49,038 nucleotides of DNA from Candidatus Flemingiibacterium sp. (GTDB lineage Bacteria > Bacillota > Clostridia > Oscillospirales > CAG-272), in contig JAZNLM010000004.1 of assembly GCA_045579105.1 (NCBI GenBank), positions 1 to 49,038 on the forward strand, written 5' to 3'. Below the pieces are notes generated by a model that saw only the letters and a list, made by a program, of their open reading frames with translations, was not told the origin of the DNA and did not search any database. Of this stretch, positions 1-49,038 are shown one piece after another; positions within the stretch are counted from its first letter, which is position 1; each line of letters starts with the position of its first letter. The position numbers and the translations under genes were made by a program.

Positions 1-21
1 AGCGGAGGATTTTCCTCCGCT
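1..21. terminator. GC-rich hairpin downstream of zinc-ribbon gene
   Basis: agcggagga-ttt-tcctccgct inverted repeat 28 nt past the stop of the minus-strand ORF; any U-tract would lie outside the window. Confidence 0.5.
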
Positions 22-48
22 CTTGTTATATCGAGATATGATTTGTAT

Positions 49-450
49 TTAGTCCGCATCCAAAACATCAACAGGTTGCAACACTAATTTTGTACACATT
101 ATACCTTGGCGAGCTGTTACATTATATCTTTTAGTTTTTGCAGGGTCAACCACACCCGTGCATTCACCAGCGTGATGATTCAAGCTCATATGATATTTTA
201 CAGTAATATTAGTTGCGCCATCGAAATACAGTTCCGCTATCTCTCCTGAAGTTCCTTGCCAAAGAATTTTGCCACCAGAGGAAATGGAAACTTTTTGATT
301 ATTAAGCCGAGCGGTCGATTTCAAAACGGATAATTTAATCATAACGCTTCCATTTGGCTTACTAGATGCAATCGGAAATCCAGAGTTGGGACAACTGTTT
401 GCTCTGTCAGAAACATCTCTTCCACATTCGGGACACTTAATCATTGCCAT
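49..450 (-). CDS. zinc-ribbon domain protein
   Basis: N-terminal MAMIKCPECG..VSD.A.SCPNSG zinc-ribbon (4th Cys is Ser); RBS AGAAAGGA before ATG at 450. Confidence 0.75.
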   Translation of the reverse strand: MAMIKCPECGRDVSDRANSCPNSGFPIASSKPNGSVMIKLSVLKSTARLNNQKVSISSGGKILWQGTSGEIAELYFDGATNITVKYHMSLNHHAGECTGVVDPAKTKRYNVTARQGIMCTKLVLQPVDVLDAD

Positions 451-486
451 AACACAAATATCCTTTCTAAATGTAAAATTGAAAAT

Positions 487-528
487 AAAAAAGGTGCGCC
501 CCAATAAGAGAACGCACCCGAAAAATGC
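487..528 (-). terminator. intrinsic terminator upstream of zinc-ribbon gene
   Basis: minus strand GGTGCGTTCT-loop-GGGGCGCACC followed by TTTTTT. Confidence 0.75.
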
Positions 529-700
529 AAACTCCTATTGTTGCTACATAAATCTCAACGAAAAGAGGATACTCCTACATTTCATCAGCGGAACTTGCAC
601 TTTTACCAAATTCAAACTGATAAAATGTAAAAAGGGTACAGTATCCCTATGAAAACAGCGAGATTTTCTCTTTGAAATCGTTGATTTAATTTGTGTAGCA
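487..700 (-). ncRNA. putative structured sRNA or attenuated leader RNA
   Basis: sigmaA promoter at 705-733, nested inverted repeats forming a ~160-nt rod (542-700), intrinsic terminator 487-528. Confidence 0.55.
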
Positions 701-704
701 GTAA

Positions 705-733
705 ATTGTACCATAGACTTATGAACAATTCAA
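705..733 (-). promoter_or_regulatory. sigmaA promoter with extended -10
   Basis: TTGAAT-N17-TACAAT with TG at the extended -10 position. Confidence 0.65.
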
Positions 734-852
734 GATATGAGAGTATATTTGTTATTTTAATGTTATGATTTCTCTTGAGTTGTTCATTTTTTATGATATA
801 ATTTAATAATGTAATCAATAACACCCAATGACGAGATTGTCGTTCAAACGCC

Positions 853-883
853 AAAAGAGCCGCGGCTTTGCTGAGGCTCTTTT
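853..883. terminator. intrinsic terminator
   Basis: aaaagagcc...ggctctttt inverted repeat just after the stop at 885. Confidence 0.55.
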
Positions 884-884
884 A

Positions 885-1274
885 TTATTCCCATTTCCCA
901 CGCCGCTTTCTCACCAACGCAATCACGCCGAACGTCGTGAGCATAAACGCGAGCATTATACCCGTATACACAAATGCTGCGGGCGGCTCGACTATGTCGT
1001 AGCGGAGCGAGTTTGCAAGCGCACAGACGAAGAATATCACGCCCATAAGCCCTGCATATGCGTAGTCACGAAAGGACGTCACCGCGGTCGCTATACCGTA
1101 CAGCACGGCGAGGAGCGGATAGTAAACGAGCATCTGCTCAATTCCGTAAAAGTCTATCTGTATGCTGCCGCCGCCCGTCTTTTCGGGTATAAGCACGAGA
1201 AACACAAGGCACAAAGCAAGATTTAACAGCACAAACGCTGTCAGCTTGTTTTTTATGTGGTCACGTCTGAACAT
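885..1274 (-). CDS. small 4-TM membrane protein, unknown function
   Basis: four hydrophobic segments; RBS GGAGG before ATG at 1274 (MFRRDHIK). Confidence 0.7.
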   Translation of the reverse strand: MFRRDHIKNKLTAFVLLNLALCLVFLVLIPEKTGGGSIQIDFYGIEQMLVYYPLLAVLYGIATAVTSFRDYAYAGLMGVIFFVCALANSLRYDIVEPPAAFVYTGIMLAFMLTTFGVIALVRKRRGKWE

Positions 1275-1332
1275 AAGCGCCGCCTCCAAAAAATTGTGGT
1301 ATACCAAATTCAGTATACCACAAAATTTATAT

Positions 1333-2058
1333 TTAGTCAACCCTGCGCCCGTCGGTCGTAATCGTGACGACCTGCCACGGGATAAACTTACCGCTCGCCT
1401 GAAGCGCACGCTTCGCCGCCTGCTCGATACCGCCGCAGCACGGCACCTCCATACGTACCACCGTAACGCTCTTTATGTTATTGTTTGCGATGATAGGCGT
1501 CAGCTTTTCGGCATAGTCGCCTTCATCAAGCTTCGGACATCCGATAAGCGTAACGCGGTTTCGTATAAATTCATTATGGAAGTTTCCATAAGCATACGCC
1601 GTACAGTCTGCGGCTATGAGCAGATTTGCCCCGTCGAAATACGGCGCGTTGACAGGCACGAGCTTTATCTGCACCGGCCACTGCATAAGCTGACTCGAAA
1701 CCGTCTGCGTACTCGCGCTGGGAACAGCGCACGCCTCGCGCTTTATGCTTTTAGCGTTTGTACCGGGACAACCGCACGGAAGCTTCTTTGGCGCACTGCC
1801 GCGTGAACCCGGGTTATCCTTCTTTGCCTTCTCCGCAAGTACGGCCGCTTCGTCATATGCAGGCGCTTCTCTTTCCTCAAATGTAATTGCGCCGGTCGGA
1901 CAAGCCGGAAGACAGTCACCAAGACCGTCGCAATAATCCTCGCGCGTGAGCTGAGCCTTTCCGTTTACCATTTCAATCGCGCCCTCGTGACACGCCGTGG
2001 CACAAGAGCCGCAGCCATTGCACTTATCTTCATTTATTCTTATTATTTTTCTTTTCAT
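1333..2058 (-). CDS. 4Fe-4S dicluster ferredoxin-domain protein (family often linked to hcp/Crp-Fnr)
   Basis: CNGCGSCATAC and CDGLGDCLPAC motifs, C-terminal QWPVQIKL, AADC, GCPKLD, MEVPCCGG; RBS AGGAG. Confidence 0.85.
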   Translation of the reverse strand: MKRKIIRINEDKCNGCGSCATACHEGAIEMVNGKAQLTREDYCDGLGDCLPACPTGAITFEEREAPAYDEAAVLAEKAKKDNPGSRGSAPKKLPCGCPGTNAKSIKREACAVPSASTQTVSSQLMQWPVQIKLVPVNAPYFDGANLLIAADCTAYAYGNFHNEFIRNRVTLIGCPKLDEGDYAEKLTPIIANNNIKSVTVVRMEVPCCGGIEQAAKRALQASGKFIPWQVVTITTDGRRVD

Positions 2059-2124
2059 ATAACTTCTCCTTGTGGTTTATTTATTATTTACGACTTAATT
2101 ATATCACCCCCGCAAGGATATATC

Positions 2125-2140
2125 TGTTGATTTTTCAACA
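2125..2140. promoter_or_regulatory. palindromic TF site (Crp/Fnr-family HcpR-like candidate)
   Basis: perfect TGTTGA-N4-TCAACA 67-82 bp upstream of the ferredoxin gene start. Confidence 0.45.
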
Positions 2141-2202
2141 TACATATAATTTATCACCCCTCACAAACAGGGGTTACGCTAGAATAAAAGAGAGCAATAA
2201 TG

Positions 2203-2245
2203 AAAAAAATCAACACGCGAGATACTCTCCGTGTTGACTTTTTTA
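2203..2245. terminator. intrinsic terminator ending the minus-strand EPS operon
   Basis: A-tract, tcaacacg...cgtgttga, T-tract. Confidence 0.7.
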
Positions 2246-4285
2246 TTAAATCTTAAGCATTTCTGCATCAGTATTGGTTAGACTGGTCATAGTGTTCTTA
2301 AGGTTTTCCCTGGTGTTTACCGTTTCTGGAGTACAGTACGTAGGAACAACCTTTATAAGTGCCTCTTTTACTACATCATCATCGTCTGTAGCAAGCGCTG
2401 TTCTAAGGATATCGAGTCTTTCGTTTAATTCTTCTAATGGGAGAGGAGTGTCACGCTCTATGAATATCATACTGTTTTCAGTCTTATCAAGCTCTTCAGT
2501 GCGAATGAGCAACTCTTCATAAAGCTTTTCGCCAGGACGAAGACCGGTTTCAACGATATCAATATCGCGGTAAGGCTCGAATCCGCCAAGGCGTATCATC
2601 GTTTCTGCAAGCTCTAAAATATGTATCGGCTTCCCCATGTCGAGAACAAAAAGTTCACCGTTTTTTGCCATAGCTCCTGACTGAAGCACAAGCTGGCTTG
2701 CCTCTGGAATGGTCATAAAATATCGTATGATACGCTTATCTGTTATAGTAACCGGGCCACCATTCATTATCTGACGCTTGAAAAGTGGAACGACCGATGC
2801 CGCACTTCCGAGAACGTTTCCGAATCTAGTTGCGCTGAACGTAGTGGATGTACCCGTACGACTGTGGCTTTGTACAATCATCTCGCAGAAGCGTTTTGTA
2901 GCGCCCATCACGTTAGTTGGATTAACCGCCTTGTCGGTGGATACCATCATAACTCTCTCTACGCCGTATTTTTCGGAAAGCTCAACAACGTTGAGCGTGC
3001 CAAATATGTTGTTCTTTACAGCCTCACAGCAGTTGTGCTCCATAAGCGGAACATGCTTGTGCGCAGCTACGTGAAGAACTACGTTTGGATTGTGTGAGAA
3101 AAAAACCTTTTCCAAACCGTTCACATCGCAAACCGAAACAATCTCAACGCACACATTAAGTTTCTCCCCGTATGCCATACGAAGTTCCTGCTGGATATCA
3201 TACGCACCATTTTCGCAGATATCAAGTATAATGAGCTTTTGAGGTTCCATTCTTGCTATCTGACGACAAAGTTCGCTACCAATAGATCCGCCACCACCGG
3301 TTATGAGAACCGCTTTTCCCTTATAGTATGCATTGGTACGCTCACCATTAACCTGAACAGGCTTACGGAATAAAAGCTCCTCAATATCAAACTCGCGCAT
3401 ATGACGTTTCCCATTAGTGGTAGTCTGCATAGTGGGATAGTCGTAAACCTTAATCTTGCAGCCGGTCTTTTTGTAAAACTCGTAGAGTTCTTTTATTCTC
3501 TTGGGATTAACTCTCGGCAGTGCAAAAACAATTTCCTGAATACCCTTATCCGCGAGTACTTTTTCAATATCTTCTTCACCCGAAATTATCGGAAGATCAA
3601 ATATCTGACGTCCTATTTTAGATTTATCCTTATCAATAAAACAGCACGGTATGTATCCCGAACGAGGATTTTTTATAAGTTCCTGTGCCAGCATGACACC
3701 AACCTGACCCGCACCAACTATTGCAATCTTTATCTTATTGTTAACCTTCTGTTTGTCTTCTTCCTTGTTAACATTTTCACTTTCAAAGGAAAGTCCGCTG
3801 ATAAATCCCATAAACGAACGAAGAAATTTTGCATGCTTTCTGTCTGCATTTTTTGCAGATTCATAAAGAAGCTGATACATCATTCGCATTGCAACAGCAA
3901 GTAAGAGGCTAAAAGATATTATAGAAAACGCGCGGACAAATGTGATTCTTTGTATTGGAAGAATAATCTGAAGTACAAGGTAGAGTACACCGGCAAAAAA
4001 GTCCGATATGATAAGCCTGATATACGCCATAGGATAACCATAGCGCCATATTTGCCTATAAACTCCGCAACCAGATCTGCACGCCCATACACAAACAAAG
4101 GTAAGCGCCAAATGCAAAAAAAACGGAACCGCGCCCAATGCACTTTTACTGCTCGGATAAAAACCAAGCATCAGTATGTTTACTATTAAAAGAAGAATAA
4201 GGTCATATACCTGGAGCGGGAGATGGCGTTTTCTGCGTGGCTTCGCAGATGCCATCTCGGGATGTTCGCCAGAAATATTATTCAT
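2246..4285 (-). CDS. capD: CapD/PglF-type UDP-GlcNAc 4,6-dehydratase (polysaccharide biosynthesis)
   Basis: 4 N-terminal TMs, GAGQVG, ITGGGGSIGSEL, AAHKHVP, STDKAVNPTNVMGATKR, RFGNVLGS, GLRPGEKLYEEL. Confidence 0.93.
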   Translation of the reverse strand: MNNISGEHPEMASAKPRRKRHLPLQVYDLILLLIVNILMLGFYPSSKSALGAVPFFLHLALTFVCVWACRSGCGVYRQIWRYGYPMAYIRLIISDFFAGVLYLVLQIILPIQRITFVRAFSIISFSLLLAVAMRMMYQLLYESAKNADRKHAKFLRSFMGFISGLSFESENVNKEEDKQKVNNKIKIAIVGAGQVGVMLAQELIKNPRSGYIPCCFIDKDKSKIGRQIFDLPIISGEEDIEKVLADKGIQEIVFALPRVNPKRIKELYEFYKKTGCKIKVYDYPTMQTTTNGKRHMREFDIEELLFRKPVQVNGERTNAYYKGKAVLITGGGGSIGSELCRQIARMEPQKLIILDICENGAYDIQQELRMAYGEKLNVCVEIVSVCDVNGLEKVFFSHNPNVVLHVAAHKHVPLMEHNCCEAVKNNIFGTLNVVELSEKYGVERVMMVSTDKAVNPTNVMGATKRFCEMIVQSHSRTGTSTTFSATRFGNVLGSAASVVPLFKRQIMNGGPVTITDKRIIRYFMTIPEASQLVLQSGAMAKNGELFVLDMGKPIHILELAETMIRLGGFEPYRDIDIVETGLRPGEKLYEELLIRTEELDKTENSMIFIERDTPLPLEELNERLDILRTALATDDDDVVKEALIKVVPTYCTPETVNTRENLKNTMTSLTNTDAEMLKI

Positions 4286-4293
4286 TCGTTTAA

Positions 4294-5277
4294 TTACTCC
4301 TCAATTTTATAGAAAAGATCTATCACAGTTTTTTGTGCTGACGCCTCATCAACGTAATATTCAACGTACTGATCGGTTTTTACAGCTTCACCAGCAAGAG
4401 TTAGTATGTCACCGTGTGAATACGTCTGCAGTCGCTCGGCAAGCACCGAAAGCTGATTGGCCGTAAGATCAGATACTACGTATTCGCTAACATCGACAAG
4501 CGTTTTAAGAGCATTATCAAGGTCATTATCTACGCATTGCTTTACAAAAGCGGTGATATATTGGCGCTGACGTTCCATACGTTCGAGGTTACTCGTGGTT
4601 GCCGCCGCACTTCTGTAGCGCACGAATTTGAGAGCATTATCGCCATTAAGTGTAACTGTAGCACCCCTGGTAAATTCTTCGCCTATATCAGTAAGATCAT
4701 GCTCAAGTGTTACGGTAACTCCGCCCACACTATCGTTAATTTTCGGTATTGCATCCATTGTGAATGAAATATAATGGTTGATCTTTACGCTGTAAAGCAG
4801 ATTTTCAACCGCCGACACCGTATTACGGCACTGCAATTTTCCACTTCCACCGTACGTATGAGCAAGTGCAAGCTGAGCAACGTACGTGCCGTATTTGTTT
4901 CCGTTATCATCTATCTGCGTGATATCGGTCATAGTATCTCGGTTAATATGAAGTACGCTAAAGGAATGATCGAGCTTGTCGATAATTAAAAGCGCAATAA
5001 AGTCCGCCTGAAGTGAATCGGCACGGGAATTATCCGGGGTTGTTATCGAGTCGATACCCATAACAAGTACACTCTCTTTGTTTTCATCAAGAGTGTAAAG
5101 ACTTCCCTTATAATATAGTTGCGACTTTCCCGTATTCGTATAATTCAGTGAGTCAGGTGACTCATCCATGCGGTTAAAAATCTTTTCGGCAAGTCGAAAA
5201 ATAGTGATCAGGGACACAACAAACACGAGAAAAAACAACACGATTACTATTCCTTTAGTAAGTTTTTTCCTATCCAT
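4294..5277 (-). CDS. LCP (LytR-CpsA-Psr) family protein
   Basis: N-terminal TM, LVMGID, QAD, INRDTM, DSVGGVTV, ALKFVRYR, RMERQRQY. Confidence 0.9.
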   Translation of the reverse strand: MDRKKLTKGIVIVLFFLVFVVSLITIFRLAEKIFNRMDESPDSLNYTNTGKSQLYYKGSLYTLDENKESVLVMGIDSITTPDNSRADSLQADFIALLIIDKLDHSFSVLHINRDTMTDITQIDDNGNKYGTYVAQLALAHTYGGSGKLQCRNTVSAVENLLYSVKINHYISFTMDAIPKINDSVGGVTVTLEHDLTDIGEEFTRGATVTLNGDNALKFVRYRSAAATTSNLERMERQRQYITAFVKQCVDNDLDNALKTLVDVSEYVVSDLTANQLSVLAERLQTYSHGDILTLAGEAVKTDQYVEYYVDEASAQKTVIDLFYKIEE

Positions 5278-5320
5278 TTTGTATCCGCCTTTAATTTTAT
5301 TATTACTTAACTAAAACCGA

Positions 5321-6010
5321 TTACTTAGCAGATGCCTTTCTCAACTTAATAGCGCAAAGGATCGCAAGTGCCGCAAAGAATACAGCACCGAATATTGCAG
5401 GTGCGAAATAAGTGGGAACACCCGTCTGAGGCGAGTCGTGATCGCATTCGGGATCAGGACAACCATCAAGAACAATAGCAAATGCCGCCATAGAAGTTGC
5501 GGTAATAGTGATAACACCGTTCTCATCTATAGTGTAGTCAACTATCTCCATATGGTGATCCGAATATGACTCTGTTATAATAAGGAAAAGGTCATCTGCA
5601 TCTATGCCCTGAAGTTTGATTTTAAAGGTAATCTCTTTACCCGTTTCTGCATCGCTTCCAAGCTCGCTTAAGTAACGCACGTCAAAGATATCGCTTATTA
5701 CCGCGTGCTCAATAGGTGCGCCGGAAGTAAAACTTTCCCAAACTGCTTCGAAATCTTTTACAATTTGAGTCAACTCATTATCGTTAAGCTTTTCTTTAGC
5801 ATCACGAAGGCTTTCATCGATATCGATATGAAGGTCAATAATATCATCATAAAGATGAGCAATAGGCGTAATTATGAGATCGTCGTCGCCCTCAACAAGT
5901 TCGGGACCATCCTTACGCTCCACGCTGGGCGTAAATTGTACTGCCGCTGCAGTTATACTAAAAACCATAGCGAACGCCATAAAAAATGTCAAAATACGTA
6001 ATGCTTTCAT
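5321..6010 (-). CDS. secreted acidic cell-wall-anchored protein with SPQTG sorting signal
   Basis: signal peptide ending AAA, D/E-rich body, C-terminal SPQTG + hydrophobic TM + KLRKASAK tail. Confidence 0.8.
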   Translation of the reverse strand: MKALRILTFFMAFAMVFSITAAAVQFTPSVERKDGPELVEGDDDLIITPIAHLYDDIIDLHIDIDESLRDAKEKLNDNELTQIVKDFEAVWESFTSGAPIEHAVISDIFDVRYLSELGSDAETGKEITFKIKLQGIDADDLFLIITESYSDHHMEIVDYTIDENGVITITATSMAAFAIVLDGCPDPECDHDSPQTGVPTYFAPAIFGAVFFAALAILCAIKLRKASAK

Positions 6011-6041
6011 TGTGTAGTATCTCCTTACAATAAATTATATA

Positions 6042-6935
6042 TCAGTTGGAAGCATTCCCAACATCATCATTTTTCAAATCGTCCTCAAAGACCGCCATAA
6101 CAAGATATCGTCTTGTGGTATCTTCGTTAAGGCAAACAGAAAGTATTATAACTCGGTCACCAACGCGCGGAAAGGAATCTTTATCAAAGTTCGCTCCGAT
6201 TTCCCTTACATGTTTTACCTCGTTAAAGAAGCGAGTGTACCAATATTTAACCGAGAAATCATACGTATCAAGCAAATGTGCTTTGCTGAACGGAACCGCG
6301 GCAAAAACTTTATAATGACGCACTTCATCGGGAAGATAAATTACTATGTCATTATGCTCGTCAAATGATACTGGATCCGAGTAGGTTCTTTGAAGCTGAC
6401 CGAACATAGTTCCCGAGCGCATCGTGTGTCCATATATCACCGTAACGGGGTCGTTGAAATCGCGGCTATTGTAGGTTGCTTCCGTAAACAGAGAGCCGCC
6501 TATATACCATTTCCCATTATATGCGGTGTTTAAATATTTTTTGTCGTTACTTTGACTTTGCAGCACGGGGTAATCTATTTTAGTGTCTTCAATCTCTATC
6601 CACGCGTGTATGTCGGGGTTAACCTGCCACAGCGTGTCAAAATCAAGAAGTCCCTGTGTATTCGACGTATCTTCGATAGGATCGATTACAGGAAGCGTAT
6701 CTGCGCCGTCTGTCGTGTCTTTTGTGTCAGTCGTGTGCGACGTTTCAAACTGCTTTATCGAGTCTCTCAAAGCTTCAAAAGCATCGTCATCATCGCGGGT
6801 AAGCATCATTTGATAGATAAGGGCTAAACATATGCACGCACACACACAGACAAGGCAAATACACAGCAAAATTATATATTTTATTTTCGAGTTGCTATCC
6901 GTATTACCTCTCATAAATACAGCCGTAGCTTCCAC
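6042..6935 (-). CDS. srtB: class B sortase
   Basis: N-terminal TM, NPDIHAWI, IDYPVLQ, IYGHTMRSGTMFGQL (His), ILSVC (Cys), RRYLV (Arg). Confidence 0.88.
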   Translation of the reverse strand: MEATAVFMRGNTDSNSKIKYIILLCICLVCVCACICLALIYQMMLTRDDDDAFEALRDSIKQFETSHTTDTKDTTDGADTLPVIDPIEDTSNTQGLLDFDTLWQVNPDIHAWIEIEDTKIDYPVLQSQSNDKKYLNTAYNGKWYIGGSLFTEATYNSRDFNDPVTVIYGHTMRSGTMFGQLQRTYSDPVSFDEHNDIVIYLPDEVRHYKVFAAVPFSKAHLLDTYDFSVKYWYTRFFNEVKHVREIGANFDKDSFPRVGDRVIILSVCLNEDTTRRYLVMAVFEDDLKNDDVGNASN

Positions 6936-7003
6936 ATTGTGGAAACTTTCCTTCCATAGGCATTTACAGCCCGTTTTGAAACGTAAAACTTACACTGTCA
7001 GCT

Positions 7004-7744
7004 CTAAAATCCCAATAGGCTTCGCGCATCGTCCATCATAAATTCAATTGCATCCTCACCCAAGCGTTTCTTTATAATGTTGAGAGCAGCTCCGATATTC
7101 GGTGTACGGTCAACTAAATTGTGACAGTCTGAACCAAGCAAATGAATAAATCCCTTTTTAAAAAACTTTAAGGCCTTGCGAGATGTACGCTTTCCTATAA
7201 AAAAGTCCGCATTAGATTGCATTAGAATACCGTTTTCCATAAGCTCGTTTATAACATCATGCCGTTGTGCAAAAAGATACCGTTCCACATGTGCGATTAC
7301 CACTTGACAGCACGGTCGCCCGTTTAGTTCAAGCAAATCGTCCACCATACGCGTGGTCCACACCTGCGCTGGCATCTCTACAAGTATACAGTTGCTATCC
7401 CCGAGCTTCAGTTCGGGATAGTCCGCCATACACACGAGCCCATCAAAATATTCTATCTCTGCACCCACAATAAGCTTAATGTCAGAAATATCATCTTCCA
7501 TGGCGTATGCTTCGCAAAGCGCATCAAATGCATGATTCCTTCGCTTGATAAAGCTTTGGGGATTATCAACCTGCGGGTAAAAATGCGGCGTAAGCACAAC
7601 AAACCCAACATTATCCTCTGCCAAAGTACGTATCATATGCATACTCTGCTCTACAGAGCAACTTCCGTCGTCAACCCCCTGCAGGATATGCGTATGAAAG
7701 TCAACATATCTTCGTTCGGACGCACGAAGTACACTATCACTCAT
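7004..7744 (-). CDS. cpsB: CpsB/CapC PHP-family tyrosine-protein phosphatase
   Basis: DFHTHIL..VDDGS, TPHF, GAEI, IAHVERY, LGSDCHN. Confidence 0.9.
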   Translation of the reverse strand: MSDSVLRASERRYVDFHTHILQGVDDGSCSVEQSMHMIRTLAEDNVGFVVLTPHFYPQVDNPQSFIKRRNHAFDALCEAYAMEDDISDIKLIVGAEIEYFDGLVCMADYPELKLGDSNCILVEMPAQVWTTRMVDDLLELNGRPCCQVVIAHVERYLFAQRHDVINELMENGILMQSNADFFIGKRTSRKALKFFKKGFIHLLGSDCHNLVDRTPNIGAALNIIKKRLGEDAIEFMMDDARSLLGF

Positions 7745-8715
7745 CAGACGTCCCTATCTTCCGTATGCTTGGTTTCGTGATGGCTTTTCTGGTCATGTTT
7801 TTCATAATAACGGTGTCCATGCGACGAATAATACCCATGATGTGAATAATGACCTCTTGAATAATAGCCCCTTGAATAATAGCCGTGGTGTCCAGAATAA
7901 CCTCCATGGTATCCGAATTTATTGATGGAATATTTCTTGTATTTATACTTACCATACTTTGATGCATTCTCGACGCAAGTCATTATAAGTCCGATTATTC
8001 TTGCCCCATTGAGATCAAGCTGCATTATCGTATCGTCAAGCATACGCTTATCCGCATACGCTTGGCGTACTACAACTATAATTCCGTCAGTAAACTGCGA
8101 AACAATAAGTGCATCAGCAACCTCTGTTATAGGCGGCAAATCGATTACTATATACTCATACTCCTCCCGTAAATCACCAAGCATAAGTTCAAATCGCTTA
8201 GACGCCAGAAGCTCAGTTGGGTTCGGAGGTATATCCCCACAGGTAATAACATGAAGTCCGTCCTGTGAAGCTGAGTGCTGAATCATAGAAAAATCGTTGG
8301 TTTTGCTAACAAGCATGTTGCTGAGTCCAGGCGAATTATGAACTCCAAGAGATTTTGCTACCTTGGAAAGACGCATATCGGCATCGATAAGCAGTGTTTT
8401 CTTACCCGCCTTCATTAAGTCATATGCAAGGTTCATAGATGTAGTACTCTTTCCCTCATGTGCCAACGAACTCGTTACACCAATAACGTGGCACTCGCCC
8501 TCATCCGCAAAACTGAACATTACATTTGTGCGAAGACGTTTGTGTGCTTCCGTCACAGCAAACGAGCGGTTCTTACCAATCACTGCATAATTCTGATCTT
8601 CTCCGAAAATATCCTTTTTCTTCTTATTCTTATTAGCAGCTTGTTTTTTCTTATTAGTAGTTTGTTTTTCAGTTCCGGTCATACTCCCGGCTACAGATTT
8701 ATTCTTCTTAAACAT
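7744..8715 (-). CDS. cpsD: CpsD/CapB BY-kinase with extended Tyr/His/Gly tail
   Basis: RLRTNV, Walker A HEGKST, LIDADMR, PPNPTELL, IVIDLPP, C-terminal Tyr cluster. Confidence 0.92.
   Translation of the reverse strand: MFKKNKSVAGSMTGTEKQTTNKKKQAANKNKKKKDIFGEDQNYAVIGKNRSFAVTEAHKRLRTNVMFSFADEGECHVIGVTSSLAHEGKSTTSMNLAYDLMKAGKKTLLIDADMRLSKVAKSLGVHNSPGLSNMLVSKTNDFSMIQHSASQDGLHVITCGDIPPNPTELLASKRFELMLGDLREEYEYIVIDLPPITEVADALIVSQFTDGIIVVVRQAYADKRMLDDTIMQLDLNGARIIGLIMTCVENASKYGKYKYKKYSINKFGYHGGYSGHHGYYSRGYYSRGHYSHHGYYSSHGHRYYEKHDQKSHHETKHTEDRDV
7802..7915 (-). repeat. degenerate 15-18 bp coding tandem repeat (G-[YH]-Y-S-x)
   Basis: GGCTATTATTCAAG twice at 15-bp period plus degenerate copies encoding GYYSRGYYSRGHYSHHGYYSSHG. 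Confidence 0.75.
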
Positions 8716-9584
8716 TACTCATCGCCACCATCCTGTACCTGCATTTTTTGGTAAGCTTCCATGCGATATTTTATGTAATCGCGTTTGTAATATCTTCGCT
8801 TGTAACGATATTTATACTTATTTTTTGATTTATACCCGGAATTTTGCTTGCCGTCCAACGGCATATATGCCTCTGGAATTACTGCAAGTATAGGCAAATT
8901 AAATCTATGTTTTAAGTACTCGACATCGCGCACTGTATTGTTTAATAGGTCTTGTATAATAATTAGTCCGCAACTCACCACTGCTCCTATGAGCAAACCT
9001 AAGATTCCATACCTCGCATTTGGCGGCGACGAAGGTGCCGCCGGTCGAACTGCGCGATCAACCAGTCTAACCGAGCTTCCGTCAACCACATCAGCTATTC
9101 TGTCTGGAAGTATCTCAACAAGCGTATCAACGATAAGCAACGCATCATCCCGATCTGCGCAGGTAGCGCTTATTTTGAATATATCCGTATTGTCGACAGA
9201 AGATGCAGAAATGATACTTTTGAGCTGTTGATATGTATACTCTCCTTCGAGGTTTGCCTTTTCTATCGCCGCTTCAAGGGTGGTTCTAGTCTTAAGAATT
9301 ACCACATACGTGTTAAGAAGGCTCTTGGCCGCAGAAATCTGCCCGGAGCTTATAGTTATCGGTACATCCCCCACCTTTGCAGCGCTGTTGTTTACATAAA
9401 GCATCGCAGTAGCTGTATAAGTCGGTGTAATCGTAAATGTTGATGTCACAAACGCAATCGCTCCGCAAAGCGCCATTGATATCAGTATCAACCACAACTT
9501 GCTTATAAGCAATCGGATCAGGTCTAATATATTTATCTCCGCAATGCTGCCATCAATTATTTCATTCATTGAATTTCGGTTCAT
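8715..9584 (-). CDS. cpsC: CpsC/YveK (Wzz/Etk N-terminal) polysaccharide copolymerase
   Basis: EINILDL, two TMs, PTYTATAMLYV, P..PSSP, LPILAVIP; Tyr/Lys/Arg-rich tail. Confidence 0.88.
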   Translation of the reverse strand: MNRNSMNEIIDGSIAEINILDLIRLLISKLWLILISMALCGAIAFVTSTFTITPTYTATAMLYVNNSAAKVGDVPITISSGQISAAKSLLNTYVVILKTRTTLEAAIEKANLEGEYTYQQLKSIISASSVDNTDIFKISATCADRDDALLIVDTLVEILPDRIADVVDGSSVRLVDRAVRPAAPSSPPNARYGILGLLIGAVVSCGLIIIQDLLNNTVRDVEYLKHRFNLPILAVIPEAYMPLDGKQNSGYKSKNKYKYRYKRRYYKRDYIKYRMEAYQKMQVQDGGDE

Positions 9585-9610
9585 TGTTTATCCCCCCTGT
9601 GTCTACCTTT

Positions 9611-10090
9611 CTAATCATTTGGAGCTATATGCTTTAATATATGCTTTAATTTGAAGATTACCTTGTGACACAGATGACGCACACCTCGACTGTTATGCCA
9701 AAACCTACAATAAAGCTTATATGTAAAGGAAGATGTGGAAATTGTTTTTCCTTCTCTTGAAAAGGCGATCGCGACGGCTATTATCTGATCATGACGCACT
9801 CCGTGCTCAAGTTTAAACTGTCTGTCACCTATACAAGAATATGTTTCACCGACATTTACCACGCGATGGAGAACATACTGTCCGTCGTCGCGCACATAGA
9901 GCGGAAGATCATATTTCTTTAATTGTTTCGGGGGAGCCGAGAGTGTTACCGTATCCTTGCCTTGTCTAAGCATCGGAAGCATACTGATACCACGCGGATA
10001 AAACTCCACCGTTCCACCTGATGCTATCTGCTCTCGTATGAGCGGCATTAGCGCATCAAGCGCTATATTTTTATTCGTTGATAAAGCCAT
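9611..10090 (-). CDS. S24/S26-family peptidase (RiPP-cassette type)
   Basis: GISMLPML (Ser), YVLHRV (His), CIGD; probable start MALSTN at 10090 overlapping the PqqD gene end. Confidence 0.8.
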   Translation of the reverse strand: MALSTNKNIALDALMPLIREQIASGGTVEFYPRGISMLPMLRQGKDTVTLSAPPKQLKKYDLPLYVRDDGQYVLHRVVNVGETYSCIGDRQFKLEHGVRHDQIIAVAIAFSREGKTISTSSFTYKLYCRFWHNSRGVRHLCHKVIFKLKHILKHIAPND

Positions 10091-10334
10091 GTTTTTTAAG
10101 ACTTTCCACAAATTTTTCGACAGCCGCTCTTGCAGTATCCGCGTCAACATCGTATTCAGAAGTAAGCGCGGTAACAAGACCATCTACATCTGTCTCCTCA
10201 CCGAGAGCCATCCACAGCGTCTTTCCTGTATCATTAAGAGTTATCATGCCGTTAAAATTAAGGTCTGCTCCAACGGGTACAACCACACACGAGCCAGCAA
10301 CATCTCTCAAAACAAATCCATCCTTGATCTTCAT
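10071..10334 (-). CDS. PqqD family / RiPP recognition element protein
   Basis: 87 aa; FVLRDVAG..VVVP, ITLNDTG..LW, L..EYDVD, FVESL...G.I. Confidence 0.9.
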   Translation of the reverse strand: MKIKDGFVLRDVAGSCVVVPVGADLNFNGMITLNDTGKTLWMALGEETDVDGLVTALTSEYDVDADTARAAVEKFVESLKKHGFINE

Positions 10335-10365
10335 AATTATACCAATTCCTTTCGCTGATGTACAT

Positions 10366-11079
10366 TTATTTTTTAGCCTGTGACATTACCTTATGTGAAA
10401 GTATGGCCGCTTGGGGATCCATATTACATTCCATACGCCACACCGGCACCTTTTCAAGCAACTTGTCAATCAGTTCAAGCATATTCATCATACGCTGAGG
10501 CTCCCTCGGGCGTGCAGTCTGTTCAAGTATAGCATGCGCAGCCTTAGGACCACCGAACGTCTCTATCTTGTTTTCTTGACCGCGGCTAAGCACACAAATT
10601 CCGCCGAGCTGCACTTTGATATTAGAGCTGATATCATGCTTTCCGCTCCAGGGGGTTCCATAAGCATACCACTGTCCTTCAACAAGACGGATGGCGGGCT
10701 TGTCATCGTTGAGCATTTTAACTTTATCTTCACCGAAGACCTTTTGCCACAGTTTCGTATGCGTTGATTTTCCCGTACCACAGGGTGCGGAAAAGAGATA
10801 CGCCTTACCATCCATCACAACAGCGGACGCATGAATCATCATACCGTCATGGTCTATAAGTTGGCGGTAAAACGAACCACCGGTGGTCAGATACTCGCAA
10901 TCCTCATCTGATAGATGCGGTGCGGTCTTTTTCAAAGATTGGTAATCTGAAGCTATTTGTATGTCTGGAACTATTCCATCAGCAGCATCATCTATAAGAT
11001 AAGGTTTAGCCTGCTCGACGATACGTCCGAAAGAATTCATCGCGACTACAAGATCTGCGATACGGTAATATTGTGTCAT
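10366..11079 (-). CDS. HPr-kinase-like P-loop kinase (PadeK/ScmC-like)
   Basis: IHASAV, FSAPCGTGKSTH Walker A, LNDD, YGTPWSGK. Confidence 0.85.
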   Translation of the reverse strand: MTQYYRIADLVVAMNSFGRIVEQAKPYLIDDAADGIVPDIQIASDYQSLKKTAPHLSDEDCEYLTTGGSFYRQLIDHDGMMIHASAVVMDGKAYLFSAPCGTGKSTHTKLWQKVFGEDKVKMLNDDKPAIRLVEGQWYAYGTPWSGKHDISSNIKVQLGGICVLSRGQENKIETFGGPKAAHAILEQTARPREPQRMMNMLELIDKLLEKVPVWRMECNMDPQAAILSHKVMSQAKK

Positions 11080-11210
11080 TGATGTATAACCTTCGTTTTA
11101 TATTATTCGGATTACGTGATAACTATCAGAAATCTCTACTTTTTAGTCATCATACATAATATTTTCCGGTTGGGAGTGGTGTCCTCTGGTTCATAATATT
11201 TATTGCAATA

Positions 11211-11285
11211 TCATCCGCCGTTCAAACCGCATTTCAGGCGCGTCGGATGGATATAATACGAGTCATATGAACTTAAAATGGGCAT
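11211..11285 (-). CDS. possible 24-aa small ORF (candidate precursor/leader peptide)
   Basis: MPILSSYDSYYIHPTRLKCGLNGG after GGTGG, between the promoter and the kinase gene. Confidence 0.2.
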   Translation of the reverse strand: MPILSSYDSYYIHPTRLKCGLNGG

Positions 11286-11315
11286 AAATCCACCAACCTA
11301 TGTTTCCACTTATAT

Positions 11316-11344
11316 ATTATAGCATATAAAAAGAGGAATTGGAA
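11316..11344 (-). promoter_or_regulatory. sigmaA promoter for kinase-RRE-EPS operon
   Basis: TTCCAA-N17-TATAAT with TG extension. Confidence 0.55.
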
Positions 11345-11729
11345 GCGATTTGTTAAAAAAAACATCCAAAATATTAACCAATTTTTTTGTTCACAATTTG
11401 TGCAATAAGCACTATTATTTGATTTTAACTGTCGCAATTTATTTAACCGTAGTAAATCATTTAACTGTCGTAAAATCAAGTAAAAAAGCCAGCTTGTGAA
11501 AAAATGTATTTTGAGGGATATTAGCAAAAGTAGTTAGGTGGTTGTACGTGCTCCACCGGTCATCCAAGGAAAGATCATGATATCCACCTGTAGGTTAAGC
11601 GAAATTATTTCGGAAGAAGCTCTCCCCCAAAAAAAATATAATCTCACACGCAAAAACAACCTCTCTAACGAGAAGCTGTTTTACCGGAATTTACATGTTT
11701 TTATTCTTACAAAAAATTGAAATCAAGTA

Positions 11730-12200
11730 CTACGAAATTAAGTATTCGCTGATACCCGAATCTCGGCAATACTTTGCAAAGTGAGTGAAGAGATAAATCA
11801 TCTCGTCCTCGGCGCTCATTTTATGCTCAAGTGAAGCGTTTGAAACCGTTTTTGCAAGCTGCCAACCCTCTCCGGAATATGCGTAATAATCCCTGTTGTA
11901 CGACGGTATAAGTCTGTCGTGGAGCTCGATATGGGTAGAGCCCTTCTGCCAATTATATTCGTGGTCGCTCTCAACACCTTCTGTGTATCCGAGGGAAATC
12001 ATAAGCGGACGTATACGGTCATCGGTAGTCTGCCGTTCTCCGACAAGTATCTCGCGGCGCACGCGTGCAAACGCTTGGCGCATAGCTTCACACGTATTAT
12101 CGACGCTGCAGTTCAGCGCGTCATAGTAGGCAAGTGCAGTCGCGCCGTGTGCTTTGGCGGCAGCAAACTAAGAGGAAGCAGGTGCGCGTGAGTGTCGGTC
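11730..12200 (-). pseudogene. nucleotidyltransferase (NTP_transf_5/PadeN-like) pseudogene
   Basis: AKAHGATALAYY N-terminal part joined to IRPLM.SLGY..ESDHEY.W..IELH.RL..YLFTHFAK; central LKG/GD.DIL catalytic segment and C-terminus missing; start approximate. Confidence 0.7.
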
Positions 12201-12238
12201 ATGTACGCATCCACCAAAAAAGCAATAATACTCTTGGA

Positions 12239-12266
12239 ATTATAGCATATTTTTTGCGATTTTCAA
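12239..12266 (-). promoter_or_regulatory. sigmaA promoter (leftward)
   Basis: TTGAAA-N16-TATAAT with TG extension. Confidence 0.6.
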
Positions 12267-12319
12267 TAGTTTTTTTAATAAAATTTTTATTTTTTTGCAC
12301 TTTAAGCGCAAAACAATAC

Positions 12320-12348
12320 TTGACATAGGCATTCCGGTGTGATATAAT
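12320..12348 (+). promoter_or_regulatory. consensus sigmaA promoter (rightward)
   Basis: TTGACA-N17-TATAAT with TG extension. Confidence 0.8.
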
Positions 12349-12516
12349 AATATGGTAAAATTGTATATTATTTCTACAGTTTCAAAAGCTATAAAAGTCG
12401 GGCAATAGTGCATAACGAACCTCTTTACAAAGAAAAATCATCCCTCGACAATGTACTCAAAAGTTAAAACATTACCATATTAGCCCGGATACGAAAAATC
12501 ATACGGAGTATTTTTA

Positions 12517-12863
12517 ATAACAGTGTAAGTTCTTATAACAACGATGTATCAAACGGATACATCCAAATATATCGAAATAAATTTGCAAACCAATGCAGTT
12601 ATATCAAACCGAACGGAAAGGTGTGCCTTTAAAAACATGATTTTGATGGCAACCGTTTCCGTTTCCCAATAACAGATACAACATGATCAAGCATCAACAA
12701 AAACATATCACCTACACACTCCAATACGGATATAATTGTGTTTGCTGATGATGTCATTAAGTTCATCGACGTCTACGGAAAAGTAATCGTAGAGGCACTT
12801 GAAGCTATCCCGGATGCAGATACGATAAAATTTTACAGTAAACGGATCGTCCCCCAGAAATAG
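12517..12863 (+). pseudogene. GT2/GT-A glycosyltransferase remnant
   Basis: VLITTMYQTD..INLQTNAVISN and DIIVFADDVIKF..PDADTIKF fragments; start codon lost (ATA) and in-frame TAA at 12526. Confidence 0.65.
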
Positions 12864-12899
12864 CCCTTTCTACAAGCATCCCAACTCCTGCCGCAAAGC

Positions 12900-13300
12900 C
12901 TCAAAATTGAGTTTAACACCCGTTACATCAACATAATGTGTTCGCACGGCTCGTCTATTCCGCCTTGGTTTGACAAAATTAAAGCAGCCCCTTCTTTCAA
13001 TCACCGATGGCACAATGACGCGCGTCATTATGTCGCCGACGGGGCGGTTGATCTCGTATTGTTTGCATTTGAACACGGCAACTTGAGCAACATTCTCGTT
13101 CAAAAAGCGCCGCCTGTACAATACAGCCATAGGCTGAAGCAGTATGTGATCCGTTCAAATATGATAAATCCAACATAAAGGTTATCTGTGTCCGTCACAG
13201 CGAAAAGATGGTGGGACTCTGAAAACAGATCGTTTTTAGGCACGAAGTTTTGAGCCTTTCGCACCACAGGTGCGAACTCCTTTACGAAAACCATCACAGA
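12900..13300 (+). pseudogene. CapE/FnlA dehydratase remnant (possibly with a CapF tail)
   Basis: TRYINIMCSHGS, AVDLVLFAFEHG..ILVQKAP, VICVRHSEKM resemble the CapE C-terminal half, with frameshifts; lies just before capG. Confidence 0.7.
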
Positions 13301-13337
13301 CCTTATATAATCATTTTAGAAAGGAATAATCGTATTT

Positions 13338-14522
13338 ATGAACATAAAGCTCGATTACACCGATATAAAATTCAGAAACGACGGCAGACTTAAGCTACTT
13401 ATAATCGTGGGTACACGTCCCGAGATAATCCGCCTTTCGGCCGTTATAAACAAGTGCCGTACATATTTTGACACTATCCTCGCACACACCGGTCAAAACT
13501 ATGACTATAACTTAAACGGCGTGTTTTTCAAGGATCTGAAGCTTGACGCGCCCGAGGTATATATGGACGCGGTCGGCGACGACCTAGGGGCAACTGTGGG
13601 CAACATCATTAACTGCTCGTACAAGCTTATGAGCCAGATTCATCCCGATGCGCTTCTTATTCTCGGTGACACCAACTCCTGTCTTTCCGCTATTGCTGCA
13701 AAAAGACTGCACATTCCGATATTCCATATGGAAGCCCGCAACCGTTGCAAGGATGAATGTCTGCCCGAGGAAACCAATCGTCGTATTGTCGACATAATCT
13801 CAGACGTTAACCTCGCATACTCCGAGCACGCGCGTAAGTATCTCCATGAATGCGGCCTTCCCAAGGAGCGTACGTACGTTACCGGCTCACCTATGGCGGA
13901 GGTACTTCACGCTAATCTTGACGAGATAAAAGCAAGCGATATTCTCACTCGCCTCGGACTTGAGAAGAAGCAATACATTCTTCTCTCCGCGCACCGTGAG
14001 GAAAACATCGACACCGAAAAGAATTTCACAAGTCTTTTCACAGCTATCAATAAGATGGCGGAAAAGTACGACATGCCAATCCTTTATTCCTGCCATCCGC
14101 GCTCGAAGAACCGTCTTGCGGCAAGCGGATTTGTGCTTGATAAGCGCGTGTTTTGCCACGAGCCACTCGGCTTTCACGATTATAACGCGCTTCAAATGAA
14201 CGCGTTTGCTGTAGTTTCCGACAGCGGCACACTTCCAGAGGAAAGCTCATTCTTCACAAGCGTGGGCAATCCCTTCCCTGCAGTATGTATACGCACATCC
14301 ACAGAGCGCCCGGAAGCGCTCGATAAGGCCTGCTTCGTTCTCGCAGGCATCGATGAGGATAGTCTTCTACGTGCTCTTGAATGTGCCGTTTTAATGAACG
14401 AGAATGGCGAGTACGGTATACCTGTCCCTGATTACATTGAGGAAAATGTTTCGACTAAGGTCGTTAAGATAATCCAATCTTACACAGGTGTCGTTAACAA
14501 AATGGTTTGGAGAAAATTCTGA
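13338..14522 (+). CDS. capG: UDP-N-acetylhexosamine 2-epimerase, CapG/FnlC type
   Basis: GTRPEIIRL, HTGQNYDY, LGDTNS, PEETNR, HREEN, SDSGTLPEE, TERPE. Confidence 0.9.
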   Translation: MNIKLDYTDIKFRNDGRLKLLIIVGTRPEIIRLSAVINKCRTYFDTILAHTGQNYDYNLNGVFFKDLKLDAPEVYMDAVGDDLGATVGNIINCSYKLMSQIHPDALLILGDTNSCLSAIAAKRLHIPIFHMEARNRCKDECLPEETNRRIVDIISDVNLAYSEHARKYLHECGLPKERTYVTGSPMAEVLHANLDEIKASDILTRLGLEKKQYILLSAHREENIDTEKNFTSLFTAINKMAEKYDMPILYSCHPRSKNRLAASGFVLDKRVFCHEPLGFHDYNALQMNAFAVVSDSGTLPEESSFFTSVGNPFPAVCIRTSTERPEALDKACFVLAGIDEDSLLRALECAVLMNENGEYGIPVPDYIEENVSTKVVKIIQSYTGVVNKMVWRKF

Positions 14523-14548
14523 TTTAAGTAACACTAGGAGGCCGGCTT

Positions 14549-15403
14549 ATGGAGCAAGGCGTAAATAAATATCATACACATATAAGCGCAAAGCGCTCGT
14601 GGTTTGACTTAAAGCTACGTGAGCTTTGGCGTTATCGCGACCTTATTTTGCTTTTCACAAAGCGCAATTTTATACTTGTATACAAGCAGACCCTACTCGG
14701 TCCGTCGTGGATACTCTTGCAACCGCTTATGACTACGCTTATTTACGCGTTTGTTTTCGGCGGTATTGCAGGCATTTCCACGGACGGCGCTCCGAAATTG
14801 CTTTTCTATCTGGGCGGCACTGCTCTTTGGGGCTTTTTCTCTGCTTGTCTTACGAAAACTTCAACAACATTTTCAGCCAACGCCCGAATTTTCGGCAGGG
14901 TTTATTTTCCAAGACTTGTCACTCCAATATCAACTGTTTTCTCAGGAGCAATCAATTTTGCCGTTCAGTTTTTACTGTTCACAGGATTTTGGGTGTATTA
15001 CGTAATAGTCGGTGAAGTCATACCGAATTATATCGGGATTATACTCCTTCCATTCATACTTTTGTACCTCGGTGTACTCGGAATGGGACTTGGTCTTATA
15101 ATCACCGCGCTCACAACGAAATACCGTGACCTTGCTATGCTCGTGACCTACGGTGTACAGCTTTGGATGTATGTAACACCTATCGTTTATCCCGCATCAA
15201 CGGTAGCAGGCAGTAAATTATATTCACTGATTATGTTAAACCCAGTCACCTGTGCTGTTGAAACGTTCCGTTGGACGTTCCTCGGCGTTGGTGAGCTTAA
15301 TCTTACGTATTGGCTGATTTCCATTAGTATAACAGCCGTGGTCGCTTTTTTAGGAGTGATAATTTTCAACAGAGTTGAAAAGACGTTTATGGATACGATT
15401 TAG
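14549..15403 (+). CDS. wzm: polysaccharide ABC transporter permease (Wzm/TagG)
   Basis: YKQTLLG..W, RVYFPR, KYRDL, YVTPIVYP, LNP; 6 TMs; RBS AGGAGG. Confidence 0.92.
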   Translation: MEQGVNKYHTHISAKRSWFDLKLRELWRYRDLILLFTKRNFILVYKQTLLGPSWILLQPLMTTLIYAFVFGGIAGISTDGAPKLLFYLGGTALWGFFSACLTKTSTTFSANARIFGRVYFPRLVTPISTVFSGAINFAVQFLLFTGFWVYYVIVGEVIPNYIGIILLPFILLYLGVLGMGLGLIITALTTKYRDLAMLVTYGVQLWMYVTPIVYPASTVAGSKLYSLIMLNPVTCAVETFRWTFLGVGELNLTYWLISISITAVVAFLGVIIFNRVEKTFMDTI

Positions 15404-15420
15404 TACTGAGGCGGAAAGGG

Positions 15421-16251
15421 ATGGTCATATATATGAGCGAAACATCAATAAAAATCCAAGGTATAAAAAAAGAATACCGCCTCGGTCAGATAACCGTAAA
15501 CACTTTGAAGGCTGACCTTCAGTCAAAGTGGGCGAAAATACGAAAAAAAGATGACCCAAACACTAAAATACGGAAAGGTAAGAGCGTTGCACCTACGCGT
15601 TTTATGGCGCTCGACGGTATTGACCTTACGATAAATAAAGGTGAGGTTATCGGTCTTATCGGTGGAAACGGTGCGGGAAAATCCACACTACTAAAAATAC
15701 TTGCGCGCATCACTGCCCCCACCGAAGGTTCTATCGACATATACGGACGAATTTCTTCTATGCTTGAGGTCGGCACAGGCTTTAATACCGAAATGACAGG
15801 ACGAGAGAATATATACTTAAACGGAGCAATTCTCGGTATGACCAAAGCAGAGATTGATTCAAAGCTTGAGGATATCATCGACTTTTCCGAAATACGCGAG
15901 TTTATCGACACTCCTGCAAAGCGCTATTCATCAGGTATGTATGTAAAACTCGCCTTCTCCATTTCAGCACATCTTGACAGCGAGATAATGATAATGGACG
16001 AAGTACTCGCCGTCGGGGATATGGCGTTCCAGAAAAAATGCCTTGATAGGATGTACAGTGCCGCAAAGAGAGATGGACGCACAGTAATTTATGTGTCGCA
16101 CAATATGGATACAATCCGAAATCTTTGCGACAGATGTGTGGTTCTTAGCAAAGGCAAAATAATTTTTGACGGTGACGTTGAAGGCGGTATCGAAGAATAC
16201 ACCAAGATTAACACGAATAAAAACAGCATAAAAAAATCGGCAGAGAGTTAA
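15421..16251 (+). CDS. wzt: polysaccharide ABC transporter ATPase (Wzt/TagH), no C-terminal CBD
   Basis: GGNGAGKSTLLK, GRENI, YSSGM, IMDEVLAVGD, VSH. Confidence 0.92.
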   Translation: MVIYMSETSIKIQGIKKEYRLGQITVNTLKADLQSKWAKIRKKDDPNTKIRKGKSVAPTRFMALDGIDLTINKGEVIGLIGGNGAGKSTLLKILARITAPTEGSIDIYGRISSMLEVGTGFNTEMTGRENIYLNGAILGMTKAEIDSKLEDIIDFSEIREFIDTPAKRYSSGMYVKLAFSISAHLDSEIMIMDEVLAVGDMAFQKKCLDRMYSAAKRDGRTVIYVSHNMDTIRNLCDRCVVLSKGKIIFDGDVEGGIEEYTKINTNKNSIKKSAES

Positions 16252-16272
16252 ATCTCTGCCGATTTATGTTTT
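16231..16272. terminator. bidirectional intrinsic terminator
   Basis: aaatcggcagag...ctctgccgattt flanked by A and T tracts between convergent genes. Confidence 0.8.
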
Positions 16273-16277
16273 TAATT

Positions 16278-16973
16278 TTATTCGTTTTCAGACTTTACGC
16301 TGGGACGCGGACCAAATGCGATTGCAGAGTAAAGAATTGAGAACAGCGCAGTAAGCGGAATCTTTGCAATACAAGCCACTTTGAGAGAGGAGAAGAAAAG
16401 TCTGAATGCACCGTCATATTCGTAAAGACGATACTTAATAGCCTCTACAAGCGTAGCGATAAACGGCCAAATAAATATGAGCGCCACGCAAACGATTATG
16501 TAAATAAGCGGAATAAGGAGAAGCTTGCCGTTCGTCTTAATGGAAATCTCATCAAGCTTTGCTACACTTACGTGGAACTTGAAGCCGCCAAGTGTCCAAA
16601 TATAGGCAAATATTGCTGTGAGTGCATAGATGCAGTTAAGTGCAAATACTGTAAGGGACAAAATCGTGTACGCGGTAAACACAATCGGCCAGGAAACGAG
16701 ATAAAGAATTGCCTGCGTCGCATGCATTACTTCGCCGCGCTCAGCCTTAAGAACATCGTGAATAAACTTTACGGGAATAAACATAAGATTATAAAGGAAT
16801 CCCCAAATATAAAGTCCACACAGAAGAACTGCATCAACAACTATTATGGGAAGCATAAAAATTGCTGTGAAGACTGCAAGCACGGGATTCATCGCCTTGT
16901 ACTTCTTGAGCTTGATCGCCTCTTTAAAAAGCTGTGTTGCGTTTTTGGTATAGTCGTTTTCAAAAAAATTCAT
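16278..16973 (-). CDS. multi-TM membrane protein, unknown function
   Basis: 231 aa hydrophobic ORF, RBS AGGAGG. Confidence 0.75.
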   Translation of the reverse strand: MNFFENDYTKNATQLFKEAIKLKKYKAMNPVLAVFTAIFMLPIIVVDAVLLCGLYIWGFLYNLMFIPVKFIHDVLKAERGEVMHATQAILYLVSWPIVFTAYTILSLTVFALNCIYALTAIFAYIWTLGGFKFHVSVAKLDEISIKTNGKLLLIPLIYIIVCVALIFIWPFIATLVEAIKYRLYEYDGAFRLFFSSLKVACIAKIPLTALFSILYSAIAFGPRPSVKSENE

Positions 16974-17096
16974 GGTAATACCTCCTGAATATTTTATTCA
17001 ACTAAAGTATATCACAAAATTCATACTTTGTCAATATCTTCCCGAAATTCAATTCACAGTTTAAAACAAATTGTGTCTAAATATTTCGATTATTGC

Positions 17097-17125
17097 TTGA
17101 AAACAGTATTTCTTTATGCTATAAT
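17097..17125 (+). promoter_or_regulatory. sigmaA promoter
   Basis: TTGAAA-N17-TATAAT with TG extension. Confidence 0.65.
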
Positions 17126-17186
17126 ACTCTTTGAAGAATTTGCCGTTTACGGCGTTCCAATACACACAGAGGGGGAGAAAAACATT

Positions 17187-18410
17187 ATGTTAAAAATAAT
17201 AGTTATCCTACTTTTGATACTAGGTTGTGCCTTTAAAACCGTACTTAATCTCGTAAAATCACGCAGCGCGAACAATCCAATACCCGGGAGTGTATCAGAC
17301 GTTTACGACTCTCAAACATACTTAAAATGGAAAAAATACAGTGAGGAGAACTGTAAGCTCAATACTGTATTCACGCTGATTTCGGGTGCCGCAACCCTCG
17401 CGCTTCTCTGCACGGATGCATACAGCGCATTTGCCGCGCTTTTCCCCGACGGCTTTTTTATGCAGCTTCTGGCTGTGGTCATTTTAGAAAGCGTTGTAAG
17501 CACGGTAATCGGAGTTTTTGAAAGCTATTTTTCGGTAATGGTAATCGAGCAGAAATACGGTTTTAACCGTACGAGCACAAAAACCTTCGTTATTGACAGA
17601 ATACGCTCCACCCTGCTCGGATTTGGTCTTACACTCGGACTTGTTTGCCTGTTGGCAGGATTGCACATCGCTATGGGCGATTACCTTATCATACTTTTCG
17701 CAGCTACACTCTTTGTCATCAGCCTATTCATCTCGTTCCTCTATCCCGTTTTCAGCCGTATGGGCAACAAGTTCACGCCCCTTGAAGACGGAGAACTCAA
17801 GGACCGCCTTATGGCGCTTCTCACAAAGCACGGCTACAAGGTGAAATCCATTTCCGTAATGGATGCGTCTCGCCGTACGACAAAGCTCAACGCATATTTC
17901 ACGGGATTTGGCAAAATGAAAACCATAGTACTCTATGACAATCTTGTAAACGCTATGGACACGGACGAAATATGCGCGGTATTTGCTCATGAGCTTGGAC
18001 ACGGTATACATAAGGACGTGCTCAAGATGCAGACGATGAACATATTCAATCTGCTTATCATGGCGGTGATTGCGTGGATATCAATTTCTGTAATCGGACT
18101 TCACAGCGCGTTCGGATTTGACGGTATAAACTACGGCTTTGCATACATACTTATGAGTATCGCGCTCGAAATAATCTCTCCCGTTACGGGAATGCTAATG
18201 AACTCATACAGCCGCCACGCGGAATACCGCGCCGACAAACAGGCATTCCTCGAAGGCTACGGTGCATCGCTCATCACCGCACTCAAAAAGCTCGCACGCG
18301 AGAATTTCGCGCACCTTGCTCCCTCAAAGCTCAACGTGGTCATGGAATACAGTCATCCCCCGCTTGCAAGCCGTATTGAGTCTATACAAGCTCAAGAAAA
18401 GAATAAGTAA
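17187..18410 (+). CDS. M48 family (Ste24-like) membrane zinc metalloprotease
   Basis: EQKYGFNR, NAYFTGFG, AHELGH, EYRAD, YSHPPL..RI; start at ATG 17187 after GGGGAG. Confidence 0.9.
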   Translation: MLKIIVILLLILGCAFKTVLNLVKSRSANNPIPGSVSDVYDSQTYLKWKKYSEENCKLNTVFTLISGAATLALLCTDAYSAFAALFPDGFFMQLLAVVILESVVSTVIGVFESYFSVMVIEQKYGFNRTSTKTFVIDRIRSTLLGFGLTLGLVCLLAGLHIAMGDYLIILFAATLFVISLFISFLYPVFSRMGNKFTPLEDGELKDRLMALLTKHGYKVKSISVMDASRRTTKLNAYFTGFGKMKTIVLYDNLVNAMDTDEICAVFAHELGHGIHKDVLKMQTMNIFNLLIMAVIAWISISVIGLHSAFGFDGINYGFAYILMSIALEIISPVTGMLMNSYSRHAEYRADKQAFLEGYGASLITALKKLARENFAHLAPSKLNVVMEYSHPPLASRIESIQAQEKNK

Positions 18411-18412
18411 TA

Positions 18413-18448
18413 AAAATCCCGACAGATTTAAAAATCTGTCGGGATTTT
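18413..18448. terminator. bidirectional intrinsic terminator
   Basis: 17-bp perfect inverted repeat aaaatcccgacagattt/aaatctgtcgggatttt. Confidence 0.85.
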
Positions 18449-18462
18449 GTATACGGATTATT

Positions 18463-19116
18463 TTATTCACCAATCAATTTTTTTGCCCACGCAAGCAGAA
18501 CTTCGGACATTTCGTTAAAATTAACTTCAGCGCCGTTTTTTAAGTTAGCATAAGTATTTATAATCTGAGCTTCCTCGGCGGAAACGATTTGCAATAGGTC
18601 TCTTTGCCGTCTTACATAGTTCCCTGTCTGCTTAAAGCAAATCGCTCGAACTACAAATGATGCTAATTTATAAAGGCCGGTCAGCATCTCCCCGCTTTTA
18701 CCATAAAGCATATTATGTACACAACTATGGTAAATATTGCACACGCCGATTTTAATTGTTCTGTCAACAGCGACGCTGTCAATCAGCGGTAACAGCTCAT
18801 CAAGACTTCCGCGTATCGGAATGGTATCATAGTAAAGCCAAAAAAGGTCAGACGGCTCCCAGCTCAAAATCTCGTCTTTGCCCGAGAAAAAACCGCAAAG
18901 AAATTCTCTGTGAGAAATCTTGTCAAGCACCAAATTATATTCTTTTATATCCAATACGGACAGTTTATCAAGTATCACCACAATATCAATATCGCTTGTT
19001 TCTGTGGCTTCTCCGCGCCCGTAACTTCCCTGCAAACCAACAAACCAAACGCGGTCTTTGAATTTTTCGTCCAGTGCGAAAAGGAACTCTTTTGTTAAAG
19101 CAGAAACATCTATCAT
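18463..19116 (-). CDS. nucleotidyltransferase domain protein (Pol beta superfamily)
   Basis: GLQGSYGRGEA..TSDIDIVV. Confidence 0.85.
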   Translation of the reverse strand: MIDVSALTKEFLFALDEKFKDRVWFVGLQGSYGRGEATETSDIDIVVILDKLSVLDIKEYNLVLDKISHREFLCGFFSGKDEILSWEPSDLFWLYYDTIPIRGSLDELLPLIDSVAVDRTIKIGVCNIYHSCVHNMLYGKSGEMLTGLYKLASFVVRAICFKQTGNYVRRQRDLLQIVSAEEAQIINTYANLKNGAEVNFNEMSEVLLAWAKKLIGE

Positions 19117-19392
19117 TTTTTCACCTCATCTTCACAAACCTTTTAATTTATTATACCACAAATTTAGTATAGAAATAACATCTTTGCCGATTTTTATTAC
19201 ATATAAATTATTTAGGCTTTTTGTGGGTAGTAACAAGTCCCTCATAGTTATTACTGTTTTTGAGGTTATTTGCATACAATTCAACCTTGGTCGGCTTAAC
19301 GATAGAAGTTGTTCACCGTAGTAGTTAAGGTTAAAGTGCGCATTGGTCGTCAACAATTGCTTTATGTATGCGCTGTAAATTTTCAAAAAAGG

Positions 19393-19421
19393 TTGCGTAC
19401 ATCAATACAATGATGTATAAT
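19393..19421 (+). promoter_or_regulatory. sigmaA promoter
   Basis: TTGCGT-N17-TATAAT. Confidence 0.5.
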
Positions 19422-19458
19422 AAATTTATACTATATCGTTGTTACCACGGAGGCATCA

Positions 19459-20124
19459 ATGAAGCTTTTAATTAACGCACTCACAAAATTTCTGTTTGGA
19501 TTACTGCTCGTCGGAATATTGTTGTTTCTTCCCGCGGGAACTTTTGCATACCCGAATGCGTGGCTTTTCATCGCGCTTTTATTTATTCCAATGCTATTGC
19601 TTGGTATAATTTTGCTCCTAAAATCCCCCGATCTTCTTAGAAAGCGACTCGATACCAAGGAAGAGGAAAGCACTCAAAAAGGTGTGGTCGCCGTTTCTGC
19701 ACTGCTCTTTATGGCAGGTTTTATAGTGGCAGGACTTGACTTTCGTTTTGGCTGGTCAAACGTTTCCATGTGCTTAGTAATAACCGCATCTGCTGTACTT
19801 ATAATCTCCTACGCACTTTACGCCGAAGTTATGCGTGAAAACGCATATCTTTCCCGTACTGTAAAGGTAGAAAAAGATCAAAAAATTGTCGACACAGGAC
19901 TTTACGGAATAGTCCGTCACCCGATGTACGCCGCGACTGTATGGCTGTTTCTCTCAATCCCTGTGGTTCTCGGATCGTGGTGGGCACTGCTCTGCTTTTT
20001 GCCGTACATCATTGCTATAGCTGTTCGGATAGTCAACGAAGAAAAAGTTCTCAAAACCGGTCTTGACGGCTATGAAGACTATAAAAAACGCGTAAAATAC
20101 CGCATTATTCCGTTTATATGGTGA
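19459..20124 (+). CDS. isoprenylcysteine carboxyl methyltransferase (ICMT/PEMT) family membrane protein
   Basis: TGLYGIVRHPMY, RIVNEEKVL, YKKRVKYR. Confidence 0.88.
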   Translation: MKLLINALTKFLFGLLLVGILLFLPAGTFAYPNAWLFIALLFIPMLLLGIILLLKSPDLLRKRLDTKEEESTQKGVVAVSALLFMAGFIVAGLDFRFGWSNVSMCLVITASAVLIISYALYAEVMRENAYLSRTVKVEKDQKIVDTGLYGIVRHPMYAATVWLFLSIPVVLGSWWALLCFLPYIIAIAVRIVNEEKVLKTGLDGYEDYKKRVKYRIIPFIW

Positions 20125-20155
20125 ACCATATATATAACAATAAAGGAGAAAAAAT

Positions 20156-20698
20156 ATGTCTGAATTACTTTCATCAATTCATCCTATCGCGGTGTGCCTT
20201 ATTGTATGTGCCGCGAAGATAGTCGAGATAACCATTCAATCGCTTAAAACTTGTATGATGGTAAAGGGGCAACGTCTCAAAGCGGCCATGCTCGGCTTTA
20301 CTGAGTGCGCAATATGGGGACTTGTGATCTCAACTATTATCGGTACCCTTGGCGACAATCTGTTTCTGCTCGCATTCTACTGTGTAGGATATGCAACCGG
20401 TCTTTTCCTCGGCTCGACGCTTGAAGGTAAAATTGCACTTGGCACGTCAAATCTTCAACTTATTGCCAACGATGAAAACACAAAAAAGATAATATCCTAT
20501 TTAAGCGAAAATAATCGTGGCTACACCGTTTTGGACGGCTATGGATCCACTGATAAAGTGAATATGATTCTGATAATTCTTGCACGGCGTGAAGCGGCTA
20601 AAGTACTCAAAGAAATCCGAAAGCTTTGTGACAATAATGTATTCGTAGTAGCCTCTGAGGTGAGCAAATATGCCGGCGGTTACGGAATGGTGAAATAA
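20156..20698 (+). CDS. UPF0316/DUF5698-DUF2179 family membrane protein
   Basis: GFTECAIW, YCVGYATG..LG..LE.KIALG, GYTV.DGYG. Confidence 0.8.
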   Translation: MSELLSSIHPIAVCLIVCAAKIVEITIQSLKTCMMVKGQRLKAAMLGFTECAIWGLVISTIIGTLGDNLFLLAFYCVGYATGLFLGSTLEGKIALGTSNLQLIANDENTKKIISYLSENNRGYTVLDGYGSTDKVNMILIILARREAAKVLKEIRKLCDNNVFVVASEVSKYAGGYGMVK

Positions 20699-20962
20699 TG
20701 CAAGACAAAGATAAATCAATCCTTATAAGTTGAAGCAAGACACATCCCACACCAAAAAACAGCTAAAAAAGCTTCGTGAATACTTAAAAAACGAAATCCC
20801 AAATTCGCATATTCAATCAATCGCAATCCACTTCTACTCATTCTAAATACACTACCGAAGCAAGTTCAACTTTAGCTACTAAGGACGGTACTGAGGTAGA
20901 AATAAACTTCACTTTCTGGAGATAAAATACATCAGATAAGATATCAGTCTATTATCATATCA

Positions 20963-21187
20963 ATCAGTGCGACCGTTTACAAAGTACTAAACACACACAC
21001 TCGGGTACTCAAAGACGATGGCGGTATCACGCTATGCATTGAGATATCACAGCTCCCATTTCCTGACCGTGTAAGTGATGTAGATGATGCTATTCTTAAT
21101 TTCCCAGGATTCACCATGGGATACGGAATATATCTGCTTACAAGACACCTACATAGTCTATATTGTCATAAAAAGCAACGTCTTTAA
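20963..21187 (+). pseudogene. VanZ-like family C-terminal remnant
   Basis: LCIEISQLPFPDRVSDVDDAILN..GFTMGYGIYLL with no intact N-terminus. Confidence 0.6.
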
Positions 21188-21212
21188 AACAAACACTGAC
21201 CTATGATTTATT

Positions 21213-21258
21213 AAAATAATCCGAATCAACATACTCGAGATTGATTCGGATTATTTTT
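21213..21258. terminator. bidirectional intrinsic terminator
   Basis: aaaataatccgaatcaa...ttgattcggattatttt. Confidence 0.8.
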
Positions 21259-21277
21259 ACTTTTTCACCTTAACAGT

Positions 21278-21805
21278 TCATATGCCATAAGTCCCCATCA
21301 ACGGATCTCTGAAAATGCCGATTTCTGGCGTAACAAAGGTAAATACAACAAACATCAGTGCTATTATGGATAATAGTGCGATAGCTGCCTTCGGCGATTT
21401 ACAGCGTATTTCCCCAGAATTAAAAAGGCGGGTTTCATAAATGTATGAAACAGCGGCAGAAATAAAGAAAATGGCTATATTGAGCCAATCCGGCGACTTT
21501 CCGATTACACCGTTATAAGTGTAGAAAATTATAGGGATTAGAATAAGTCCAAGAAGAATTCCACGAAGCTTGACGCACCAAAAATCCCCTCGGTCCTTGA
21601 AAAAGAAGCTCTGTATGATAGCATAAATGAATATCGGCCAAAAAAGTAGCTTCATGTGCTCCCAAGTGGATTCATTCACGCCCGAAAATGGTGCTATCCA
21701 CTTAGCCTCTCCCAGCCAATCATACAGAAAATGCAATAGCGTGCCCCCTAACGAAGTCACCGCAAATCCGAAAAATCCCCAAAGTCCGAAAGATTGTTTC
21801 ATCAT
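21278..21805 (-). CDS. DUF6512-like membrane protein
   Basis: GTLLHFLYDW, VNESTWEHMKLLFWP, FYTYNG, FRDP. Confidence 0.8.
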   Translation of the reverse strand: MMKQSFGLWGFFGFAVTSLGGTLLHFLYDWLGEAKWIAPFSGVNESTWEHMKLLFWPIFIYAIIQSFFFKDRGDFWCVKLRGILLGLILIPIIFYTYNGVIGKSPDWLNIAIFFISAAVSYIYETRLFNSGEIRCKSPKAAIALLSIIALMFVVFTFVTPEIGIFRDPLMGTYGI

Positions 21806-21990
21806 TTTCCCCTCGTAAGTTCATTAGTAAATCAGTGTATGCACAAGAAGTACAATTTATACCGACAAGGTAAACACATAATTCACTTTTAATGTGAAAC
21901 CATTGCTATTTAAGCATATTCATGCTATAATATCTTATAGGTATTCTGTACAGTTTTGAATTACGATTAAATTTTCAACAAGGAAGCATT

Positions 21991-22578
21991 ATGAAAAAAC
22001 TCTTGATAACCGGATTTGAACCATTTGACGGTGAACAGATAAATCCTTCTTGGGAAGCATTATTTCACTTACCAACACAGATAAACGAATATTCCTTAAC
22101 CAAGCTTCTTATACCGGTAGTATTCGGCGAAGCCGCACAAAAGGTAATAGCTGCCTGCGAGGATATTTGCCCTGATGTTATACTTTGCATCGGTCAGGCC
22201 GGTGGAAGAGCCGCCCTAACCCCCGAACTTGTGGCAATAAACCTTCGTCACTCTTCAATCCCTGACAATAGTGGGTATCAACCAAAGGACCAGCCGATTG
22301 TTGAGAACGGTGTGACTGCATACTTTTCCACTTTGCCGGTGCGAAAGATTGCAGAGGCTGTAAATTCATCCGGTATACCCTCACAGGTATCGTATTCCGC
22401 AGGCGCGTACGTTTGCAACGATGTATTATATACCCTGCTTGCATACTTTCAAAACAGTCAAACAAGAGTCGGATTCATTCATATTCCGTATTCCAAAGAG
22501 CAAAATAAACAGCCCTTTATGGATATAAACGATATCGTTAAAGGGCTGATAACAGCTATTGAAAATATTGATAGCTAA
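21991..22578 (+). CDS. pcp: pyroglutamyl-peptidase I
   Basis: TGFEPF, GQAGGR..TPE, SAGAYVCN, GFIHIP. Confidence 0.93.
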   Translation: MKKLLITGFEPFDGEQINPSWEALFHLPTQINEYSLTKLLIPVVFGEAAQKVIAACEDICPDVILCIGQAGGRAALTPELVAINLRHSSIPDNSGYQPKDQPIVENGVTAYFSTLPVRKIAEAVNSSGIPSQVSYSAGAYVCNDVLYTLLAYFQNSQTRVGFIHIPYSKEQNKQPFMDINDIVKGLITAIENIDS

Positions 22579-22737
22579 CAAAGGATACGTAGCGTGAAAT
22601 TTCATTTTGCCATTGCTTTAGATTGGCTGTTACACACCAAATTCAAATTAAAAATGATTCTCAAACCAATTTTAATCTGAACTTAATTTATTTTTGTGCC
22701 GTCATATAGCGGCGCATGGAGAATACAAGAGGCTAAT

Positions 22738-23487
22738 ATGAATCCCTACCTTAAAAGCCTGAACAAAATTGAGTTTGTCATAACCTACGCCTGCACGGGA
22801 CAGTGTAAGCACTGCTCCGAGGGCAATCACACCTTTTACGGAGAACGAATTCACCCCGATATTGCTGCAGATGCGGTACGCAAAATAGCGTCGGAATACG
22901 ATATCAAAACTGTAATGGCGTTCGGCGGCGAACCGCTTTTGTATACAGATGCGGTCTATGCTATTATTGCTGCGGCTAAAGAGTTGAATATCCCGAAGCG
23001 TCAAGTTATAACCAACGGCTATTTTTCAAAAAACACCGATACAATCCGCACAGTTGCACAGCGACTTGCGGAATGCGGTACAAACTATATTTTGCTGTCG
23101 GTAGACGCCTTTCATCAGGAGACGATTCCGCTCGACACAGTAACGATATTCGCCCACGAGATCAAGAAATGCCACATCCCGATACGCCTTCAGCCTGCGT
23201 GGCTTGTGAGTGCAGCTGACGATAACCCATACAATCGAAAAACGCGCGAAATTGTCGATAGCTTTGCCGATATAGGAATCATCGAAAACAAGGGAAACAT
23301 TATTTTTCCTGAAGGAAATGCGCAAAAATATCTCACAGAGTATTTCTCAGATGAGCTCCCCGAGAATCCGTATGTAGAAGATGCGAGCGATGTGAGATGC
23401 GTGTCCTTTTTACCGAACGGAGATGTTCTGGGCGGAAATATTTATCAGCGCGACATTATGGAAATTATAAAAAATTACTCTCCGTAA
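22738..23487 (+). CDS. radical SAM protein
   Basis: CTGQCKHC, FGGEP, ITNG, SVDAFHQ; start ATG 22738 after GAGG. Confidence 0.85.
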   Translation: MNPYLKSLNKIEFVITYACTGQCKHCSEGNHTFYGERIHPDIAADAVRKIASEYDIKTVMAFGGEPLLYTDAVYAIIAAAKELNIPKRQVITNGYFSKNTDTIRTVAQRLAECGTNYILLSVDAFHQETIPLDTVTIFAHEIKKCHIPIRLQPAWLVSAADDNPYNRKTREIVDSFADIGIIENKGNIIFPEGNAQKYLTEYFSDELPENPYVEDASDVRCVSFLPNGDVLGGNIYQRDIMEIIKNYSP

Positions 23488-23493
23488 AGGAGA

Positions 23494-23907
23494 ATGGATA
23501 TGACCAACAAAGAAATTTTGAAAATGGCTATAGAGCAGTCAGCTATTGATACCGGTGCCAATGCGAGTGATTTCAGGAAAAGCAAAAACGTAGTTGTGCT
23601 CTCGAGGATGAGCCAGGGCGCAAGACGGTATCTTAAACTGCTCTTTTCCTGTCAGCTCGTGTCTTACGGTAACAACGTCGTAGCATCGGTATCGCCCAAA
23701 TATCGAGGACAAGGTATTGCCTCGGCCCTTACACCCCGCCTTGCCGTTGAAATTTTAAATCGCGTCAAAGTGCCGTTTTACTGCGCCGCTTGGTGCAACA
23801 TAAAATCTGTTCGTAACGCAATAAAAAGCGGTTTTTGTCTCGCGTGGGTGGAACTTACAGCGAAGTCTTGCAAAACGGTAGATGAGATGAATCAAATAAA
23901 TGCGTAA
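23494..23907 (+). pseudogene. GNAT acetyltransferase with probable internal deletion
   Basis: N-terminal EQSAID..SYGNNVVASV joined directly to YRGQGIASAL..VPFYC..N..S; motif A strand missing. Confidence 0.6.
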
Positions 23908-23928
23908 AGCACCACATAGAGGATAAAA

Positions 23929-24444
23929 ATGATTATTTTAATTACCGGTGCATCCCACACGGGAAAAACAGTATTCGCGCAAAAACTACTCGAAAAATAC
24001 AAATATCCGTATATCTCGATAGATCACTTAAAAATGGGACTCATCCGAAGCGGGAATACTAGGATCACAGCTATGAGCGATGATAACGACATAACTGCAT
24101 ACCTATGGCCGATCGTGCGCTAAATCATCAAGACCGCCATTGAAAACAAGCAAAGTTTGATTGTCGAGGGATGTTATATACCATTCGATTGGGCAAACGA
24201 TTTTGATGCAGAATATCTTGAAAATATCCGCTACTATTGCCTTGTAATGAGCGAAGAGTACATAAAAAATCATTTTCTCGATATCAAAAAATATGCAAAT
24301 ATTATCGAAGATCGTTTGGACGATGAATGTTGCACACTTGAAAGTGTACTTGAGGATAACGCAAATATCCTACGTCTTGCAAAGAAGCACAATGCCAATT
24401 ATGTGCTGATTGAGGATAAGTATCAACTTGACATGGATTTGTAA
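23929..24444 (+). pseudogene. P-loop kinase (adenylate-kinase-like) split by in-frame stop
   Basis: GASHTGKT, SIDHLKMG; WPIVR-TAA(24121-24123)-IIKTAIENKQSLIVEGCY continues in the same frame. Confidence 0.75.
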
Positions 24445-24464
24445 AAACAGAACGGGGGAAACCA

Positions 24465-25004
24465 ATGATATTTGAAACAAACCGCCTTGTTCTCCGCCCG
24501 TGGCGAGAGGATGATGCAGAGGATTTATATAAATATGCGAGCAATCCTGATATAGGACCGCCTGCTGGTTGGCCGCCTCACACGAGCGTGGAAAACAGCC
24601 GCGAGATTATACGCACAGTGCTTTCCTCACCCGAAACTTATGCCGTTTGCCTCAAGGGGACGGATAAACCTATCGGCAGTGTCGGACTTCACCGCAACGA
24701 TCTTGCGGAACGTGACGATGAATACGAGCTTGGCTATTGGATAGGCAAGCCATTCTGGGGACAAGGACTCATTCCAGAAGCCTCGCGTGAACTATTACGA
24801 TATGCTTTTGAAGAACTCGGTATGGCGCGCATTTGGTGCGGTCATTACCACGGAAACATTAAAAGTCGGCGAGTTCAAGACAAATTAGGATTTGTCTATC
24901 ATCATACAACTGATGGTATAGAGATAAAACTTCTAGGCGAAATCCGTACAGGTCATGTTATGCTGATGACGAGAGAAGATTGGGAGAAAAACAAGACATT
25001 ATGA
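24465..25004 (+). CDS. RimJ/RimL-type GNAT acetyltransferase
   Basis: [36 protein letters not shown]. Confidence 0.9.
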
Positions 25005-25426
25005 TCAAAGAACTTATTCACGACCCTATTTTCCTCGAGGGGAAGTCGGAGATCGCAACAAAAGAAGATTTGCAAGTTGCCAAAGACTTACTCGATACAC
25101 TTATCGCGTACAAAGATAGCTGTGTTGGTATGGCGGCAAATATGATTGGCGTAAAAAAGCGTATTATCGCATTTTTAGATGAAAACGGAAAATCACCGAT
25201 TTACACCGTTATGCTCAACCCACAAATTATAAAGAAAGACGGTGCGTACGATACCGAAGAAGGCTGTCTTTCCCTACTAGGCAGTCCTCGTCCTTGCAGG
25301 CGGTATAAATCAATAAAGGTACAGTATCAGACCGCTGAAATGCAGACGCGTGTCAAGACCTACACAGATTTTACAGCACAGATAATTCAGCACGAGGTGG
25401 ACCATTTGGACGGGGTTTTAATATAA
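25001..25426 (+). CDS. def: peptide deformylase
   Basis: [24 protein letters not shown]. Confidence 0.9.
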
Positions 25427-25468
25427 TATATAACTAAAAACAACCCATTCTGCATATCTATAGTAAAT

Positions 25469-25509
25469 AAAACAGCTCCGAGCATCAAGTTCGGAGCTGT
25501 TCTGTTTTT
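25469..25509. terminator. bidirectional intrinsic terminator
   Basis: aacagctccga...tcggagctgtt between convergent genes. Confidence 0.75.
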
Positions 25510-26641
25510 ATTCAGAAAGAATCTTACAAACCTTTTCGAGGTTTTCACGAATCTTGAGATGCTGTGGGCACTTGCTCTCGCAAAGACCGCACTGCTTGCA
25601 ATCCGCAAAGGTCTTGCCTTCCTTCTCAATATAGTTACGCATCATTTTTTTTGCGTGGTCCTTGAGTCCATATACGTTGTAATGTGTCCACATTCCAAAA
25701 ATACGTGGAATGTCTATGTCAGAAGGACAAGGTTGGCAGTACTTACAGCCAGTGCAGTAGAGCTCAGAAAACTTCTTAAGCTCTTCAAGCGCCGCGCCAA
25801 GCTGTTCCCATTCTGCCTCGGAGAATGTCGTTTCGTCTGAGGCAATGGCAATGTTTTTCTGCACCATATCTAAATTCTGCATACCGGACAAAGCGCAATT
25901 AAGATGAGGATTACCAAGACAGAACTTGAACGCCATTTCGTAAGTTGCAATCGCAGGCTTGCCGGTCAATTTTGTGTAAAGATCCGTGGGCGCCGCAAGA
26001 CGTCCGCCGCCCACAGGTCCCATTGCAACGGTGCCAATACCTTTTTCATTTACGTATTTGATCATTTCTTCATTGGAGCGGTCAAGAAGATTATATTGGC
26101 AGAGCATCGACTCCATCTTCACGCCGCGTGCTTCGGCTGTGTCAACGATATGCTTGATTGCAGAAGGCTCATCGTGGAACGAAAAAGATATGTGGCGAAT
26201 CAATCCTTCCTCTTTGCATTTTGCAGCTGTTTCAAGCAGTCCCTCGGGAAGCATGATGTTATCGAAAGATCCTCGATTGATACCCCAGAAGTGGTAGAAA
26301 TCAATGTAGTCGATGCCAAGTCGCGTCAAACTTCTCTCAAGATTAGCGCGATAACCGTCCGCATCCAATCCCTTTCCGAGTGAACATTTAGTGGAAATGA
26401 GAATTTTATCTCTAAAATCTTTAACTGCGTGTCCAAGTGCCGCTTCGCTGTTGGAGTTGCAGTAAATGGGCGCGGTATCGAAATAGTTTACGCCGTTTTT
26501 GTAGGCGTAAGCAATCATTTCGTCTACTTTTTCCTGATCAACGAAATTTTTTTCTCCCTCTTTATATTCCGGAAATCGCATACAGCCAAAGCCGAGTGCG
26601 GATATCTTTTCGCCGGTACTGCCAAAATCACGGTAATTCAT
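25508..26641 (-). CDS. aldo/keto reductase with C-terminal 4Fe-4S dicluster
   Basis: LGFGCMRFP, NYFDTAPIY, SFSFHD, CTGCKYCQPC, CKQCGLCESKC; start ATG 26641 after AGAAAGGA. Confidence 0.9.
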   Translation of the reverse strand: MNYRDFGSTGEKISALGFGCMRFPEYKEGEKNFVDQEKVDEMIAYAYKNGVNYFDTAPIYCNSNSEAALGHAVKDFRDKILISTKCSLGKGLDADGYRANLERSLTRLGIDYIDFYHFWGINRGSFDNIMLPEGLLETAAKCKEEGLIRHISFSFHDEPSAIKHIVDTAEARGVKMESMLCQYNLLDRSNEEMIKYVNEKGIGTVAMGPVGGGRLAAPTDLYTKLTGKPAIATYEMAFKFCLGNPHLNCALSGMQNLDMVQKNIAIASDETTFSEAEWEQLGAALEELKKFSELYCTGCKYCQPCPSDIDIPRIFGMWTHYNVYGLKDHAKKMMRNYIEKEGKTFADCKQCGLCESKCPQHLKIRENLEKVCKILSE

Positions 26642-26892
26642 ACTATGTCCTTTCTGCATTGATAAAATGGTTTGTTTATTGATATTATACCATATGGTTT
26701 GTAAATTTTCAAGACATTTCAAAAAACGTTTGAATGGTTACCAATATTTGCACCAAAGCAGAAAATGGGAATTTTATTGTTCAAATAAGTAAATCACACC
26801 AAGATCAGCAGATACAAAGCTCTTGATTTGCTCACGACTTTATGATATAATAAAGGCGTGTTAAAACCAAGTGACAGTAAAGGGAGTCTTTT

Positions 26893-27816
26893 ATGAATAT
26901 ACTTCACATGAAATACGCGGTTGAGGTTGCAAGACTTGGATCTCTTAATAAAGCCGCAGAAACACTTCTTATTGCCCAGCCAAATATCAGCCGTTATATA
27001 AAGGAACTCGAAGCAGATCTCGGCATTACTATTTTTAATCGAAGTGCCAAAGGTATGGAATTGACGCCTGAAGGAATTGAGTTTATAGGCTATGCACAGA
27101 GTATATTGAAGCAAATCAATGATGTAGAAAAACTTTATAAGCACAGTTCACCAAAAAAGCAGAAATTTTCCATTTCTGTCCCCCGTGCATCATATATTTC
27201 CGATGCCTTTGCCGAGTTTTCGAAGTGTCTTAGTGACGATCCGTCAGAAATATTCTACAAAGAAACAAATTCCGAACGAACTATTAATAATGTTCTGCAC
27301 AATGACTATAAGCTTGGAATTATTCGTTATGCTGAAAATTACGATAAATTTTTCAAGGAAATGCTTGAAGAAAAAGAGCTTGAATATGAAATGATCTCGG
27401 AATTCAGTTACATTCTCATTATGAACCGTGACAATCCGCTTGCAGACAAAGAAACGATCACATTTGAAGATCTTACCCAATACATAGAGATTGCTCATGC
27501 CGATCCTTATGTCCCGTCAATGCCCCTTTCCAAGGTTGTCAAAGAAGAACTACCAGATAATATTGAGCGCCGTATATTTATTTTTGAACGAGCCAGCCAA
27601 TTTGATCTTCTTGCCGAAAATTCGGATACATTTATGTGGGTGTCACCTGTACCGCAAAAAATTCTCGACAGATACGGTCTTGTACAGCGAAAATGTGTGG
27701 ATAATATAAGAAATTACAAAGACGTTCTCATATACCGAAAAGGTTATAAGCTTACAGCTCTTGACAAGCAATTTATCACCGAGCTTTGCGAGGCGAAGAG
27801 AAAATACGTTAAATGA
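26893..27816 (+). CDS. LysR family transcriptional regulator
   Basis: GSLNKAAETL.IAQPNIS..IKELE.DLG..IFNRS..G..LT.EG. Confidence 0.92.
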   Translation: MNILHMKYAVEVARLGSLNKAAETLLIAQPNISRYIKELEADLGITIFNRSAKGMELTPEGIEFIGYAQSILKQINDVEKLYKHSSPKKQKFSISVPRASYISDAFAEFSKCLSDDPSEIFYKETNSERTINNVLHNDYKLGIIRYAENYDKFFKEMLEEKELEYEMISEFSYILIMNRDNPLADKETITFEDLTQYIEIAHADPYVPSMPLSKVVKEELPDNIERRIFIFERASQFDLLAENSDTFMWVSPVPQKILDRYGLVQRKCVDNIRNYKDVLIYRKGYKLTALDKQFITELCEAKRKYVK

Positions 27817-27823
27817 TGATACC

Positions 27824-27864
27824 TAACTAAAAGGTCGTTTCGATAAGAAACGACCTTTTAGTTA
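27824..27864 (+). terminator. intrinsic terminator after LysR
   Basis: taactaaaaggtcgtttc...gaaacgaccttttagtta. Confidence 0.8.
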
Positions 27865-27893
27865 AAAACTTGACAAAAATAACAGAGCAAATA

Positions 27894-27922
27894 TTGACTT
27901 GATGTAAAATGTGTGATATAAT
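27894..27922 (+). promoter_or_regulatory. sigmaA promoter
   Basis: TTGACT-N17-TATAAT with TG extension. Confidence 0.7.
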
Positions 27923-28008
27923 TTACTTTGAAAGATTTGTATGGAGCACTTCTATGATATTACAACCACCCTGCAGTTACTTAAAAGACTTAAAAACACA
28001 TACCGCTA

Positions 28009-28044
28009 AGGCAATTTCGTCAGGTGCGAGATTGCCTGTTTTTA
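28009..28044 (+). terminator. intrinsic terminator in leader upstream of rex
   Basis: aggcaatttcg-7nt-cgagattgcct followed by gtttttatt. Confidence 0.65.
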
Positions 28045-28128
28045 TTGATAGTATTATTATCGATTACAGATATATCGATAAATATAACCTCGATATATAA
28101 ATTTGATAATTCCCAAATACGCCGCAGT

Positions 28129-28146
28129 GTGATAAAATATTAACGA
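28129..28146. promoter_or_regulatory. putative Rex operator overlapping an extended -10
   Basis: GTGATAAAATATTAACGA matches 11 of 14 fixed positions of TTGTTAA-N4-TTAACAA; overlaps TGaTAAAAT. Confidence 0.5.
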
Positions 28147-28167
28147 TGTAATTATTGGAGGTAGCAT

Positions 28168-28851
28168 ATGAATCGTCATTCCATTCCCAAGGCGACTCTC
28201 GGTCGACTTCCACAATATCTGCAATATTTGAAAAAAAAAAGCGATGAACACGGTAATACGATTTCCGCAGCTGCGATTGCTCGAGCGCTAGCGCTGGGCG
28301 AAGTACAGGTCCGCAAGGATCTTGCAACAGTAAGCGGTGCCGGTAAACCCAAAGTCGGTTATGAGTGCAGAGAGCTTATAGATGCTCTTGAATGCTGTCT
28401 CGGATATAATGAGTTCACAAATGCGATTTTAGTAGGGGCTGGAAAACTCGGAAAAGCACTTCTTGATTATGATGGTTTCGAAGAGTTCGGTGTTAAAATA
28501 ATTGCAGGCTTTGACTGTAACGAAAAAGTACTTCAGCCTGGAAAGAACGCCAAGCTAATTCTTCCTATTTCCGAGCTTCCGGATTACTGTTCAGAAAATA
28601 ATGTGAAGCTTGGAATCATAACCGTCGGTCAAGGTTCGGCGCAGGAAGTCTGCAACATACTGGTGGCAAACAGAATCACTGCAATATGGAACTTTGCTCC
28701 ATGTGTACTGAATGTACCGCACGGCGTAGTACTAAAGCAGGAAAATCTGGCGCTTTCTCTGGCGTATCTCAATATCTCACTTGCAAACAGTACACGAGCA
28801 GTACAGGAAGAAACTCATAATAATCAGGGAGATAATCAGTATGAAGCTTGA
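28168..28851 (+). CDS. rex: redox-sensing transcriptional repressor Rex
   Basis: IPKATLGRLPQY, QVRKDL, G.PKVGY, VGAGKLGKAL, AIWNFAP. Confidence 0.93.
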   Translation: MNRHSIPKATLGRLPQYLQYLKKKSDEHGNTISAAAIARALALGEVQVRKDLATVSGAGKPKVGYECRELIDALECCLGYNEFTNAILVGAGKLGKALLDYDGFEEFGVKIIAGFDCNEKVLQPGKNAKLILPISELPDYCSENNVKLGIITVGQGSAQEVCNILVANRITAIWNFAPCVLNVPHGVVLKQENLALSLAYLNISLANSTRAVQEETHNNQGDNQYEA

Positions 28852-29227
28852 CAGGGTGATAGCATTAAGATATTGATAAGACTATCTACCGTGACGGTGA
28901 TAGATGTATCAAGGCTTTCAGTTCCAACTATTCGGCTGACGTTCTTAACGAGGCTCTCACTCAGGCAAGAATCGAAGAAACCGGGATTAACATTCCAAAG
29001 ATTTTAGAGTTTGCAATGTTCGATGGAAAGTGGACAATTGTTTTCGAATATATCAAGTGGAAAACGCTTGAACAGCTTATGGAAGAGAATTCAAAAAAAA
29101 GAGTGGCACCTAGAAACAGTATGTTCATAAGTGGATGCCTATAGTCGCCGCTTCTCAATCGGTTAAAGGTAACCAAAGAGAACGCGAGTTTTTGATGAGT
29201 TGGATCGACGTTGTCGATTATCAGTAA
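28841..29227 (+). pseudogene. APH/Ser-Thr-kinase-like phosphotransferase pseudogene
   Basis: MKLDRVIA/KTIYRDGD.CIK..LNEAL.QARIEETG.NIPKILE..EYI joined to KWMPIVAASQSVKG..REFL.SW.DVVDYQ*; frameshifts, HGD catalytic core absent. Confidence 0.75.
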
Positions 29228-29301
29228 ATTAAAGTCTATATGCGTAGTAGGAGATGCTCCTGCCGCAGCTAAAATCAAAATAAATTATGTGAGGTAAAAA
29301 C

Positions 29302-29544
29302 ATGCTTAAAATCACAGTTTGTATCGGAAGCTCGTGCCACATTAAAGGCTCCCGTCAGGTAGTTGAACAGCTTCAGCACTTAATTTCCGAAAATAATATA
29401 GGAGATAAGGTTGAGCTCGGAGGCACCTTTTGCATGGGCAAATGTCAGCAGGGTGTATGCGTAACAGTGGGCGAAGAATTTCATTCCGTAACTCCCGAAA
29501 ATGTTGGTCAGTTTTTTGCCGAGGAAGTTTTAGCAAAGGTATAA
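29302..29544 (+). CDS. HfsA-like thioredoxin-fold 2Fe-2S ferredoxin (copy 1)
   Basis: VCIGSSCHIKGS...FCMGKC. Confidence 0.85.
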   Translation: MLKITVCIGSSCHIKGSRQVVEQLQHLISENNIGDKVELGGTFCMGKCQQGVCVTVGEEFHSVTPENVGQFFAEEVLAKV

Positions 29545-29547
29545 GAT

Positions 29548-29811
29548 ATGCTGTTTATTCAAGTTTGTGTGGGCTCTTCGTGCCATCTCAAAGGCTCGCA
29601 GGATATAGTGGAACTTTTGCAGAAGGCTGTGGAAGAACACCATATTGAAGATGAGGTTGTTCTTTCGGGCAGCTTCTGTATTGGAAAATGTAATCGCGTT
29701 GGCGTTACAGTTCAGGTAAACGATGATATTCACATCGGTGTTACAAGAGAAAATTTCAGAGAGTTTTTTAAAGAAAACATACTCGACATAATTGAAAGCG
29801 AAAGGAAGTGA
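29548..29811 (+). CDS. HfsA-like thioredoxin-fold 2Fe-2S ferredoxin (copy 2)
   Basis: VCVGSSCHLKGS...FCIGKC. Confidence 0.85.
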   Translation: MLFIQVCVGSSCHLKGSQDIVELLQKAVEEHHIEDEVVLSGSFCIGKCNRVGVTVQVNDDIHIGVTRENFREFFKENILDIIESERK

Positions 29812-29816
29812 TGGCT

Positions 29817-31496
29817 ATGCCAAACTGTTTGACGCTGAAAAAATCCAACTGTAAAAACTGTTACAAGTGTATCCGTCACTGTCCTGTAAAAGCGATTCGC
29901 TTCTCGGGCAATCAGGCGCATATCATAGGCAATGAGTGTATTCTATGCGGTCACTGTTTTGTTGTTTGCCCCCAAAACGCCAAGGAAATTGTAGACGGCA
30001 CCGAAAAGGCGCGCGTTCTTCTCCAAAGCGGAGATCCGGTTTACGTAAGCCTGGCGCCTTCGTTTATAGCAAACTACAGTGGTGTCGGAATAGCGTCAAT
30101 GCAACGCGCTCTCAAAAAGCTCGGTTTTGCCGACGTTGAGGAAACGGCGCTCGGAGCAACTATCGTCAAGACCGAATACGAGCGTATGCTTCACGAAGAG
30201 GACCGCGACATTATAATCACATCCTGTTGTCATTCGGTAAATCTGCTTATTCAAAAGTACTTCCCTTCTTGCCTCGAGTACCTTGCCGATGTTATGTCGC
30301 CGATGCAGGCACACTGCGCTGACATAAAGAGGCGTTATCCCAATGCTAAAACTGTGTTTATAGGTCCGTGTGTTGCAAAGAAGGATGAAGCGGAGTATTA
30401 CGAAGGTTTGGTTGATGTTGCTCTTACGTTTGAGGAACTTACAAATTGGCTTAAAGCCGAGGGAATTGAACTCGAGCAGGACATTGATAACACACCGGAC
30501 AGTCGCGCACGTTTCTTCCCAACAACCGGCGGTATACTTAAAACAATGACGAAAAACGAGCCGGGGTATACATATCTCGCACTGGATGGTGTTGAAAACT
30601 GTATCGCAGCGTTAAAAGATATTGAAAGCGGCAAAATACACAAATGCTTTATTGAAATGTCTGCTTGTGTAGGCAGTTGTATAGGCGGTCCCGTTATGGA
30701 AAAGTATCACCGTGCTTCTCCTATCAAGGATTATATAACGATATCCAATTATGCAGGCGATAAAGACTTTGATGTAGCACAGCCCGCACCTATGGATCTT
30801 AAAAAGCATTTCACAATGATCGAGCACAGACTCGCACAGCCATCTGAAGCCGAAATTACGACGGTACTCCGCCAAATGGGTAAGTTCAAGGCGGCTGATG
30901 AGCTTAACTGCGGCTCATGCGGATATAATTCCTGCCGTGAAAAGGCAATTGCCATTATTCAGGGCAAGGCGGAAAGCTCTATGTGTCTTCCCTTCCTTAA
31001 AGACAAAGCAGAAAGCTTCTCCGACACTATCGTTAAAAACACTCCGTACGGACTTATCGTCCTTAACGAAAATTTTGAGGTTCAGCAGGTCAACGCGTCA
31101 GCGCGTAAGATCATGAATATCCGCGCGGAATCCGACGTGCTCGGAGAACCGGTTATCCGAATTCTCGACCCTACTGTCTTTGTAGAAGTAAAAAACAGCG
31201 GTCACGGAGTAAGAGATCAGCTTGTATACCTTGCGGAATACAAGCGCTATGTCGAGCAGACGGTTGTTTACGATCCGGAATCACGTTTGTTTATTGGAAT
31301 TATGCGCGATATAACCGACGAAGAAGCTGATCGCGAGAAAAAAGCTCTAATCAACAAGCAGACTATCGAGGTTGCCAACACAGTCGTTGAAAAGCAGATG
31401 CGAATTGTTCAGGAGATTGCATCCTTGCTCGGTGAAACTGCAGCCGAAACAAAGATAGCTCTTACTAAGCTAAAGGAGTCTATCGGCGATGAATGA
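29817..31496 (+). CDS. hfsB: sensory group C [FeFe]-hydrogenase with FeS and PAS domains (HfsB/HydS)
   Basis: two 4Fe-4S motifs, TSCCHS, GPCVAKKDE, EMSACVGSCIGG, NCGSCGY.SC, PAS region, KQMRIVQEIASLLGE. Confidence 0.88.
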   Translation: MPNCLTLKKSNCKNCYKCIRHCPVKAIRFSGNQAHIIGNECILCGHCFVVCPQNAKEIVDGTEKARVLLQSGDPVYVSLAPSFIANYSGVGIASMQRALKKLGFADVEETALGATIVKTEYERMLHEEDRDIIITSCCHSVNLLIQKYFPSCLEYLADVMSPMQAHCADIKRRYPNAKTVFIGPCVAKKDEAEYYEGLVDVALTFEELTNWLKAEGIELEQDIDNTPDSRARFFPTTGGILKTMTKNEPGYTYLALDGVENCIAALKDIESGKIHKCFIEMSACVGSCIGGPVMEKYHRASPIKDYITISNYAGDKDFDVAQPAPMDLKKHFTMIEHRLAQPSEAEITTVLRQMGKFKAADELNCGSCGYNSCREKAIAIIQGKAESSMCLPFLKDKAESFSDTIVKNTPYGLIVLNENFEVQQVNASARKIMNIRAESDVLGEPVIRILDPTVFVEVKNSGHGVRDQLVYLAEYKRYVEQTVVYDPESRLFIGIMRDITDEEADREKKALINKQTIEVANTVVEKQMRIVQEIASLLGETAAETKIALTKLKESIGDE

Positions 31497-32661
31497 CTTG
31501 TGTGCAGATATAGGACATAAAAGCATTAATCATGTGGGTGAAGAACTCTGCGGCGATCATGTGGACGTGGTTGAGGAAAATGAGAATTCCACAGTCATAG
31601 TGCTTGCCGACGGTCTTGGCTCCGGTGTAAAAGCAAGTATTCTCTCAACGCTTACATCAAAGATTATATCCACGATGATGGCGGCCGGACTTCCCATTGA
31701 AGAGTGTGTTTCAACAATAGCGGCAACACTTCCCGTTTGCTCGCTGCGAGGCGTTGCATATTCCACCTTCACCATAATTCACATTCTTAATAATGAGCTC
31801 GCCGAAATCATTCAGTACGATAATCCTCACGTTATCGTTATCAGAAACTTCGAGATCTATGATTACCCCAAGACCGAAATGAATATCGGCGGAAAGAAAA
31901 TCTACAAATCAACAATAAGATTGCAGGAAGACGACGTATTCATTGCGATGAGCGATGGCTGTCCTCACGCGGGTATGGGCGGAAGATACAACTTCGGCTG
32001 GAAGCGTGAAGAAATTGCCGAATATATGCAGACACTTGTTGCAGGCGGATATACAGCTAAAAACCTTTCAACTATGCTTGTCGATGAGTGCGATAAGCTT
32101 TACGATCATAAGCCCGGTGACGATACCACATCGTGTGTTGTAAAAATCCGCAAGAGAGAACCGATGAACATTCTGTTCGGCCCTCCTTCAAATCGTGACG
32201 ATGCAAACCGTATGATGTCACTTTTCTTCTCAAAGGAAGGAAAACACATCGTGTGCGGCGGCACGACCTCATCAATTGCAGCAAAGTATCTTGGCAAGCC
32301 TGTGCAGACCAGCCTCACATTCGAGCGAAGCGACGTTCCGCCGATTGCCAAAATCGAAGGTGTTGACCTTGTTACCGAGGGCGTTATAACCATGAACAAG
32401 GTTATCCAATATGCCAAGGATTACCTCGGAGATAATGAATTATACGAGGAATGGAACTTCAAAAAGGACGGTGCGTCACTTATAAGCCGACTTCTGTTTG
32501 AAGAAGCAACAGATATCAATTTCTATGTAGGAAGAGCGGTAAATCCGGCACATCAGAACCCGGATCTTCCAATTAACTTCAATATTAAGATGAACCTTGT
32601 TAAGGAACTCTCAAACTGCCTTTCAAAAATGGGTAAGCGTATCAAGGTAAGTTATTTTTAA
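31489..32661 (+). CDS. hfsC: SpoIIE/PP2C-type Ser/Thr phosphatase (HfsC)
   Basis: LCGD, LADGLGSGVKA, MSDG, PGDDTT. Confidence 0.88.
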   Translation: MNDLCADIGHKSINHVGEELCGDHVDVVEENENSTVIVLADGLGSGVKASILSTLTSKIISTMMAAGLPIEECVSTIAATLPVCSLRGVAYSTFTIIHILNNELAEIIQYDNPHVIVIRNFEIYDYPKTEMNIGGKKIYKSTIRLQEDDVFIAMSDGCPHAGMGGRYNFGWKREEIAEYMQTLVAGGYTAKNLSTMLVDECDKLYDHKPGDDTTSCVVKIRKREPMNILFGPPSNRDDANRMMSLFFSKEGKHIVCGGTTSSIAAKYLGKPVQTSLTFERSDVPPIAKIEGVDLVTEGVITMNKVIQYAKDYLGDNELYEEWNFKKDGASLISRLLFEEATDINFYVGRAVNPAHQNPDLPINFNIKMNLVKELSNCLSKMGKRIKVSYF

Positions 32662-32681
32662 CAGATAGGAGAAAGAAAAAA

Positions 32682-33629
32682 ATGCAAAAGAAAGTTACAA
32701 TTATTGGCGCAGGCGCTGTTGGCTCTACTACCGCATTTGCACTGCTTGCACGCGGTGCGGCTTCCAAAGTCGTTTTAATTGACGTAAACACCGAAAAAGC
32801 GCTTGGCGAAGCACTTGACATCAAGCAAGCTACCCCCATTATCGGCAACTGCGATATTTACGCCGGAAGCTATGCTGATGCTGTTGACTCTGATGTTGTT
32901 ATCATCACATCGGGAATCGGAAGAAAACCCGGTCAGACGCGTCTTGAGCTTGTTCAGACCAATGTTGGTATCATTAAGGGCATCGCGCCTGAAATTGTCA
33001 AGGCGGCGCCGAACGCTCTCTACATACTTGTTGCTAACCCCGTTGATATTCTTACTTATGCATTCTTAAAATACACCGGTCTTCCGAAAAATCAGGTTTT
33101 CGGTACCGGTACTGTGCTCGACACTATCCGTCTTCGCACCCGCCTTGCGGAAATTTACAATGTAAACAAGCAGCAGGTTCACGCCAACGTGCTCGGCGAG
33201 CACGGCGACACGTCGTTTGTTGCCTGGTCCACCGCAACAATCGCAGGTGTTCCGCTGTCAGAGTATAACAGCGCTATTGCATCTTCCTATAAAATTCCCA
33301 ATGAGTACAAGCGCGAGGACGTTGAAACTTACGTGAGAAAGTCCGGCGGAAAAATCATTGCCCGCAAGGGTTGCACCGTATACGGTATCGGAATGACCTC
33401 AACTCATATTGTGCAGGCAATCAGCGGCAGCGCGGAAACTGCTATGACTGTATCCTCGCTTCACGAAGGTGAATACGGAATCAGCGATGTTTGCCTCAGC
33501 TCGCTTTCTCTTGTTGACCACACCGGCGTTCGTTCCATTCTCACACAGAAGCTCACAGACGAGGAGCATAAGAAGCTGCTTCAGTCCGCAGAAGCTCTTA
33601 AGGCTGTTATAAACAGCGTAACCTTCTAA
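32682..33629 (+). CDS. mdh: LDH/MDH family dehydrogenase, probably malate dehydrogenase
   Basis: GAGAVG, GIGRKPGQTRLEL (Arg at LDH position 102), NPVD, LDTIR, GEHGDT; context with fumC and pckG. Confidence 0.75.
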   Translation: MQKKVTIIGAGAVGSTTAFALLARGAASKVVLIDVNTEKALGEALDIKQATPIIGNCDIYAGSYADAVDSDVVIITSGIGRKPGQTRLELVQTNVGIIKGIAPEIVKAAPNALYILVANPVDILTYAFLKYTGLPKNQVFGTGTVLDTIRLRTRLAEIYNVNKQQVHANVLGEHGDTSFVAWSTATIAGVPLSEYNSAIASSYKIPNEYKREDVETYVRKSGGKIIARKGCTVYGIGMTSTHIVQAISGSAETAMTVSSLHEGEYGISDVCLSSLSLVDHTGVRSILTQKLTDEEHKKLLQSAEALKAVINSVTF

Positions 33630-33641
33630 AAAGGAAAATTT

Positions 33642-35072
33642 ATGAGAAAATTTGATACAAAAGTACAGCATCTTAAATATAAGGTACTACGCGAGGTTGC
33701 CAAGCTCGCATGGAACGATACTCTGCTCGATAATATGATGGATATTCCGAAAAGACTTATTTCGGGCAAAGAACCCACGATGCGCTGCTGTGTTTATAAA
33801 GAACGTGCAATCCTCGGAGAACGCGTAAAGATTGCTATGGGCGGCGACAAAAGCAATCCCAACGTAATTGAGGTTATCGAAATTGCCTGTGATGAATGTC
33901 CTGTAGGCGGATTTGAAGTAACACACGCCTGCCGCGGATGCCTCGCTCACCGCTGTGAGGATGTATGTAAATTCGGCGCAATTTCTTTCGATCACAACCA
34001 TGTGGCACACATTGATAAGTCAAAGTGTAAGGAATGCGGCGCATGCGCAAGGGTTTGTCCTTATACTGCAATAGTCAGCCGTAAGCGTCCGTGTCAGAAC
34101 GCCTGCAAAGTCAAGGCTATTTCTATGAATGAAGATAAGGCGGCGGCTATTGATAATTCAAAGTGTATTCAGTGCGGCGCATGCGTATATCAGTGTCCGT
34201 TCGGAGCAATCACTGATAAGTCGTACATAGTCAATGCCATTGACATACTCAAAAAGAGTGAACGAAATACACCCAGCGGTAGCTATAAAGTCTATGCCGT
34301 TGTTGCACCGTCAATTTCGAGTCAGTTCTCCTATGCAAAGCTCGGTCAAGTTGTTACGGGCCTTAAAAAGCTTGGCTTCCACGATGTTATAGAAGCGGCA
34401 CTCGGAGCTGATATGGTTGCAATGGCTGAGGCAAAGGAGATTTCCGAAAAGGGCCTTCTCACAAGTTCCTGCTGTCCATCTTTCGTTCAGTATATAAAGT
34501 CCGCATTCCCTGACCTTGTAGAGCACATCTCGCATAATATGTCACCTATGGCGGTGCTCGCAAAGTATATTAAGCAAACAACTCCAAACGCCAAGGTTAT
34601 TTTCATTGGTCCATGCACCTCTAAGAAGGCCGAAGCGCAGCTTGAAAGTGTGAAACCCTACGTTGACACGGTTCTTACCTTCGAAGAACTTCAGGCGCTG
34701 TTTGACAGCCGCGATATCGATATCGCATCGCTTGAAGTTGGCGTGCTTGATAACGCATCTTATTTCGGACGAATTTTTGCACGAAGCGGCGGTCTTTCCG
34801 ATGCGGCAGCTCAGGCAATCAAGGAACAGAACATCGGCTTCGAGTTGAAGCCGGTTGTGTGTGACGGAATTGAAGCTTGCCGTATGGCGCTGTTAAAACT
34901 CAGCAAGGGTGTGCTTGACGGAAACTTTATCGAAGGTATGGCATGTGTAGGCGGTTGTATCGGCGGTGCAGGATGTCTTACACACGGCGAAAAGAACAAG
35001 TCTGAGGTTGACAAATACGGCAAAGAAGCACTTGAAAAAACTATCGGAGATGCCGTATCGGTTCTGAAATAA
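33642..35072 (+). CDS. hfsD: group B ferredoxin-type [FeFe]-hydrogenase (HfsD/HydA2-like)
   Basis: RCCVYKERAI, multiple 4Fe-4S motifs, TSSCCPSF, GPCTSKKAE, EGMACVGGCIGG. Confidence 0.9.
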   Translation: MRKFDTKVQHLKYKVLREVAKLAWNDTLLDNMMDIPKRLISGKEPTMRCCVYKERAILGERVKIAMGGDKSNPNVIEVIEIACDECPVGGFEVTHACRGCLAHRCEDVCKFGAISFDHNHVAHIDKSKCKECGACARVCPYTAIVSRKRPCQNACKVKAISMNEDKAAAIDNSKCIQCGACVYQCPFGAITDKSYIVNAIDILKKSERNTPSGSYKVYAVVAPSISSQFSYAKLGQVVTGLKKLGFHDVIEAALGADMVAMAEAKEISEKGLLTSSCCPSFVQYIKSAFPDLVEHISHNMSPMAVLAKYIKQTTPNAKVIFIGPCTSKKAEAQLESVKPYVDTVLTFEELQALFDSRDIDIASLEVGVLDNASYFGRIFARSGGLSDAAAQAIKEQNIGFELKPVVCDGIEACRMALLKLSKGVLDGNFIEGMACVGGCIGGAGCLTHGEKNKSEVDKYGKEALEKTIGDAVSVLK

Positions 35073-35110
35073 TAATTCTCAATTAAATATATTTGAAAGG
35101 GTAATTAAAG

Positions 35111-36487
35111 ATGGAATACCGTATTGAACATGACTCTATGGGTGAGGTAAAGGTTCCCACTGATAAGCTTTGGGCTGCCCAGACGCAGAGAAGTCATGAG
35201 AATTTTGAAATCGGTGTGGGAATTGAAACCATGCCCCGCGAGATTGTTCACGCGTTCGGAATACTTAAGAAGGCCGCGGCTCTCGCAAATCATGAACTTA
35301 AGCCTGAAAAGATGACAAAAGAAAAGGTTGAAGCAATCTGTGCGGCGTGCGACGAGGTTATCGAAGGAAAGCTTATGGAGCACTTCCCTCTCGTTGTATG
35401 GCAGACCGGCTCTGGTACGCAGTCCAATATGAACTCCAATGAGGTTATCAGAAACCGCGCAAATCAGATTATCGGCAAAGAGTTAACTCACCCCAACGAT
35501 GACATAAATATGTCGCAGTCTTCAAACGACACTTTCCCGACGGCGATGCATATATCGGCTGTTATTGCAATCGAAGACAAGCTTATCCCCGCTGTGGAAC
35601 AGCTTATTGATACGCTTAAACGCCTTGAGGCAGAAAATGAGGGCATCGTTAAGTCCGGACGTACACATCTTCAGGATGCAACTCCCATAAAGTTCTCGCA
35701 GGAAATCTCCGGCTGGAGAAGTTCACTTGAACGCGACGTTGAGCTTTTAAGACTTGCCGTAAAGCCGCTTTATGAGCTTGCGCTCGGCGGTACTGCTGTT
35801 GGTACCGGTCTTAATGCGCCGAAGGGATTTGACACACTTGTTGCAAAGAAGTGCGCAGAGCTTACCGGTAAGCCGTTCGTTACCGCACAGAATAAGTTCC
35901 ACGCGCTTACATCGAAGGACGAGCTTGTATTCGCGCACGGCGCAATCAAGGCGACTGCGGCAGATATGATGAAAATTGCAAACGACGTACGTTGGCTTGC
36001 ATCCGGTCCTCGTGATGGTCTTGGCGAAATTTTCATTCCCGAAAACGAGCCGGGTTCTTCTATTATGCCCGGTAAGGTTAACCCCACCCAGTGCGAGGCT
36101 GTTACTATGGTGGCTGTTCAGGTTATGGGTAATGACGTTGCAGTTGGTATGGCGGCATCGCAGGGTAATTTCGAGCTTAACGTATTTATGCCCGTAGCGG
36201 CGTACAATTTCCTTCAGTCCGCAAGACTTCTATCAGAGGCTATAGTTTCCTTCAACAAGAACTGTGCTGTGGGAATCAAGGCAAACAAGGAAAAGATGCA
36301 TCACAATCTTCACAATTCGCTTATGCTCGTAACTGCGCTCAATCCCTACATCGGCTACGAGAACGCGGCAAAGACCGCAAAGAAGGCGTACAAGGACAAC
36401 ATTTCGCTGAAAGAAGCTTGTGTTGAGCTTGGTTTCCTCACCGCCGAAAAGTTCGACGAGGTGTTCCATCCCGAACAGATGGTTTAA
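35111..36487 (+). CDS. fumC: class II fumarate hydratase
   Basis: WQTGSGTQSNMN, SQSSNDTFPT, GRTHLQDATP, GSSIMPGKVNPTQCE. Confidence 0.96.
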   Translation: MEYRIEHDSMGEVKVPTDKLWAAQTQRSHENFEIGVGIETMPREIVHAFGILKKAAALANHELKPEKMTKEKVEAICAACDEVIEGKLMEHFPLVVWQTGSGTQSNMNSNEVIRNRANQIIGKELTHPNDDINMSQSSNDTFPTAMHISAVIAIEDKLIPAVEQLIDTLKRLEAENEGIVKSGRTHLQDATPIKFSQEISGWRSSLERDVELLRLAVKPLYELALGGTAVGTGLNAPKGFDTLVAKKCAELTGKPFVTAQNKFHALTSKDELVFAHGAIKATAADMMKIANDVRWLASGPRDGLGEIFIPENEPGSSIMPGKVNPTQCEAVTMVAVQVMGNDVAVGMAASQGNFELNVFMPVAAYNFLQSARLLSEAIVSFNKNCAVGIKANKEKMHHNLHNSLMLVTALNPYIGYENAAKTAKKAYKDNISLKEACVELGFLTAEKFDEVFHPEQMV

Positions 36488-36504
36488 TACAGGGAGGGTA
36501 ATAA

Positions 36505-37287
36505 ATGAAAGTAACATATTTTCCCGGCTGTACATTAAAGAACAAGGCACGGGATCTTGATGAATATGCAAAAAAATCCGCAGAGGTGCTTGGTGTAACC
36601 TTAGAGGAGCCTGAAATGTGGCAGTGCTGTGGCGGCGTATTTACAACTGCAAACGATGAGGTTGCCACAAAGCTTTCCTCTGTGCGTCTGCTCCGCGCCG
36701 CAAAGGCTGCAAATCAGCCGCTCGTAACCGTTTGCTCGGCATGTCACAACGTTGTAAAGCAGACAAATTATGCTATGAAAAACGATTCCGTTTTTGCCGA
36801 TCGCGTTAACCGTTATATGTCAGAAGAAACACCGTACAACGGCGAGGCAACAGTTTATCACTATCTTGAGCTTCTCCGTGACGTTGTCGGATTTGACAAC
36901 GTTGCAAAGGCAGTCAAAAAGCCGCTGGAAGGCAAAAAGATCGGTGCGTATTACGGTTGTCTGCTTCTTCGTCCCGGCAAGGTACTTGGCATGGACGATC
37001 CCGAAAATCCGCGCATACTCGAAGACCTCATCCGCGCACTCGGCGGTGAGCCTGTAATTTACGCAAGACGCAACGAGTGCTGCGGTGCATATGTTTCTGT
37101 GGAATCTCCTATAACAGCAGAGAGAAACAGCAACAAGATTATAGATAACGCAGTATCTGTGGGCGCAGATATGCTTGTAACAGCTTGTCCGCTTTGCAAG
37201 TACAATCTTGAAAAACACAGCGATAAACTCCCCGTAGTTTACTTTACAGAGCTTCTTGCCGAGGCGCTTGGTATAAAGGAGGACTAA
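36505..37287 (+). CDS. hdrB: heterodisulfide reductase subunit B (CCG domains)
   Basis: YFPGC, QCCGG, CSAC, YYGCLLLRP, ECCGA, ACPLC. Confidence 0.9.
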   Translation: MKVTYFPGCTLKNKARDLDEYAKKSAEVLGVTLEEPEMWQCCGGVFTTANDEVATKLSSVRLLRAAKAANQPLVTVCSACHNVVKQTNYAMKNDSVFADRVNRYMSEETPYNGEATVYHYLELLRDVVGFDNVAKAVKKPLEGKKIGAYYGCLLLRPGKVLGMDDPENPRILEDLIRALGGEPVIYARRNECCGAYVSVESPITAERNSNKIIDNAVSVGADMLVTACPLCKYNLEKHSDKLPVVYFTELLAEALGIKED

Positions 37288-37288
37288 A

Positions 37289-37675
37289 ATGAAGAGTAAC
37301 GAACTTAAAAACGAAATCCTTCGTATCAGCGGTGTTAATGTAAGAAAATGTATGAAGTGCGGAAAGTGCTCGGCATCTTGCCCCGCATATAATGAGATGG
37401 AGTATCATCCTCATCAGTTTGCATCTATGATAGACAACGGCGAGATTGAGCCGCTCCTTGATTCCGATTCACTTTATCGCTGTCTGTCGTGCTTTACATG
37501 TATAGAACGTTGTCCTCGCGGTGTTGAGCCCGCAAAGCTTATTGAAGCGGTACGTCTTACCGCTGTGAGAAAGCAGGGCGCAAACCGTATGAAGGCCGAT
37601 GACGTTCCTTCAATTCTTGACGAAAATATCCCCGGACAGCTGCTTGTCAGTGCGTTCCGTAAATATACGAAATAA
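37289..37675 (+). CDS. hdrC: heterodisulfide reductase subunit C (2x4Fe-4S)
   Basis: CMKCGKCSASCP, CLSCFTCIERCP. Confidence 0.88.
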   Translation: MKSNELKNEILRISGVNVRKCMKCGKCSASCPAYNEMEYHPHQFASMIDNGEIEPLLDSDSLYRCLSCFTCIERCPRGVEPAKLIEAVRLTAVRKQGANRMKADDVPSILDENIPGQLLVSAFRKYTK

Positions 37676-37692
37676 AGAAAGGAGAAGTTACC

Positions 37693-39690
37693 ATGCAGAG
37701 AATAGGCGTATTTGTATGTTGGTGCGGTTCGAATATTGCAGGAACAGTTGATGTTCACGCCGTTGCCGAGGCGCTTAAAACTGAAGTCGGTGTGGTCTTT
37801 TCCACCGATTACCAATATATGTGCTCCCAGGCGGGACAAGATATCATCAAGAATGCCATCGACGAACATAAACTAACCGGTATCGTTGTCTGCTCCTGCT
37901 CACCGCGTATGCACGAGGCAACATTCCGCAAGACCGCGGCTGCCGCAGGTCTTAACCCCTATATGGTGGAGATTGCCAATATCCGTGAGCAGTGTTCTTG
38001 GGTACATAAAGATATGATGACAGGCACTGAGAAGGCAATCATTCTGGGTAAAGCCGCTATCGCAAAGGTTAATCTTAATGCGCCCCTTACCCCCGGGCAG
38101 TCGCCCGTTACCAAGCGTGCGCTCGTTATCGGCGGCGGTATTGCCGGTATACAGACCGCGCTTGATATTGCCGACGCGGGTTTCCCTGTTGACATAGTTG
38201 AAACCAAACCTACCATCGGCGGTAAGATGGCACAGCTTGACAAAACCTTCCCGACGCTCGACTGCGCAGCCTGCATCCTCACTCCTAAAATGGTTGATGC
38301 CGCACAGAATGAGAAGATTAAGATTTACTCCTATAGTGAGGTTGCAGAGGTTACCGGTTACGTCGGCAACTTCGATGTAAAAATCAAGCGCAAGGCTCGC
38401 TATGTTAAGGAAGATATCTGTACCGGATGCGGACTTTGCACCGAAAAATGTCCGCAGAAGAAGGTTCCCAATGAGTTCAACCTCGGTATGGACAACCGCC
38501 GTGCGATATATATTCCGTTCGCGCAGGCAGTACCGAAGGTTGCTACAATCGATGCAAACTACTGCACGATGCTGAAGACCGGCAAATGCGGCGTATGCGC
38601 AAAGGTATGTACCGCAGGCGCTATCGATTATAACGCAAAGGACGAATACATCACCGAGAAATACGGTGCAATCGTCGTTGCGACCGGTTACAATCCCATT
38701 TCGATGGATAAATTCGACGAGTTCGCATACAGTCAGAGCAAGGACGTTATTACATCTCTCGAATTTGAGCGTCTTACAAATGCTGCAGGTCCTACAGCCG
38801 GTAAGCTTCTGCGCCCTTCCGACGGAGTACATCCGCACACTATCGTTTTCGTACAGTGTGTTGGCTCGAGATGCGAAAACTGTGCAGAAAAGGGCAAGGA
38901 ATATTGCTCGAAGATCTGTTGTATGTACACTGCAAAGCACGCAATGCTCACCCGTGACAAATATCCGGATACCGATGTTTATGTATTCTACATTGATGTA
39001 CGTACTCCCGGTAAGGCATTTGACGAGTTCTATCGCCGTGCTGTTGAGGAATATGGCGTACATTACGTCAAGGGTATGGTAGGAAAGGTTGTTCCCGAGG
39101 GCAATAAGCTCAAGGTTCAGGCTTCTGACCTCATAAACGGTAAGCAGCTCCATATCGATGCTGACCTCGTTGTTCTTGCGGCGGCAATTGAGCCTGACAA
39201 GTCGGCCCGTCCGCTCGCTACAATGCTCACCGCATCTATGGATACGAATGATTTCTTCACCGAAGCACATCCCAAGCTTCGTCCTGTAGAATCTCCCACG
39301 GCAGGCGTGTTCCTTTCCGGCGCGTGCCAGGGACCGAAGGATATTCCCGAAACCGTATCTCAGGCAGGTGCGGCGGCAAGTAAGGTAATCGGTCTACTCT
39401 GCAAGGATCATCTGACCGGTAACCCGTGTATAGCTTCGTCGAATGAGATGATGTGTAACGGCTGTTCGAGCTGTGAGCGCGTATGCCCATACGGTGCTAT
39501 CACATACGAGGAAAAGGAATTCAGAATGCCCGATCGTACGACAAGAAGACGTCGTGTTGCATCTGTTAATCCCGCGGTTTGCCAGGGATGCGGTGCTTGT
39601 ACCGTGGCTTGCCCCTCGGGCGCAATGGATCTTAATGGATTTAAAAACAATCAGATCATGGCGGAGGTAGATGCAATATGCAAGATGTAA
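37693..39690 (+). CDS. hdrA: heterodisulfide reductase subunit A (bifurcating flavoprotein)
   Basis: RIGVFVCWCG.NI, NIREQCSWVH, GGGIAG, LDKTFPTLDC, LEFERL, CSKICCMYTAK, GACQGPKDIP. Confidence 0.95.
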   Translation: MQRIGVFVCWCGSNIAGTVDVHAVAEALKTEVGVVFSTDYQYMCSQAGQDIIKNAIDEHKLTGIVVCSCSPRMHEATFRKTAAAAGLNPYMVEIANIREQCSWVHKDMMTGTEKAIILGKAAIAKVNLNAPLTPGQSPVTKRALVIGGGIAGIQTALDIADAGFPVDIVETKPTIGGKMAQLDKTFPTLDCAACILTPKMVDAAQNEKIKIYSYSEVAEVTGYVGNFDVKIKRKARYVKEDICTGCGLCTEKCPQKKVPNEFNLGMDNRRAIYIPFAQAVPKVATIDANYCTMLKTGKCGVCAKVCTAGAIDYNAKDEYITEKYGAIVVATGYNPISMDKFDEFAYSQSKDVITSLEFERLTNAAGPTAGKLLRPSDGVHPHTIVFVQCVGSRCENCAEKGKEYCSKICCMYTAKHAMLTRDKYPDTDVYVFYIDVRTPGKAFDEFYRRAVEEYGVHYVKGMVGKVVPEGNKLKVQASDLINGKQLHIDADLVVLAAAIEPDKSARPLATMLTASMDTNDFFTEAHPKLRPVESPTAGVFLSGACQGPKDIPETVSQAGAAASKVIGLLCKDHLTGNPCIASSNEMMCNGCSSCERVCPYGAITYEEKEFRMPDRTTRRRRVASVNPAVCQGCGACTVACPSGAMDLNGFKNNQIMAEVDAICKM

Positions 39691-40115
39691 AAGAGTTCAA
39701 GCCCCTTATCGTTGCGTTCTGCTGTAATTGGTGTTCGTATGCAGGCGCAGACCTTGCAGGAAGTAATCGCCTTGCTTATCCGGCTGACGTAAAAATCATT
39801 CGCGTACCCTGCTCCTGCAGAGTTAACCCTATGTTTATTCTTCGCGCATTCCAGCGAGGTGCAGATGGCGTAATCCTGTGCGGATGCCATCCCGGTGACT
39901 GCCATTATTCCACCGGTAACTACTACACACGACGCCGTATGTCGATGCTCTTCTCTATGCTCGATTATCTCGGCATTGAACGCGACCGTACCCGTGTTGA
40001 ATGGGTATCCGCGGCAGAAGGTGCAAAGTTTGCGGCTACAATGAACGATTTCGTAGAAAAAGTTACGGCACTTGGCCCGAACAAGAGATTGGAGGATCTG
40101 CGATGCAAACAGTAA
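39678..40115 (+). CDS. flxD: MvhD/FlxD 2Fe-2S subunit
   Basis: AFCCNWCSYAGADLAG, RVPCSCRV, GCHPGDCHY. Confidence 0.9.
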   Translation: MQDVKEFKPLIVAFCCNWCSYAGADLAGSNRLAYPADVKIIRVPCSCRVNPMFILRAFQRGADGVILCGCHPGDCHYSTGNYYTRRRMSMLFSMLDYLGIERDRTRVEWVSAAEGAKFAATMNDFVEKVTALGPNKRLEDLRCKQ

Positions 40116-41101
40116 CAACTAAATCATTATGCGAGCGCGCGGCATCCTTGCTCGGTGACGGCACCGTTGCCGCTGTTCTCGGATGGAAGCGCGGTGAGTT
40201 TGACTACGATATGACTCCCGCTGTATTCACTACAACAGAGGAACTCGCAGACGGCTTTATTTACAACGATTTTTGCGGCGCAAATCTTTCGAAATATCTT
40301 CTTAAGAAAACCCGTGAGATTGAAGGCAAGATTCTCGTATTTTTAAAGCCCTGTGATACATACAGCTTTAATCAGCTCCTTTGCGAGCACCGCTTTGATC
40401 GCGAAAAGGTATACGCCATCGGCATTCCCTGCAACGGTATGGCTGACATTCACCGTATCCGTGAGATCACCGGCGAAGGTATCTCGAAAATCGAGCAGAA
40501 CGGTGATTCACTCCTTGTTCAACCCCTCTACGATGACGAGCCTAAAGCAGTTAAATGTACTGACGTACTCGCGGAGCGCTGTGTGAACTGCAAGTCGAGA
40601 AAGCACGTCGCATACGACGAGCTTATCGGCGACGAAGGCGAAGTGCTTTCCTCCGACCGTTTCGATGAGGTTAAGAAAATCGAAGCTATGAGTGCCGACG
40701 AGCGTTTTGCATTCTGGCAGAACGAGCTTTCGCGCTGCATCCGCTGCAACGCTTGCCGTGATGCTTGTCCTGCGTGCACTTGCGAAAAGTGTGTATTCGA
40801 CAACCCCGACTCCGGCGTTGAGAGCAAGGCCCCCGGTGGAGAATTCGAAGAAAAGCTGTTCCACATCATCCGTGCATATCATGTTGCTGGAAGATGTACC
40901 GACTGCGGTGAATGCTCGCGAGTATGCCCGCAGAATATACCGCTTCACCTTCTCAACCGCAAGTTCATCAAGGATATGAATGCAACTTACGGTGAATATC
41001 AGGCAGGCGCAAGTACAGATCAGCGTGCCCCGCTTGTAAACTTCACACAGGACGATCCCGAACCTTCCGACGTTGTGAAAGGAGGATGCGACCATGCGTA
41101 A
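40103..41101 (+). CDS. flxC: FlxC-like 4Fe-4S protein
   Basis: KPCD, IGIPC, RCIRCNACRDACPACTC, RCTDCGECSRVCP; start ATG 40103 after GGAGG. Confidence 0.8.
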   Translation: MQTVTTKSLCERAASLLGDGTVAAVLGWKRGEFDYDMTPAVFTTTEELADGFIYNDFCGANLSKYLLKKTREIEGKILVFLKPCDTYSFNQLLCEHRFDREKVYAIGIPCNGMADIHRIREITGEGISKIEQNGDSLLVQPLYDDEPKAVKCTDVLAERCVNCKSRKHVAYDELIGDEGEVLSSDRFDEVKKIEAMSADERFAFWQNELSRCIRCNACRDACPACTCEKCVFDNPDSGVESKAPGGEFEEKLFHIIRAYHVAGRCTDCGECSRVCPQNIPLHLLNRKFIKDMNATYGEYQAGASTDQRAPLVNFTQDDPEPSDVVKGGCDHA

Positions 41102-42119
41102 ATGTTCGTTAGCTAATATAGATAAGCTTTTTGAAGCAGCTTCGGCATCTATGTCGCTCTACCTTCCCGCAGAAGAAAAGAACGGCGCCGTTTATACCAA
41201 GTGGCAGCCCGGTGTGGTTTGGAGTAATGTCGGAAACACCGTAAGAGGTCCCAAGGATTTATTCTTCCCCCAGAGTGAAGACCTTATGGCGTTCAAGACA
41301 GAGGGCAAGAAGATCGAGGTTATTGACACAAGAAGCGAAGCCGAGGATTTTGCCATCTTCGGTGTACGTGCGTGTGATATAAAAAGCCTTGAAGTACTCG
41401 ACCGCGTGTTCCTTTCCGAGCCATGCGATAGCTACTATGCTTCCCGCCGCGAGCACGGAACTATTATTTCGCTTGCTTGCAACCGTCCCACAGAAAATTG
41501 CTTCTGCGGTACGTTTGGTATCGACGCTTCCGAGCCTTCGGGCGATGTAAGCACGTGGATCGCCGGTGATGCACTTTACCTTAGTGCAAATACCGAGCGA
41601 GGCGAAGCTTTTATGAAGCTTATTTCAGGTGTCACCGAAGAATGTGACGATACCGCGGTAAACGCGGAGAAGGAAAAAATTCAGAACATTATGAAGCGCC
41701 TTCCCCTTGCTGACCTTAAGGCAGATGCCTTTGGCGGCGGTAAGACTGAAGAATTCTTTAATTCTCCCGAGTGGTCAAAGCTTTCCGAAGCTTGCCTTGG
41801 ATGCGGTACCTGCACCTTTGTTTGCCCCACTTGCCAGTGCTACGATATCCGTGACTACAAGACAAACAGCGGCGTAGTACGCTACCGTTGCTGGGACTCT
41901 TGTATGTACTCGCAGTTCACGAGAATGGCGCACGGTAACAACCGTAATTCGCAGAAGGAACGCTTCCGTCAGCGTTTTATGCACAAGCTTGTATATTTCC
42001 CCGAAAACAACGACGGAGTGTTCTCATGCGTGGGATGCGGAAGATGCCTTGCGAAGTGTCCTATCTCCATGAATATTGTTAAGGTTATGAAAGCATTGGA
42101 GGGTAAAAACAATGGCTGA
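41094..42119 (+). CDS. flxB: FlxB/AsrA-like 4Fe-4S protein
   Basis: GVRACD, CFC, CLGCGTCTFVCPTCQC, WDSC, RQRFMHKL, CVGCGRC..CP. Confidence 0.82.
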   Translation: MRKCSLANIDKLFEAASASMSLYLPAEEKNGAVYTKWQPGVVWSNVGNTVRGPKDLFFPQSEDLMAFKTEGKKIEVIDTRSEAEDFAIFGVRACDIKSLEVLDRVFLSEPCDSYYASRREHGTIISLACNRPTENCFCGTFGIDASEPSGDVSTWIAGDALYLSANTERGEAFMKLISGVTEECDDTAVNAEKEKIQNIMKRLPLADLKADAFGGGKTEEFFNSPEWSKLSEACLGCGTCTFVCPTCQCYDIRDYKTNSGVVRYRCWDSCMYSQFTRMAHGNNRNSQKERFRQRFMHKLVYFPENNDGVFSCVGCGRCLAKCPISMNIVKVMKALEGKNNG

Positions 42120-42945
42120 AATGAATGAAACTTTAATTCCCGTTGTGGGCGTTATCACTGATGTCCGCATAGATACCCCCGACATCAAGACCTTCCGTGT
42201 CGTTACTCCTGACGGTAAAAAGCCGTTTGATCACAGACCGGGACAATGTGCTATGCTGTCTGTTCCCGGTGTCGGCGAAGCGATGTTTTCCATCACCTCT
42301 TCCCCCACAAACACAGAGTATATGGAGTTTTCCATTAAGAAATGCGGATGTGTTACCGAGTGGCTTCACGCCGCAGAAGTAGGTCAGATGATTACCGTCC
42401 GCGGTCCTTACGGTAAACCCTTCCCTGTTGACGACGTATTCGCAGGCCACGATATGCTCTTTATTGCCGGAGGTGTTGGACTCGCTCCGCTTCGCTCGGT
42501 TATAAACTACTGCCGTCACTACCGTGACAGATACGGCCGCATCGATATTGTTTACGGCTCACGTTCAAAGGACGATCTTCTTGATTACAAGGAAATCATA
42601 GAAGAATGGCAGAATGACGAAAACGTTCACGTTCATCTGACGATCGACCGTGAGCAGGAGGGTTGGGACGGACACGTTGGCTTCGTTCCGAACTACGTCA
42701 AGGAGCTTGGATTTGATACTAATAAAATGGCAGTTCTTTGCGGACCTCCGATCATGATTAAATTCACATTAGAAGGGCTTTCTGCTCTCGGCTTTGATAA
42801 GACGCAGGTATATACAACTCTTGAACTTCGTATGAAGTGCGGTGTCGGCAAGTGCGGTCGCTGCAACGTTGGTGCGAAGTATGTATGCAAGGACGGTCCG
42901 GTTTTCCGCTGTGATGAGTTGGATGAGCTTCCGGATGAATATTGA
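42112..42945 (+). CDS. flxA: FlxA/AsrB-like FAD/NAD-binding oxidoreductase with 2Fe-2S
   Basis: PGQ, VRGPYG, AGGVGLAPLRS, CGPPIM, MKCGVGKCGRC, VCKDGPVF. Confidence 0.85.
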   Translation: MAEMNETLIPVVGVITDVRIDTPDIKTFRVVTPDGKKPFDHRPGQCAMLSVPGVGEAMFSITSSPTNTEYMEFSIKKCGCVTEWLHAAEVGQMITVRGPYGKPFPVDDVFAGHDMLFIAGGVGLAPLRSVINYCRHYRDRYGRIDIVYGSRSKDDLLDYKEIIEEWQNDENVHVHLTIDREQEGWDGHVGFVPNYVKELGFDTNKMAVLCGPPIMIKFTLEGLSALGFDKTQVYTTLELRMKCGVGKCGRCNVGAKYVCKDGPVFRCDELDELPDEY

Positions 42946-42966
42946 TAATTAGGAGAATTGAACACT

Positions 42967-43641
42967 ATGGAAAATATGGTGAATATTTACCTCTACGGTA
43001 AAAAATACGAAGTTCCGGCCAGCCTTACCATTATAAACGCCATGGAATACGCAGGATACCAGCTGGTTCGCGGAGTTGGCTGCCGCTGCGGCTTCTGCGG
43101 CGCGTGTGCTACTATATACCGCATAAAGGGACAGCAGGAACTTAAGACTTGCCTTGCTTGCCAGACCAAGGTTGAAGATAATATGTATATTGCAACTCTT
43201 CCCTTCTTCCCGCTTGTAAAGCAGCCCTATGACATTAAGAAGGTAAAGCCCACCGAGCAGATTATGATGCAGCTCTATCCCGAAATTTACGCTTGTATCG
43301 GCTGCAACGCCTGCACTAAGGCCTGCACTCAGGAGCTTAACGTAATGCAGTATATCGCATATGCGCAGAGAGGCGACTTTGAAAAGTGCGCTGAAGAATC
43401 CTTCGACTGTGTAATGTGCGGTGTATGCTCTTCACGTTGCCCCGCAGGTATTACTCATCCGCAGGTAGGTCTTCTCGCAAGACGTCTTAACGGAAAGTAT
43501 CTTGCGCCCGAAACAAAACATCTTCTTGACCGCGTTGCCGAGATCGAAGCCGGTGATTGCGAGGCGGCTCTTCAGGATATTATGAAGAAAACTGCCGAAG
43601 AACTCAAAGAGATGTATAACAACCGCGATTTCGAGAAATAA
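42967..43641 (+). CDS. fumarate reductase Fe-S subunit (2Fe-2S + 2x4Fe-4S)
   Basis: GCRCGFCGAC..CLAC, CIGCNACTKAC, CVMCGVCSSRCP; adjacent to flavoprotein. Confidence 0.8.
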   Translation: MENMVNIYLYGKKYEVPASLTIINAMEYAGYQLVRGVGCRCGFCGACATIYRIKGQQELKTCLACQTKVEDNMYIATLPFFPLVKQPYDIKKVKPTEQIMMQLYPEIYACIGCNACTKACTQELNVMQYIAYAQRGDFEKCAEESFDCVMCGVCSSRCPAGITHPQVGLLARRLNGKYLAPETKHLLDRVAEIEAGDCEAALQDIMKKTAEELKEMYNNRDFEK

Positions 43642-43654
43642 GGAGGGCTGACAA

Positions 43655-45304
43655 ATGTATACTAAAGAAATGCTTGAATCCATCAAAAAGGTGGAAGCAA
43701 CCCGTGATGCGCGTCTTCAGGCGGTACTTGCAGGCAACCATCCCCGCCGTATGACTGCCGAAGAAAAGGATCAGGTCCTTCTCGAAAACCATCCCGATCA
43801 TATTAAGTCCCAGTTTGCAGAGCTTGCTATCGGTCCCAACAAGGGCGAAAAGGTTCCGCTTGAACTCGCTGAAATTCTACAGGCAAATCCCAGAGTTAAT
43901 CCTGCTGATATTGATCTTACCAAAATTGACTACGATGTTGACGTTCTCGTAATCGGCGGCGGCGGAGCAGGTTCTGCGGCAGCTATTATGGCTCACGAAA
44001 ACGGCGCAAACGTAATGATAGTTACCAAGCTCCGTCATGGTGGCGCTAACACTATGATGGCAGAGGGCGGTATTCAGGCGGCTGATAAGCCTAACGACAG
44101 CCCCGCACAGCACTATCTCGACGTTATGGGCGGCGGTCACTTTAAGAACGTTCCCGAGCTTGTTTACAAGCTTGTAAACGATGCTCCCGGATGCATCAAG
44201 TGGCTCAATGACCTTGGTGTAATGTTCGATAAGGAAGCTGACGGTACTATGGTAACCACCCACGGCGGCGGTACGTCCAGAAAGCGTATGCACGCTTGTA
44301 AGGACTACTCCGGTGCGGAGATAATGAGAGTTCTCCGTGACGAGGTTCAGAACAGACAGATTCCCGTCGTTGATTTCACATCGGCTATCGAAATAATCAA
44401 GGACGAAAACGGTAAGGCTGCAGGTGCAGTTCTTATGAACATGGAAACCAAGGAACTGCTTATTGCAAAGGCAAAGACTGTAGTAATCGCAACGGGCGGT
44501 GCGGGCCGCATGCACTACCAAGGCTTCCCGACATCCAACCACTACGGCGCAACCGCAGATGGACTTGTTCTTGCCTACAGAGCAGGCGCTCCTCTGCTTT
44601 ACGCTCACACGCTTCAGTATCACCCCACCGGTGCGGCGTTCCCCTCGCAGATATTTGGTGCACTCGTAACCGAAAAGGTTCGTTCTATCGGTGCACAGCT
44701 TATCAATGCCAACGGTGAAGCATTTATGTATCCGCTTGAAACCCGTGACGTATGCGCATCGAGCGTTATACGCGAGTGCCGCAGAGGCAACGGTGTCGAC
44801 ACCTTCGACGGCGGTCAGGGTATTTGGCTTGACTCTCCGATGATTGACCTTATCCACGGCGAGGGCACTATTGAGAAAAGAATCCCCGCTATGCTTCGCA
44901 TGTACCTCAAGTACGGTATCGATATGCGTAAGCAGCCGATTCTTATTTACCCCACTCTCCACTATCAGAACGGTGGTATCAAGATCGGCGAGAACGGCAT
45001 GTCCGAGGTTGAAAACCTCTTTGTTGCAGGTGAAGCGGTCGGCGGTATTCACGGAGAGAACAGACTCATGGGTAACTCTTTGCTTGATATCATCGTATTC
45101 GGTCGCAACGCAGGAGTTAACGCGGCTACTGCGGCAAAGAAGACTGACGGCACAGCAAAGCTTTCCCTCTCGCACGTTGATGATTTTGTTAAGGAAATGG
45201 CAGATGCAGGCATTAAGACTGATGTTGTTTCTCCGAAGCTTCTCCCTCGTTACACCCACGGAAATCCTGTGTACGATGAGCCCAACGCGAAGCTTATGAA
45301 ATAA
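43655..45304 (+). CDS. frdA: soluble fumarate reductase flavoprotein (FrdA/TfrA-like)
   Basis: GGGGAG, AEGG, ATGG, QYHPTG, TEKVR, TRD, HYQNGG, HGENRLMGNSL. Confidence 0.85.
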   Translation: MYTKEMLESIKKVEATRDARLQAVLAGNHPRRMTAEEKDQVLLENHPDHIKSQFAELAIGPNKGEKVPLELAEILQANPRVNPADIDLTKIDYDVDVLVIGGGGAGSAAAIMAHENGANVMIVTKLRHGGANTMMAEGGIQAADKPNDSPAQHYLDVMGGGHFKNVPELVYKLVNDAPGCIKWLNDLGVMFDKEADGTMVTTHGGGTSRKRMHACKDYSGAEIMRVLRDEVQNRQIPVVDFTSAIEIIKDENGKAAGAVLMNMETKELLIAKAKTVVIATGGAGRMHYQGFPTSNHYGATADGLVLAYRAGAPLLYAHTLQYHPTGAAFPSQIFGALVTEKVRSIGAQLINANGEAFMYPLETRDVCASSVIRECRRGNGVDTFDGGQGIWLDSPMIDLIHGEGTIEKRIPAMLRMYLKYGIDMRKQPILIYPTLHYQNGGIKIGENGMSEVENLFVAGEAVGGIHGENRLMGNSLLDIIVFGRNAGVNAATAAKKTDGTAKLSLSHVDDFVKEMADAGIKTDVVSPKLLPRYTHGNPVYDEPNAKLMK

Positions 45305-45364
45305 TTTCGCACAGTGTACTGTACGAATGCGTTTCTATAGTAACGCCTAAAGAATTAAACAAAC

Positions 45365-45397
45365 ACAAGGCCTTCTCAATATAGGAGAGGGCTTTGT
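45365..45397 (+). terminator. stem-loop after frdA (weak terminator or stability hairpin)
   Basis: acaaggccttctc...gagagggctttgt, poor U-tract. Confidence 0.45.
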
Positions 45398-45475
45398 CAG
45401 GGTTTAAATCTATAAGTGTAAATAATTTTCAGATTATTACAAAAATCAACAGCAAAAATATTTCAGGAGAAAAAA

Positions 45476-46705
45476 ATGAAGATTTTTGAATTTTTTGACG
45501 GAAAATTTAATCTTAATATAAGCGGAATTTCCTTTCTCGTATTTTCCGTACTAGCTATTGCCGCAGTTGGATATTTACTTGGCAGAGTAACTATCAAAGG
45601 TGTTAGCCTTGGTACCGCGGGTGTTTTCCTTATCGCTTTACTCTACGGTTGCCTCTTCTACGGGAATCTTGGAGCACAGACTGCTGAATATACAACAAAC
45701 GCTCTGAAAATAATCGAAAATATCGGTCTTATGCTCTTCGTAACATCGGTAGGATTCATAGCAGGTCCCAAGTTCTTTGGAAATCTTAAAAAGAACTTCA
45801 AGACCTACATCCTCCTCGGCCTTTTGATCATCGTGTCCGGTGCATTGGTATGTGCAGGCTGCATTGCATTTGCGAAAGTTACCATGAAAGATGTTCCCGT
45901 AGAGGAGCTTACGGCTATTATGACCGGTCTCTTCTCAGGCGCACTTACTTCTACCCCCGCCTTTTCTGCGGCTAAAGAGGCTATTGGCAGTGAATACGCA
46001 AGCTACGTAGCCGTTGGAAACGGCATCGCATATATCTTCGGCGTCATCGGAGTTGTTCTCTTTGTTCAGCTTATTCCGAAGTTTGTAAAAGCTGATATGG
46101 CAAAGGAACGTGCGAAGCTCGATGAAAGTGACGGAAACGCTGAAGACCCTGTAGATGCGGCTGTCGCGGAGAAGCTTATAACCATTGATTCCTTCGGAAT
46201 TGCCCCCTTCGCAATTGCCTCTATCATTGGTCTTCTCGTCGGAAGCATCAAAATCGGCGCATTCTCGCTGACCACCACCGGCGGTTATCTTCTTATTTCG
46301 CTTGTATTCGGACACTTCGGACGTATGGGCAAGATAAACCTTATGCCCCCCGCTGCAACTCTTAGGGTTTTCCGTGAGTTCGGACTTATGCTTTTCCTCA
46401 TCGGTGCAGGAATTGCAGGCGGCGCAAAATTTATCGAGTGCTTCCAGCCGGTTTACTTCCTCTATGGTGCACTTATGACTATCATTCCTATGATAGTTGG
46501 TTTCTTATTTGCAAAGTACGTTCTTAAATTAAGCCTTCTTAACAATCTCGGCTCTATCACGGGCGGCATGACTTCCACACCCGCGCTTGGAACCCTTATC
46601 AATGTAGCAGGCACTGAAGACGTTGCAGCGGCTTATGCGGCAACTTATCCTATCGCACTTGTCGCTGTTGTACTGGCCTCGCAATTCCTTATTATGATAT
46701 TTTAA
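45476..46705 (+). CDS. AspT/YidE/YbjL family transporter, probable succinate exporter
   Basis: duplicated domains with GALTSTPAF and GGMTSTPAL, GLMLFV..VG..AGPKF, YAATYP. Confidence 0.85.
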   Translation: MKIFEFFDGKFNLNISGISFLVFSVLAIAAVGYLLGRVTIKGVSLGTAGVFLIALLYGCLFYGNLGAQTAEYTTNALKIIENIGLMLFVTSVGFIAGPKFFGNLKKNFKTYILLGLLIIVSGALVCAGCIAFAKVTMKDVPVEELTAIMTGLFSGALTSTPAFSAAKEAIGSEYASYVAVGNGIAYIFGVIGVVLFVQLIPKFVKADMAKERAKLDESDGNAEDPVDAAVAEKLITIDSFGIAPFAIASIIGLLVGSIKIGAFSLTTTGGYLLISLVFGHFGRMGKINLMPPAATLRVFREFGLMLFLIGAGIAGGAKFIECFQPVYFLYGALMTIIPMIVGFLFAKYVLKLSLLNNLGSITGGMTSTPALGTLINVAGTEDVAAAYAATYPIALVAVVLASQFLIMIF

Positions 46706-46739
46706 ATAGATTTCAAGATTAAACATCAGAGGTATAGTT

Positions 46740-48545
46740 ATGCTTAAATTTGAAAACAAAGCTTTGACCGATTCCAAGTGGATTCTTTCCTGGATCGAAG
46801 AAATGGCAGGCATCACACAGCCTGACAAAATAGTTTGGATTGACGGCTCCGAAGAACAAGCTGAGGCTCTCCGCGCCGAGGCTTGCTCAACCGGCGAGCT
46901 TCAAAAGCTCAACGAAGAGCTTCTCCCTAACTGCTATCTTCACAGAACCGCTGAAAACGACGTTGCACGTGTTGAGGGCAGAACATATATCTGCACCCCC
47001 ACCAAGGAAGAAGCAGGCAATATCAACAACTGGATGGATCCCACTGAAATGTATGCAAAGCTTTATAAGCTTTACACAGGTTCTATGAAGGGCAGAACTA
47101 TGTACGTAATCCCATATTCTATGGGCGTTGTTGGCTCTGACTTCGCAAAGTACGGTATTGAGCTTACTGATTCCATCTACGTAGTTCTCAATATGCTTAT
47201 TATGACTCGCGTGGGCACCGATGTTCTCAAAGCACTTGGTGACAGCCCTGATTATATCAAGGGACTTCACGCAAAGGCTGACATCGACGAGGATAACCGC
47301 TATATTGTTCACTTCCCGCAGGATAACACTATTATGTCCGTAAACTCCGGCTACGGAGGAAACGTACTTCTCGGTAAGAAGTGCTTCGCGCTTCGTATCG
47401 CTTCCTATCTCGGACGCAAGGAGGGTTGGATGGCTGAACATATGCTTATCCTCGGCCTTGAAAATCCAGAGGGTGAAATCAAGTATATCAGCGCGGCATT
47501 CCCATCTGCTTGCGGTAAAACGAACCTCGCTATGCTCATTCCGCCGGAGATTTTTAAATCCAAGGGCTACAAGGTATGGTGCGTAGGCGACGATATCGCA
47601 TGGCTCCGTGTAGGTAAAGACGGAAGGCTTTGGGCTGTTAACCCCGAGAACGGCTTCTTCGGTGTTGCTCCCGGAACTAACGACAAGTCTAACCCCATTG
47701 CACTCGCTACAACTATGCGAGATACTATCCACACCAACGTTGTCCACGATCTCGATAACAACACCGTATGGTGGGAAGGTCTTAACGATAATCCCCCCAC
47801 AAACGCTATCGACTGGAGAGGAAATAAGTGGGATTATACCAAGTATGACAAGAACAACAAAGCGGCAACCGCAGGCGCACATCCCAACTCCCGTTTTACC
47901 GCTCTTGCAAAGAACTGTCCCTGCATTTCTTCCGAGTTCAACAGCATTACCGGTGTACCGATTTCCGCTATCGTATTCGGCGGCAGACGTGCCAAGACAG
48001 CCCCTCTGGTTTATCAGTCCTTTAACTGGCAGCACGGTACTTTTGTCGGCTCTATTATGGCATCCGAAACCACAGCTGCAGCAGCAGGCGCTGTCGGCAT
48101 AGTACGCCGTGATCCTATGGCAATGCGTCCTTTCGTTGGTTACAATATGGGCGATTATTTCAAGCATTGGCTTGACATGGGGAAGGTTATCCCTAATGCT
48201 CCAAAGATTTTCCACGTTAACTGGTTCAGAACCGACAGCGAAGGCCACTTCATCTGGCCCGGCTTTGGCGATAATATGAGGGTTCTCAACTGGATCACCG
48301 ACCGTTGCGACGGAAAGGCAGACGCAGTTGAAACTCCTATCGGATACGTTCCTGTTGCAGAGGATATCAACATCGAGGGACTTGATATTACAATCGATAC
48401 CATCCGTGAGCTTCTGACGGTTGACGTTGAGAGTTGGAAGGAAGACGTTAAGAATATCAAAGAATTCTACGCCCTTGTTGGTGAGCATGTTCCTGCAGAG
48501 CTTTATGAAGAACTTGCAGCGCTCGAGGCAAGGCTTAACGGATAA
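46740..48545 (+). CDS. pckG: phosphoenolpyruvate carboxykinase (GTP)
   Basis: DVARVE, GYGGNVLLGKKCFALR, FPSACGKTNLAM, VGDDIAW, NPENGFFGVAPGT, HPNSRF, WPGFGDN. Confidence 0.96.
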   Translation: MLKFENKALTDSKWILSWIEEMAGITQPDKIVWIDGSEEQAEALRAEACSTGELQKLNEELLPNCYLHRTAENDVARVEGRTYICTPTKEEAGNINNWMDPTEMYAKLYKLYTGSMKGRTMYVIPYSMGVVGSDFAKYGIELTDSIYVVLNMLIMTRVGTDVLKALGDSPDYIKGLHAKADIDEDNRYIVHFPQDNTIMSVNSGYGGNVLLGKKCFALRIASYLGRKEGWMAEHMLILGLENPEGEIKYISAAFPSACGKTNLAMLIPPEIFKSKGYKVWCVGDDIAWLRVGKDGRLWAVNPENGFFGVAPGTNDKSNPIALATTMRDTIHTNVVHDLDNNTVWWEGLNDNPPTNAIDWRGNKWDYTKYDKNNKAATAGAHPNSRFTALAKNCPCISSEFNSITGVPISAIVFGGRRAKTAPLVYQSFNWQHGTFVGSIMASETTAAAAGAVGIVRRDPMAMRPFVGYNMGDYFKHWLDMGKVIPNAPKIFHVNWFRTDSEGHFIWPGFGDNMRVLNWITDRCDGKADAVETPIGYVPVAEDINIEGLDITIDTIRELLTVDVESWKEDVKNIKEFYALVGEHVPAELYEELAALEARLNG

Positions 48546-48562
48546 ATATATCAAAAAAGCTA

Positions 48563-48600
48563 AAGCAATGCCGTCATTTCCGACGGCATTGCTTATTTTT
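48563..48600 (+). terminator. intrinsic terminator after pckG
   Basis: aagcaatgccgtc...gacggcattgctt followed by attttt. Confidence 0.85.
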
Positions 48601-49038
48601 GCATTATTGAATTCTTTCCTATCAAATATGTAGCATGTTTTCTGACGCAGAAATATTAACAACCGTCTTTTTGTGTCTTTAGGCGTAAATTAGTTTTTTA
48701 GCACGTCTATTACATACAGCATCTTTCACCCCAACGCCGGCTCTAACTTTTTTCTGGTGTTTTTTAGCTTTTTTAGCCCTTTTTAGTGCGTTTTATTTTC
48801 TTTCCTGGCCTTTCGTCTGCTTTGTGCACGTGTAGTTTTTTCTGTAAATGGTCAAATATGTGGTCATGAAAATGTCTCACGAAATTCGCGCGAGGCGCGG
48901 TTCGGGAGACGTTTGTATTGTAACTCTTATAAGTGCGATTGTCAATAGGTTTCGCGAATAATTATCTGCGCCGCATAAGACAAAGAAATGTCCTTGGCAT
49001 AGCAACGGCAAGTTGCTTGTCAAATCCGCCAATCCATG

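Follow-up and report, generated by a model that had tools for sequence, protein, structure and literature searches.

The linear polyphosphorylated peptides (LPPs), a family published in 2026, are encoded by lppA-K-B-S-D-N clusters that by definition lack a cyclase (PMC13381572). The type example comes from Paenibacillus alginolyticus DSM5050. In P. alginolyticus, the stationary phase brings a joint increase of lppB and an EPS gene, from which a role in biofilms was raised. A Paenibacillus member has been shown experimentally to make a phospho-Ser peptide, with LppB binding, LppK phosphorylation, LppS cleavage and export by the pump each demonstrated, and the binding of the leader by the RRE has already been solved (structure 9x8z) (PMC13381572). 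The genome mapping in that report covered Bacilli, where it placed LPP clusters in 80 of 9173 genomes, often within capsule loci and beside a tyrosine autokinase, a link that its authors could only note (PMC13381572).

We analyzed a window (the whole stretch of DNA studied, 49,038 nt) that comprises positions 1 to 49,038 of contig JAZNLM010000004.1 (GCA_045579105.1) of Candidatus Flemingiibacterium sp., an Oscillospiraceae metagenome-assembled genome in the Clostridia (labeled G000; 1.68 Mb, 87% complete). As in LPP clusters, a gene run on its minus strand encodes, in matching order, an HprK-like kinase, a discrete lasso-type RRE and a soluble SipW-like S26 peptidase, with no cyclase and with capsule genes alongside, including a tyrosine autokinase; relatives of the window add an MsbA-like pump, an NTP_transf_5 protein and a precursor with a YxxP leader. 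Compared with the full LPP cluster, the window keeps only K, B and S intact; N survives as a remnant, no A gene was found in the genome and no D gene next to the cassette. Unlike the type cluster, the module lies in a member of the Clostridia, outside the Bacilli covered by the published mapping (PMC13381572), and is joined to cpsCDB, srtB, a gene for an SPQTG protein and an LCP gene in one run. The leader also differs in spacing: the conserved Ser in relatives lies two residues past the conserved Thr, compared with three in the published logo (PMC13381572).

A tightly packed run on the minus strand

The first-pass annotation had described a tightly packed minus-strand run, and ORF, domain and motif checks recovered every gene it listed on that strand. 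With neighboring genes -20 to +68 nt apart, the run from the kinase gene to the CapD-like gene would fit a single operon and may be co-transcribed. The best candidate promoter-like site upstream of the run, at 12239..12266 on the minus strand (TTGAAA-16-TATAAT with a TG), is a consensus match only, at 11/12, and from there to 4.3 kb we saw nothing on the minus strand that looked convincingly like a terminator. The 650 nt separating the lppN remnant from lppK hold no credible ORF, and a further gene fragment, resembling CapD, spans 12936-13178.

The kinase, RRE and peptidase

The lppK-like gene (10366..11079, minus strand) encodes a 237-aa protein with the P-loop APCGTGKSTH. Its AF2 model (pLDDT 96.8) has an HprK fold, with HprK/P and PEPCK as the best Foldseek matches (E about 1e-5), and NCBIfam gave weak matches to ScmC and HprK_rel_A. 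All 14 columns that are invariant across 46 relatives are kept in the window copy. The lppB-like gene (10071..10334, minus strand) encodes a discrete 87-aa RRE of the PqqD family (PF05402 at 2e-18). A profile of this RRE family matched the lasso B1 proteins TbiB1 (5e-10) and TfuB1 in the PDB, as well as the two RREs of the LPP paper, PbaB1 (9x90, 6e-7) and LppB (9x8z, 2e-6), with LppB scoring no better than TbiB1 or PbaB1.

The lppS-like gene (9611..10090, minus strand), whose start we placed at an internal ATG guided by alignment with relatives, overlaps the end of the PqqD gene by 20 nt. Its 159-aa product has no transmembrane segment and was assigned as a soluble S26B (SipW/SEC11-type) leader peptidase from its catalytic boxes and PDB profile matches. 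The family boxes GxSM, LH(R) and GD(N) are invariant, as are G34, S36, M37, D61, L74, H75, G88 and D89 in 31 relatives. A profile rebuilt without S26-NTP_transf_5 fusions matched PDB entries at E 0.0017-0.03, including SEC11A (0.0017) and signal peptidase I (0.0044).

The kinase-PqqD-S26 triple is a RiPP maturation module, as first read, and fits that of the LPPs; the kinase and peptidase were likened to Paenibacillus LppK and LppS by published description, fold, motifs and gene order. It is probably a reduced member of the LPP family. Because that family lacks a cyclase by definition, the absence of one here is the rule rather than a local deletion. The phospho-Ser product proposed for the cassette also agrees with the phospho-Ser peptides made by relatives, on experimental evidence from the Paenibacillus member (PMC13381572). 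What did not survive is the idea of a kinase, RRE and nucleotidyltransferase cassette repurposed from a lasso cluster and newly found here, since the family had already been described in 2026 as LPP (PMC13381572).

Missing and broken parts

The nucleotidyltransferase remnant recognized upstream in the first-pass annotation is a piece of lppN of about 90 residues (11730..12083, minus strand) that covers only positions 107-195 of 249 in PF14907 (NTP_transf_5); by tblastn, a 447-aa relative aligns with it only over residues 187-275 (56% identity). A full-length NTP_transf_5 copy lies elsewhere in the genome (G000:C72:20979-22199), beside a gene for a putative DegT-type aminotransferase, judged from the N-terminus alone. 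An LPP precursor with the YxxP...F.(E)T..S leader was not found in the 87%-complete genome, where the best candidates had E 0.3 (a 168-aa frame) and 1.8. The precursors of the closest relatives (L002 and L004) are divergent, scoring E 0.02-0.08 with the precursor profile, so a similar precursor could be missed here. The window has no LppD-type (MsbA-like) exporter gene next to the cassette; ABC genes were called in it only at 14549-16251, where an ABC-2 permease and its ATPase partner lie on the strand opposite the cassette.

Neither a lasso cyclase nor a transglutaminase B2 is present in the window, as originally noted. A genome-wide Asn_synthase search gave a single full match, to an AsnB-type protein that is encoded on another contig and begins with MCGF; Transglut_core3 was not found in the genome. 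Beside the relatives' cassettes (133 upstream and 94 downstream neighbors), Asn_synthase and transglutaminase were absent from the listed Pfam families with at least two members, tallies that hold the 25 commonest families and that a lone cyclase among 227 neighbors could escape. An AsnB query against all ORFs of 140 loci and the window returned two distant matches, of which the one scanned held GATase domains only. Genes of ~555-610 aa located 3' of the peptidase were considered as cyclases and ruled out, as Pfam identified them as ABC exporters (PF00664 + PF00005); ~290-aa genes upstream of the kinase, considered as NTP_transf_5, are SLH proteins or unrelated genes.

These cassettes therefore resemble the paeninodin and pseudomycoidin lasso clusters in their HprK-like kinase, PqqD-type B1, NTP_transf_5, ABC pump and [Y/W]xxP leader motif, but differ in that no macrolactam cyclase or transglutaminase-type B2 was found in the window or beside the cassettes of 139 relatives, and in that LPP-type cassettes remove the leader with an S26-type serine peptidase. 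The possibility named in the first-pass annotation as counting against its reading, loss of both a cyclase and a precursor from this copy, was half borne out: homologs routinely carry the precursor that is missing here, but no cyclase.

Cassettes and their neighbors in relatives

Neighborhoods were counted in 139 comparison loci with a crude ORF caller that undercounts PqqD (its overlap rule drops the window's own PqqD). Within the window's bacterial family, 121 of 200 genomes had a kinase homolog, a much higher prevalence than the 80 of 9173 reported for LPP in Bacilli (PMC13381572). The precursor profile matched 62 of the 200 genomes, and 39 of the 139 loci include a precursor. Nearly all precursor-positive genomes (60/62) were also kinase-positive, compared with the kinase base rate of 121/200, when the lists were compared by eye. 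Small acidic ORFs upstream of the kinase in relatives share the consensus MKKxYxxPExExxxFxxxDxIxxS, and precursors are often unlinked, with several copies elsewhere in the genome. Relatives carry the published LPP gene order, with an ABC exporter (PF00664 + PF00005) after the peptidase in 20/139 loci and NTP_transf_5 in 27/139, fused to the peptidase in three ORFs. The commonest form in the bacterial family is K-B-S without D and N (nucleotidyltransferase in 9 and ABC exporter in 2 of 60 loci).

In 22/139 loci, and in several distinct gene orders, the cassette has a capsule-regulator gene (cpsC or cpsD) no more than three genes away. The capsule-regulator link thus recurs, as already reported for Bacilli, and this part of the linkage proposed in the first-pass annotation stands. 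The remainder fared less well: SrtB and the SPQTG protein are each found in 5/139 loci, all but one in the window's clade, so the sortase link is clade-specific, and the LCP link is weak (11/139 anywhere in the locus, 3/139 within three genes). The window's gene order is also found in L002, L004 and L011, and in L003 as far as the contig end, while L012 has a homolog of the surface protein without a sorting motif and no SrtB. Most cassettes sit amid unrelated housekeeping genes. In nine loci, giant surface proteins are encoded upstream of the kinase gene; these were considered as precursor-related and set aside, having no tail in common with precursors.

Capsule-regulator, sortase and LCP genes

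Following the triple on the minus strand are cpsC (8715..9584), encoding a Wzz-type chain-length protein or kinase activator (PF02706 7.9e-15; TIGR01006 1.2e-31); cpsD (7744..8715), encoding a BY tyrosine autokinase with a C-terminal YGKYKYKKY...YY-rich tail (TIGR01007 1.2e-50, above cut-off); and cpsB (7004..7744), encoding a PHP-type phosphotyrosine phosphatase (PF19567 3.8e-41). The cpsD profile gave one strong and two weak matches in the 1.68 Mb genome. The LCP glycopolymer transferase gene (4294..5277, minus strand; PF03816 1.1e-23, TIGR00350 above cut-off) matched TagT/U/V, Cps2A and other LCP-family entries in the PDB, and the last gene of the run (2246..4285, minus strand) encodes a CapD-like membrane UDP-sugar 4,6-dehydratase (Polysacc_synt_2, PF02719 3.8e-114). 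The PHP phosphatase, Wzz-like protein, BY-kinase with a Tyr-rich tail and LCP of a CpsBCD/LCP module are all present in the window, encoded together as in the CpsA-B-C-D set of S. pneumoniae. Unlike in that set, cpsC, cpsD and cpsB here precede the LCP gene in that order, with a sortase and its likely substrate in between, and no gene for a glycosyltransferase, flippase or polymerase was called in the window.

Between cpsB and the LCP gene, a class B sortase (SrtB; 6042..6935, minus strand) matched TIGR03064 at 2.7e-36 (125 bits, under the 153.75 cut-off) and 15 PDB sequences at E<=0.001, the best being 4y4q (4.5e-22). We take all 15 to be sortase B-type, going by the name or identity of the entry or by its similarity to such an entry. 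Its likely substrate is the adjacent 229-aa SPQTG surface protein (5321..6010, minus strand), which has a signal peptide, SPQTG, a hydrophobic stretch and an RKASAK tail, so that both an SrtB-type domain and a neighbor with a complete sorting signal (motif, hydrophobic stretch, basic tail) are found in the window. By pattern, this is the only plausible sorting-signal protein in the genome; two further pattern matches resemble non-coding frames. It has no Pfam family and no PDB fold match at E<=0.001, and its lineage-restricted family comprises 32 proteins among 5.8 billion, with [SG]PxT[GA] in 32/32. The SrtB substrates of Clostridioides difficile carry an (S/P)PxTG motif. The window resembles C. 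difficile, with its SrtB and substrates (PMC4155245, PMC5569036), in pairing a class B sortase with an SPxTG-type sorting signal, but differs in that the substrate belongs to a small lineage-restricted family and the pair lies inside a probable cps regulatory operon.

Discussion

We consider the run to be, probably, a composite operon of known parts, its 5' end a reduced LPP module of lppK, lppB and lppS with a dead lppN. By homology and gene order, in complete relatives the RRE LppB would recognize a small acidic precursor by binding its YxxP leader, LppK would phosphorylate the conserved Ser just past the leader, the soluble SipW-like LppS would remove the leader, and the MsbA-like pump would export the product. 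With no precursor found and no adjoining pump, K-B-S in the window may act on an unassembled or unrecognized substrate, or may be idle. From family membership, CpsC, CpsD and CpsB would control polysaccharide assembly through tyrosine phosphorylation, SrtB would anchor the neighboring SPQTG protein to peptidoglycan, the LCP enzyme would ligate glycopolymer to the wall, and the CapD-like enzyme would begin a pathway to an amino sugar. That LPP modules recur next to cpsC/cpsD suggests that the two may share a role in the cell envelope.

K-B-S could instead be a functionless, decaying remnant of an LPP cluster that was formerly complete, placed before cpsC by accident in a rearrangement that left gene fragments behind. 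The shrunken lppN, the CapD-like fragment, the ORF-free 650 nt and the undetected precursor all point this way. However, the three ORFs are intact and keep every invariant family residue, cassettes in the bacterial family most often lack D and N, and relatives' precursors are often unlinked and multi-copy, so we regard decay as unlikely, if the best placed of the alternatives. Somewhat less probable is that LPP peptides serve to signal or regulate the making of capsule or biofilm, the CpsCD tyrosine-kinase module being one conceivable route, rather than as structural envelope parts. The several gene orders that bring cpsC/cpsD beside the cassette, the dedicated exporter of complete clusters and the joint stationary-phase rise of lppB and an EPS gene in P. 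alginolyticus, for which a biofilm role was raised (PMC13381572), are consistent with signaling, but no receptor or two-component system recurs among the neighbors and the cassettes of most loci are not near cps genes. We give about the same low weight to the converse view, prompted by modules that recur beside CpsCD in Oscillospiraceae and in further Clostridia, in which LPP peptides are cell-envelope components and not free antimicrobials, and the sortase/LCP operon of the window's clade would serve a peptide-linked or peptide-guided decoration with glycan.

Least probable, in our estimation, is the more specific proposal that the module makes a phospho-Ser acceptor, peptide or protein, onto which polysaccharide is ligated, by the LCP enzyme or the nucleotidyltransferase, for display through sortase B and the SPQTG protein. 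In its favor, a single operon-like run links K-B-S with cpsCDB, srtB and the genes for the SPQTG protein and the LCP in the window and likewise in L002, L004 and L011, and in L003 as far as its contig reaches; LPP modules recur beside cpsC/cpsD, and core copies occur on adjacent SLH proteins in three relatives. In addition, the LPP report leaves the final product open and allows that nearby polysaccharide genes could modify it (PMC13381572), and Actinomyces oris LcpA glycosylates the sortase-anchored protein GspA (PMC6381275). The window likewise has an LCP gene adjoining that of a predicted sortase-anchored protein, the ground for the analogy drawn in the first-pass annotation, although the sortase class and phylum differ. 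A sortase-displayed glycan is not supported by conservation, given the rarity of SrtB, the SPQTG protein and a nearby LCP among the 139 loci and the housekeeping surroundings of most cassettes. Moreover, the window copy has no precursor, adjacent LppD-type exporter or intact nucleotidyltransferase; leader profiles gave no match to the SPQTG protein in genome searches; and K-B-S show neither signal peptides nor transmembrane segments, while LCP enzymes and sortases work outside the membrane.

The composite operon of known parts remains our preferred reading, and the window cassette itself is probably a reduced copy of a known family. Its relatives are of wider interest: LPP modules are very common in gut Oscillospiraceae, the capsule-regulator link now appears in a class beyond Bacilli (the cluster lists of PMC13381572 may already include members from Clostridia), and some clusters pair an LPP peptide with a surface protein of the same sequence. 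Prevalence, capsule link and SLH pairing provide concrete handles on a possible envelope role for LPPs.

Core copies on SLH surface proteins

Three relatives have, beside the cassette, an SLH surface protein in which the sequence of the precursor core is repeated at or near the C-terminus. On the improbable envelope-component view, one set of modifying enzymes, or one binding partner, could therefore serve both a secreted phosphopeptide and a wall-tethered tail. The copy is kept at the protein level despite synonymous differences in the DNA.

Gene content of the window

The window is one entire contig (C4) from a MAG of 1.68 Mb and 87% completeness, and its genes were called from an ORF listing together with Pfam and NCBIfam scans. 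All of the genes named in the first-pass annotation were present on the minus strand. Read in the direction of transcription, these encode a P-loop protein (10366-11079), a PqqD protein (10071-10334), an S26-like protein (9611-10090), CpsC (8715-9584), CpsD (7744-8715), CpsB (7004-7744), a class B sortase (SrtB, 6042-6935), a 229-aa protein whose C-terminal end comprises SPQTG, a hydrophobic stretch and RKASAK (the SPQTG protein, 5321-6010), an LCP protein (4294-5277) and a CapD-like dehydratase (2246-4285). Upstream, also on the minus strand, lies an NTP_transf_5 fragment of about 90 residues (11730-12083), a remnant of lppN. Adjacent genes in the run overlap or lie no more than 68 nt apart, and the top promoter-like site on the minus strand (12266-12239) is followed by no convincing terminator-like site on that strand; together, these features make a single transcript across the run plausible.

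The region between two divergent operons (11080-13340) contains gene fragments only, the second being a CapD-like piece on the plus strand (12936-13178), and a strong divergent promoter-like pair maps to about 12.24-12.35 kb. Glycosyltransferase, flippase and polymerase genes are absent from the window. Elsewhere in the window, an M48 CAAX-prenyl-protease-like peptidase (17028-18410) is close to an ICMT/PEMT-family methyltransferase (19459-20124), a combination resembling the eukaryotic CAAX-processing pair.

A conserved kinase, PqqD and peptidase core

The P-loop protein gave only faint matches to Pfam and NCBIfam families. Its AlphaFold model, built on an alignment of 46 relatives (pLDDT 96.8), had HPr kinase/phosphorylase and PEP carboxykinase as top structural matches (E ~1e-5). 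The S26-like protein lacks a transmembrane segment, and we interpret its GxSM, LH and GD boxes, invariant across 31 relatives, as the Ser/His/Asp signature of signal peptidases of the SipW/SEC11 type. In the PDB, its profile matched SEC11A and signal peptidase I (E 0.0017-0.03).

Of 200 genomes sampled from the same family (Oscillospiraceae, to judge by the names of the closest records), 121 carried kinase homologs. For comparison we fetched the loci of the 60 best family-genome kinase matches, with up to 10 kb per side, and of the 80 top-ranked matches in GTDB species genomes, out of at least 599; removing one duplicate from these 140 left 139 loci for counting. ORFs were called crudely and labelled by profiles made from the window's proteins, a procedure that undercounts short overlapping genes and dropped the window's own PqqD. 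Kinase, PqqD and peptidase form the conserved core of these loci, with 105 PqqD and 88 peptidase ORFs in the 140 fetched loci plus the window, and three further peptidase ORFs fused to NTP_transf_5. These fusions are about 500 aa long (L044:10758-12272, L054:10971-12512 and one in L140). In fuller versions an ABC exporter of 555-585 aa (PF00664 and PF00005; 20/139 loci) and NTP_transf_5 (27/139) come after the peptidase gene. One complete example is L101 of Herbivorax sp. ANBcel31, where kinase, PqqD, peptidase, pump and NTP transferase genes are accompanied by a precursor gene and a neighbouring SLH protein gene. Among the 60 family loci, NTP_transf_5 was found in nine and the pump in two; the three-gene core alone is the usual form in the window's bacterial family.

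Many loci also have, upstream of the kinase, an ORF of 34-55 codons with the consensus N-terminus MKKxYxxPExExxxFxxxDxIxxS and a variable acidic tail. Such precursor-like ORFs were detected at E<1 in 39 of 139 loci. Their profile found matches in 62 of the 200 family genomes, frequently as multiple unlinked copies, and the kinase was also present in 60 of those 62 (two lists compared by eye). Five genomes (G160, G104, G099, G106 and G003) each carry 5-10 such small ORFs on various contigs, far from the kinase gene.

When 133 upstream and 94 downstream neighbours were tallied by Pfam family, no cyclase or transglutaminase family had two or more members. Searching every ORF of the window and the 140 fetched loci with AsnB gave two distant matches; the one that was scanned contained glutamine-amidotransferase domains only. 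Within the window's genome, the sole full Asn_synthase match was a protein of AsnB type, encoded on a contig of 3.3 kb, and Transglut_core3 had no match.

Relation to linear polyphosphorylated peptides

Popov et al. (Nat Commun 2026; PMC13381572) define Linear Polyphosphorylated Peptides (LPPs), whose core genes encode a SipW-like peptidase (LppS), a discrete RRE (LppB), an HprK-like kinase (LppK), an NTP transferase (LppN) and an MsbA-like pump (LppD). The gene order in P. alginolyticus is A-K-B-S-D-N, where A is the precursor gene, and the precursor leader is YxxPxVLxHQxIxFETxxS. As described there for a heterologous host, core Ser3 receives several phosphates from LppK, LppS cleaves after Thr-1 with LppB assisting, and LppN has no detectable effect. 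The relatives studied here match this description in gene set, gene order and leader type. Their cassettes probably belong to the LPP family, with the qualification that our PqqD (RRE) profile, which matches lasso-peptide B1 proteins, scores LppB (9x8z, 2e-6) no better than it scores those proteins. By analogy, we infer that cleavage would fall within the conserved Thr-x-Ser at the leader end and that its Ser would be the one phosphorylated.

The same paper places LPP clusters inside capsular polysaccharide loci of Bacilli and proposes a possible biofilm role; its main text has no occurrence of sortase, SLH, S-layer, Clostridia or Oscillospir-. The first-pass annotation correctly recognised a RiPP module that has a kinase, lacks a cyclase and is linked to capsule genes. 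That module probably belongs to a family already in print.

Linkage to capsule-regulator, LCP and sortase genes

A cpsC or cpsD gene lay within three genes of the cassette in 22 of 139 loci, and anywhere in the fetched stretch in 29. The cpsD profile has one strong and two weak matches in the window's 1.68-Mb genome, so adjacency by chance would be about 1 per cent, although related genomes are not independent samples. The cps genes may lie downstream of, upstream of or between the cassette genes. In L035, L042 and L025, cpsCDB-LCP is placed between lppB and an inverted lppS, and a phosphotransferase of the APH family (about 362 aa; L035:13371-14459) is encoded between cpsB and the LCP gene.

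The conserved linkage to sortase and LCP genes that was first envisaged did not hold across genomes. LCP was within three genes of the cassette in 3 of 139 loci (11 anywhere in the stretch), whereas neither SrtB nor the SPQTG protein was ever that close, each occurring anywhere in only five: SrtB in L002, L003, L004, L011 and L066, and the SPQTG protein in the first four plus L012 (a weak match lacking the sorting motif). All but L066 belong to the window's own clade. Other neighbours were mostly unrelated housekeeping genes. Therefore, the capsule-regulator link extends the published observation to Clostridia, whereas linkage to the sortase is local.

Judged by molecule name, entry identity or likeness to such entries, the 15 sequence matches of the sortase in the PDB are all of sortase B type. 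The SPQTG protein family is small, with 32 members including the window's own among 5.8 billion proteins, and has neither a Pfam family nor a source name. In all 32, [SG]PxT[GA] precedes a hydrophobic stretch and a basic tail. The SPQTG protein model (pLDDT 80) matched nothing in the PDB at E<=0.001. In L012 the homolog (3972-4673) has a plain membrane anchor at its end and lacks the motif, and the locus is without SrtB; motif and sortase seem to be gained or lost together, which fits a cognate enzyme-substrate pair.

State of the window's copy

Only the kinase, PqqD and peptidase genes are intact in the window, where they keep all family-invariant residues. The cassette is otherwise reduced: lppN is a fragment, no LppD-type pump lies beside it, and profile searches found no precursor anywhere in the 87% complete assembly. 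A full NTP_transf_5 copy is present on another contig (C72), beside a protein with a DegT-type aminotransferase-like N-terminus (read by eye). Because the three genes alone are the usual form in the family and precursors are often unlinked, the copy may still work in trans, although it may also be decaying. The CapD-like fragment at 12936-13178 is a second piece of gene debris within 11.1-13.3 kb. The first-pass interpretation is partly supported; the joining of glycan to a phosphopeptide that it put forward is a hypothesis. The two other genomes of the same genus, G071 and G148, are about twice the size (3.0-3.5 Mb versus 1.68 Mb) and lack both the kinase and precursor-like ORFs.

Surface proteins beside the cassette

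After the ABC pump, the most recurrent cassette neighbour was a secreted SLH-repeat protein of about 290-420 aa with a Pro/Thr-rich linker (17/139 loci). It occurred together with a precursor in eight loci, and in three of these the precursor core is repeated in the SLH protein. In L086 (precursor 7615-7743, SLH protein 7936-9075) an identical 9-mer stands at the C-terminus; in L137 (7715-7837 and 9036-9923) an identical 9-mer lies 37 residues before the end; and in L002 (11786-11914 and 10721-11602) nine of the last ten residues are shared and both proteins end in Ser. Among 820 cross-locus controls the longest common string was 6 residues, reached in three. The shared stretches differ by 4-5 synonymous codons, so identity has been kept at the protein level rather than by fresh DNA duplication. 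This possibly new observation hints that a wall-tethered SLH tail and a secreted peptide may share an enzyme or partner.

Very large secreted proteins (1340-3278 aa) are encoded immediately upstream of the kinase in L007, L009, L011, L014, L017, L036, L047 and L053, with a divergent case in L012. They have no C-terminal tail in common; two are without a Pfam match, and the majority contain domains of the BspA-LRR, Flg_new, beta-helix, M26_N or subtilase type.

What the first reader, a model, noticed from the sequence alone, without database searches (positions are those of the whole stretch)
28168..48545. Rex-headed super-operon fusing H2-sensing and H2-evolving [FeFe]-hydrogenases with a complete Hdr-Flx-coupled succinate pathway
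Seen: rex, kinase pseudogene, two hfsA-like genes, hfsB, hfsC, mdh, hfsD, fumC, hdrBCA, flxDCBA and frdB/A, all on one strand with gaps of about 75 bp or less (many overlaps), then a YidE exporter and pckG. Known: hfsABCD (Thermoanaerobacterium saccharolyticum) and the rex/kinase/adhE/hydS/hydA2 cluster (Ruminococcus albus) tie H2 sensing to ethanol. A Flx-Hdr/fumarate reductase operon is known from Pseudoclostridium thermosuccinogenes. Inference: this genome joins the two modules, with succinate (PEP-OAA-malate-fumarate-succinate-export) in place of ethanol as the NADH sink. Bifurcated reduced ferredoxin could be vented as H2 by HfsD, making a self-contained redox-controlled switch.
Basis: partly seen in the sequence, partly recalled or inferred. 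Interest (0 to 1): 0.8.

Follow-up and report, generated by a model that had tools for sequence, protein, structure and literature searches.

The report
Hydrogen-sensing, hydrogen-making succinate fermentation operon
An uncultured animal-gut bacterium carries, in one 20-kb run of same-strand genes, a redox repressor, a hydrogen sensor, a hydrogen-making enzyme and a whole succinate pathway built around a probable electron-splitting fumarate reductase, and relatives across the Clostridia link the same genes in several other orders.

Summary
Window 28168-48545 carries, all on the + strand, rex, a dead APH-type kinase, two hfsA, hfsB (sensory [FeFe] hydrogenase with PAS), hfsC (PP2C), an LDH-type malate dehydrogenase, hfsD (group B [FeFe] hydrogenase), fumC, hdrBCA, flxDCBA, frdBA, an AAE-family exporter and GTP-PEPCK. 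Gaps are at most 38 nt from hfsA1 to frdA. The only clear terminator follows pckG.

The hfsD|fumC junction is very probably not an assembly chimera. Six other genomes carry the same junction, each with a different 27-42 nt spacer. Reads, however, did not show a bridging contig in this sample.

The joining is not unique to this genome. Congeners keep the two modules apart, but HfsD lies beside the Flx-Hdr-Frd succinate operon in at least five other gene orders across the order and the class.

Function is inferred, not shown. Rex probably opens the operon at high NADH. Flx-Hdr-Frd probably splits electrons from 2 NADH between fumarate and ferredoxin. HfsD probably vents the ferredoxin electrons as H2, and HfsB/HfsC sense H2.

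I rate it a new variant of known kinds. My literature searches found no paper describing this linkage.

The parts
28110..28146 (+). Promoter-like site (TTCCCA-17-TAAAAT with TG) overlapping a candidate Rex operator at 28129-28146 (GTGATAAAATATTAACGA), 21 nt before the rex ATG
   Evidence: promoter scan; the operator has 3 mismatches to the recalled Rex consensus, and the window as a whole is not enriched (15 hits against 12.2 expected); the block is conserved in G004; 7 of 32 rex upstream regions carry a site with at most 3 mismatches at the same place, 19-26 nt before the ATG; 8 of 32 regions have such a site against 71 of 2000 background windows.
28168..28851 (+). rex, redox-sensing repressor
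   Evidence: NF003994, 234 bits (cut-off 130); Put_DNA-bind_N + CoA_binding.
28841..29224 (+). Remnant of an APH/RIO-type small kinase (pseudogene)
   Evidence: residues 12-88 and 201-249 of the G004 orthologue remain; the core is deleted, the frames differ and there is a stop; the intact orthologue matches Pfam APH; the remnant alone has no Pfam match.
29302..29544 (+). hfsA1, thioredoxin-like [2Fe-2S] protein (80 aa)
   Evidence: PF01257, 6e-08.
29548..29811 (+). hfsA2, second thioredoxin-like [2Fe-2S] protein (87 aa)
   Evidence: PF01257, 7e-09.
29808..31496 (+). hfsB, HydS-type sensory [FeFe] hydrogenase: H-domain + Cx2Cx4C FeS domain + PAS
   Evidence: TSCC kept, GPC (Gly at CpI M353), EMSAC (Ser at CpI M497). 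Positions as given in PMC10055695.
31489..32661 (+). hfsC, PP2C/SpoIIE phosphatase with a 170-aa C-terminal part of no known family
   Evidence: PF07228, 9e-14; no Pfam match for residues 218-390.
32682..33629 (+). LDH-type malate dehydrogenase, the paralogue embedded in the hfs cluster (mdh*)
   Evidence: Arg at the specificity position; 89% identical to the G004 hfs-embedded copy, 51-58% to the mdh that precedes fumC elsewhere.
33642..35072 (+). hfsD, group B [FeFe] hydrogenase
   Evidence: TIGR04105, 573 bits (cut-off 450). SCCP, GPC and EGMAC motifs.
35073..35110 (+). hfsD|fumC junction, a 38-nt spacer with a GAAAGGG ribosome-binding-like motif
   Evidence: the same junction occurs in L064, L099, L105, L106, L107 and L116, with 27-42 nt spacers of different sequence.
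35111..36487 (+). fumC, class II fumarate hydratase
   Evidence: TIGR00979, 708 bits (cut-off 665).
36505..37287 (+). hdrB-like subunit, two CCG motifs
37289..37675 (+). hdrC-like 4Fe-4S subunit
37693..39690 (+). hdrA-like flavoprotein (presumed bifurcating FAD)
   Evidence: NF040770, 780 bits over 1-641 of 777 positions, below the cut-off of 1100.
39678..40115 (+). flxD, MvhD-like [2Fe-2S] subunit
   Evidence: PF02662, 2e-55.
40103..41101 (+). flxC, Fe-S subunit (longest ORF starts at 40001; likelier start 40103)
41094..42119 (+). flxB, Fe-S subunit (AsrA / sulfhydrogenase-beta-like)
42112..42945 (+). flxA, FAD/NAD(P)-binding + 2Fe-2S subunit (NADH entry)
42958..43641 (+). frdB, 2Fe-2S + 2x4Fe-4S subunit (resembles the N-terminal part of TfrB)
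43655..45304 (+). frdA, soluble fumarate reductase flavoprotein (TfrA-like), with a 95-aa N-terminal extension of no known family
   Evidence: (NF004900, 337 bits, below the cut-off of 718).
45365..45397 (+). 13-bp hairpin in the 171-nt frdA-transporter spacer: a possible partial terminator or processing site
   Evidence: spacer fold -42.2 kcal/mol, z -5.4, 0 of 200 shuffles as good; the terminator scan listed no + strand site in this spacer (no U-run directly after the stem).
45476..46705 (+). AspT/YidE/YbjL (AAE) family transporter, putative succinate exporter
   Evidence: It follows frdA in many relatives.
46740..48545 (+). pckG, GTP-dependent PEP carboxykinase
   Evidence: NF003253, 847 bits (cut-off 504).
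48563..48594 (.). Bidirectional intrinsic terminator after pckG
   Evidence: 13-14 pairs, 7 GC, T-runs on both strands.

Best explanation
This is a real, about 20.4-kb, co-directional gene cluster of an uncultured gut bacterium of the class Clostridia. It combines four things:
1. a Rex repressor at its head;
2. an H2-sensing module (HfsB with PAS, the HfsC PP2C phosphatase, two small HfsA 2Fe-2S proteins), whose partner kinase is dead;
3. a ferredoxin-dependent group B [FeFe] hydrogenase, HfsD;
4. the reductive branch from PEP to succinate: GTP-PEPCK, LDH-type MDH, FumC, a soluble FrdAB wired to HdrABC-FlxABCD, and an AAE-type exporter.

Most likely mechanism (inferred):
- At a high NADH/NAD+ ratio, Rex leaves its operator at the rex promoter and the whole unit is transcribed.
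- Oxaloacetate is reduced to malate and dehydrated to fumarate.
- Flx-Hdr-Frd oxidises 2 NADH. It sends one electron pair downhill to fumarate and one uphill to ferredoxin (flavin-based bifurcation at HdrA).
- HfsD re-oxidises that ferredoxin to H2. With Rnf (present in the genome), the ferredoxin loop can conserve energy.
- HfsB/HfsC report H2 partial pressure and tune the branch, because high H2 blocks ferredoxin re-oxidation and hence the bifurcating reductase.

Shown here: gene content, order, spacing, conservation of the junction, and recurrent linkage in other genomes.
Inferred: co-transcription, Rex control, bifurcation, the direction of HfsD, and the target of HfsC.
For: Gene identities.

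Transcription signals: spacing is -13 to +38 nt from hfsA1 to frdA. No intergenic + strand terminator lies between rex and frdA, and terminator-like hits are not above shuffles (26 against 20.9 +/- 5.0). A strong terminator lies right after pckG.

The junction is real:
- The same order...hfsC-mdh*-hfsD-fumC-hdrB..., occurs in G263 (98% complete) and in L099, L105, L106, L107 and L116, with different 27-42 nt spacers.
- Both flanks of the window's junction are closest to congener G004.
- The hfsD and fumC reading frames are intact up to the stop and from the ATG.

Recurrent linkage:
- Order sample: of 401 genomes, 145 have HfsD and 101 have this FumC type. 52 have both, and in 14 of those 52 the genes lie within 15 kb on one strand. 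11 of the 13 others were fetched and confirmed.
- Class sample: 97 of 399 genomes have this FrdA and 116 of 400 have HfsD. 54 have both, and 7 of those are linked. 6 of 6 fetched were confirmed.
- Gene orders seen: hfsA-D then mdh-fumC...; rex-hfsD-mdh-fumC...; ...frdA-(yidE)-rex-(hfsA)-hfsD; fumC-hfsD; and divergent rex-mdh-fumC / hfsA-hfsD.

Rex: a Rex-box-like palindrome lies at a fixed 19-26 nt before the rex ATG in 7 of 32 upstream regions.

Rest of the genome: RnfD, HydG and a split HydF, and no AdhE.

Literature:
- Group B [FeFe] hydrogenases re-oxidise ferredoxin and make H2 (PMC12578642, abstract and passages).
- Flx-Hdr-linked fumarate reductase has been proposed for P. thermosuccinogenes, where added H2 abolished succinate formation (PMC7282089, passages).
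- The R. albus sensory-hydrogenase cluster is 111-fold down in co-culture with the H2 consumer Wolinella succinogenes (PMC6776011).
Against: - No expression or enzyme data exist for this organism.
- The one read-laying run showed no listed contig bridging 34985-35110. In the best DNA run, one contig ends at 34984 and another starts exactly at 35111. The shared first 30 nt of fumC in relatives can explain the break, but bridging was not shown.
- In all 4 closest relatives whose fumC context could be read (G004, G014, G020, G001), fumC follows a different mdh, not hfsD. In 6 congeners the hfs cluster and the succinate operon lie on different contigs.
- The candidate Rex box in the window has 3 mismatches, and the motif is not enriched in the window.
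- The kinase is a pseudogene, so a kinase/phosphatase switch of the R. albus type cannot work as drawn.
- A strongly folded spacer separates frdA from the exporter and pckG.
- HdrA and FrdA score below the NCBIfam cut-offs of their nearest named families.
- Bifurcation by Flx-Hdr-Frd is a proposal, even in the paper on P. thermosuccinogenes.
- HfsB keeps the Cys that T. maritima HydS lacks.
- A third hydrogenase-domain gene lies on C68, and 13% of the genome is unassembled, so HfsD need not be the only H2 outlet.
Confidence: 0.6

Rival explanations
1. Adjacent but independent units. The hfs cluster (rex to hfsD) and the succinate operon (fumC to frdA or pckG) merely abut after a rearrangement. 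They are read from separate promoters and have no functional coupling beyond both serving fermentation.
For: In congeners the two units lie on separate contigs, and the G004 hfs cluster ends with its own terminator. A weak promoter-like match (9 of 12) lies at 35064-35093, across the junction. The P. thermosuccinogenes operon works without a neighbouring hydrogenase; its candidate hydrogenase locus tags are far from the operon's (PMC7282089, figure legend).
Against: The spacer is 38 nt with no terminator. The promoter-like count is at chance level (33 against 27.7 +/- 5.3). The operon's usual first gene, mdh, is missing and its role is taken by the mdh inside the hfs cluster. Linkage recurs in at least five further gene orders in several families and orders.
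Confidence: 0.15
2. Assembly chimera. The metagenome assembler joined the end of the hfs cluster to the start of a conserved fumC belonging to the same or a related strain.
For: The genome is a 136-contig bin at 87% completeness. Logan contigs of the best DNA run break at 34984 and 35111. Relatives sharing the first 30 nt of fumC exist. hdrB, hdrC, flxC and flxB are oddly divergent from the sister species.
Against: A chimera needs a shared repeat, and the 38-nt spacer shares none with the region after hfsD in G004 or with the mdh-fumC spacers. Six other assemblies carry the same junction. Depth is alike on both sides (4.4 and 5.5). One Logan contig bridges a 'divergent' gene and a 'conserved' one (flxB/flxA, 41915-42714). 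No operon-type mdh is present anywhere in the bin.
Confidence: 0.07
3. H2-driven rather than H2-evolving. HfsD takes up H2, and its electrons (through ferredoxin, or directly through the MvhD-like FlxD and HdrA) drive fumarate reduction. This would be an analogue of the methanogen Mvh-Hdr complex with fumarate as the high-potential acceptor. HfsB would then switch the pathway on when H2 is available.
For: FlxD is an MvhD homologue and HdrA is HdrA2-like. The gut habitat is rich in H2. The hydrogenase is tightly linked to the hdr genes in many orders. Most natural succinate producers make more succinate with H2 (statement in PMC7282089).
Against: The complete FlxABC NADH-dehydrogenase module is kept in every operon seen. 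Characterised group B enzymes produce H2 from ferredoxin (PMC12578642). Added H2 abolished succinate formation in P. thermosuccinogenes (PMC7282089). No binding test was run.
Confidence: 0.1
4. The reductase module is not a bifurcating fumarate reductase. FrdAB could act on another substrate (it also resembles L-aspartate oxidase), or Flx-Hdr could reduce a thiol/disulfide carrier as in Desulfovibrio. In that case no ferredoxin is reduced, and HfsD serves pyruvate:ferredoxin oxidoreductase instead.
For: FrdA is below every NCBIfam cut-off and scores nearly as well on NadB models. It lacks the SdhA/FrdA C-terminal part and has an unknown 95-aa N-terminus. There is no biochemical proof in any organism (PMC7282089 words it as an assumption).
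Against: It is constantly linked with mdh and fumC upstream and an AAE exporter downstream. The best model is the thiol:fumarate reductase TfrA. FrdB, HdrC and HdrB together cover the three parts of TfrB. The operon rose about 4-fold in P. thermosuccinogenes at 1% CO2, i.e. under CO2 limitation.
Confidence: 0.08

Closest known systems
'Succinate operon' of Pseudoclostridium thermosuccinogenes (fumarate hydratase, Flx-Hdr, fumarate reductase, putative transporter; PMC7282089)
   Same: Same composition and the same counts in the same order: 1 fumarate hydratase, 7 Flx-Hdr genes, 2 fumarate reductase genes, 1 putative transporter. Both organisms use a GTP-PEPCK and an MDH for the upstream steps.
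   Different: Here the operon is preceded on the same strand by rex, the H2-sensor genes, an MDH and a hydrogenase, and followed by pckG. In P. thermosuccinogenes the candidate hydrogenases carry distant locus tags. Sequence identity to the P. thermosuccinogenes proteins was not measured.
Ruminococcus albus eight-gene cluster with sensory group C hydrogenase, ferredoxin-only hydrogenase and AdhE (PMC6776011; Zheng et al. 2014 could not be read)
   Same: Both have a sensory [FeFe] hydrogenase with PAS plus a Ser/Thr phosphatase, a ferredoxin-dependent H2-evolving hydrogenase and an NADH-consuming fermentation enzyme in one unit.
   Different: The NADH sink is the succinate branch, not ethanol. 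The hydrogenase is group B, not A1. The kinase is a pseudogene. The unit has 19 genes and includes a presumed bifurcating complex.
hfsABCD operon of Thermoanaerobacterium saccharolyticum (PMC5707799)
   Same: Four-gene logic A-B-C-D. hfsB is the hydS homologue with PAS, and deleting single genes shifts fermentation products in ways that imply regulation. Many relatives of the window have a plain hfsA-B-C-D cluster.
   Different: hfsA is duplicated. An mdh is inserted between hfsC and hfsD, and the succinate operon is fused downstream. Homology to the T. saccharolyticum proteins themselves was not tested; only domain content was.
FlxABCD-HdrABC of Desulfovibrio vulgaris (Ramos et al. 2015; seen only as a reference in PMC7282089, otherwise recalled)
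   Same: Same seven subunit types: an NADH dehydrogenase module, an MvhD-like connector and an HdrABC-like module.
   Different: The presumed acceptor is fumarate through FrdAB, not DsrC disulfide. The gene order here is hdrBCA-flxDCBA.
Methanogen thiol:fumarate reductase TfrAB and the Mvh-Hdr complex (recalled; NCBIfam models)
   Same: FrdA is nearest to TfrA. FrdB, HdrC and HdrB match the N-terminal, middle and C-terminal parts of TfrB. FlxD is nearest to MvhD/VhuD.
   Different: TfrB is split into three genes. The electron donor module is an NADH dehydrogenase. The organism is a bacterium with no CoM/CoB.

Membership tests
Rex redox-sensing repressor | Winged-helix N-terminus plus Rossmann NADH-binding domain; score above the curated cut-off | tested here: met
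   PF06971 + PF02629; NF003994, 234 bits against 130.
Rex redox-sensing repressor | Operator of the type TTGTKAA-N4-TTMACAA near regulated promoters (consensus recalled) | tested here: inconclusive
   The site at 28129-28146 has 3 mismatches, and the window is not enriched. Sites with 1-2 mismatches lie at the same distance from the rex ATG in relatives.
Group C (HydS-type) sensory [FeFe] hydrogenase | H-cluster domain followed by an extra Cys motif and a PAS domain | tested here: met
   Fe_hyd_lg_C 77-295, FeS 366-395, PAS 407-502.
Group C (HydS-type) sensory [FeFe] hydrogenase | Altered second-sphere residues at CpI C299, M353 and M497 (PMC10055695) | tested here: inconclusive
   Gly at M353 and Ser at M497 fit the sensory type. 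Cys at C299 is kept, unlike TmHydS (Ala). HfsD also has Gly at M353.
Group B [FeFe] hydrogenase | Score above the cut-off of TIGR04105; H-cluster motifs intact | tested here: met
   573 bits against 450 over 1-461 of 462 positions. SCCP, GPC, EGMACVGGC.
Group B [FeFe] hydrogenase | Ferredoxin-dependent H2 production | not testable with these tools
   Shown for other members in PMC12578642. Not assayed here.
hfsABCD operon | Contiguous hfsA-hfsB-hfsC-hfsD | tested here: not met
   an mdh lies between hfsC and hfsD, and hfsA is duplicated. 51 of the 80 closest HfsD loci have hfsC directly before hfsD, and 14 of 80 have this mdh.
FlxABCD-HdrABC complex | All seven subunit types encoded together | tested here: met
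   HdrA-like flavoprotein; HdrB with 2 CCG motifs; HdrC; MvhD-like FlxD; Fe-S FlxC and FlxB; FAD/NAD FlxA.
FlxABCD-HdrABC complex | NADH-dependent, bifurcating reduction of ferredoxin | not testable with these tools
   Proposal only (PMC7282089).
SdhA/FrdA fumarate reductase flavoprotein | FAD_binding_2 domain; score above a family cut-off; C-terminal domain; covalent-FAD His motif (recalled) | tested here: inconclusive
   PF00890, 1.6e-67. The best NCBIfam model, TfrA, gives 337 bits against 718. The C-terminal part is absent, the N-terminal 95 aa have no family, and no [ST]H[ST]xxAxGG motif is present.
LDH-like malate dehydrogenase | Arg instead of Gln at LDH position 102 (recalled) | tested here: met
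   GIGRKPGQTR in the window and in all 9 relatives aligned. NCBIfam LDH models pass their cut-offs and MDH models do not, so a name assigned by profile alone would be LDH.
AAE (AspT/YidE/YbjL) transporter | Two Asp-Al_Ex repeats | tested here: met
   2 stretches; TIGR01625, 139 bits against 72. It is 409 aa, shorter than the ~550-aa models. The substrate is not testable.

The most novel reading that the evidence does not exclude
Across the Clostridia, a soluble, Hdr-type, electron-bifurcating NADH:fumarate/ferredoxin oxidoreductase is genetically hard-wired to a group B [FeFe] hydrogenase. Fumarate reduction would then pull H2 out of NADH, giving a 'succinate plus H2' fermentation with energy conserved through ferredoxin and Rnf. 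In some lineages, this one included, the unit has come under the joint command of an NADH sensor (Rex) and a dedicated H2 sensor (HfsB/HfsC). The window's form may have arisen independently of the other direct fusions. This would make succinate output of gut Clostridia directly H2-gated, with consequences for hydrogen and methane budgets in ruminants.
Probability: 0.4. Interest if true: 0.75.

Novelty: new variant of a known kind. Interest (0 to 1): 0.62.

Why it matters
The bifurcating fumarate reductase proposed for one thermophile has no biochemical proof. It now turns out to be common: this FrdA type is present in 97 of 399 sampled genomes of the class.

Its repeated physical linkage to a ferredoxin-dependent hydrogenase is independent comparative evidence that it reduces ferredoxin. 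No paper found by my searches reports this link; I searched hfsB/hfsD, HydS plus R. albus, FlxABCD plus fumarate reductase, sensory hydrogenase plus succinate, electron bifurcation plus fumarate reductase, and Flx-Hdr.

The window offers a compact, fully specified test object: 19 genes, one promoter region and one terminator. With it one could ask how gut fermenters choose between H2, succinate and other sinks. That choice bears on methane formation in ruminants and on engineered succinate production.

The lineage is uncultured. The closest records are metagenome bins from ruminant guts, so testing needs heterologous expression or enrichment.

Tried and rejected
- **Reads.** No listed record bridged hfsD|fumC, so the junction is neither confirmed nor refuted by reads. 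An RNA-library contig (32608-32830, 1 mismatch) spans hfsC/mdh. The tool warns that this does not show a transcript, and I make no claim from it.
- **Rfam, 27000-49038.** No match.
- **Pfam on the kinase remnant alone.** Nothing. Only comparison with G004 identified it.
- **Pfam on other parts.** Nothing useful on the FrdA N-terminus, the FrdA C-terminal 49 aa, the HfsC C-terminal part or the FlxC N-terminal part.
- **Rex motif over the window.** At chance level.
- **HfsD tree (quick method; 97 rows after dropping identical rows, rows covering fewer than about 440 of the 476 query residues, and rows with stops).** The window lies outside the weakly supported group of six direct-fusion genomes. 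However, one origin is not ruled out, so I draw no conclusion on independent origins.
- **Leader fold, 27928-28050.** Not better than shuffles (z -0.76).
- **Zheng et al. 2014 on R. albus.** Not held. I relied on passages in PMC5707799 and PMC6776011.
- **The search of earlier findings.** Closed.
- **Not run.** I ran no structure prediction, complex prediction or large protein-database search, because the claims do not rest on binding or fold. I read no supplementary files; the expression tables of PMC7282089 and PMC6776011 may bear on operon limits.
- **Considered and rejected.** That 'mdh' is a lactate dehydrogenase (Arg at position 102). That flxD and flxC overlap by 115 nt.

Full report
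**1. What is there**

The window is the whole of contig C4 of a 1.68-Mb, 136-contig genome bin, 87% complete and 1.9% contaminated. From 28168 to 48545 every long ORF on the + strand has a clear family (ORFs; Pfam; NCBIfam):

- Rex.
- Two 80/87-aa thioredoxin-like [2Fe-2S] proteins (HfsA1, HfsA2).
- HfsB, a 562-aa protein with an [FeFe]-hydrogenase H-domain, an extra Cys motif and a PAS domain.
- HfsC, a PP2C/SpoIIE phosphatase.
- A 315-aa LDH/MDH-family enzyme.
- HfsD, a 476-aa group B [FeFe] hydrogenase (TIGR04105, 573 bits, cut-off 450).
- Class II fumarase.
- HdrB (two CCG motifs), HdrC, HdrA.
- FlxD (MvhD-like), FlxC, FlxB, FlxA.
- FrdB and FrdA, closest to the methanogen thiol:fumarate reductase TfrA but below its cut-off.
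- A 409-aa AAE/YidE-type transporter.
- GTP-PEPCK.

Spacers run from -13 to +38 nt between hfsA1 and frdA.

- The rex-hfsA1 gap is 450 nt.
- The gap from frdA to the transporter is 171 nt and folds into a strong hairpin (z -5.4; 0 of 200 shuffles as good).
- The apparent 115-nt flxD/flxC overlap disappears if flxC starts at ATG 40103, which has a GGAGG 8 nt upstream.

The 450-nt gap holds a dead kinase. The orthologue in congener G004 is an intact 249-aa APH/RIO-type kinase. In the window only residues 12-88 and 201-249 survive, in two frames and with a stop, and about 350 bp of core is deleted. No second copy is present in the bin.

The 'mdh' would be named L-lactate dehydrogenase by NCBIfam, since the LDH models pass their cut-offs and the MDH models do not. 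It nevertheless has Arg where LDHs have Gln102 (GIGRKPGQTR). By established knowledge (recalled) that residue marks LDH-like malate dehydrogenases.

**2. Transcription signals**

- A promoter-like site with an extended -10 lies at 28110-28138. The block around it is conserved in G004, although flanking intergenic sequence is not.
- Overlapping it, 21 nt before the rex ATG, is a Rex-box-like palindrome with 3 mismatches to the consensus I recalled. Over the whole window the motif is at chance level (15 hits against 12.2 expected).
- Among 32 distinct rex upstream regions from related loci, 8 have a site with at most 3 mismatches, against 71 of 2000 random windows. 7 of those 8 sites lie 19-26 nt before the ATG, and the best read GTGTTAAAATRTTAACAA. 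This is fair, not decisive, evidence for Rex autoregulation.
- Between rex and frdA no intergenic + strand terminator was found. Terminator-like and promoter-like counts do not exceed shuffles.
- The clearest terminator of the region, bidirectional with 13-14 pairs, sits 18 nt after pckG.

The simplest reading is one long unit from about 28,140 to 48,594, with a possible partial stop or processing site after frdA.

**3. Is the hfsD|fumC junction real?**

Evidence against the junction:
- In the 4 closest relatives whose fumC context could be read (G004, G014, G020, G001), fumC is preceded by a different mdh paralogue, not by hfsD.
- In G004 the cluster rex-kinase-hfsA1-A2-B-C-mdh-hfsD ends in a terminator and a convergent gene.
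- In the one read-laying run, the contigs of the best DNA run stop at 34984 and restart exactly at 35111. No listed record bridges the gap.

Evidence for the junction:
- The break at the fumC ATG is what a de Bruijn graph gives when co-resident relatives share the first 30 nt of fumC, and they do.
- The 38-nt spacer shares no repeat with either 'parental' context.
- Depth is alike on both sides.
- No operon-type mdh is present anywhere in the bin.
- Above all, the same order, hfsC-mdh*-hfsD-fumC-hdrB..., is present in six other assemblies: G263 (98% complete, a different coded family) and L099, L105, L106, L107 and L116. Their spacers are 27-42 nt, all differ in sequence, and each has its own ribosome-binding-like motif. 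L102 has hfsD running straight into hdrB.

I put the chimera reading at about 7%.

**4. How common is the linkage?**

*Genus.* 10 of 32 genomes have an HfsD homologue at E<=1e-60. In the six where both modules are visible (G002, G004, G015, G018, G022, G023) they lie on different contigs. The window's arrangement is therefore the exception among its nearest kin.

*Order, 401 sampled genomes.*
- 145 have HfsD (E<=1e-120) and 101 have this FumC type (E<=1e-200). 52 have both.
- In 14 of the 52, counting the window, the two genes lie within 15 kb on the same strand.
- I fetched 11 of the other 13 and confirmed them. G194 and G081 rest on coordinates only.

*Class, outside the order.*
- This FrdA type occurs in 97 of 399 genomes scored and HfsD in 116 of 400. 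54 have both and 7 are linked, counting the window.
- All 6 that I fetched were confirmed.

*The 80 closest HfsD loci in the species-representative collection.*

| Downstream of hfsD | Loci |
|---|---|
| fumC directly | 5 |
| hdrB directly | 1 |
| mdh then fumC | 4 |
| mdh, then cut | 1 |
| No succinate gene directly downstream | 55 |
| Too little downstream sequence to judge | 14 |

Of the 55, three carry the operon upstream or divergently.

*Gene orders seen.*
- (a) rex-(kinase)-hfsA1-A2-B-C-mdh*-hfsD-fumC-... : the window's type.
- (b) (rex)-hfsA-B-C-hfsD-mdh-fumC-hdr-flx-frd-(transporter): G336, G366, G585, G474.
- (c) (rex)-hfsD-mdh-fumC-... without the sensor: G378, G310, G141.
- (d) mdh-fumC-...-frdA-(transporter)-rex-(hfsA)-(hfsB-hfsC)-hfsD: G052, G396, G053, G107, G649, G677, G580.
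- (e) fumC-hfsD: G108.
- (f) divergent rex-mdh-fumC... and hfsA-hfsD: L149, L151.

The constant partner of the succinate operon is HfsD. Rex is frequent, and the sensor HfsB/HfsC is optional. These genomes are kin, so the counts are not independent events. Six different gene orders in several coded families and orders nevertheless cannot all be inherited from one arrangement.

**5. The embedded mdh**

The mdh between hfsC and hfsD is 89% identical to the copy in the same position in G004. It is only 51-58% identical to the mdh that precedes fumC in 8 relatives. 14 of the 80 closest HfsD loci have this paralogue before hfsD, and 6 of those 14 run on into fumC or hdrB.

In this lineage the H2-sensor cluster had therefore already acquired a malate dehydrogenase where R. 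albus has AdhE. The window's genome then lacks the operon's own mdh, although the bin is incomplete. The fusion is interleaved, not end to end.

Most genomes with architecture (a) have no kinase at all, with rex abutting hfsA1. More than 40 plain hfs clusters keep it. Loss of the kinase thus goes with this architecture.

**6. Mechanism (inference)**

Established properties of the families support these points:
- Rex releases DNA when NADH rises (summarised in PMC5707799).
- Group B [FeFe] hydrogenases re-oxidise ferredoxin and evolve H2 (PMC12578642).
- HydS-type proteins are slow hydrogenases with a PAS output (PMC10055695). HfsB has the sensory-type Gly and Ser at CpI positions 353 and 497, but keeps Cys299.

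Using recalled standard potentials (fumarate/succinate about +30 mV, NAD about -320 mV, ferredoxin about -450 mV or lower, H+/H2 -414 mV), the steps would be:

1. PEP + CO2 + GDP -> oxaloacetate + GTP.
2. Oxaloacetate + NADH -> malate, then fumarate.
3. Fumarate + 2 NADH + Fd(ox) -> succinate + 2 NAD+ + Fd(red).
4. Fd(red) + 2 H+ -> H2.

The branch would then consume 3 NADH per succinate and release one H2. With Rnf (RnfD present) returning ferredoxin electrons from pyruvate oxidation to NAD+, the energy of fumarate reduction could be conserved without quinones.

High H2 would stall step 4 and hence step 3, which gives an H2 sensor in the operon a rationale. It also fits the report that added H2 abolished succinate formation in P. 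thermosuccinogenes (PMC7282089).

The genome has HydG and a HydF split over a contig end, so the hydrogenases can be matured. No AdhE was found. None of these steps was observed. The target of HfsC is unknown, and the dead kinase means the R. albus scheme cannot simply be copied.

**7. Rivals**

Independent adjacent units (0.15), assembly chimera (0.07), H2 uptake feeding an Mvh-Hdr-like fumarate reductase (0.10), and a reductase that is not a bifurcating fumarate reductase (0.08). Each is set out with its evidence in its own section.

**8. Comparison and novelty**

Every module is known: the hfs operon, the R. albus sensor cluster, the P. thermosuccinogenes succinate operon, and Flx-Hdr. New here are four things:

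- their physical union;
- the embedded MDH paralogue;
- the decay of the kinase;
- beyond the window, the class-wide, many-ordered linkage of a group B hydrogenase with the Flx-Hdr-Frd operon, together with how widespread this FrdA type is.

Six literature searches over the held library found no paper describing this linkage. The 2019 preprint by Koendjbiharie and van Kranenburg, cited in PMC7282089, is not in the library and may discuss distribution. I rate the finding a new variant of a known kind, with interest 0.62.

**9. Limits**

- There are no expression, enzyme or culture data.
- Bridging reads were not shown.
- All related genomes are bins of uncultured bacteria, and the record titles are mostly ruminant-gut bins.
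- The Rex consensus, the Arg102 rule, the flavin-His motif, the redox potentials and the AAE-family link to succinate export are recalled, not tested.

Noticed in passing
window 36505-37675 and 40103-42119: Mosaic divergence inside the operon. HdrB, HdrC, FlxC and FlxB are only 62-71% identical to those of sister species G004/G014. Where both sister copies could be read (HdrB, HdrC, FlxB) they are 90-97% alike to each other. FumC, HdrA, FlxA, FrdB and FrdA are 92-97% identical to the sisters. The divergent genes are nearest to G036, from another coded family. A Logan contig bridges flxB/flxA, so this looks like recombination rather than misassembly.
   Followed up: partly
window 27894-28045: The strongest promoter-like site of the region (TTGACT-17-TATAAT with TG, 11 of 12) lies about 85 nt before a 12-pair terminator-like hairpin with a T-run, between lysR and rex. 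It could be a short transcript or an attenuated leader. There is no Rfam match, it is not conserved in G004, and the fold is not better than shuffles.
   Followed up: partly
window 28058-28105: Three ATCGAT-centred palindromes (TATCGATT...ATATCGATA...CGATATA) upstream of the rex promoter are conserved between the window and G004, while surrounding intergenic DNA is not. They may be a binding site for another regulator, such as the LysR-type gene just upstream (26893-27816).
   Followed up: no
G000 contigs C49 (L160), C19 (L161): The bin holds a second frdB-frdA pair (FrdA 65-67% identical) on a 2.25-kb contig and a second GTP-PEPCK (79%). These could be a second operon, or a contig from another organism in the bin.
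   Followed up: no
G000 contig C68 (L159) 1883-6323: A third hydrogenase-domain gene (453 aa, below all family cut-offs, with an RnfB-like Cys motif near the C-terminus) lies beside a NuoE/HoxE-like gene, two HATPase-type kinase-like genes and a PHP-like gene. It looks like the regulatory head of a bifurcating HydABC locus cut by the contig end.
   Followed up: partly
window 32657-33648 (joints): Contigs in two DNA runs skip the mdh exactly (hfsC joined to hfsD with 12-21 other letters between). Relatives with plain hfsC-hfsD therefore co-occur with the mdh-bearing form in the same samples.
   Followed up: no
L157 and L158: A contig filed under a Methanocorpusculum (archaeal) bin carries a bacterial rex-kinase-hfsA-D-mdh-fumC cluster. 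Its HfsD is almost identical to that of a Eubacteriales bin. It is probably a mis-binned contig.
   Followed up: no
L102: One genome has hfsD followed directly by hdrB, with no fumC in the locus held.
   Followed up: no
window 43655-43942 and 45155-45301: FrdA has a 95-aa N-terminal extension with no Pfam family. It ends about 48 aa after the part matching positions 6-411 of the 546-position TfrA model, so the usual C-terminal domain is missing or relocated.
   Followed up: partly
class-level sample: The soluble FrdA type, described in PMC7282089 as a unique fumarate reductase of P. thermosuccinogenes, is present at 64-79% identity in 97 of 399 sampled genomes of the class. Two genomes (G484, G445) have open frames of about 1000 aa at the match, which hints at fused forms.
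   Followed up: no
window 2246-16251: Upstream lies an ordinary capsule/cell-wall polysaccharide cluster (Polysacc_synt_2, LytR, CpsB, Wzz, tyrosine-kinase-like ATPase, UDP-GlcNAc 2-epimerase, ABC-2 transporter). It is unrelated to the finding.
   Followed up: no

What the first reader, a model, noticed from the sequence alone, without database searches (positions are those of the whole stretch)
36505..45304. Soluble, probably electron-bifurcating NADH:fumarate/ferredoxin oxidoreductase with no evident disulfide carrier
Seen: FrdA keeps the fumarate-site residues (QYHPT His, TEK Glu, TRD Arg, HYQNGG His, ENRL Arg). It has ANTMMAEGG where covalent-FAD enzymes have SHTxxAxGG, implying non-covalent FAD and the reductase direction. 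No FrdC/D membrane anchor is present. The Fe-S subunit lacks the CCG domains of methanogen TfrB, while a separate HdrB with two CCG motifs is present. HdrA keeps the Glu (LEFER) and Lys (CCMYTAK) that flank the bifurcating flavin in methanogen HdrA. No DsrC-like gene is in the cluster. Inference: either direct electron transfer from Hdr to FrdB, or an unknown thiol/disulfide shuttle in a non-methanogen, non-sulfate-reducer.
Basis: partly seen in the sequence, partly recalled or inferred. Interest (0 to 1): 0.7.

Follow-up and report, generated by a model that had tools for sequence, protein, structure and literature searches.

The report
Hdr/Flx-wired soluble fumarate reductase operon
A gut Clostridia genome carries a nine-gene operon that joins a soluble fumarate reductase to an NADH-oxidising, probably electron-splitting Hdr/Flx complex; this arrangement has been proposed in print but never tested biochemically, and it turns out to be very common in Clostridia.

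Summary
Window 36505-45304 encodes HdrB-HdrC-HdrA-FlxD-FlxC-FlxB-FlxA-FrdB-FrdA on one strand with tight or overlapping junctions. MDH, an [FeFe] hydrogenase and fumarase lie upstream. A putative succinate exporter and GTP-PEPCK lie downstream.

The idea is not new. The same 'succinate operon' was proposed as a ferredoxin-reducing fumarate reductase in Pseudoclostridium thermosuccinogenes (PMC7282089). A tfrAB-flx-hdr cluster was proposed likewise in tubeworm symbionts (PMC6315080, PMC11636981). I found no biochemical proof in the library searched.

New here:
- All nine genes are colinear in 54 of 54 related loci with enough DNA.
- An FrdB orthologue occurs in 97 of 399 sampled genomes of the class.
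- No DsrC was found in the window's own genome or in 5 other carriers, and the operon's HdrB is the only CCG protein in the own genome.
- A complex prediction places FrdB on HdrB/HdrC (score 0.88, best control 0.00), with cluster-ligand cysteines of both partners at the interface.

This favours direct Fe-S wiring over a thiol shuttle. Bifurcation itself remains inferred.

The parts
36505..37287 (+). HdrB: two CCG domains, 10 invariant Cys (C9, C41, C42, C77, C80, C152, C192, C193, C228, C231). Predicted docking site for FrdB.
   Evidence: Pfam CCG 90 bits, 2 stretches. NCBIfam SdhE 146.9 and HdrB 139.7 bits, both below cut-off. Invariant Cys in 49 sequences. Interface residues 9, 12-13, 38-41, 54-58, 104-107.
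37289..37675 (+). HdrC: two CxxCxxCxxxC(P) motifs. Its C-terminal tail is predicted to touch FrdB.
   Evidence: Fer4_8/Fer4_17. HdrC models 57-66 bits. Invariant Cys. Contacts at residues 103-127.
37693..39690 (+). HdrA: FAD plus Fe-S subunit, the presumed bifurcating flavoprotein.
   Evidence: Colinear with 5odc_A, residues 3-661 against 5-648, 684 bits. HdrA2 model 779.8 bits.
39678..40115 (+). FlxD (MvhD-like).
   Evidence: Pfam FlpD 186.5 bits.
40112..41101 (+). FlxC: Fe-S protein. The GTG start at 40112 is assumed; the longest ORF starts at 40001.
   Evidence: Fer4_8 and related families. Orthologue present in all 54 complete loci.
41094..42119 (+). FlxB: AsrA / sulfhydrogenase-beta-like Fe-S protein.
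   Evidence: Fer4_22 105 bits. ShyB 175 bits.
42112..42945 (+). FlxA: NAD(P)H- and FAD-binding subunit with a [2Fe-2S] domain.
   Evidence: NAD_binding_1, FAD_binding_6 and DHODB_Fe-S_bind.
42958..43641 (+). FrdB-like Fe-S subunit (likely start ATG 42967). Four invariant Cys of a [2Fe-2S] motif plus two full CxxCxxCxxxC motifs. No CCG domain.
   Evidence: Alignment of 61 sequences. AF2 model pLDDT 93.5. The five best Foldseek hits are FrdB/SdhB chains, with prob 1.00 but TM about 0.3.
43655..45304 (+). FrdA-like flavoprotein, 549 aa. It has a 95-aa N-terminal extension, Asn in place of the covalent-FAD His, and no Succ_DH_flav_C domain.
   Evidence: FAD_binding_2 229 bits. TfrA model 337 bits, covering 6-411 of 546, below the cut-off of 718. 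Alignments. AF2 pLDDT 76.8, N-extension confident. Foldseek best hit E. coli FrdA 1kf6_A.
35111..36487 (+). Class II fumarase, 18 nt upstream of hdrB.
   Evidence: Lyase_1 364.7 bits and FumaraseC_C.
32682..33629 (+). Malate/lactate dehydrogenase-family protein, read as MDH from its context.
   Evidence: Ldh_1_N and Ldh_1_C.
33642..35072 (+). Monomeric [FeFe] hydrogenase with ferredoxin-like domains. A possible outlet for reduced ferredoxin.
   Evidence: Fe_hyd_lg_C 212.6 bits.
45476..46705 (+). Asp-Al_Ex (AspT/YidE/YbjL) family transporter, putative succinate exporter.
   Evidence: Pfam 201 bits. A relative lies downstream in 51 of 80 loci.
46740..48545 (+). GTP-dependent PEP carboxykinase, followed by a strong terminator-like hairpin at 48563-48594.
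   Evidence: PEPCK_GTP 536 bits. Hairpin of 13-14 pairs.

Best explanation
The nine genes encode one cytoplasmic complex, FlxABCD-HdrABC-FrdAB.

Proposed electron path. NADH is oxidised at FlxA. Electrons pass through FlxB/C/D to the FAD of HdrA, where the pair is split. The low-potential electron leaves through HdrA's ferredoxin-type clusters to ferredoxin. The high-potential electron runs from HdrC to the non-cubane clusters of HdrB. From there it passes directly, with no thiol/disulfide carrier, into the [4Fe-4S]/[2Fe-2S] chain of FrdB and on to the non-covalent FAD of FrdA, which reduces fumarate to succinate. The net reaction would be 2 NADH + Fd(ox) + fumarate -> 2 NAD+ + Fd(red) + succinate.

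Physiology. With PEPCK, MDH and fumarase, the locus forms a PEP-to-succinate branch. Its reduced ferredoxin can be re-oxidised by the hydrogenase encoded in the operon or by Rnf.

Shown here: gene content, conserved residues, synteny, absence of DsrC, and a predicted FrdB-HdrBC interface. Inferred: NADH as donor, bifurcation, stoichiometry, and electron hopping between HdrB and FrdB.
For: 1. Domain content of all nine proteins. HdrA is colinear with the bifurcating HdrA of 5odc at 684 bits.
2. FrdA keeps H323, E340, R364, H436 and R470 and has N132 instead of the FAD-linking His. All are invariant in 36 orthologues.
3. All nine genes are colinear in 54 of 54 loci with at least 7.3 kb upstream. 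The 26 loci cut by contig ends hold every gene that fits.
4. DsrC gives 0 hits in the own genome and 0 of 5 other carrier genomes. The only CCG protein in the own genome is this HdrB. In 2 of the 5 other genomes likewise only the operon copy was found.
5. Complex prediction of HdrB + HdrC + FrdB: score 0.88, best of 3 controls 0.00. This mark was reached by 116 of 157 solved complexes and 2 of 215 mismatched pairs. The runs agree in at least 93% of contacts and the partner's pLDDT is at least 80. The interface includes HdrB C9 and C41, and FrdB 108-114, which holds C110 and C113.
6. HdrB interface residues W39, Q40 and Y104 are invariant in 49 Frd-linked HdrBs. The corresponding residues are A-S and E in the 5 solved methanogen HdrBs, which also carry a 2-residue insert after the CC motif.
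7. Natural FrdB-FrdA and FlxA-FrdB fusions place these subunits in one complex.
8. RnfC is present in the genome. No menA was found. The only strong FAD_binding_2 proteins are this type.
9. The same hypothesis was reached independently in print (PMC7282089, PMC6315080, PMC11636981: passages read).
Against: - No biochemical or expression datum for this organism.
- The complex score is the model's own confidence. The calibration used pairs of single chains and other alignments, and only one of several possible FrdB partners was tested.
- None of the 25 longer relatives of FrdB carries a CCG domain. Eleven are FlxA-FrdB fusions, one of them (P0284) with only 6 residues between the FlxA and FrdB parts. 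A direct FlxA-to-FrdB path is therefore not excluded.
- The genome is 87% complete, so absences (DsrC, menA, a second CCG protein) are provisional.
- Three of the 5 other carrier genomes have one further CCG protein.
- HdrB keeps all 10 cluster cysteines, so a disulfide-reductase site may still be functional.
Confidence: 0.6

Rival explanations
1. Non-bifurcating NADH:fumarate reductase. The Fe-S proteins only wire NADH (FlxA) to FrdAB, possibly straight from FlxA to FrdB, and no ferredoxin is reduced.
For: - FlxA-FrdB fusions make up 11 of the 25 longer relatives of FrdB. P0284 has only 6 residues between the FlxA and FrdB parts.
- Soluble NADH-dependent fumarate reductases exist, for example the five-subunit enzyme of Hydrogenobacter thermophilus (PMC13147460, passage read).
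Against: - A complete HdrA with every domain of the bifurcating enzyme, plus HdrB, HdrC and FlxB/C/D, is kept in 54 of 54 loci. That is seven extra genes with no role in a simple wire.
- FrdB is predicted to sit on HdrB/HdrC.
- About 14 tail residues of FlxA plus the linker could span a long distance, so the fusion only shows membership of one complex. This is inference.
Confidence: 0.2
2. Thiol shuttle. Flx-Hdr reduces an unknown disulfide (a small molecule or a protein other than DsrC), and the thiol then reduces fumarate through FrdAB, as in methanogen thiol:fumarate reductase.
For: - HdrB keeps all 10 Cys of the two non-cubane clusters.
- FrdA's best family model is TfrA.
- The published model for Endoriftia leaves a DsrC-like carrier open (PMC11636981, passage read).
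Against: - FrdB has no CCG domain with which to oxidise thiols.
- The own genome has no second CCG protein and no DsrC.
- DsrC is absent in 5 of 5 other carriers.
- The predicted FrdB docking covers the first CCG motif of HdrB.
Confidence: 0.1
3. The flavoprotein is not a fumarate reductase. It would be an L-aspartate oxidase or a reductase of another enoate, with the Hdr/Flx link serving that reaction.
For: The NadB models score nearly as high as the SdhA/FrdA models (265.8 against 269.1 bits). FAD is predicted to be non-covalent, as I recall it is in NadB.
Against: - Below the NadB cut-off (265.8 against 452.75), and TfrA is the best model.
- A dedicated FrdB-like subunit is adjacent, and fused to the flavoprotein in relatives.
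- Fumarase sits 18 nt upstream, with MDH, PEPCK and a transporter of the Asp-Al_Ex family in the same gene row.
- Fumarase is kept next to the module in 37 of 80 loci and MDH in 41 of 80.
Confidence: 0.04
4. Reverse operation. Succinate oxidation is driven by reduced ferredoxin (confurcation) to make NADH.
For: Flavin-based bifurcating enzymes are reversible in principle (general knowledge).
Against: - Asn replaces the His needed for covalent FAD. By established work on E. coli FrdA (recalled), covalent FAD is required for succinate oxidation.
- The context is a fermentative PEP-to-succinate branch with an exporter-type transporter.
Confidence: 0.03

Closest known systems
'Succinate operon' of Pseudoclostridium thermosuccinogenes (Koendjbiharie et al. 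2020, PMC7282089, passages read; Koendjbiharie & van Kranenburg 2019 preprint, not held, seen only as a citation)
   Same: As described in the paper, the gene list is the same: fumarate hydratase, seven Flx-Hdr genes, two fumarate reductase genes, then a putative succinate transporter. The pathway is the same (GTP-PEPCK, MDH, fumarase, FR). The proposal that succinate formation is coupled to ferredoxin reduction is the same.
   Different: Sequence orthology to that organism was not tested here. This window adds MDH, an [FeFe] hydrogenase, a Rex/HydS/PP2C sensor block and PEPCK in the same gene row. The paper speaks of electrons going to 'ferredoxin (and thiols)'. Here direct FrdB-HdrB docking is predicted.
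tfrAB interspersed with flxABCD-hdrABC in the rTCA clusters of tubeworm symbionts and Thioflavicoccus mobilis (PMC6315080, PMC11636981, PMC13147460; passages read)
   Same: An AB-type soluble fumarate reductase co-located with Flx-Hdr. The proposal is the same, that NADH electrons are split between fumarate and ferredoxin. The same open question is stated: direct transfer or a DsrC-like carrier.
   Different: Those are autotrophic Gammaproteobacteria, with korABCD inserted between the hdr genes and a role in carbon fixation. Here the host is a fermentative Clostridia genome with a contiguous nine-gene module. Sequence relation was not tested.
FlxABCD-HdrABC of Desulfovibrio vulgaris (Ramos et al. 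2015; recalled, and cited in the papers read)
   Same: All seven subunit types are present.
   Different: The proposed acceptor there is DsrC. No DsrC gene was found here, and FrdAB is encoded in the operon instead.
Thiol:fumarate reductase TfrAB of Methanothermobacter (Heim et al. 1998; recalled, and cited in PMC6315080)
   Same: TfrA is the best-scoring family model for FrdA. The TfrB model is matched in pieces by three proteins: FrdB (positions 17-92), HdrC (123-220) and HdrB (262-487). TfrB therefore looks like a fusion of the modules that are predicted to dock here.
   Different: FrdA scores 337 bits against a cut-off of 718, lacks the C-terminal third of the model, and has a 95-aa N-terminal extension. 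FrdB has no CCG domain. The donor there is CoM-SH plus CoB-SH.
MvhAGD-HdrABC of methanogens (5odc and later structures)
   Same: HdrA, HdrB and HdrC are colinear with the solved subunits. MvhD is present.
   Different: The donor module is FlxABC (NADH), not a hydrogenase. HdrB differs at the predicted FrdB-contact surface: WQCCGG against ASCCPAPG. The acceptor is fumarate via FrdAB, not a heterodisulfide.
Type E succinate:quinone reductase / 8-methylmenaquinol:fumarate reductase SdhABE, with a CCG-domain SdhE subunit
   Same: A CCG protein sits next to an SdhB-like subunit. SdhE is the best NCBIfam hit of this HdrB, at 146.9 bits. FrdB has two full four-Cys motifs. That this also holds for type E SdhB is recalled, not tested.
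   Different: The score is far below the cut-off of 500. No quinone or membrane link is evident, and no menA was found.
Soluble NADH-dependent fumarate reductase FrdABCDE of Hydrogenobacter thermophilus (Miura et al. 2008; not held; described in PMC13147460)
   Same: A soluble, multi-subunit, NADH-dependent enzyme with an FrdA-like flavoprotein.
   Different: Five subunits, and not reported to reduce ferredoxin. Its relation to the present subunits was not tested.

Membership tests
Flx-Hdr-linked AB-type fumarate reductase (P. thermosuccinogenes / Endoriftia type, a proposed kind) | frdA- and frdB-like genes in one gene row with hdrABC and flxABCD | tested here: met
   Conserved in 54 of 54 complete related loci.
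Flx-Hdr-linked AB-type fumarate reductase (P. thermosuccinogenes / Endoriftia type, a proposed kind) | Fumarase and a putative succinate transporter flank the module | tested here: met
   Description in PMC7282089 (passages).
Flx-Hdr-linked AB-type fumarate reductase (P. thermosuccinogenes / Endoriftia type, a proposed kind) | Sequence orthology to the published operons | not tested
   No sequence of those organisms was among the 80 loci kept.
Flx-Hdr-linked AB-type fumarate reductase (P. thermosuccinogenes / Endoriftia type, a proposed kind) | Fumarate-dependent reduction of ferredoxin by NADH | not testable with these tools
   This needs an enzyme assay. It is not shown in the papers read either.
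FlxABCD-HdrABC (Desulfovibrio type) | HdrA, HdrB (2 CCG), HdrC, MvhD-like FlxD, Fe-S FlxB/C, and NAD(P)H/FAD/[2Fe-2S] FlxA | tested here: met
FlxABCD-HdrABC (Desulfovibrio type) | DsrC as disulfide acceptor encoded in the genome | tested here: not met
   PF04358 gives 0 hits in the own genome (87% complete) and in 0 of 5 other carriers.
Thiol:fumarate reductase TfrAB | TfrA equivalog score and full length | tested here: not met
   337.3 bits against a cut-off of 718. Profile positions 6-411 of 546 are matched.
Thiol:fumarate reductase TfrAB | Fe-S subunit carries two CCG domains | tested here: not met
   No CCG match in FrdB. None in the 61 aligned relatives or the 25 longer relatives.
Quinol:fumarate reductase / succinate dehydrogenase (complex II) | Flavoprotein fold and dicarboxylate-site residues | tested here: met
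Quinol:fumarate reductase / succinate dehydrogenase (complex II) | His for covalent 8-alpha-histidyl FAD | tested here: not met
   N132 aligns to the His of E. coli SdhA and M. smegmatis Sdh1. It is invariant.
Quinol:fumarate reductase / succinate dehydrogenase (complex II) | C-terminal Succ_DH_flav_C domain | tested here: not met
   No Pfam match. The protein ends about 70 residues after FAD_binding_2.
Quinol:fumarate reductase / succinate dehydrogenase (complex II) | Membrane anchor subunit(s) and a quinone | tested here: inconclusive
   No anchor family among the neighbouring ORFs. No menA in the 87%-complete genome. Anchor families were not searched genome-wide.
L-aspartate oxidase (NadB) | NadB equivalog score | tested here: not met
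   TIGR00551 gives 265.8 bits against a cut-off of 452.75.
Type E SdhABE / MFR | SdhE equivalog score for the CCG subunit | tested here: not met
   NF042965 gives 146.9 bits against a cut-off of 500.

The most novel reading that the evidence does not exclude
HdrB here is not a disulfide reductase but a relay and docking subunit. The [4Fe-4S] loop of FrdB plugs onto the first CCG cluster of HdrB, so the high-potential branch of an Hdr-type bifurcating flavin is hard-wired to a C=C reductase with no thiol carrier. Because about a quarter of sampled species of this class carry the module, it would be a main route of succinate formation in gut Clostridia. It would also yield extra reduced ferredoxin, spent as H2 or used by Rnf.
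Probability: 0.45. Interest if true: 0.75.

Novelty: new member of a known kind. Interest (0 to 1): 0.5.

Why it matters
Fumarate is a strong electron acceptor, but bacteria without quinones cannot use it for respiration in the usual way. Splitting NADH electrons between fumarate and ferredoxin would let such fermenters gain reduced ferredoxin, and so H2 or an Rnf-driven ion gradient, from succinate formation. The module occurs in 97 of 399 sampled genomes of the class and in cultured Blautia, so the hypothesis bears on succinate and hydrogen fluxes in gut and rumen communities. It can be tested in organisms that grow in the laboratory. It would also be a case of an Hdr complex whose acceptor is wired in directly rather than being a disulfide.

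Tried and rejected
- RNA evidence: the look-up of sequencing runs for 36505-45304 listed no RNA holder.
- The 2019 preprint (10.20944/preprints201912.0288.v1) and Miura et al. 2008 (PMC2580677) are not held. What they say is known to me only through citing papers or recall.
- Searches for a biochemical demonstration found none in the held library. Searches returned only the P. thermosuccinogenes paper, the tubeworm-symbiont papers and unrelated work. 'bifurcating fumarate reductase' gave 0 papers. Subscription journals are mostly not covered.
- A Rosetta-stone FrdB-HdrB fusion was sought among longer relatives of FrdB. None of the 25 has a CCG domain.
- The Foldseek hits of the FrdB model to FrdB/SdhB chains have prob 1.00 but TM of only about 0.3. 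They support the domain order, not a close structural match.
- The promoter-like scan is at chance level (27 found against 27.4 expected) and was not used.

Full report
WHAT IS THERE. From about 29300 to 48545 the window carries an unbroken row of + strand genes with gaps of at most about 40 nt or short overlaps. The one exception is a 171-nt gap after the flavoprotein gene. Pfam and NCBIfam name them in order:
- a Rex-type repressor (28168-28851);
- two small thioredoxin-like [2Fe-2S] ferredoxins;
- a HydS-like [FeFe] hydrogenase with a PAS domain;
- a SpoIIE/PP2C phosphatase;
- a malate/lactate dehydrogenase-family protein;
- a monomeric [FeFe] hydrogenase;
- class II fumarase;
- HdrB, HdrC, HdrA, MvhD/FlxD, FlxC, FlxB and FlxA;
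- a 2Fe-2S plus dicluster protein ('FrdB');
- a 549-aa FAD_binding_2 protein ('FrdA');
- an Asp-Al_Ex family transporter;
- GTP-PEPCK.

A 13-14-pair terminator-like hairpin follows PEPCK at 48563-48594. The finding's coordinates, 36505-45304, are exactly hdrB to frdA.

In HMMER alignments to solved enzymes, N132 of ANTMMAEGG sits where E. coli SdhA and M. smegmatis Sdh1 have the His that carries FAD. H323, R364, H436 and R470 align to identical residues of E. coli SdhA. These residues and E340 are invariant in 36 orthologues. FrdA's best family model is methanogen TfrA, at 337 bits against a cut-off of 718. Only positions 6-411 of 546 are matched. There is no Succ_DH_flav_C domain and there is a 95-aa N-terminal extension. 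That extension folds with high confidence in an AlphaFold2 model (mean pLDDT 76.8, pTM 0.81). The model's best Foldseek hits are FrdA/SdhA chains.

FrdB has four invariant Cys in a [2Fe-2S] pattern and two complete CxxCxxCxxxC motifs, with no CCG domain. Its model has pLDDT 93.5. Its five best Foldseek hits are FrdB/SdhB chains, though with TM of only about 0.3. HdrB has two CCG domains with all ten Cys invariant in 49 sequences. HdrA is colinear with the bifurcating HdrA of 5odc (684 bits). The Glu of LEFER and the Lys after CCMYTA fall on positions 356 and 409 of that chain by my count on the alignment. That these residues flank the flavin is recalled from the structure paper, not tested.

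IT IS ALREADY IN PRINT AS A HYPOTHESIS. PMC7282089 (passages read) describes a 'succinate operon' in Pseudoclostridium thermosuccinogenes. It consists of fumarate hydratase, a seven-gene Flx-Hdr complex, a two-gene fumarate reductase and a putative succinate transporter. The operon is induced about 4-fold under CO2 limitation. [quoted passage not shown]

Independently, PMC6315080 and PMC11636981 (passages read) report tfrAB interspersed with flxABCD-hdrABC in the rTCA clusters of tubeworm symbionts. [quoted passage not shown] PMC13147460 repeats the idea. A 2024 bioRxiv preprint notes in passing an 'unusual' HdrA-Sdh/Frd link in Ruminococcus champanellensis. Eight full-text searches found no biochemical demonstration, but subscription journals are largely outside the library.

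(a) Conservation. The best 80 were kept, at 68-94% identity. They are mostly gut and rumen Clostridia, including Blautia schinkii, Blautia intestinihominis and Roseburia sp. CAG:303, plus one Spirochaetales MAG and one Planctomycetota MAG. In 54 of the 54 loci with at least 7.3 kb upstream, all nine genes are present and colinear. The other 26 are cut by contig ends and hold every gene that fits. A transporter relative follows in 51 of 80 loci. MDH and fumarase precede in 41 and 37 of 80.

(b) Prevalence. An FrdB profile found an orthologue (E <= 1e-20) in 97 of 399 evenly sampled genomes of the same class, counting the window's genome. Among high-quality genomes the figure is 85 of 350, and by genus 55 of 217. 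Two genomes were not scored. Among 1.84 billion 50%-identity representatives, FrdB has 132 relatives at E <= 1e-30 and 404 at E <= 1e-10.

(c) No carrier. DsrC (PF04358) is not found in the window's genome (1.68 Mb, 87% complete) nor in 5 of 5 other carrier genomes. The only CCG-domain protein in the own genome is the operon's HdrB. In the five others, two have only the operon copy and three have one further, larger CCG protein. A diffusible thiol made by HdrB would need a thiol-oxidising site on FrdAB, and FrdB has none.

(d) Predicted docking. With HdrB, HdrC and FrdB given as alignments, and HdrC included so that FrdB's HdrC-like dicluster domain could not simply take HdrC's place, the complex prediction scored 0.88 in three runs. 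All three controls scored 0.00. The mark was reached by 116 of 157 solved complexes and 2 of 215 mismatched pairs. The runs agree in at least 93% of contacts and the partner's pLDDT is at least 80. The tool warns that its calibration used single-chain pairs and other alignments, and that the score is the model's confidence, not a measurement.

The interface comprises three sets of residues. On HdrB they are 9, 12-13, 38-41, 54-58 and 104-107, which include C9 and C41 of the first CCG motif. On HdrC they are the C-terminal tail, 103-127. On FrdB they are 97-137 and 159-160 in the numbering of the 224-aa form, which include C110 and C113. No solved structure resembling an FrdB-HdrB pair was detectable by sequence. 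HdrB's contact residues W39, Q40 and Y104 are invariant in the Frd-linked family. In all five solved methanogen HdrBs the corresponding residues are Ala-Ser and Glu, and those proteins carry a two-residue insert after the CC pair. The NCBIfam TfrB model is matched piecewise by FrdB, HdrC and HdrB, so methanogen TfrB looks like a fusion of the modules predicted to dock here.

(e) Fusions. P0177 and six other longer relatives are FrdB-FrdA fusions. Eleven of the 25 longer relatives are FlxA-FrdB fusions, and none has a CCG domain. P0284 joins complete FlxA and FrdB parts with only six residues between them. This places FlxA, FrdB and FrdA in one complex.

(f) Physiology. The genome has RnfC (482 bits) and no menA. 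It has no classical SdhA/FrdA: the only strong FAD_binding_2 hits are this gene and a paralogue on a 2.2-kb contig.

HOW IT MOST LIKELY WORKS. NADH (E0' about -320 mV) lies far below fumarate/succinate (about +30 mV). Established work on HdrA, Bcd-Etf and related enzymes shows that such a gap can drive reduction of ferredoxin (about -450 mV) by flavin-based bifurcation. I therefore read the module as FlxABCD-HdrABC-FrdAB catalysing 2 NADH + Fd(ox) + fumarate -> 2 NAD+ + Fd(red) + succinate. The high-potential electron would pass HdrC -> HdrB -> FrdB -> FrdA without a thiol. Reduced ferredoxin could leave as H2, through the hydrogenase encoded between MDH and fumarase, or feed Rnf. Gene content, residues, synteny, absence of DsrC and the predicted interface are shown. 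The donor, the bifurcation, the stoichiometry and the cluster-to-cluster hop are inferred. I give this 0.6.

The rivals are:
- a non-bifurcating NADH:fumarate reductase (0.2);
- a thiol shuttle (0.1);
- another substrate, such as L-aspartate (0.04);
- reverse operation (0.03).

VERDICT. This locus is a new member of it. The added value is threefold: the breadth of the module in Clostridia, the consistent lack of a DsrC-type carrier, and a concrete, testable docking model for direct wiring. Interest 0.5.

Noticed in passing
window 28168-32661 (+): A Rex-type repressor (Put_DNA-bind_N + CoA_binding), two thioredoxin-like [2Fe-2S] ferredoxins (29302-29544, 29548-29811), a HydS-like sensory [FeFe] hydrogenase with a PAS domain (29808-31496) and a PP2C/SpoIIE phosphatase (31489-32661) lie directly upstream on the same strand. 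This suggests NADH/NAD+ and H2 sensing control the succinate branch. A similar HydS block in Ruminococcus albus is recalled, not checked.
   Followed up: partly
window 33642-35072 (+): A monomeric [FeFe] hydrogenase is inserted between MDH and fumarase. Where both were found in the related loci, MDH and fumarase sit next to each other. The only HydA-like hit among the 80 loci is a 29%-identity match downstream in L044.
   Followed up: partly
L081 (G000 contig C49, 2252 bp): 386-2020 (-), and 2007-2249 (-): A second FrdA (544 aa, 67% identical, with the same N-terminal extension) is preceded by the 3' end of a second frdB, on a tiny contig. It could be a true second copy, a strain variant or a binning contaminant.
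   Followed up: partly
P0284, P0275 and nine other clusters: Natural FlxA-FrdB fusion proteins of 485-548 aa exist in metagenomes. In Blautia schinkii (L071) and L026 the two genes are separate.
   Followed up: partly
genome of L034 (Roseburia sp. CAG:303), G004:C110:131267-131491 (-): The first CCG domain of the operon's HdrB is interrupted by one in-frame TGA. Whether this is a broken gene, an assembly error or a recoded codon was not examined.
   Followed up: no
window 2246-16251: A capsule/cell-wall polysaccharide locus: Polysacc_synt_2, LytR_cpsA_psr, sortase, CpsB/CapC, a Wzz-type protein, UDP-GlcNAc 2-epimerase and an ABC-2 exporter.
   Followed up: no
window 45304-45476: The only sizeable intergenic gap in the gene row (171 nt) lies between frdA and the transporter gene. 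A palindromic hairpin sits at 45306-45327, and the scan called it on the minus strand only.
   Followed up: no
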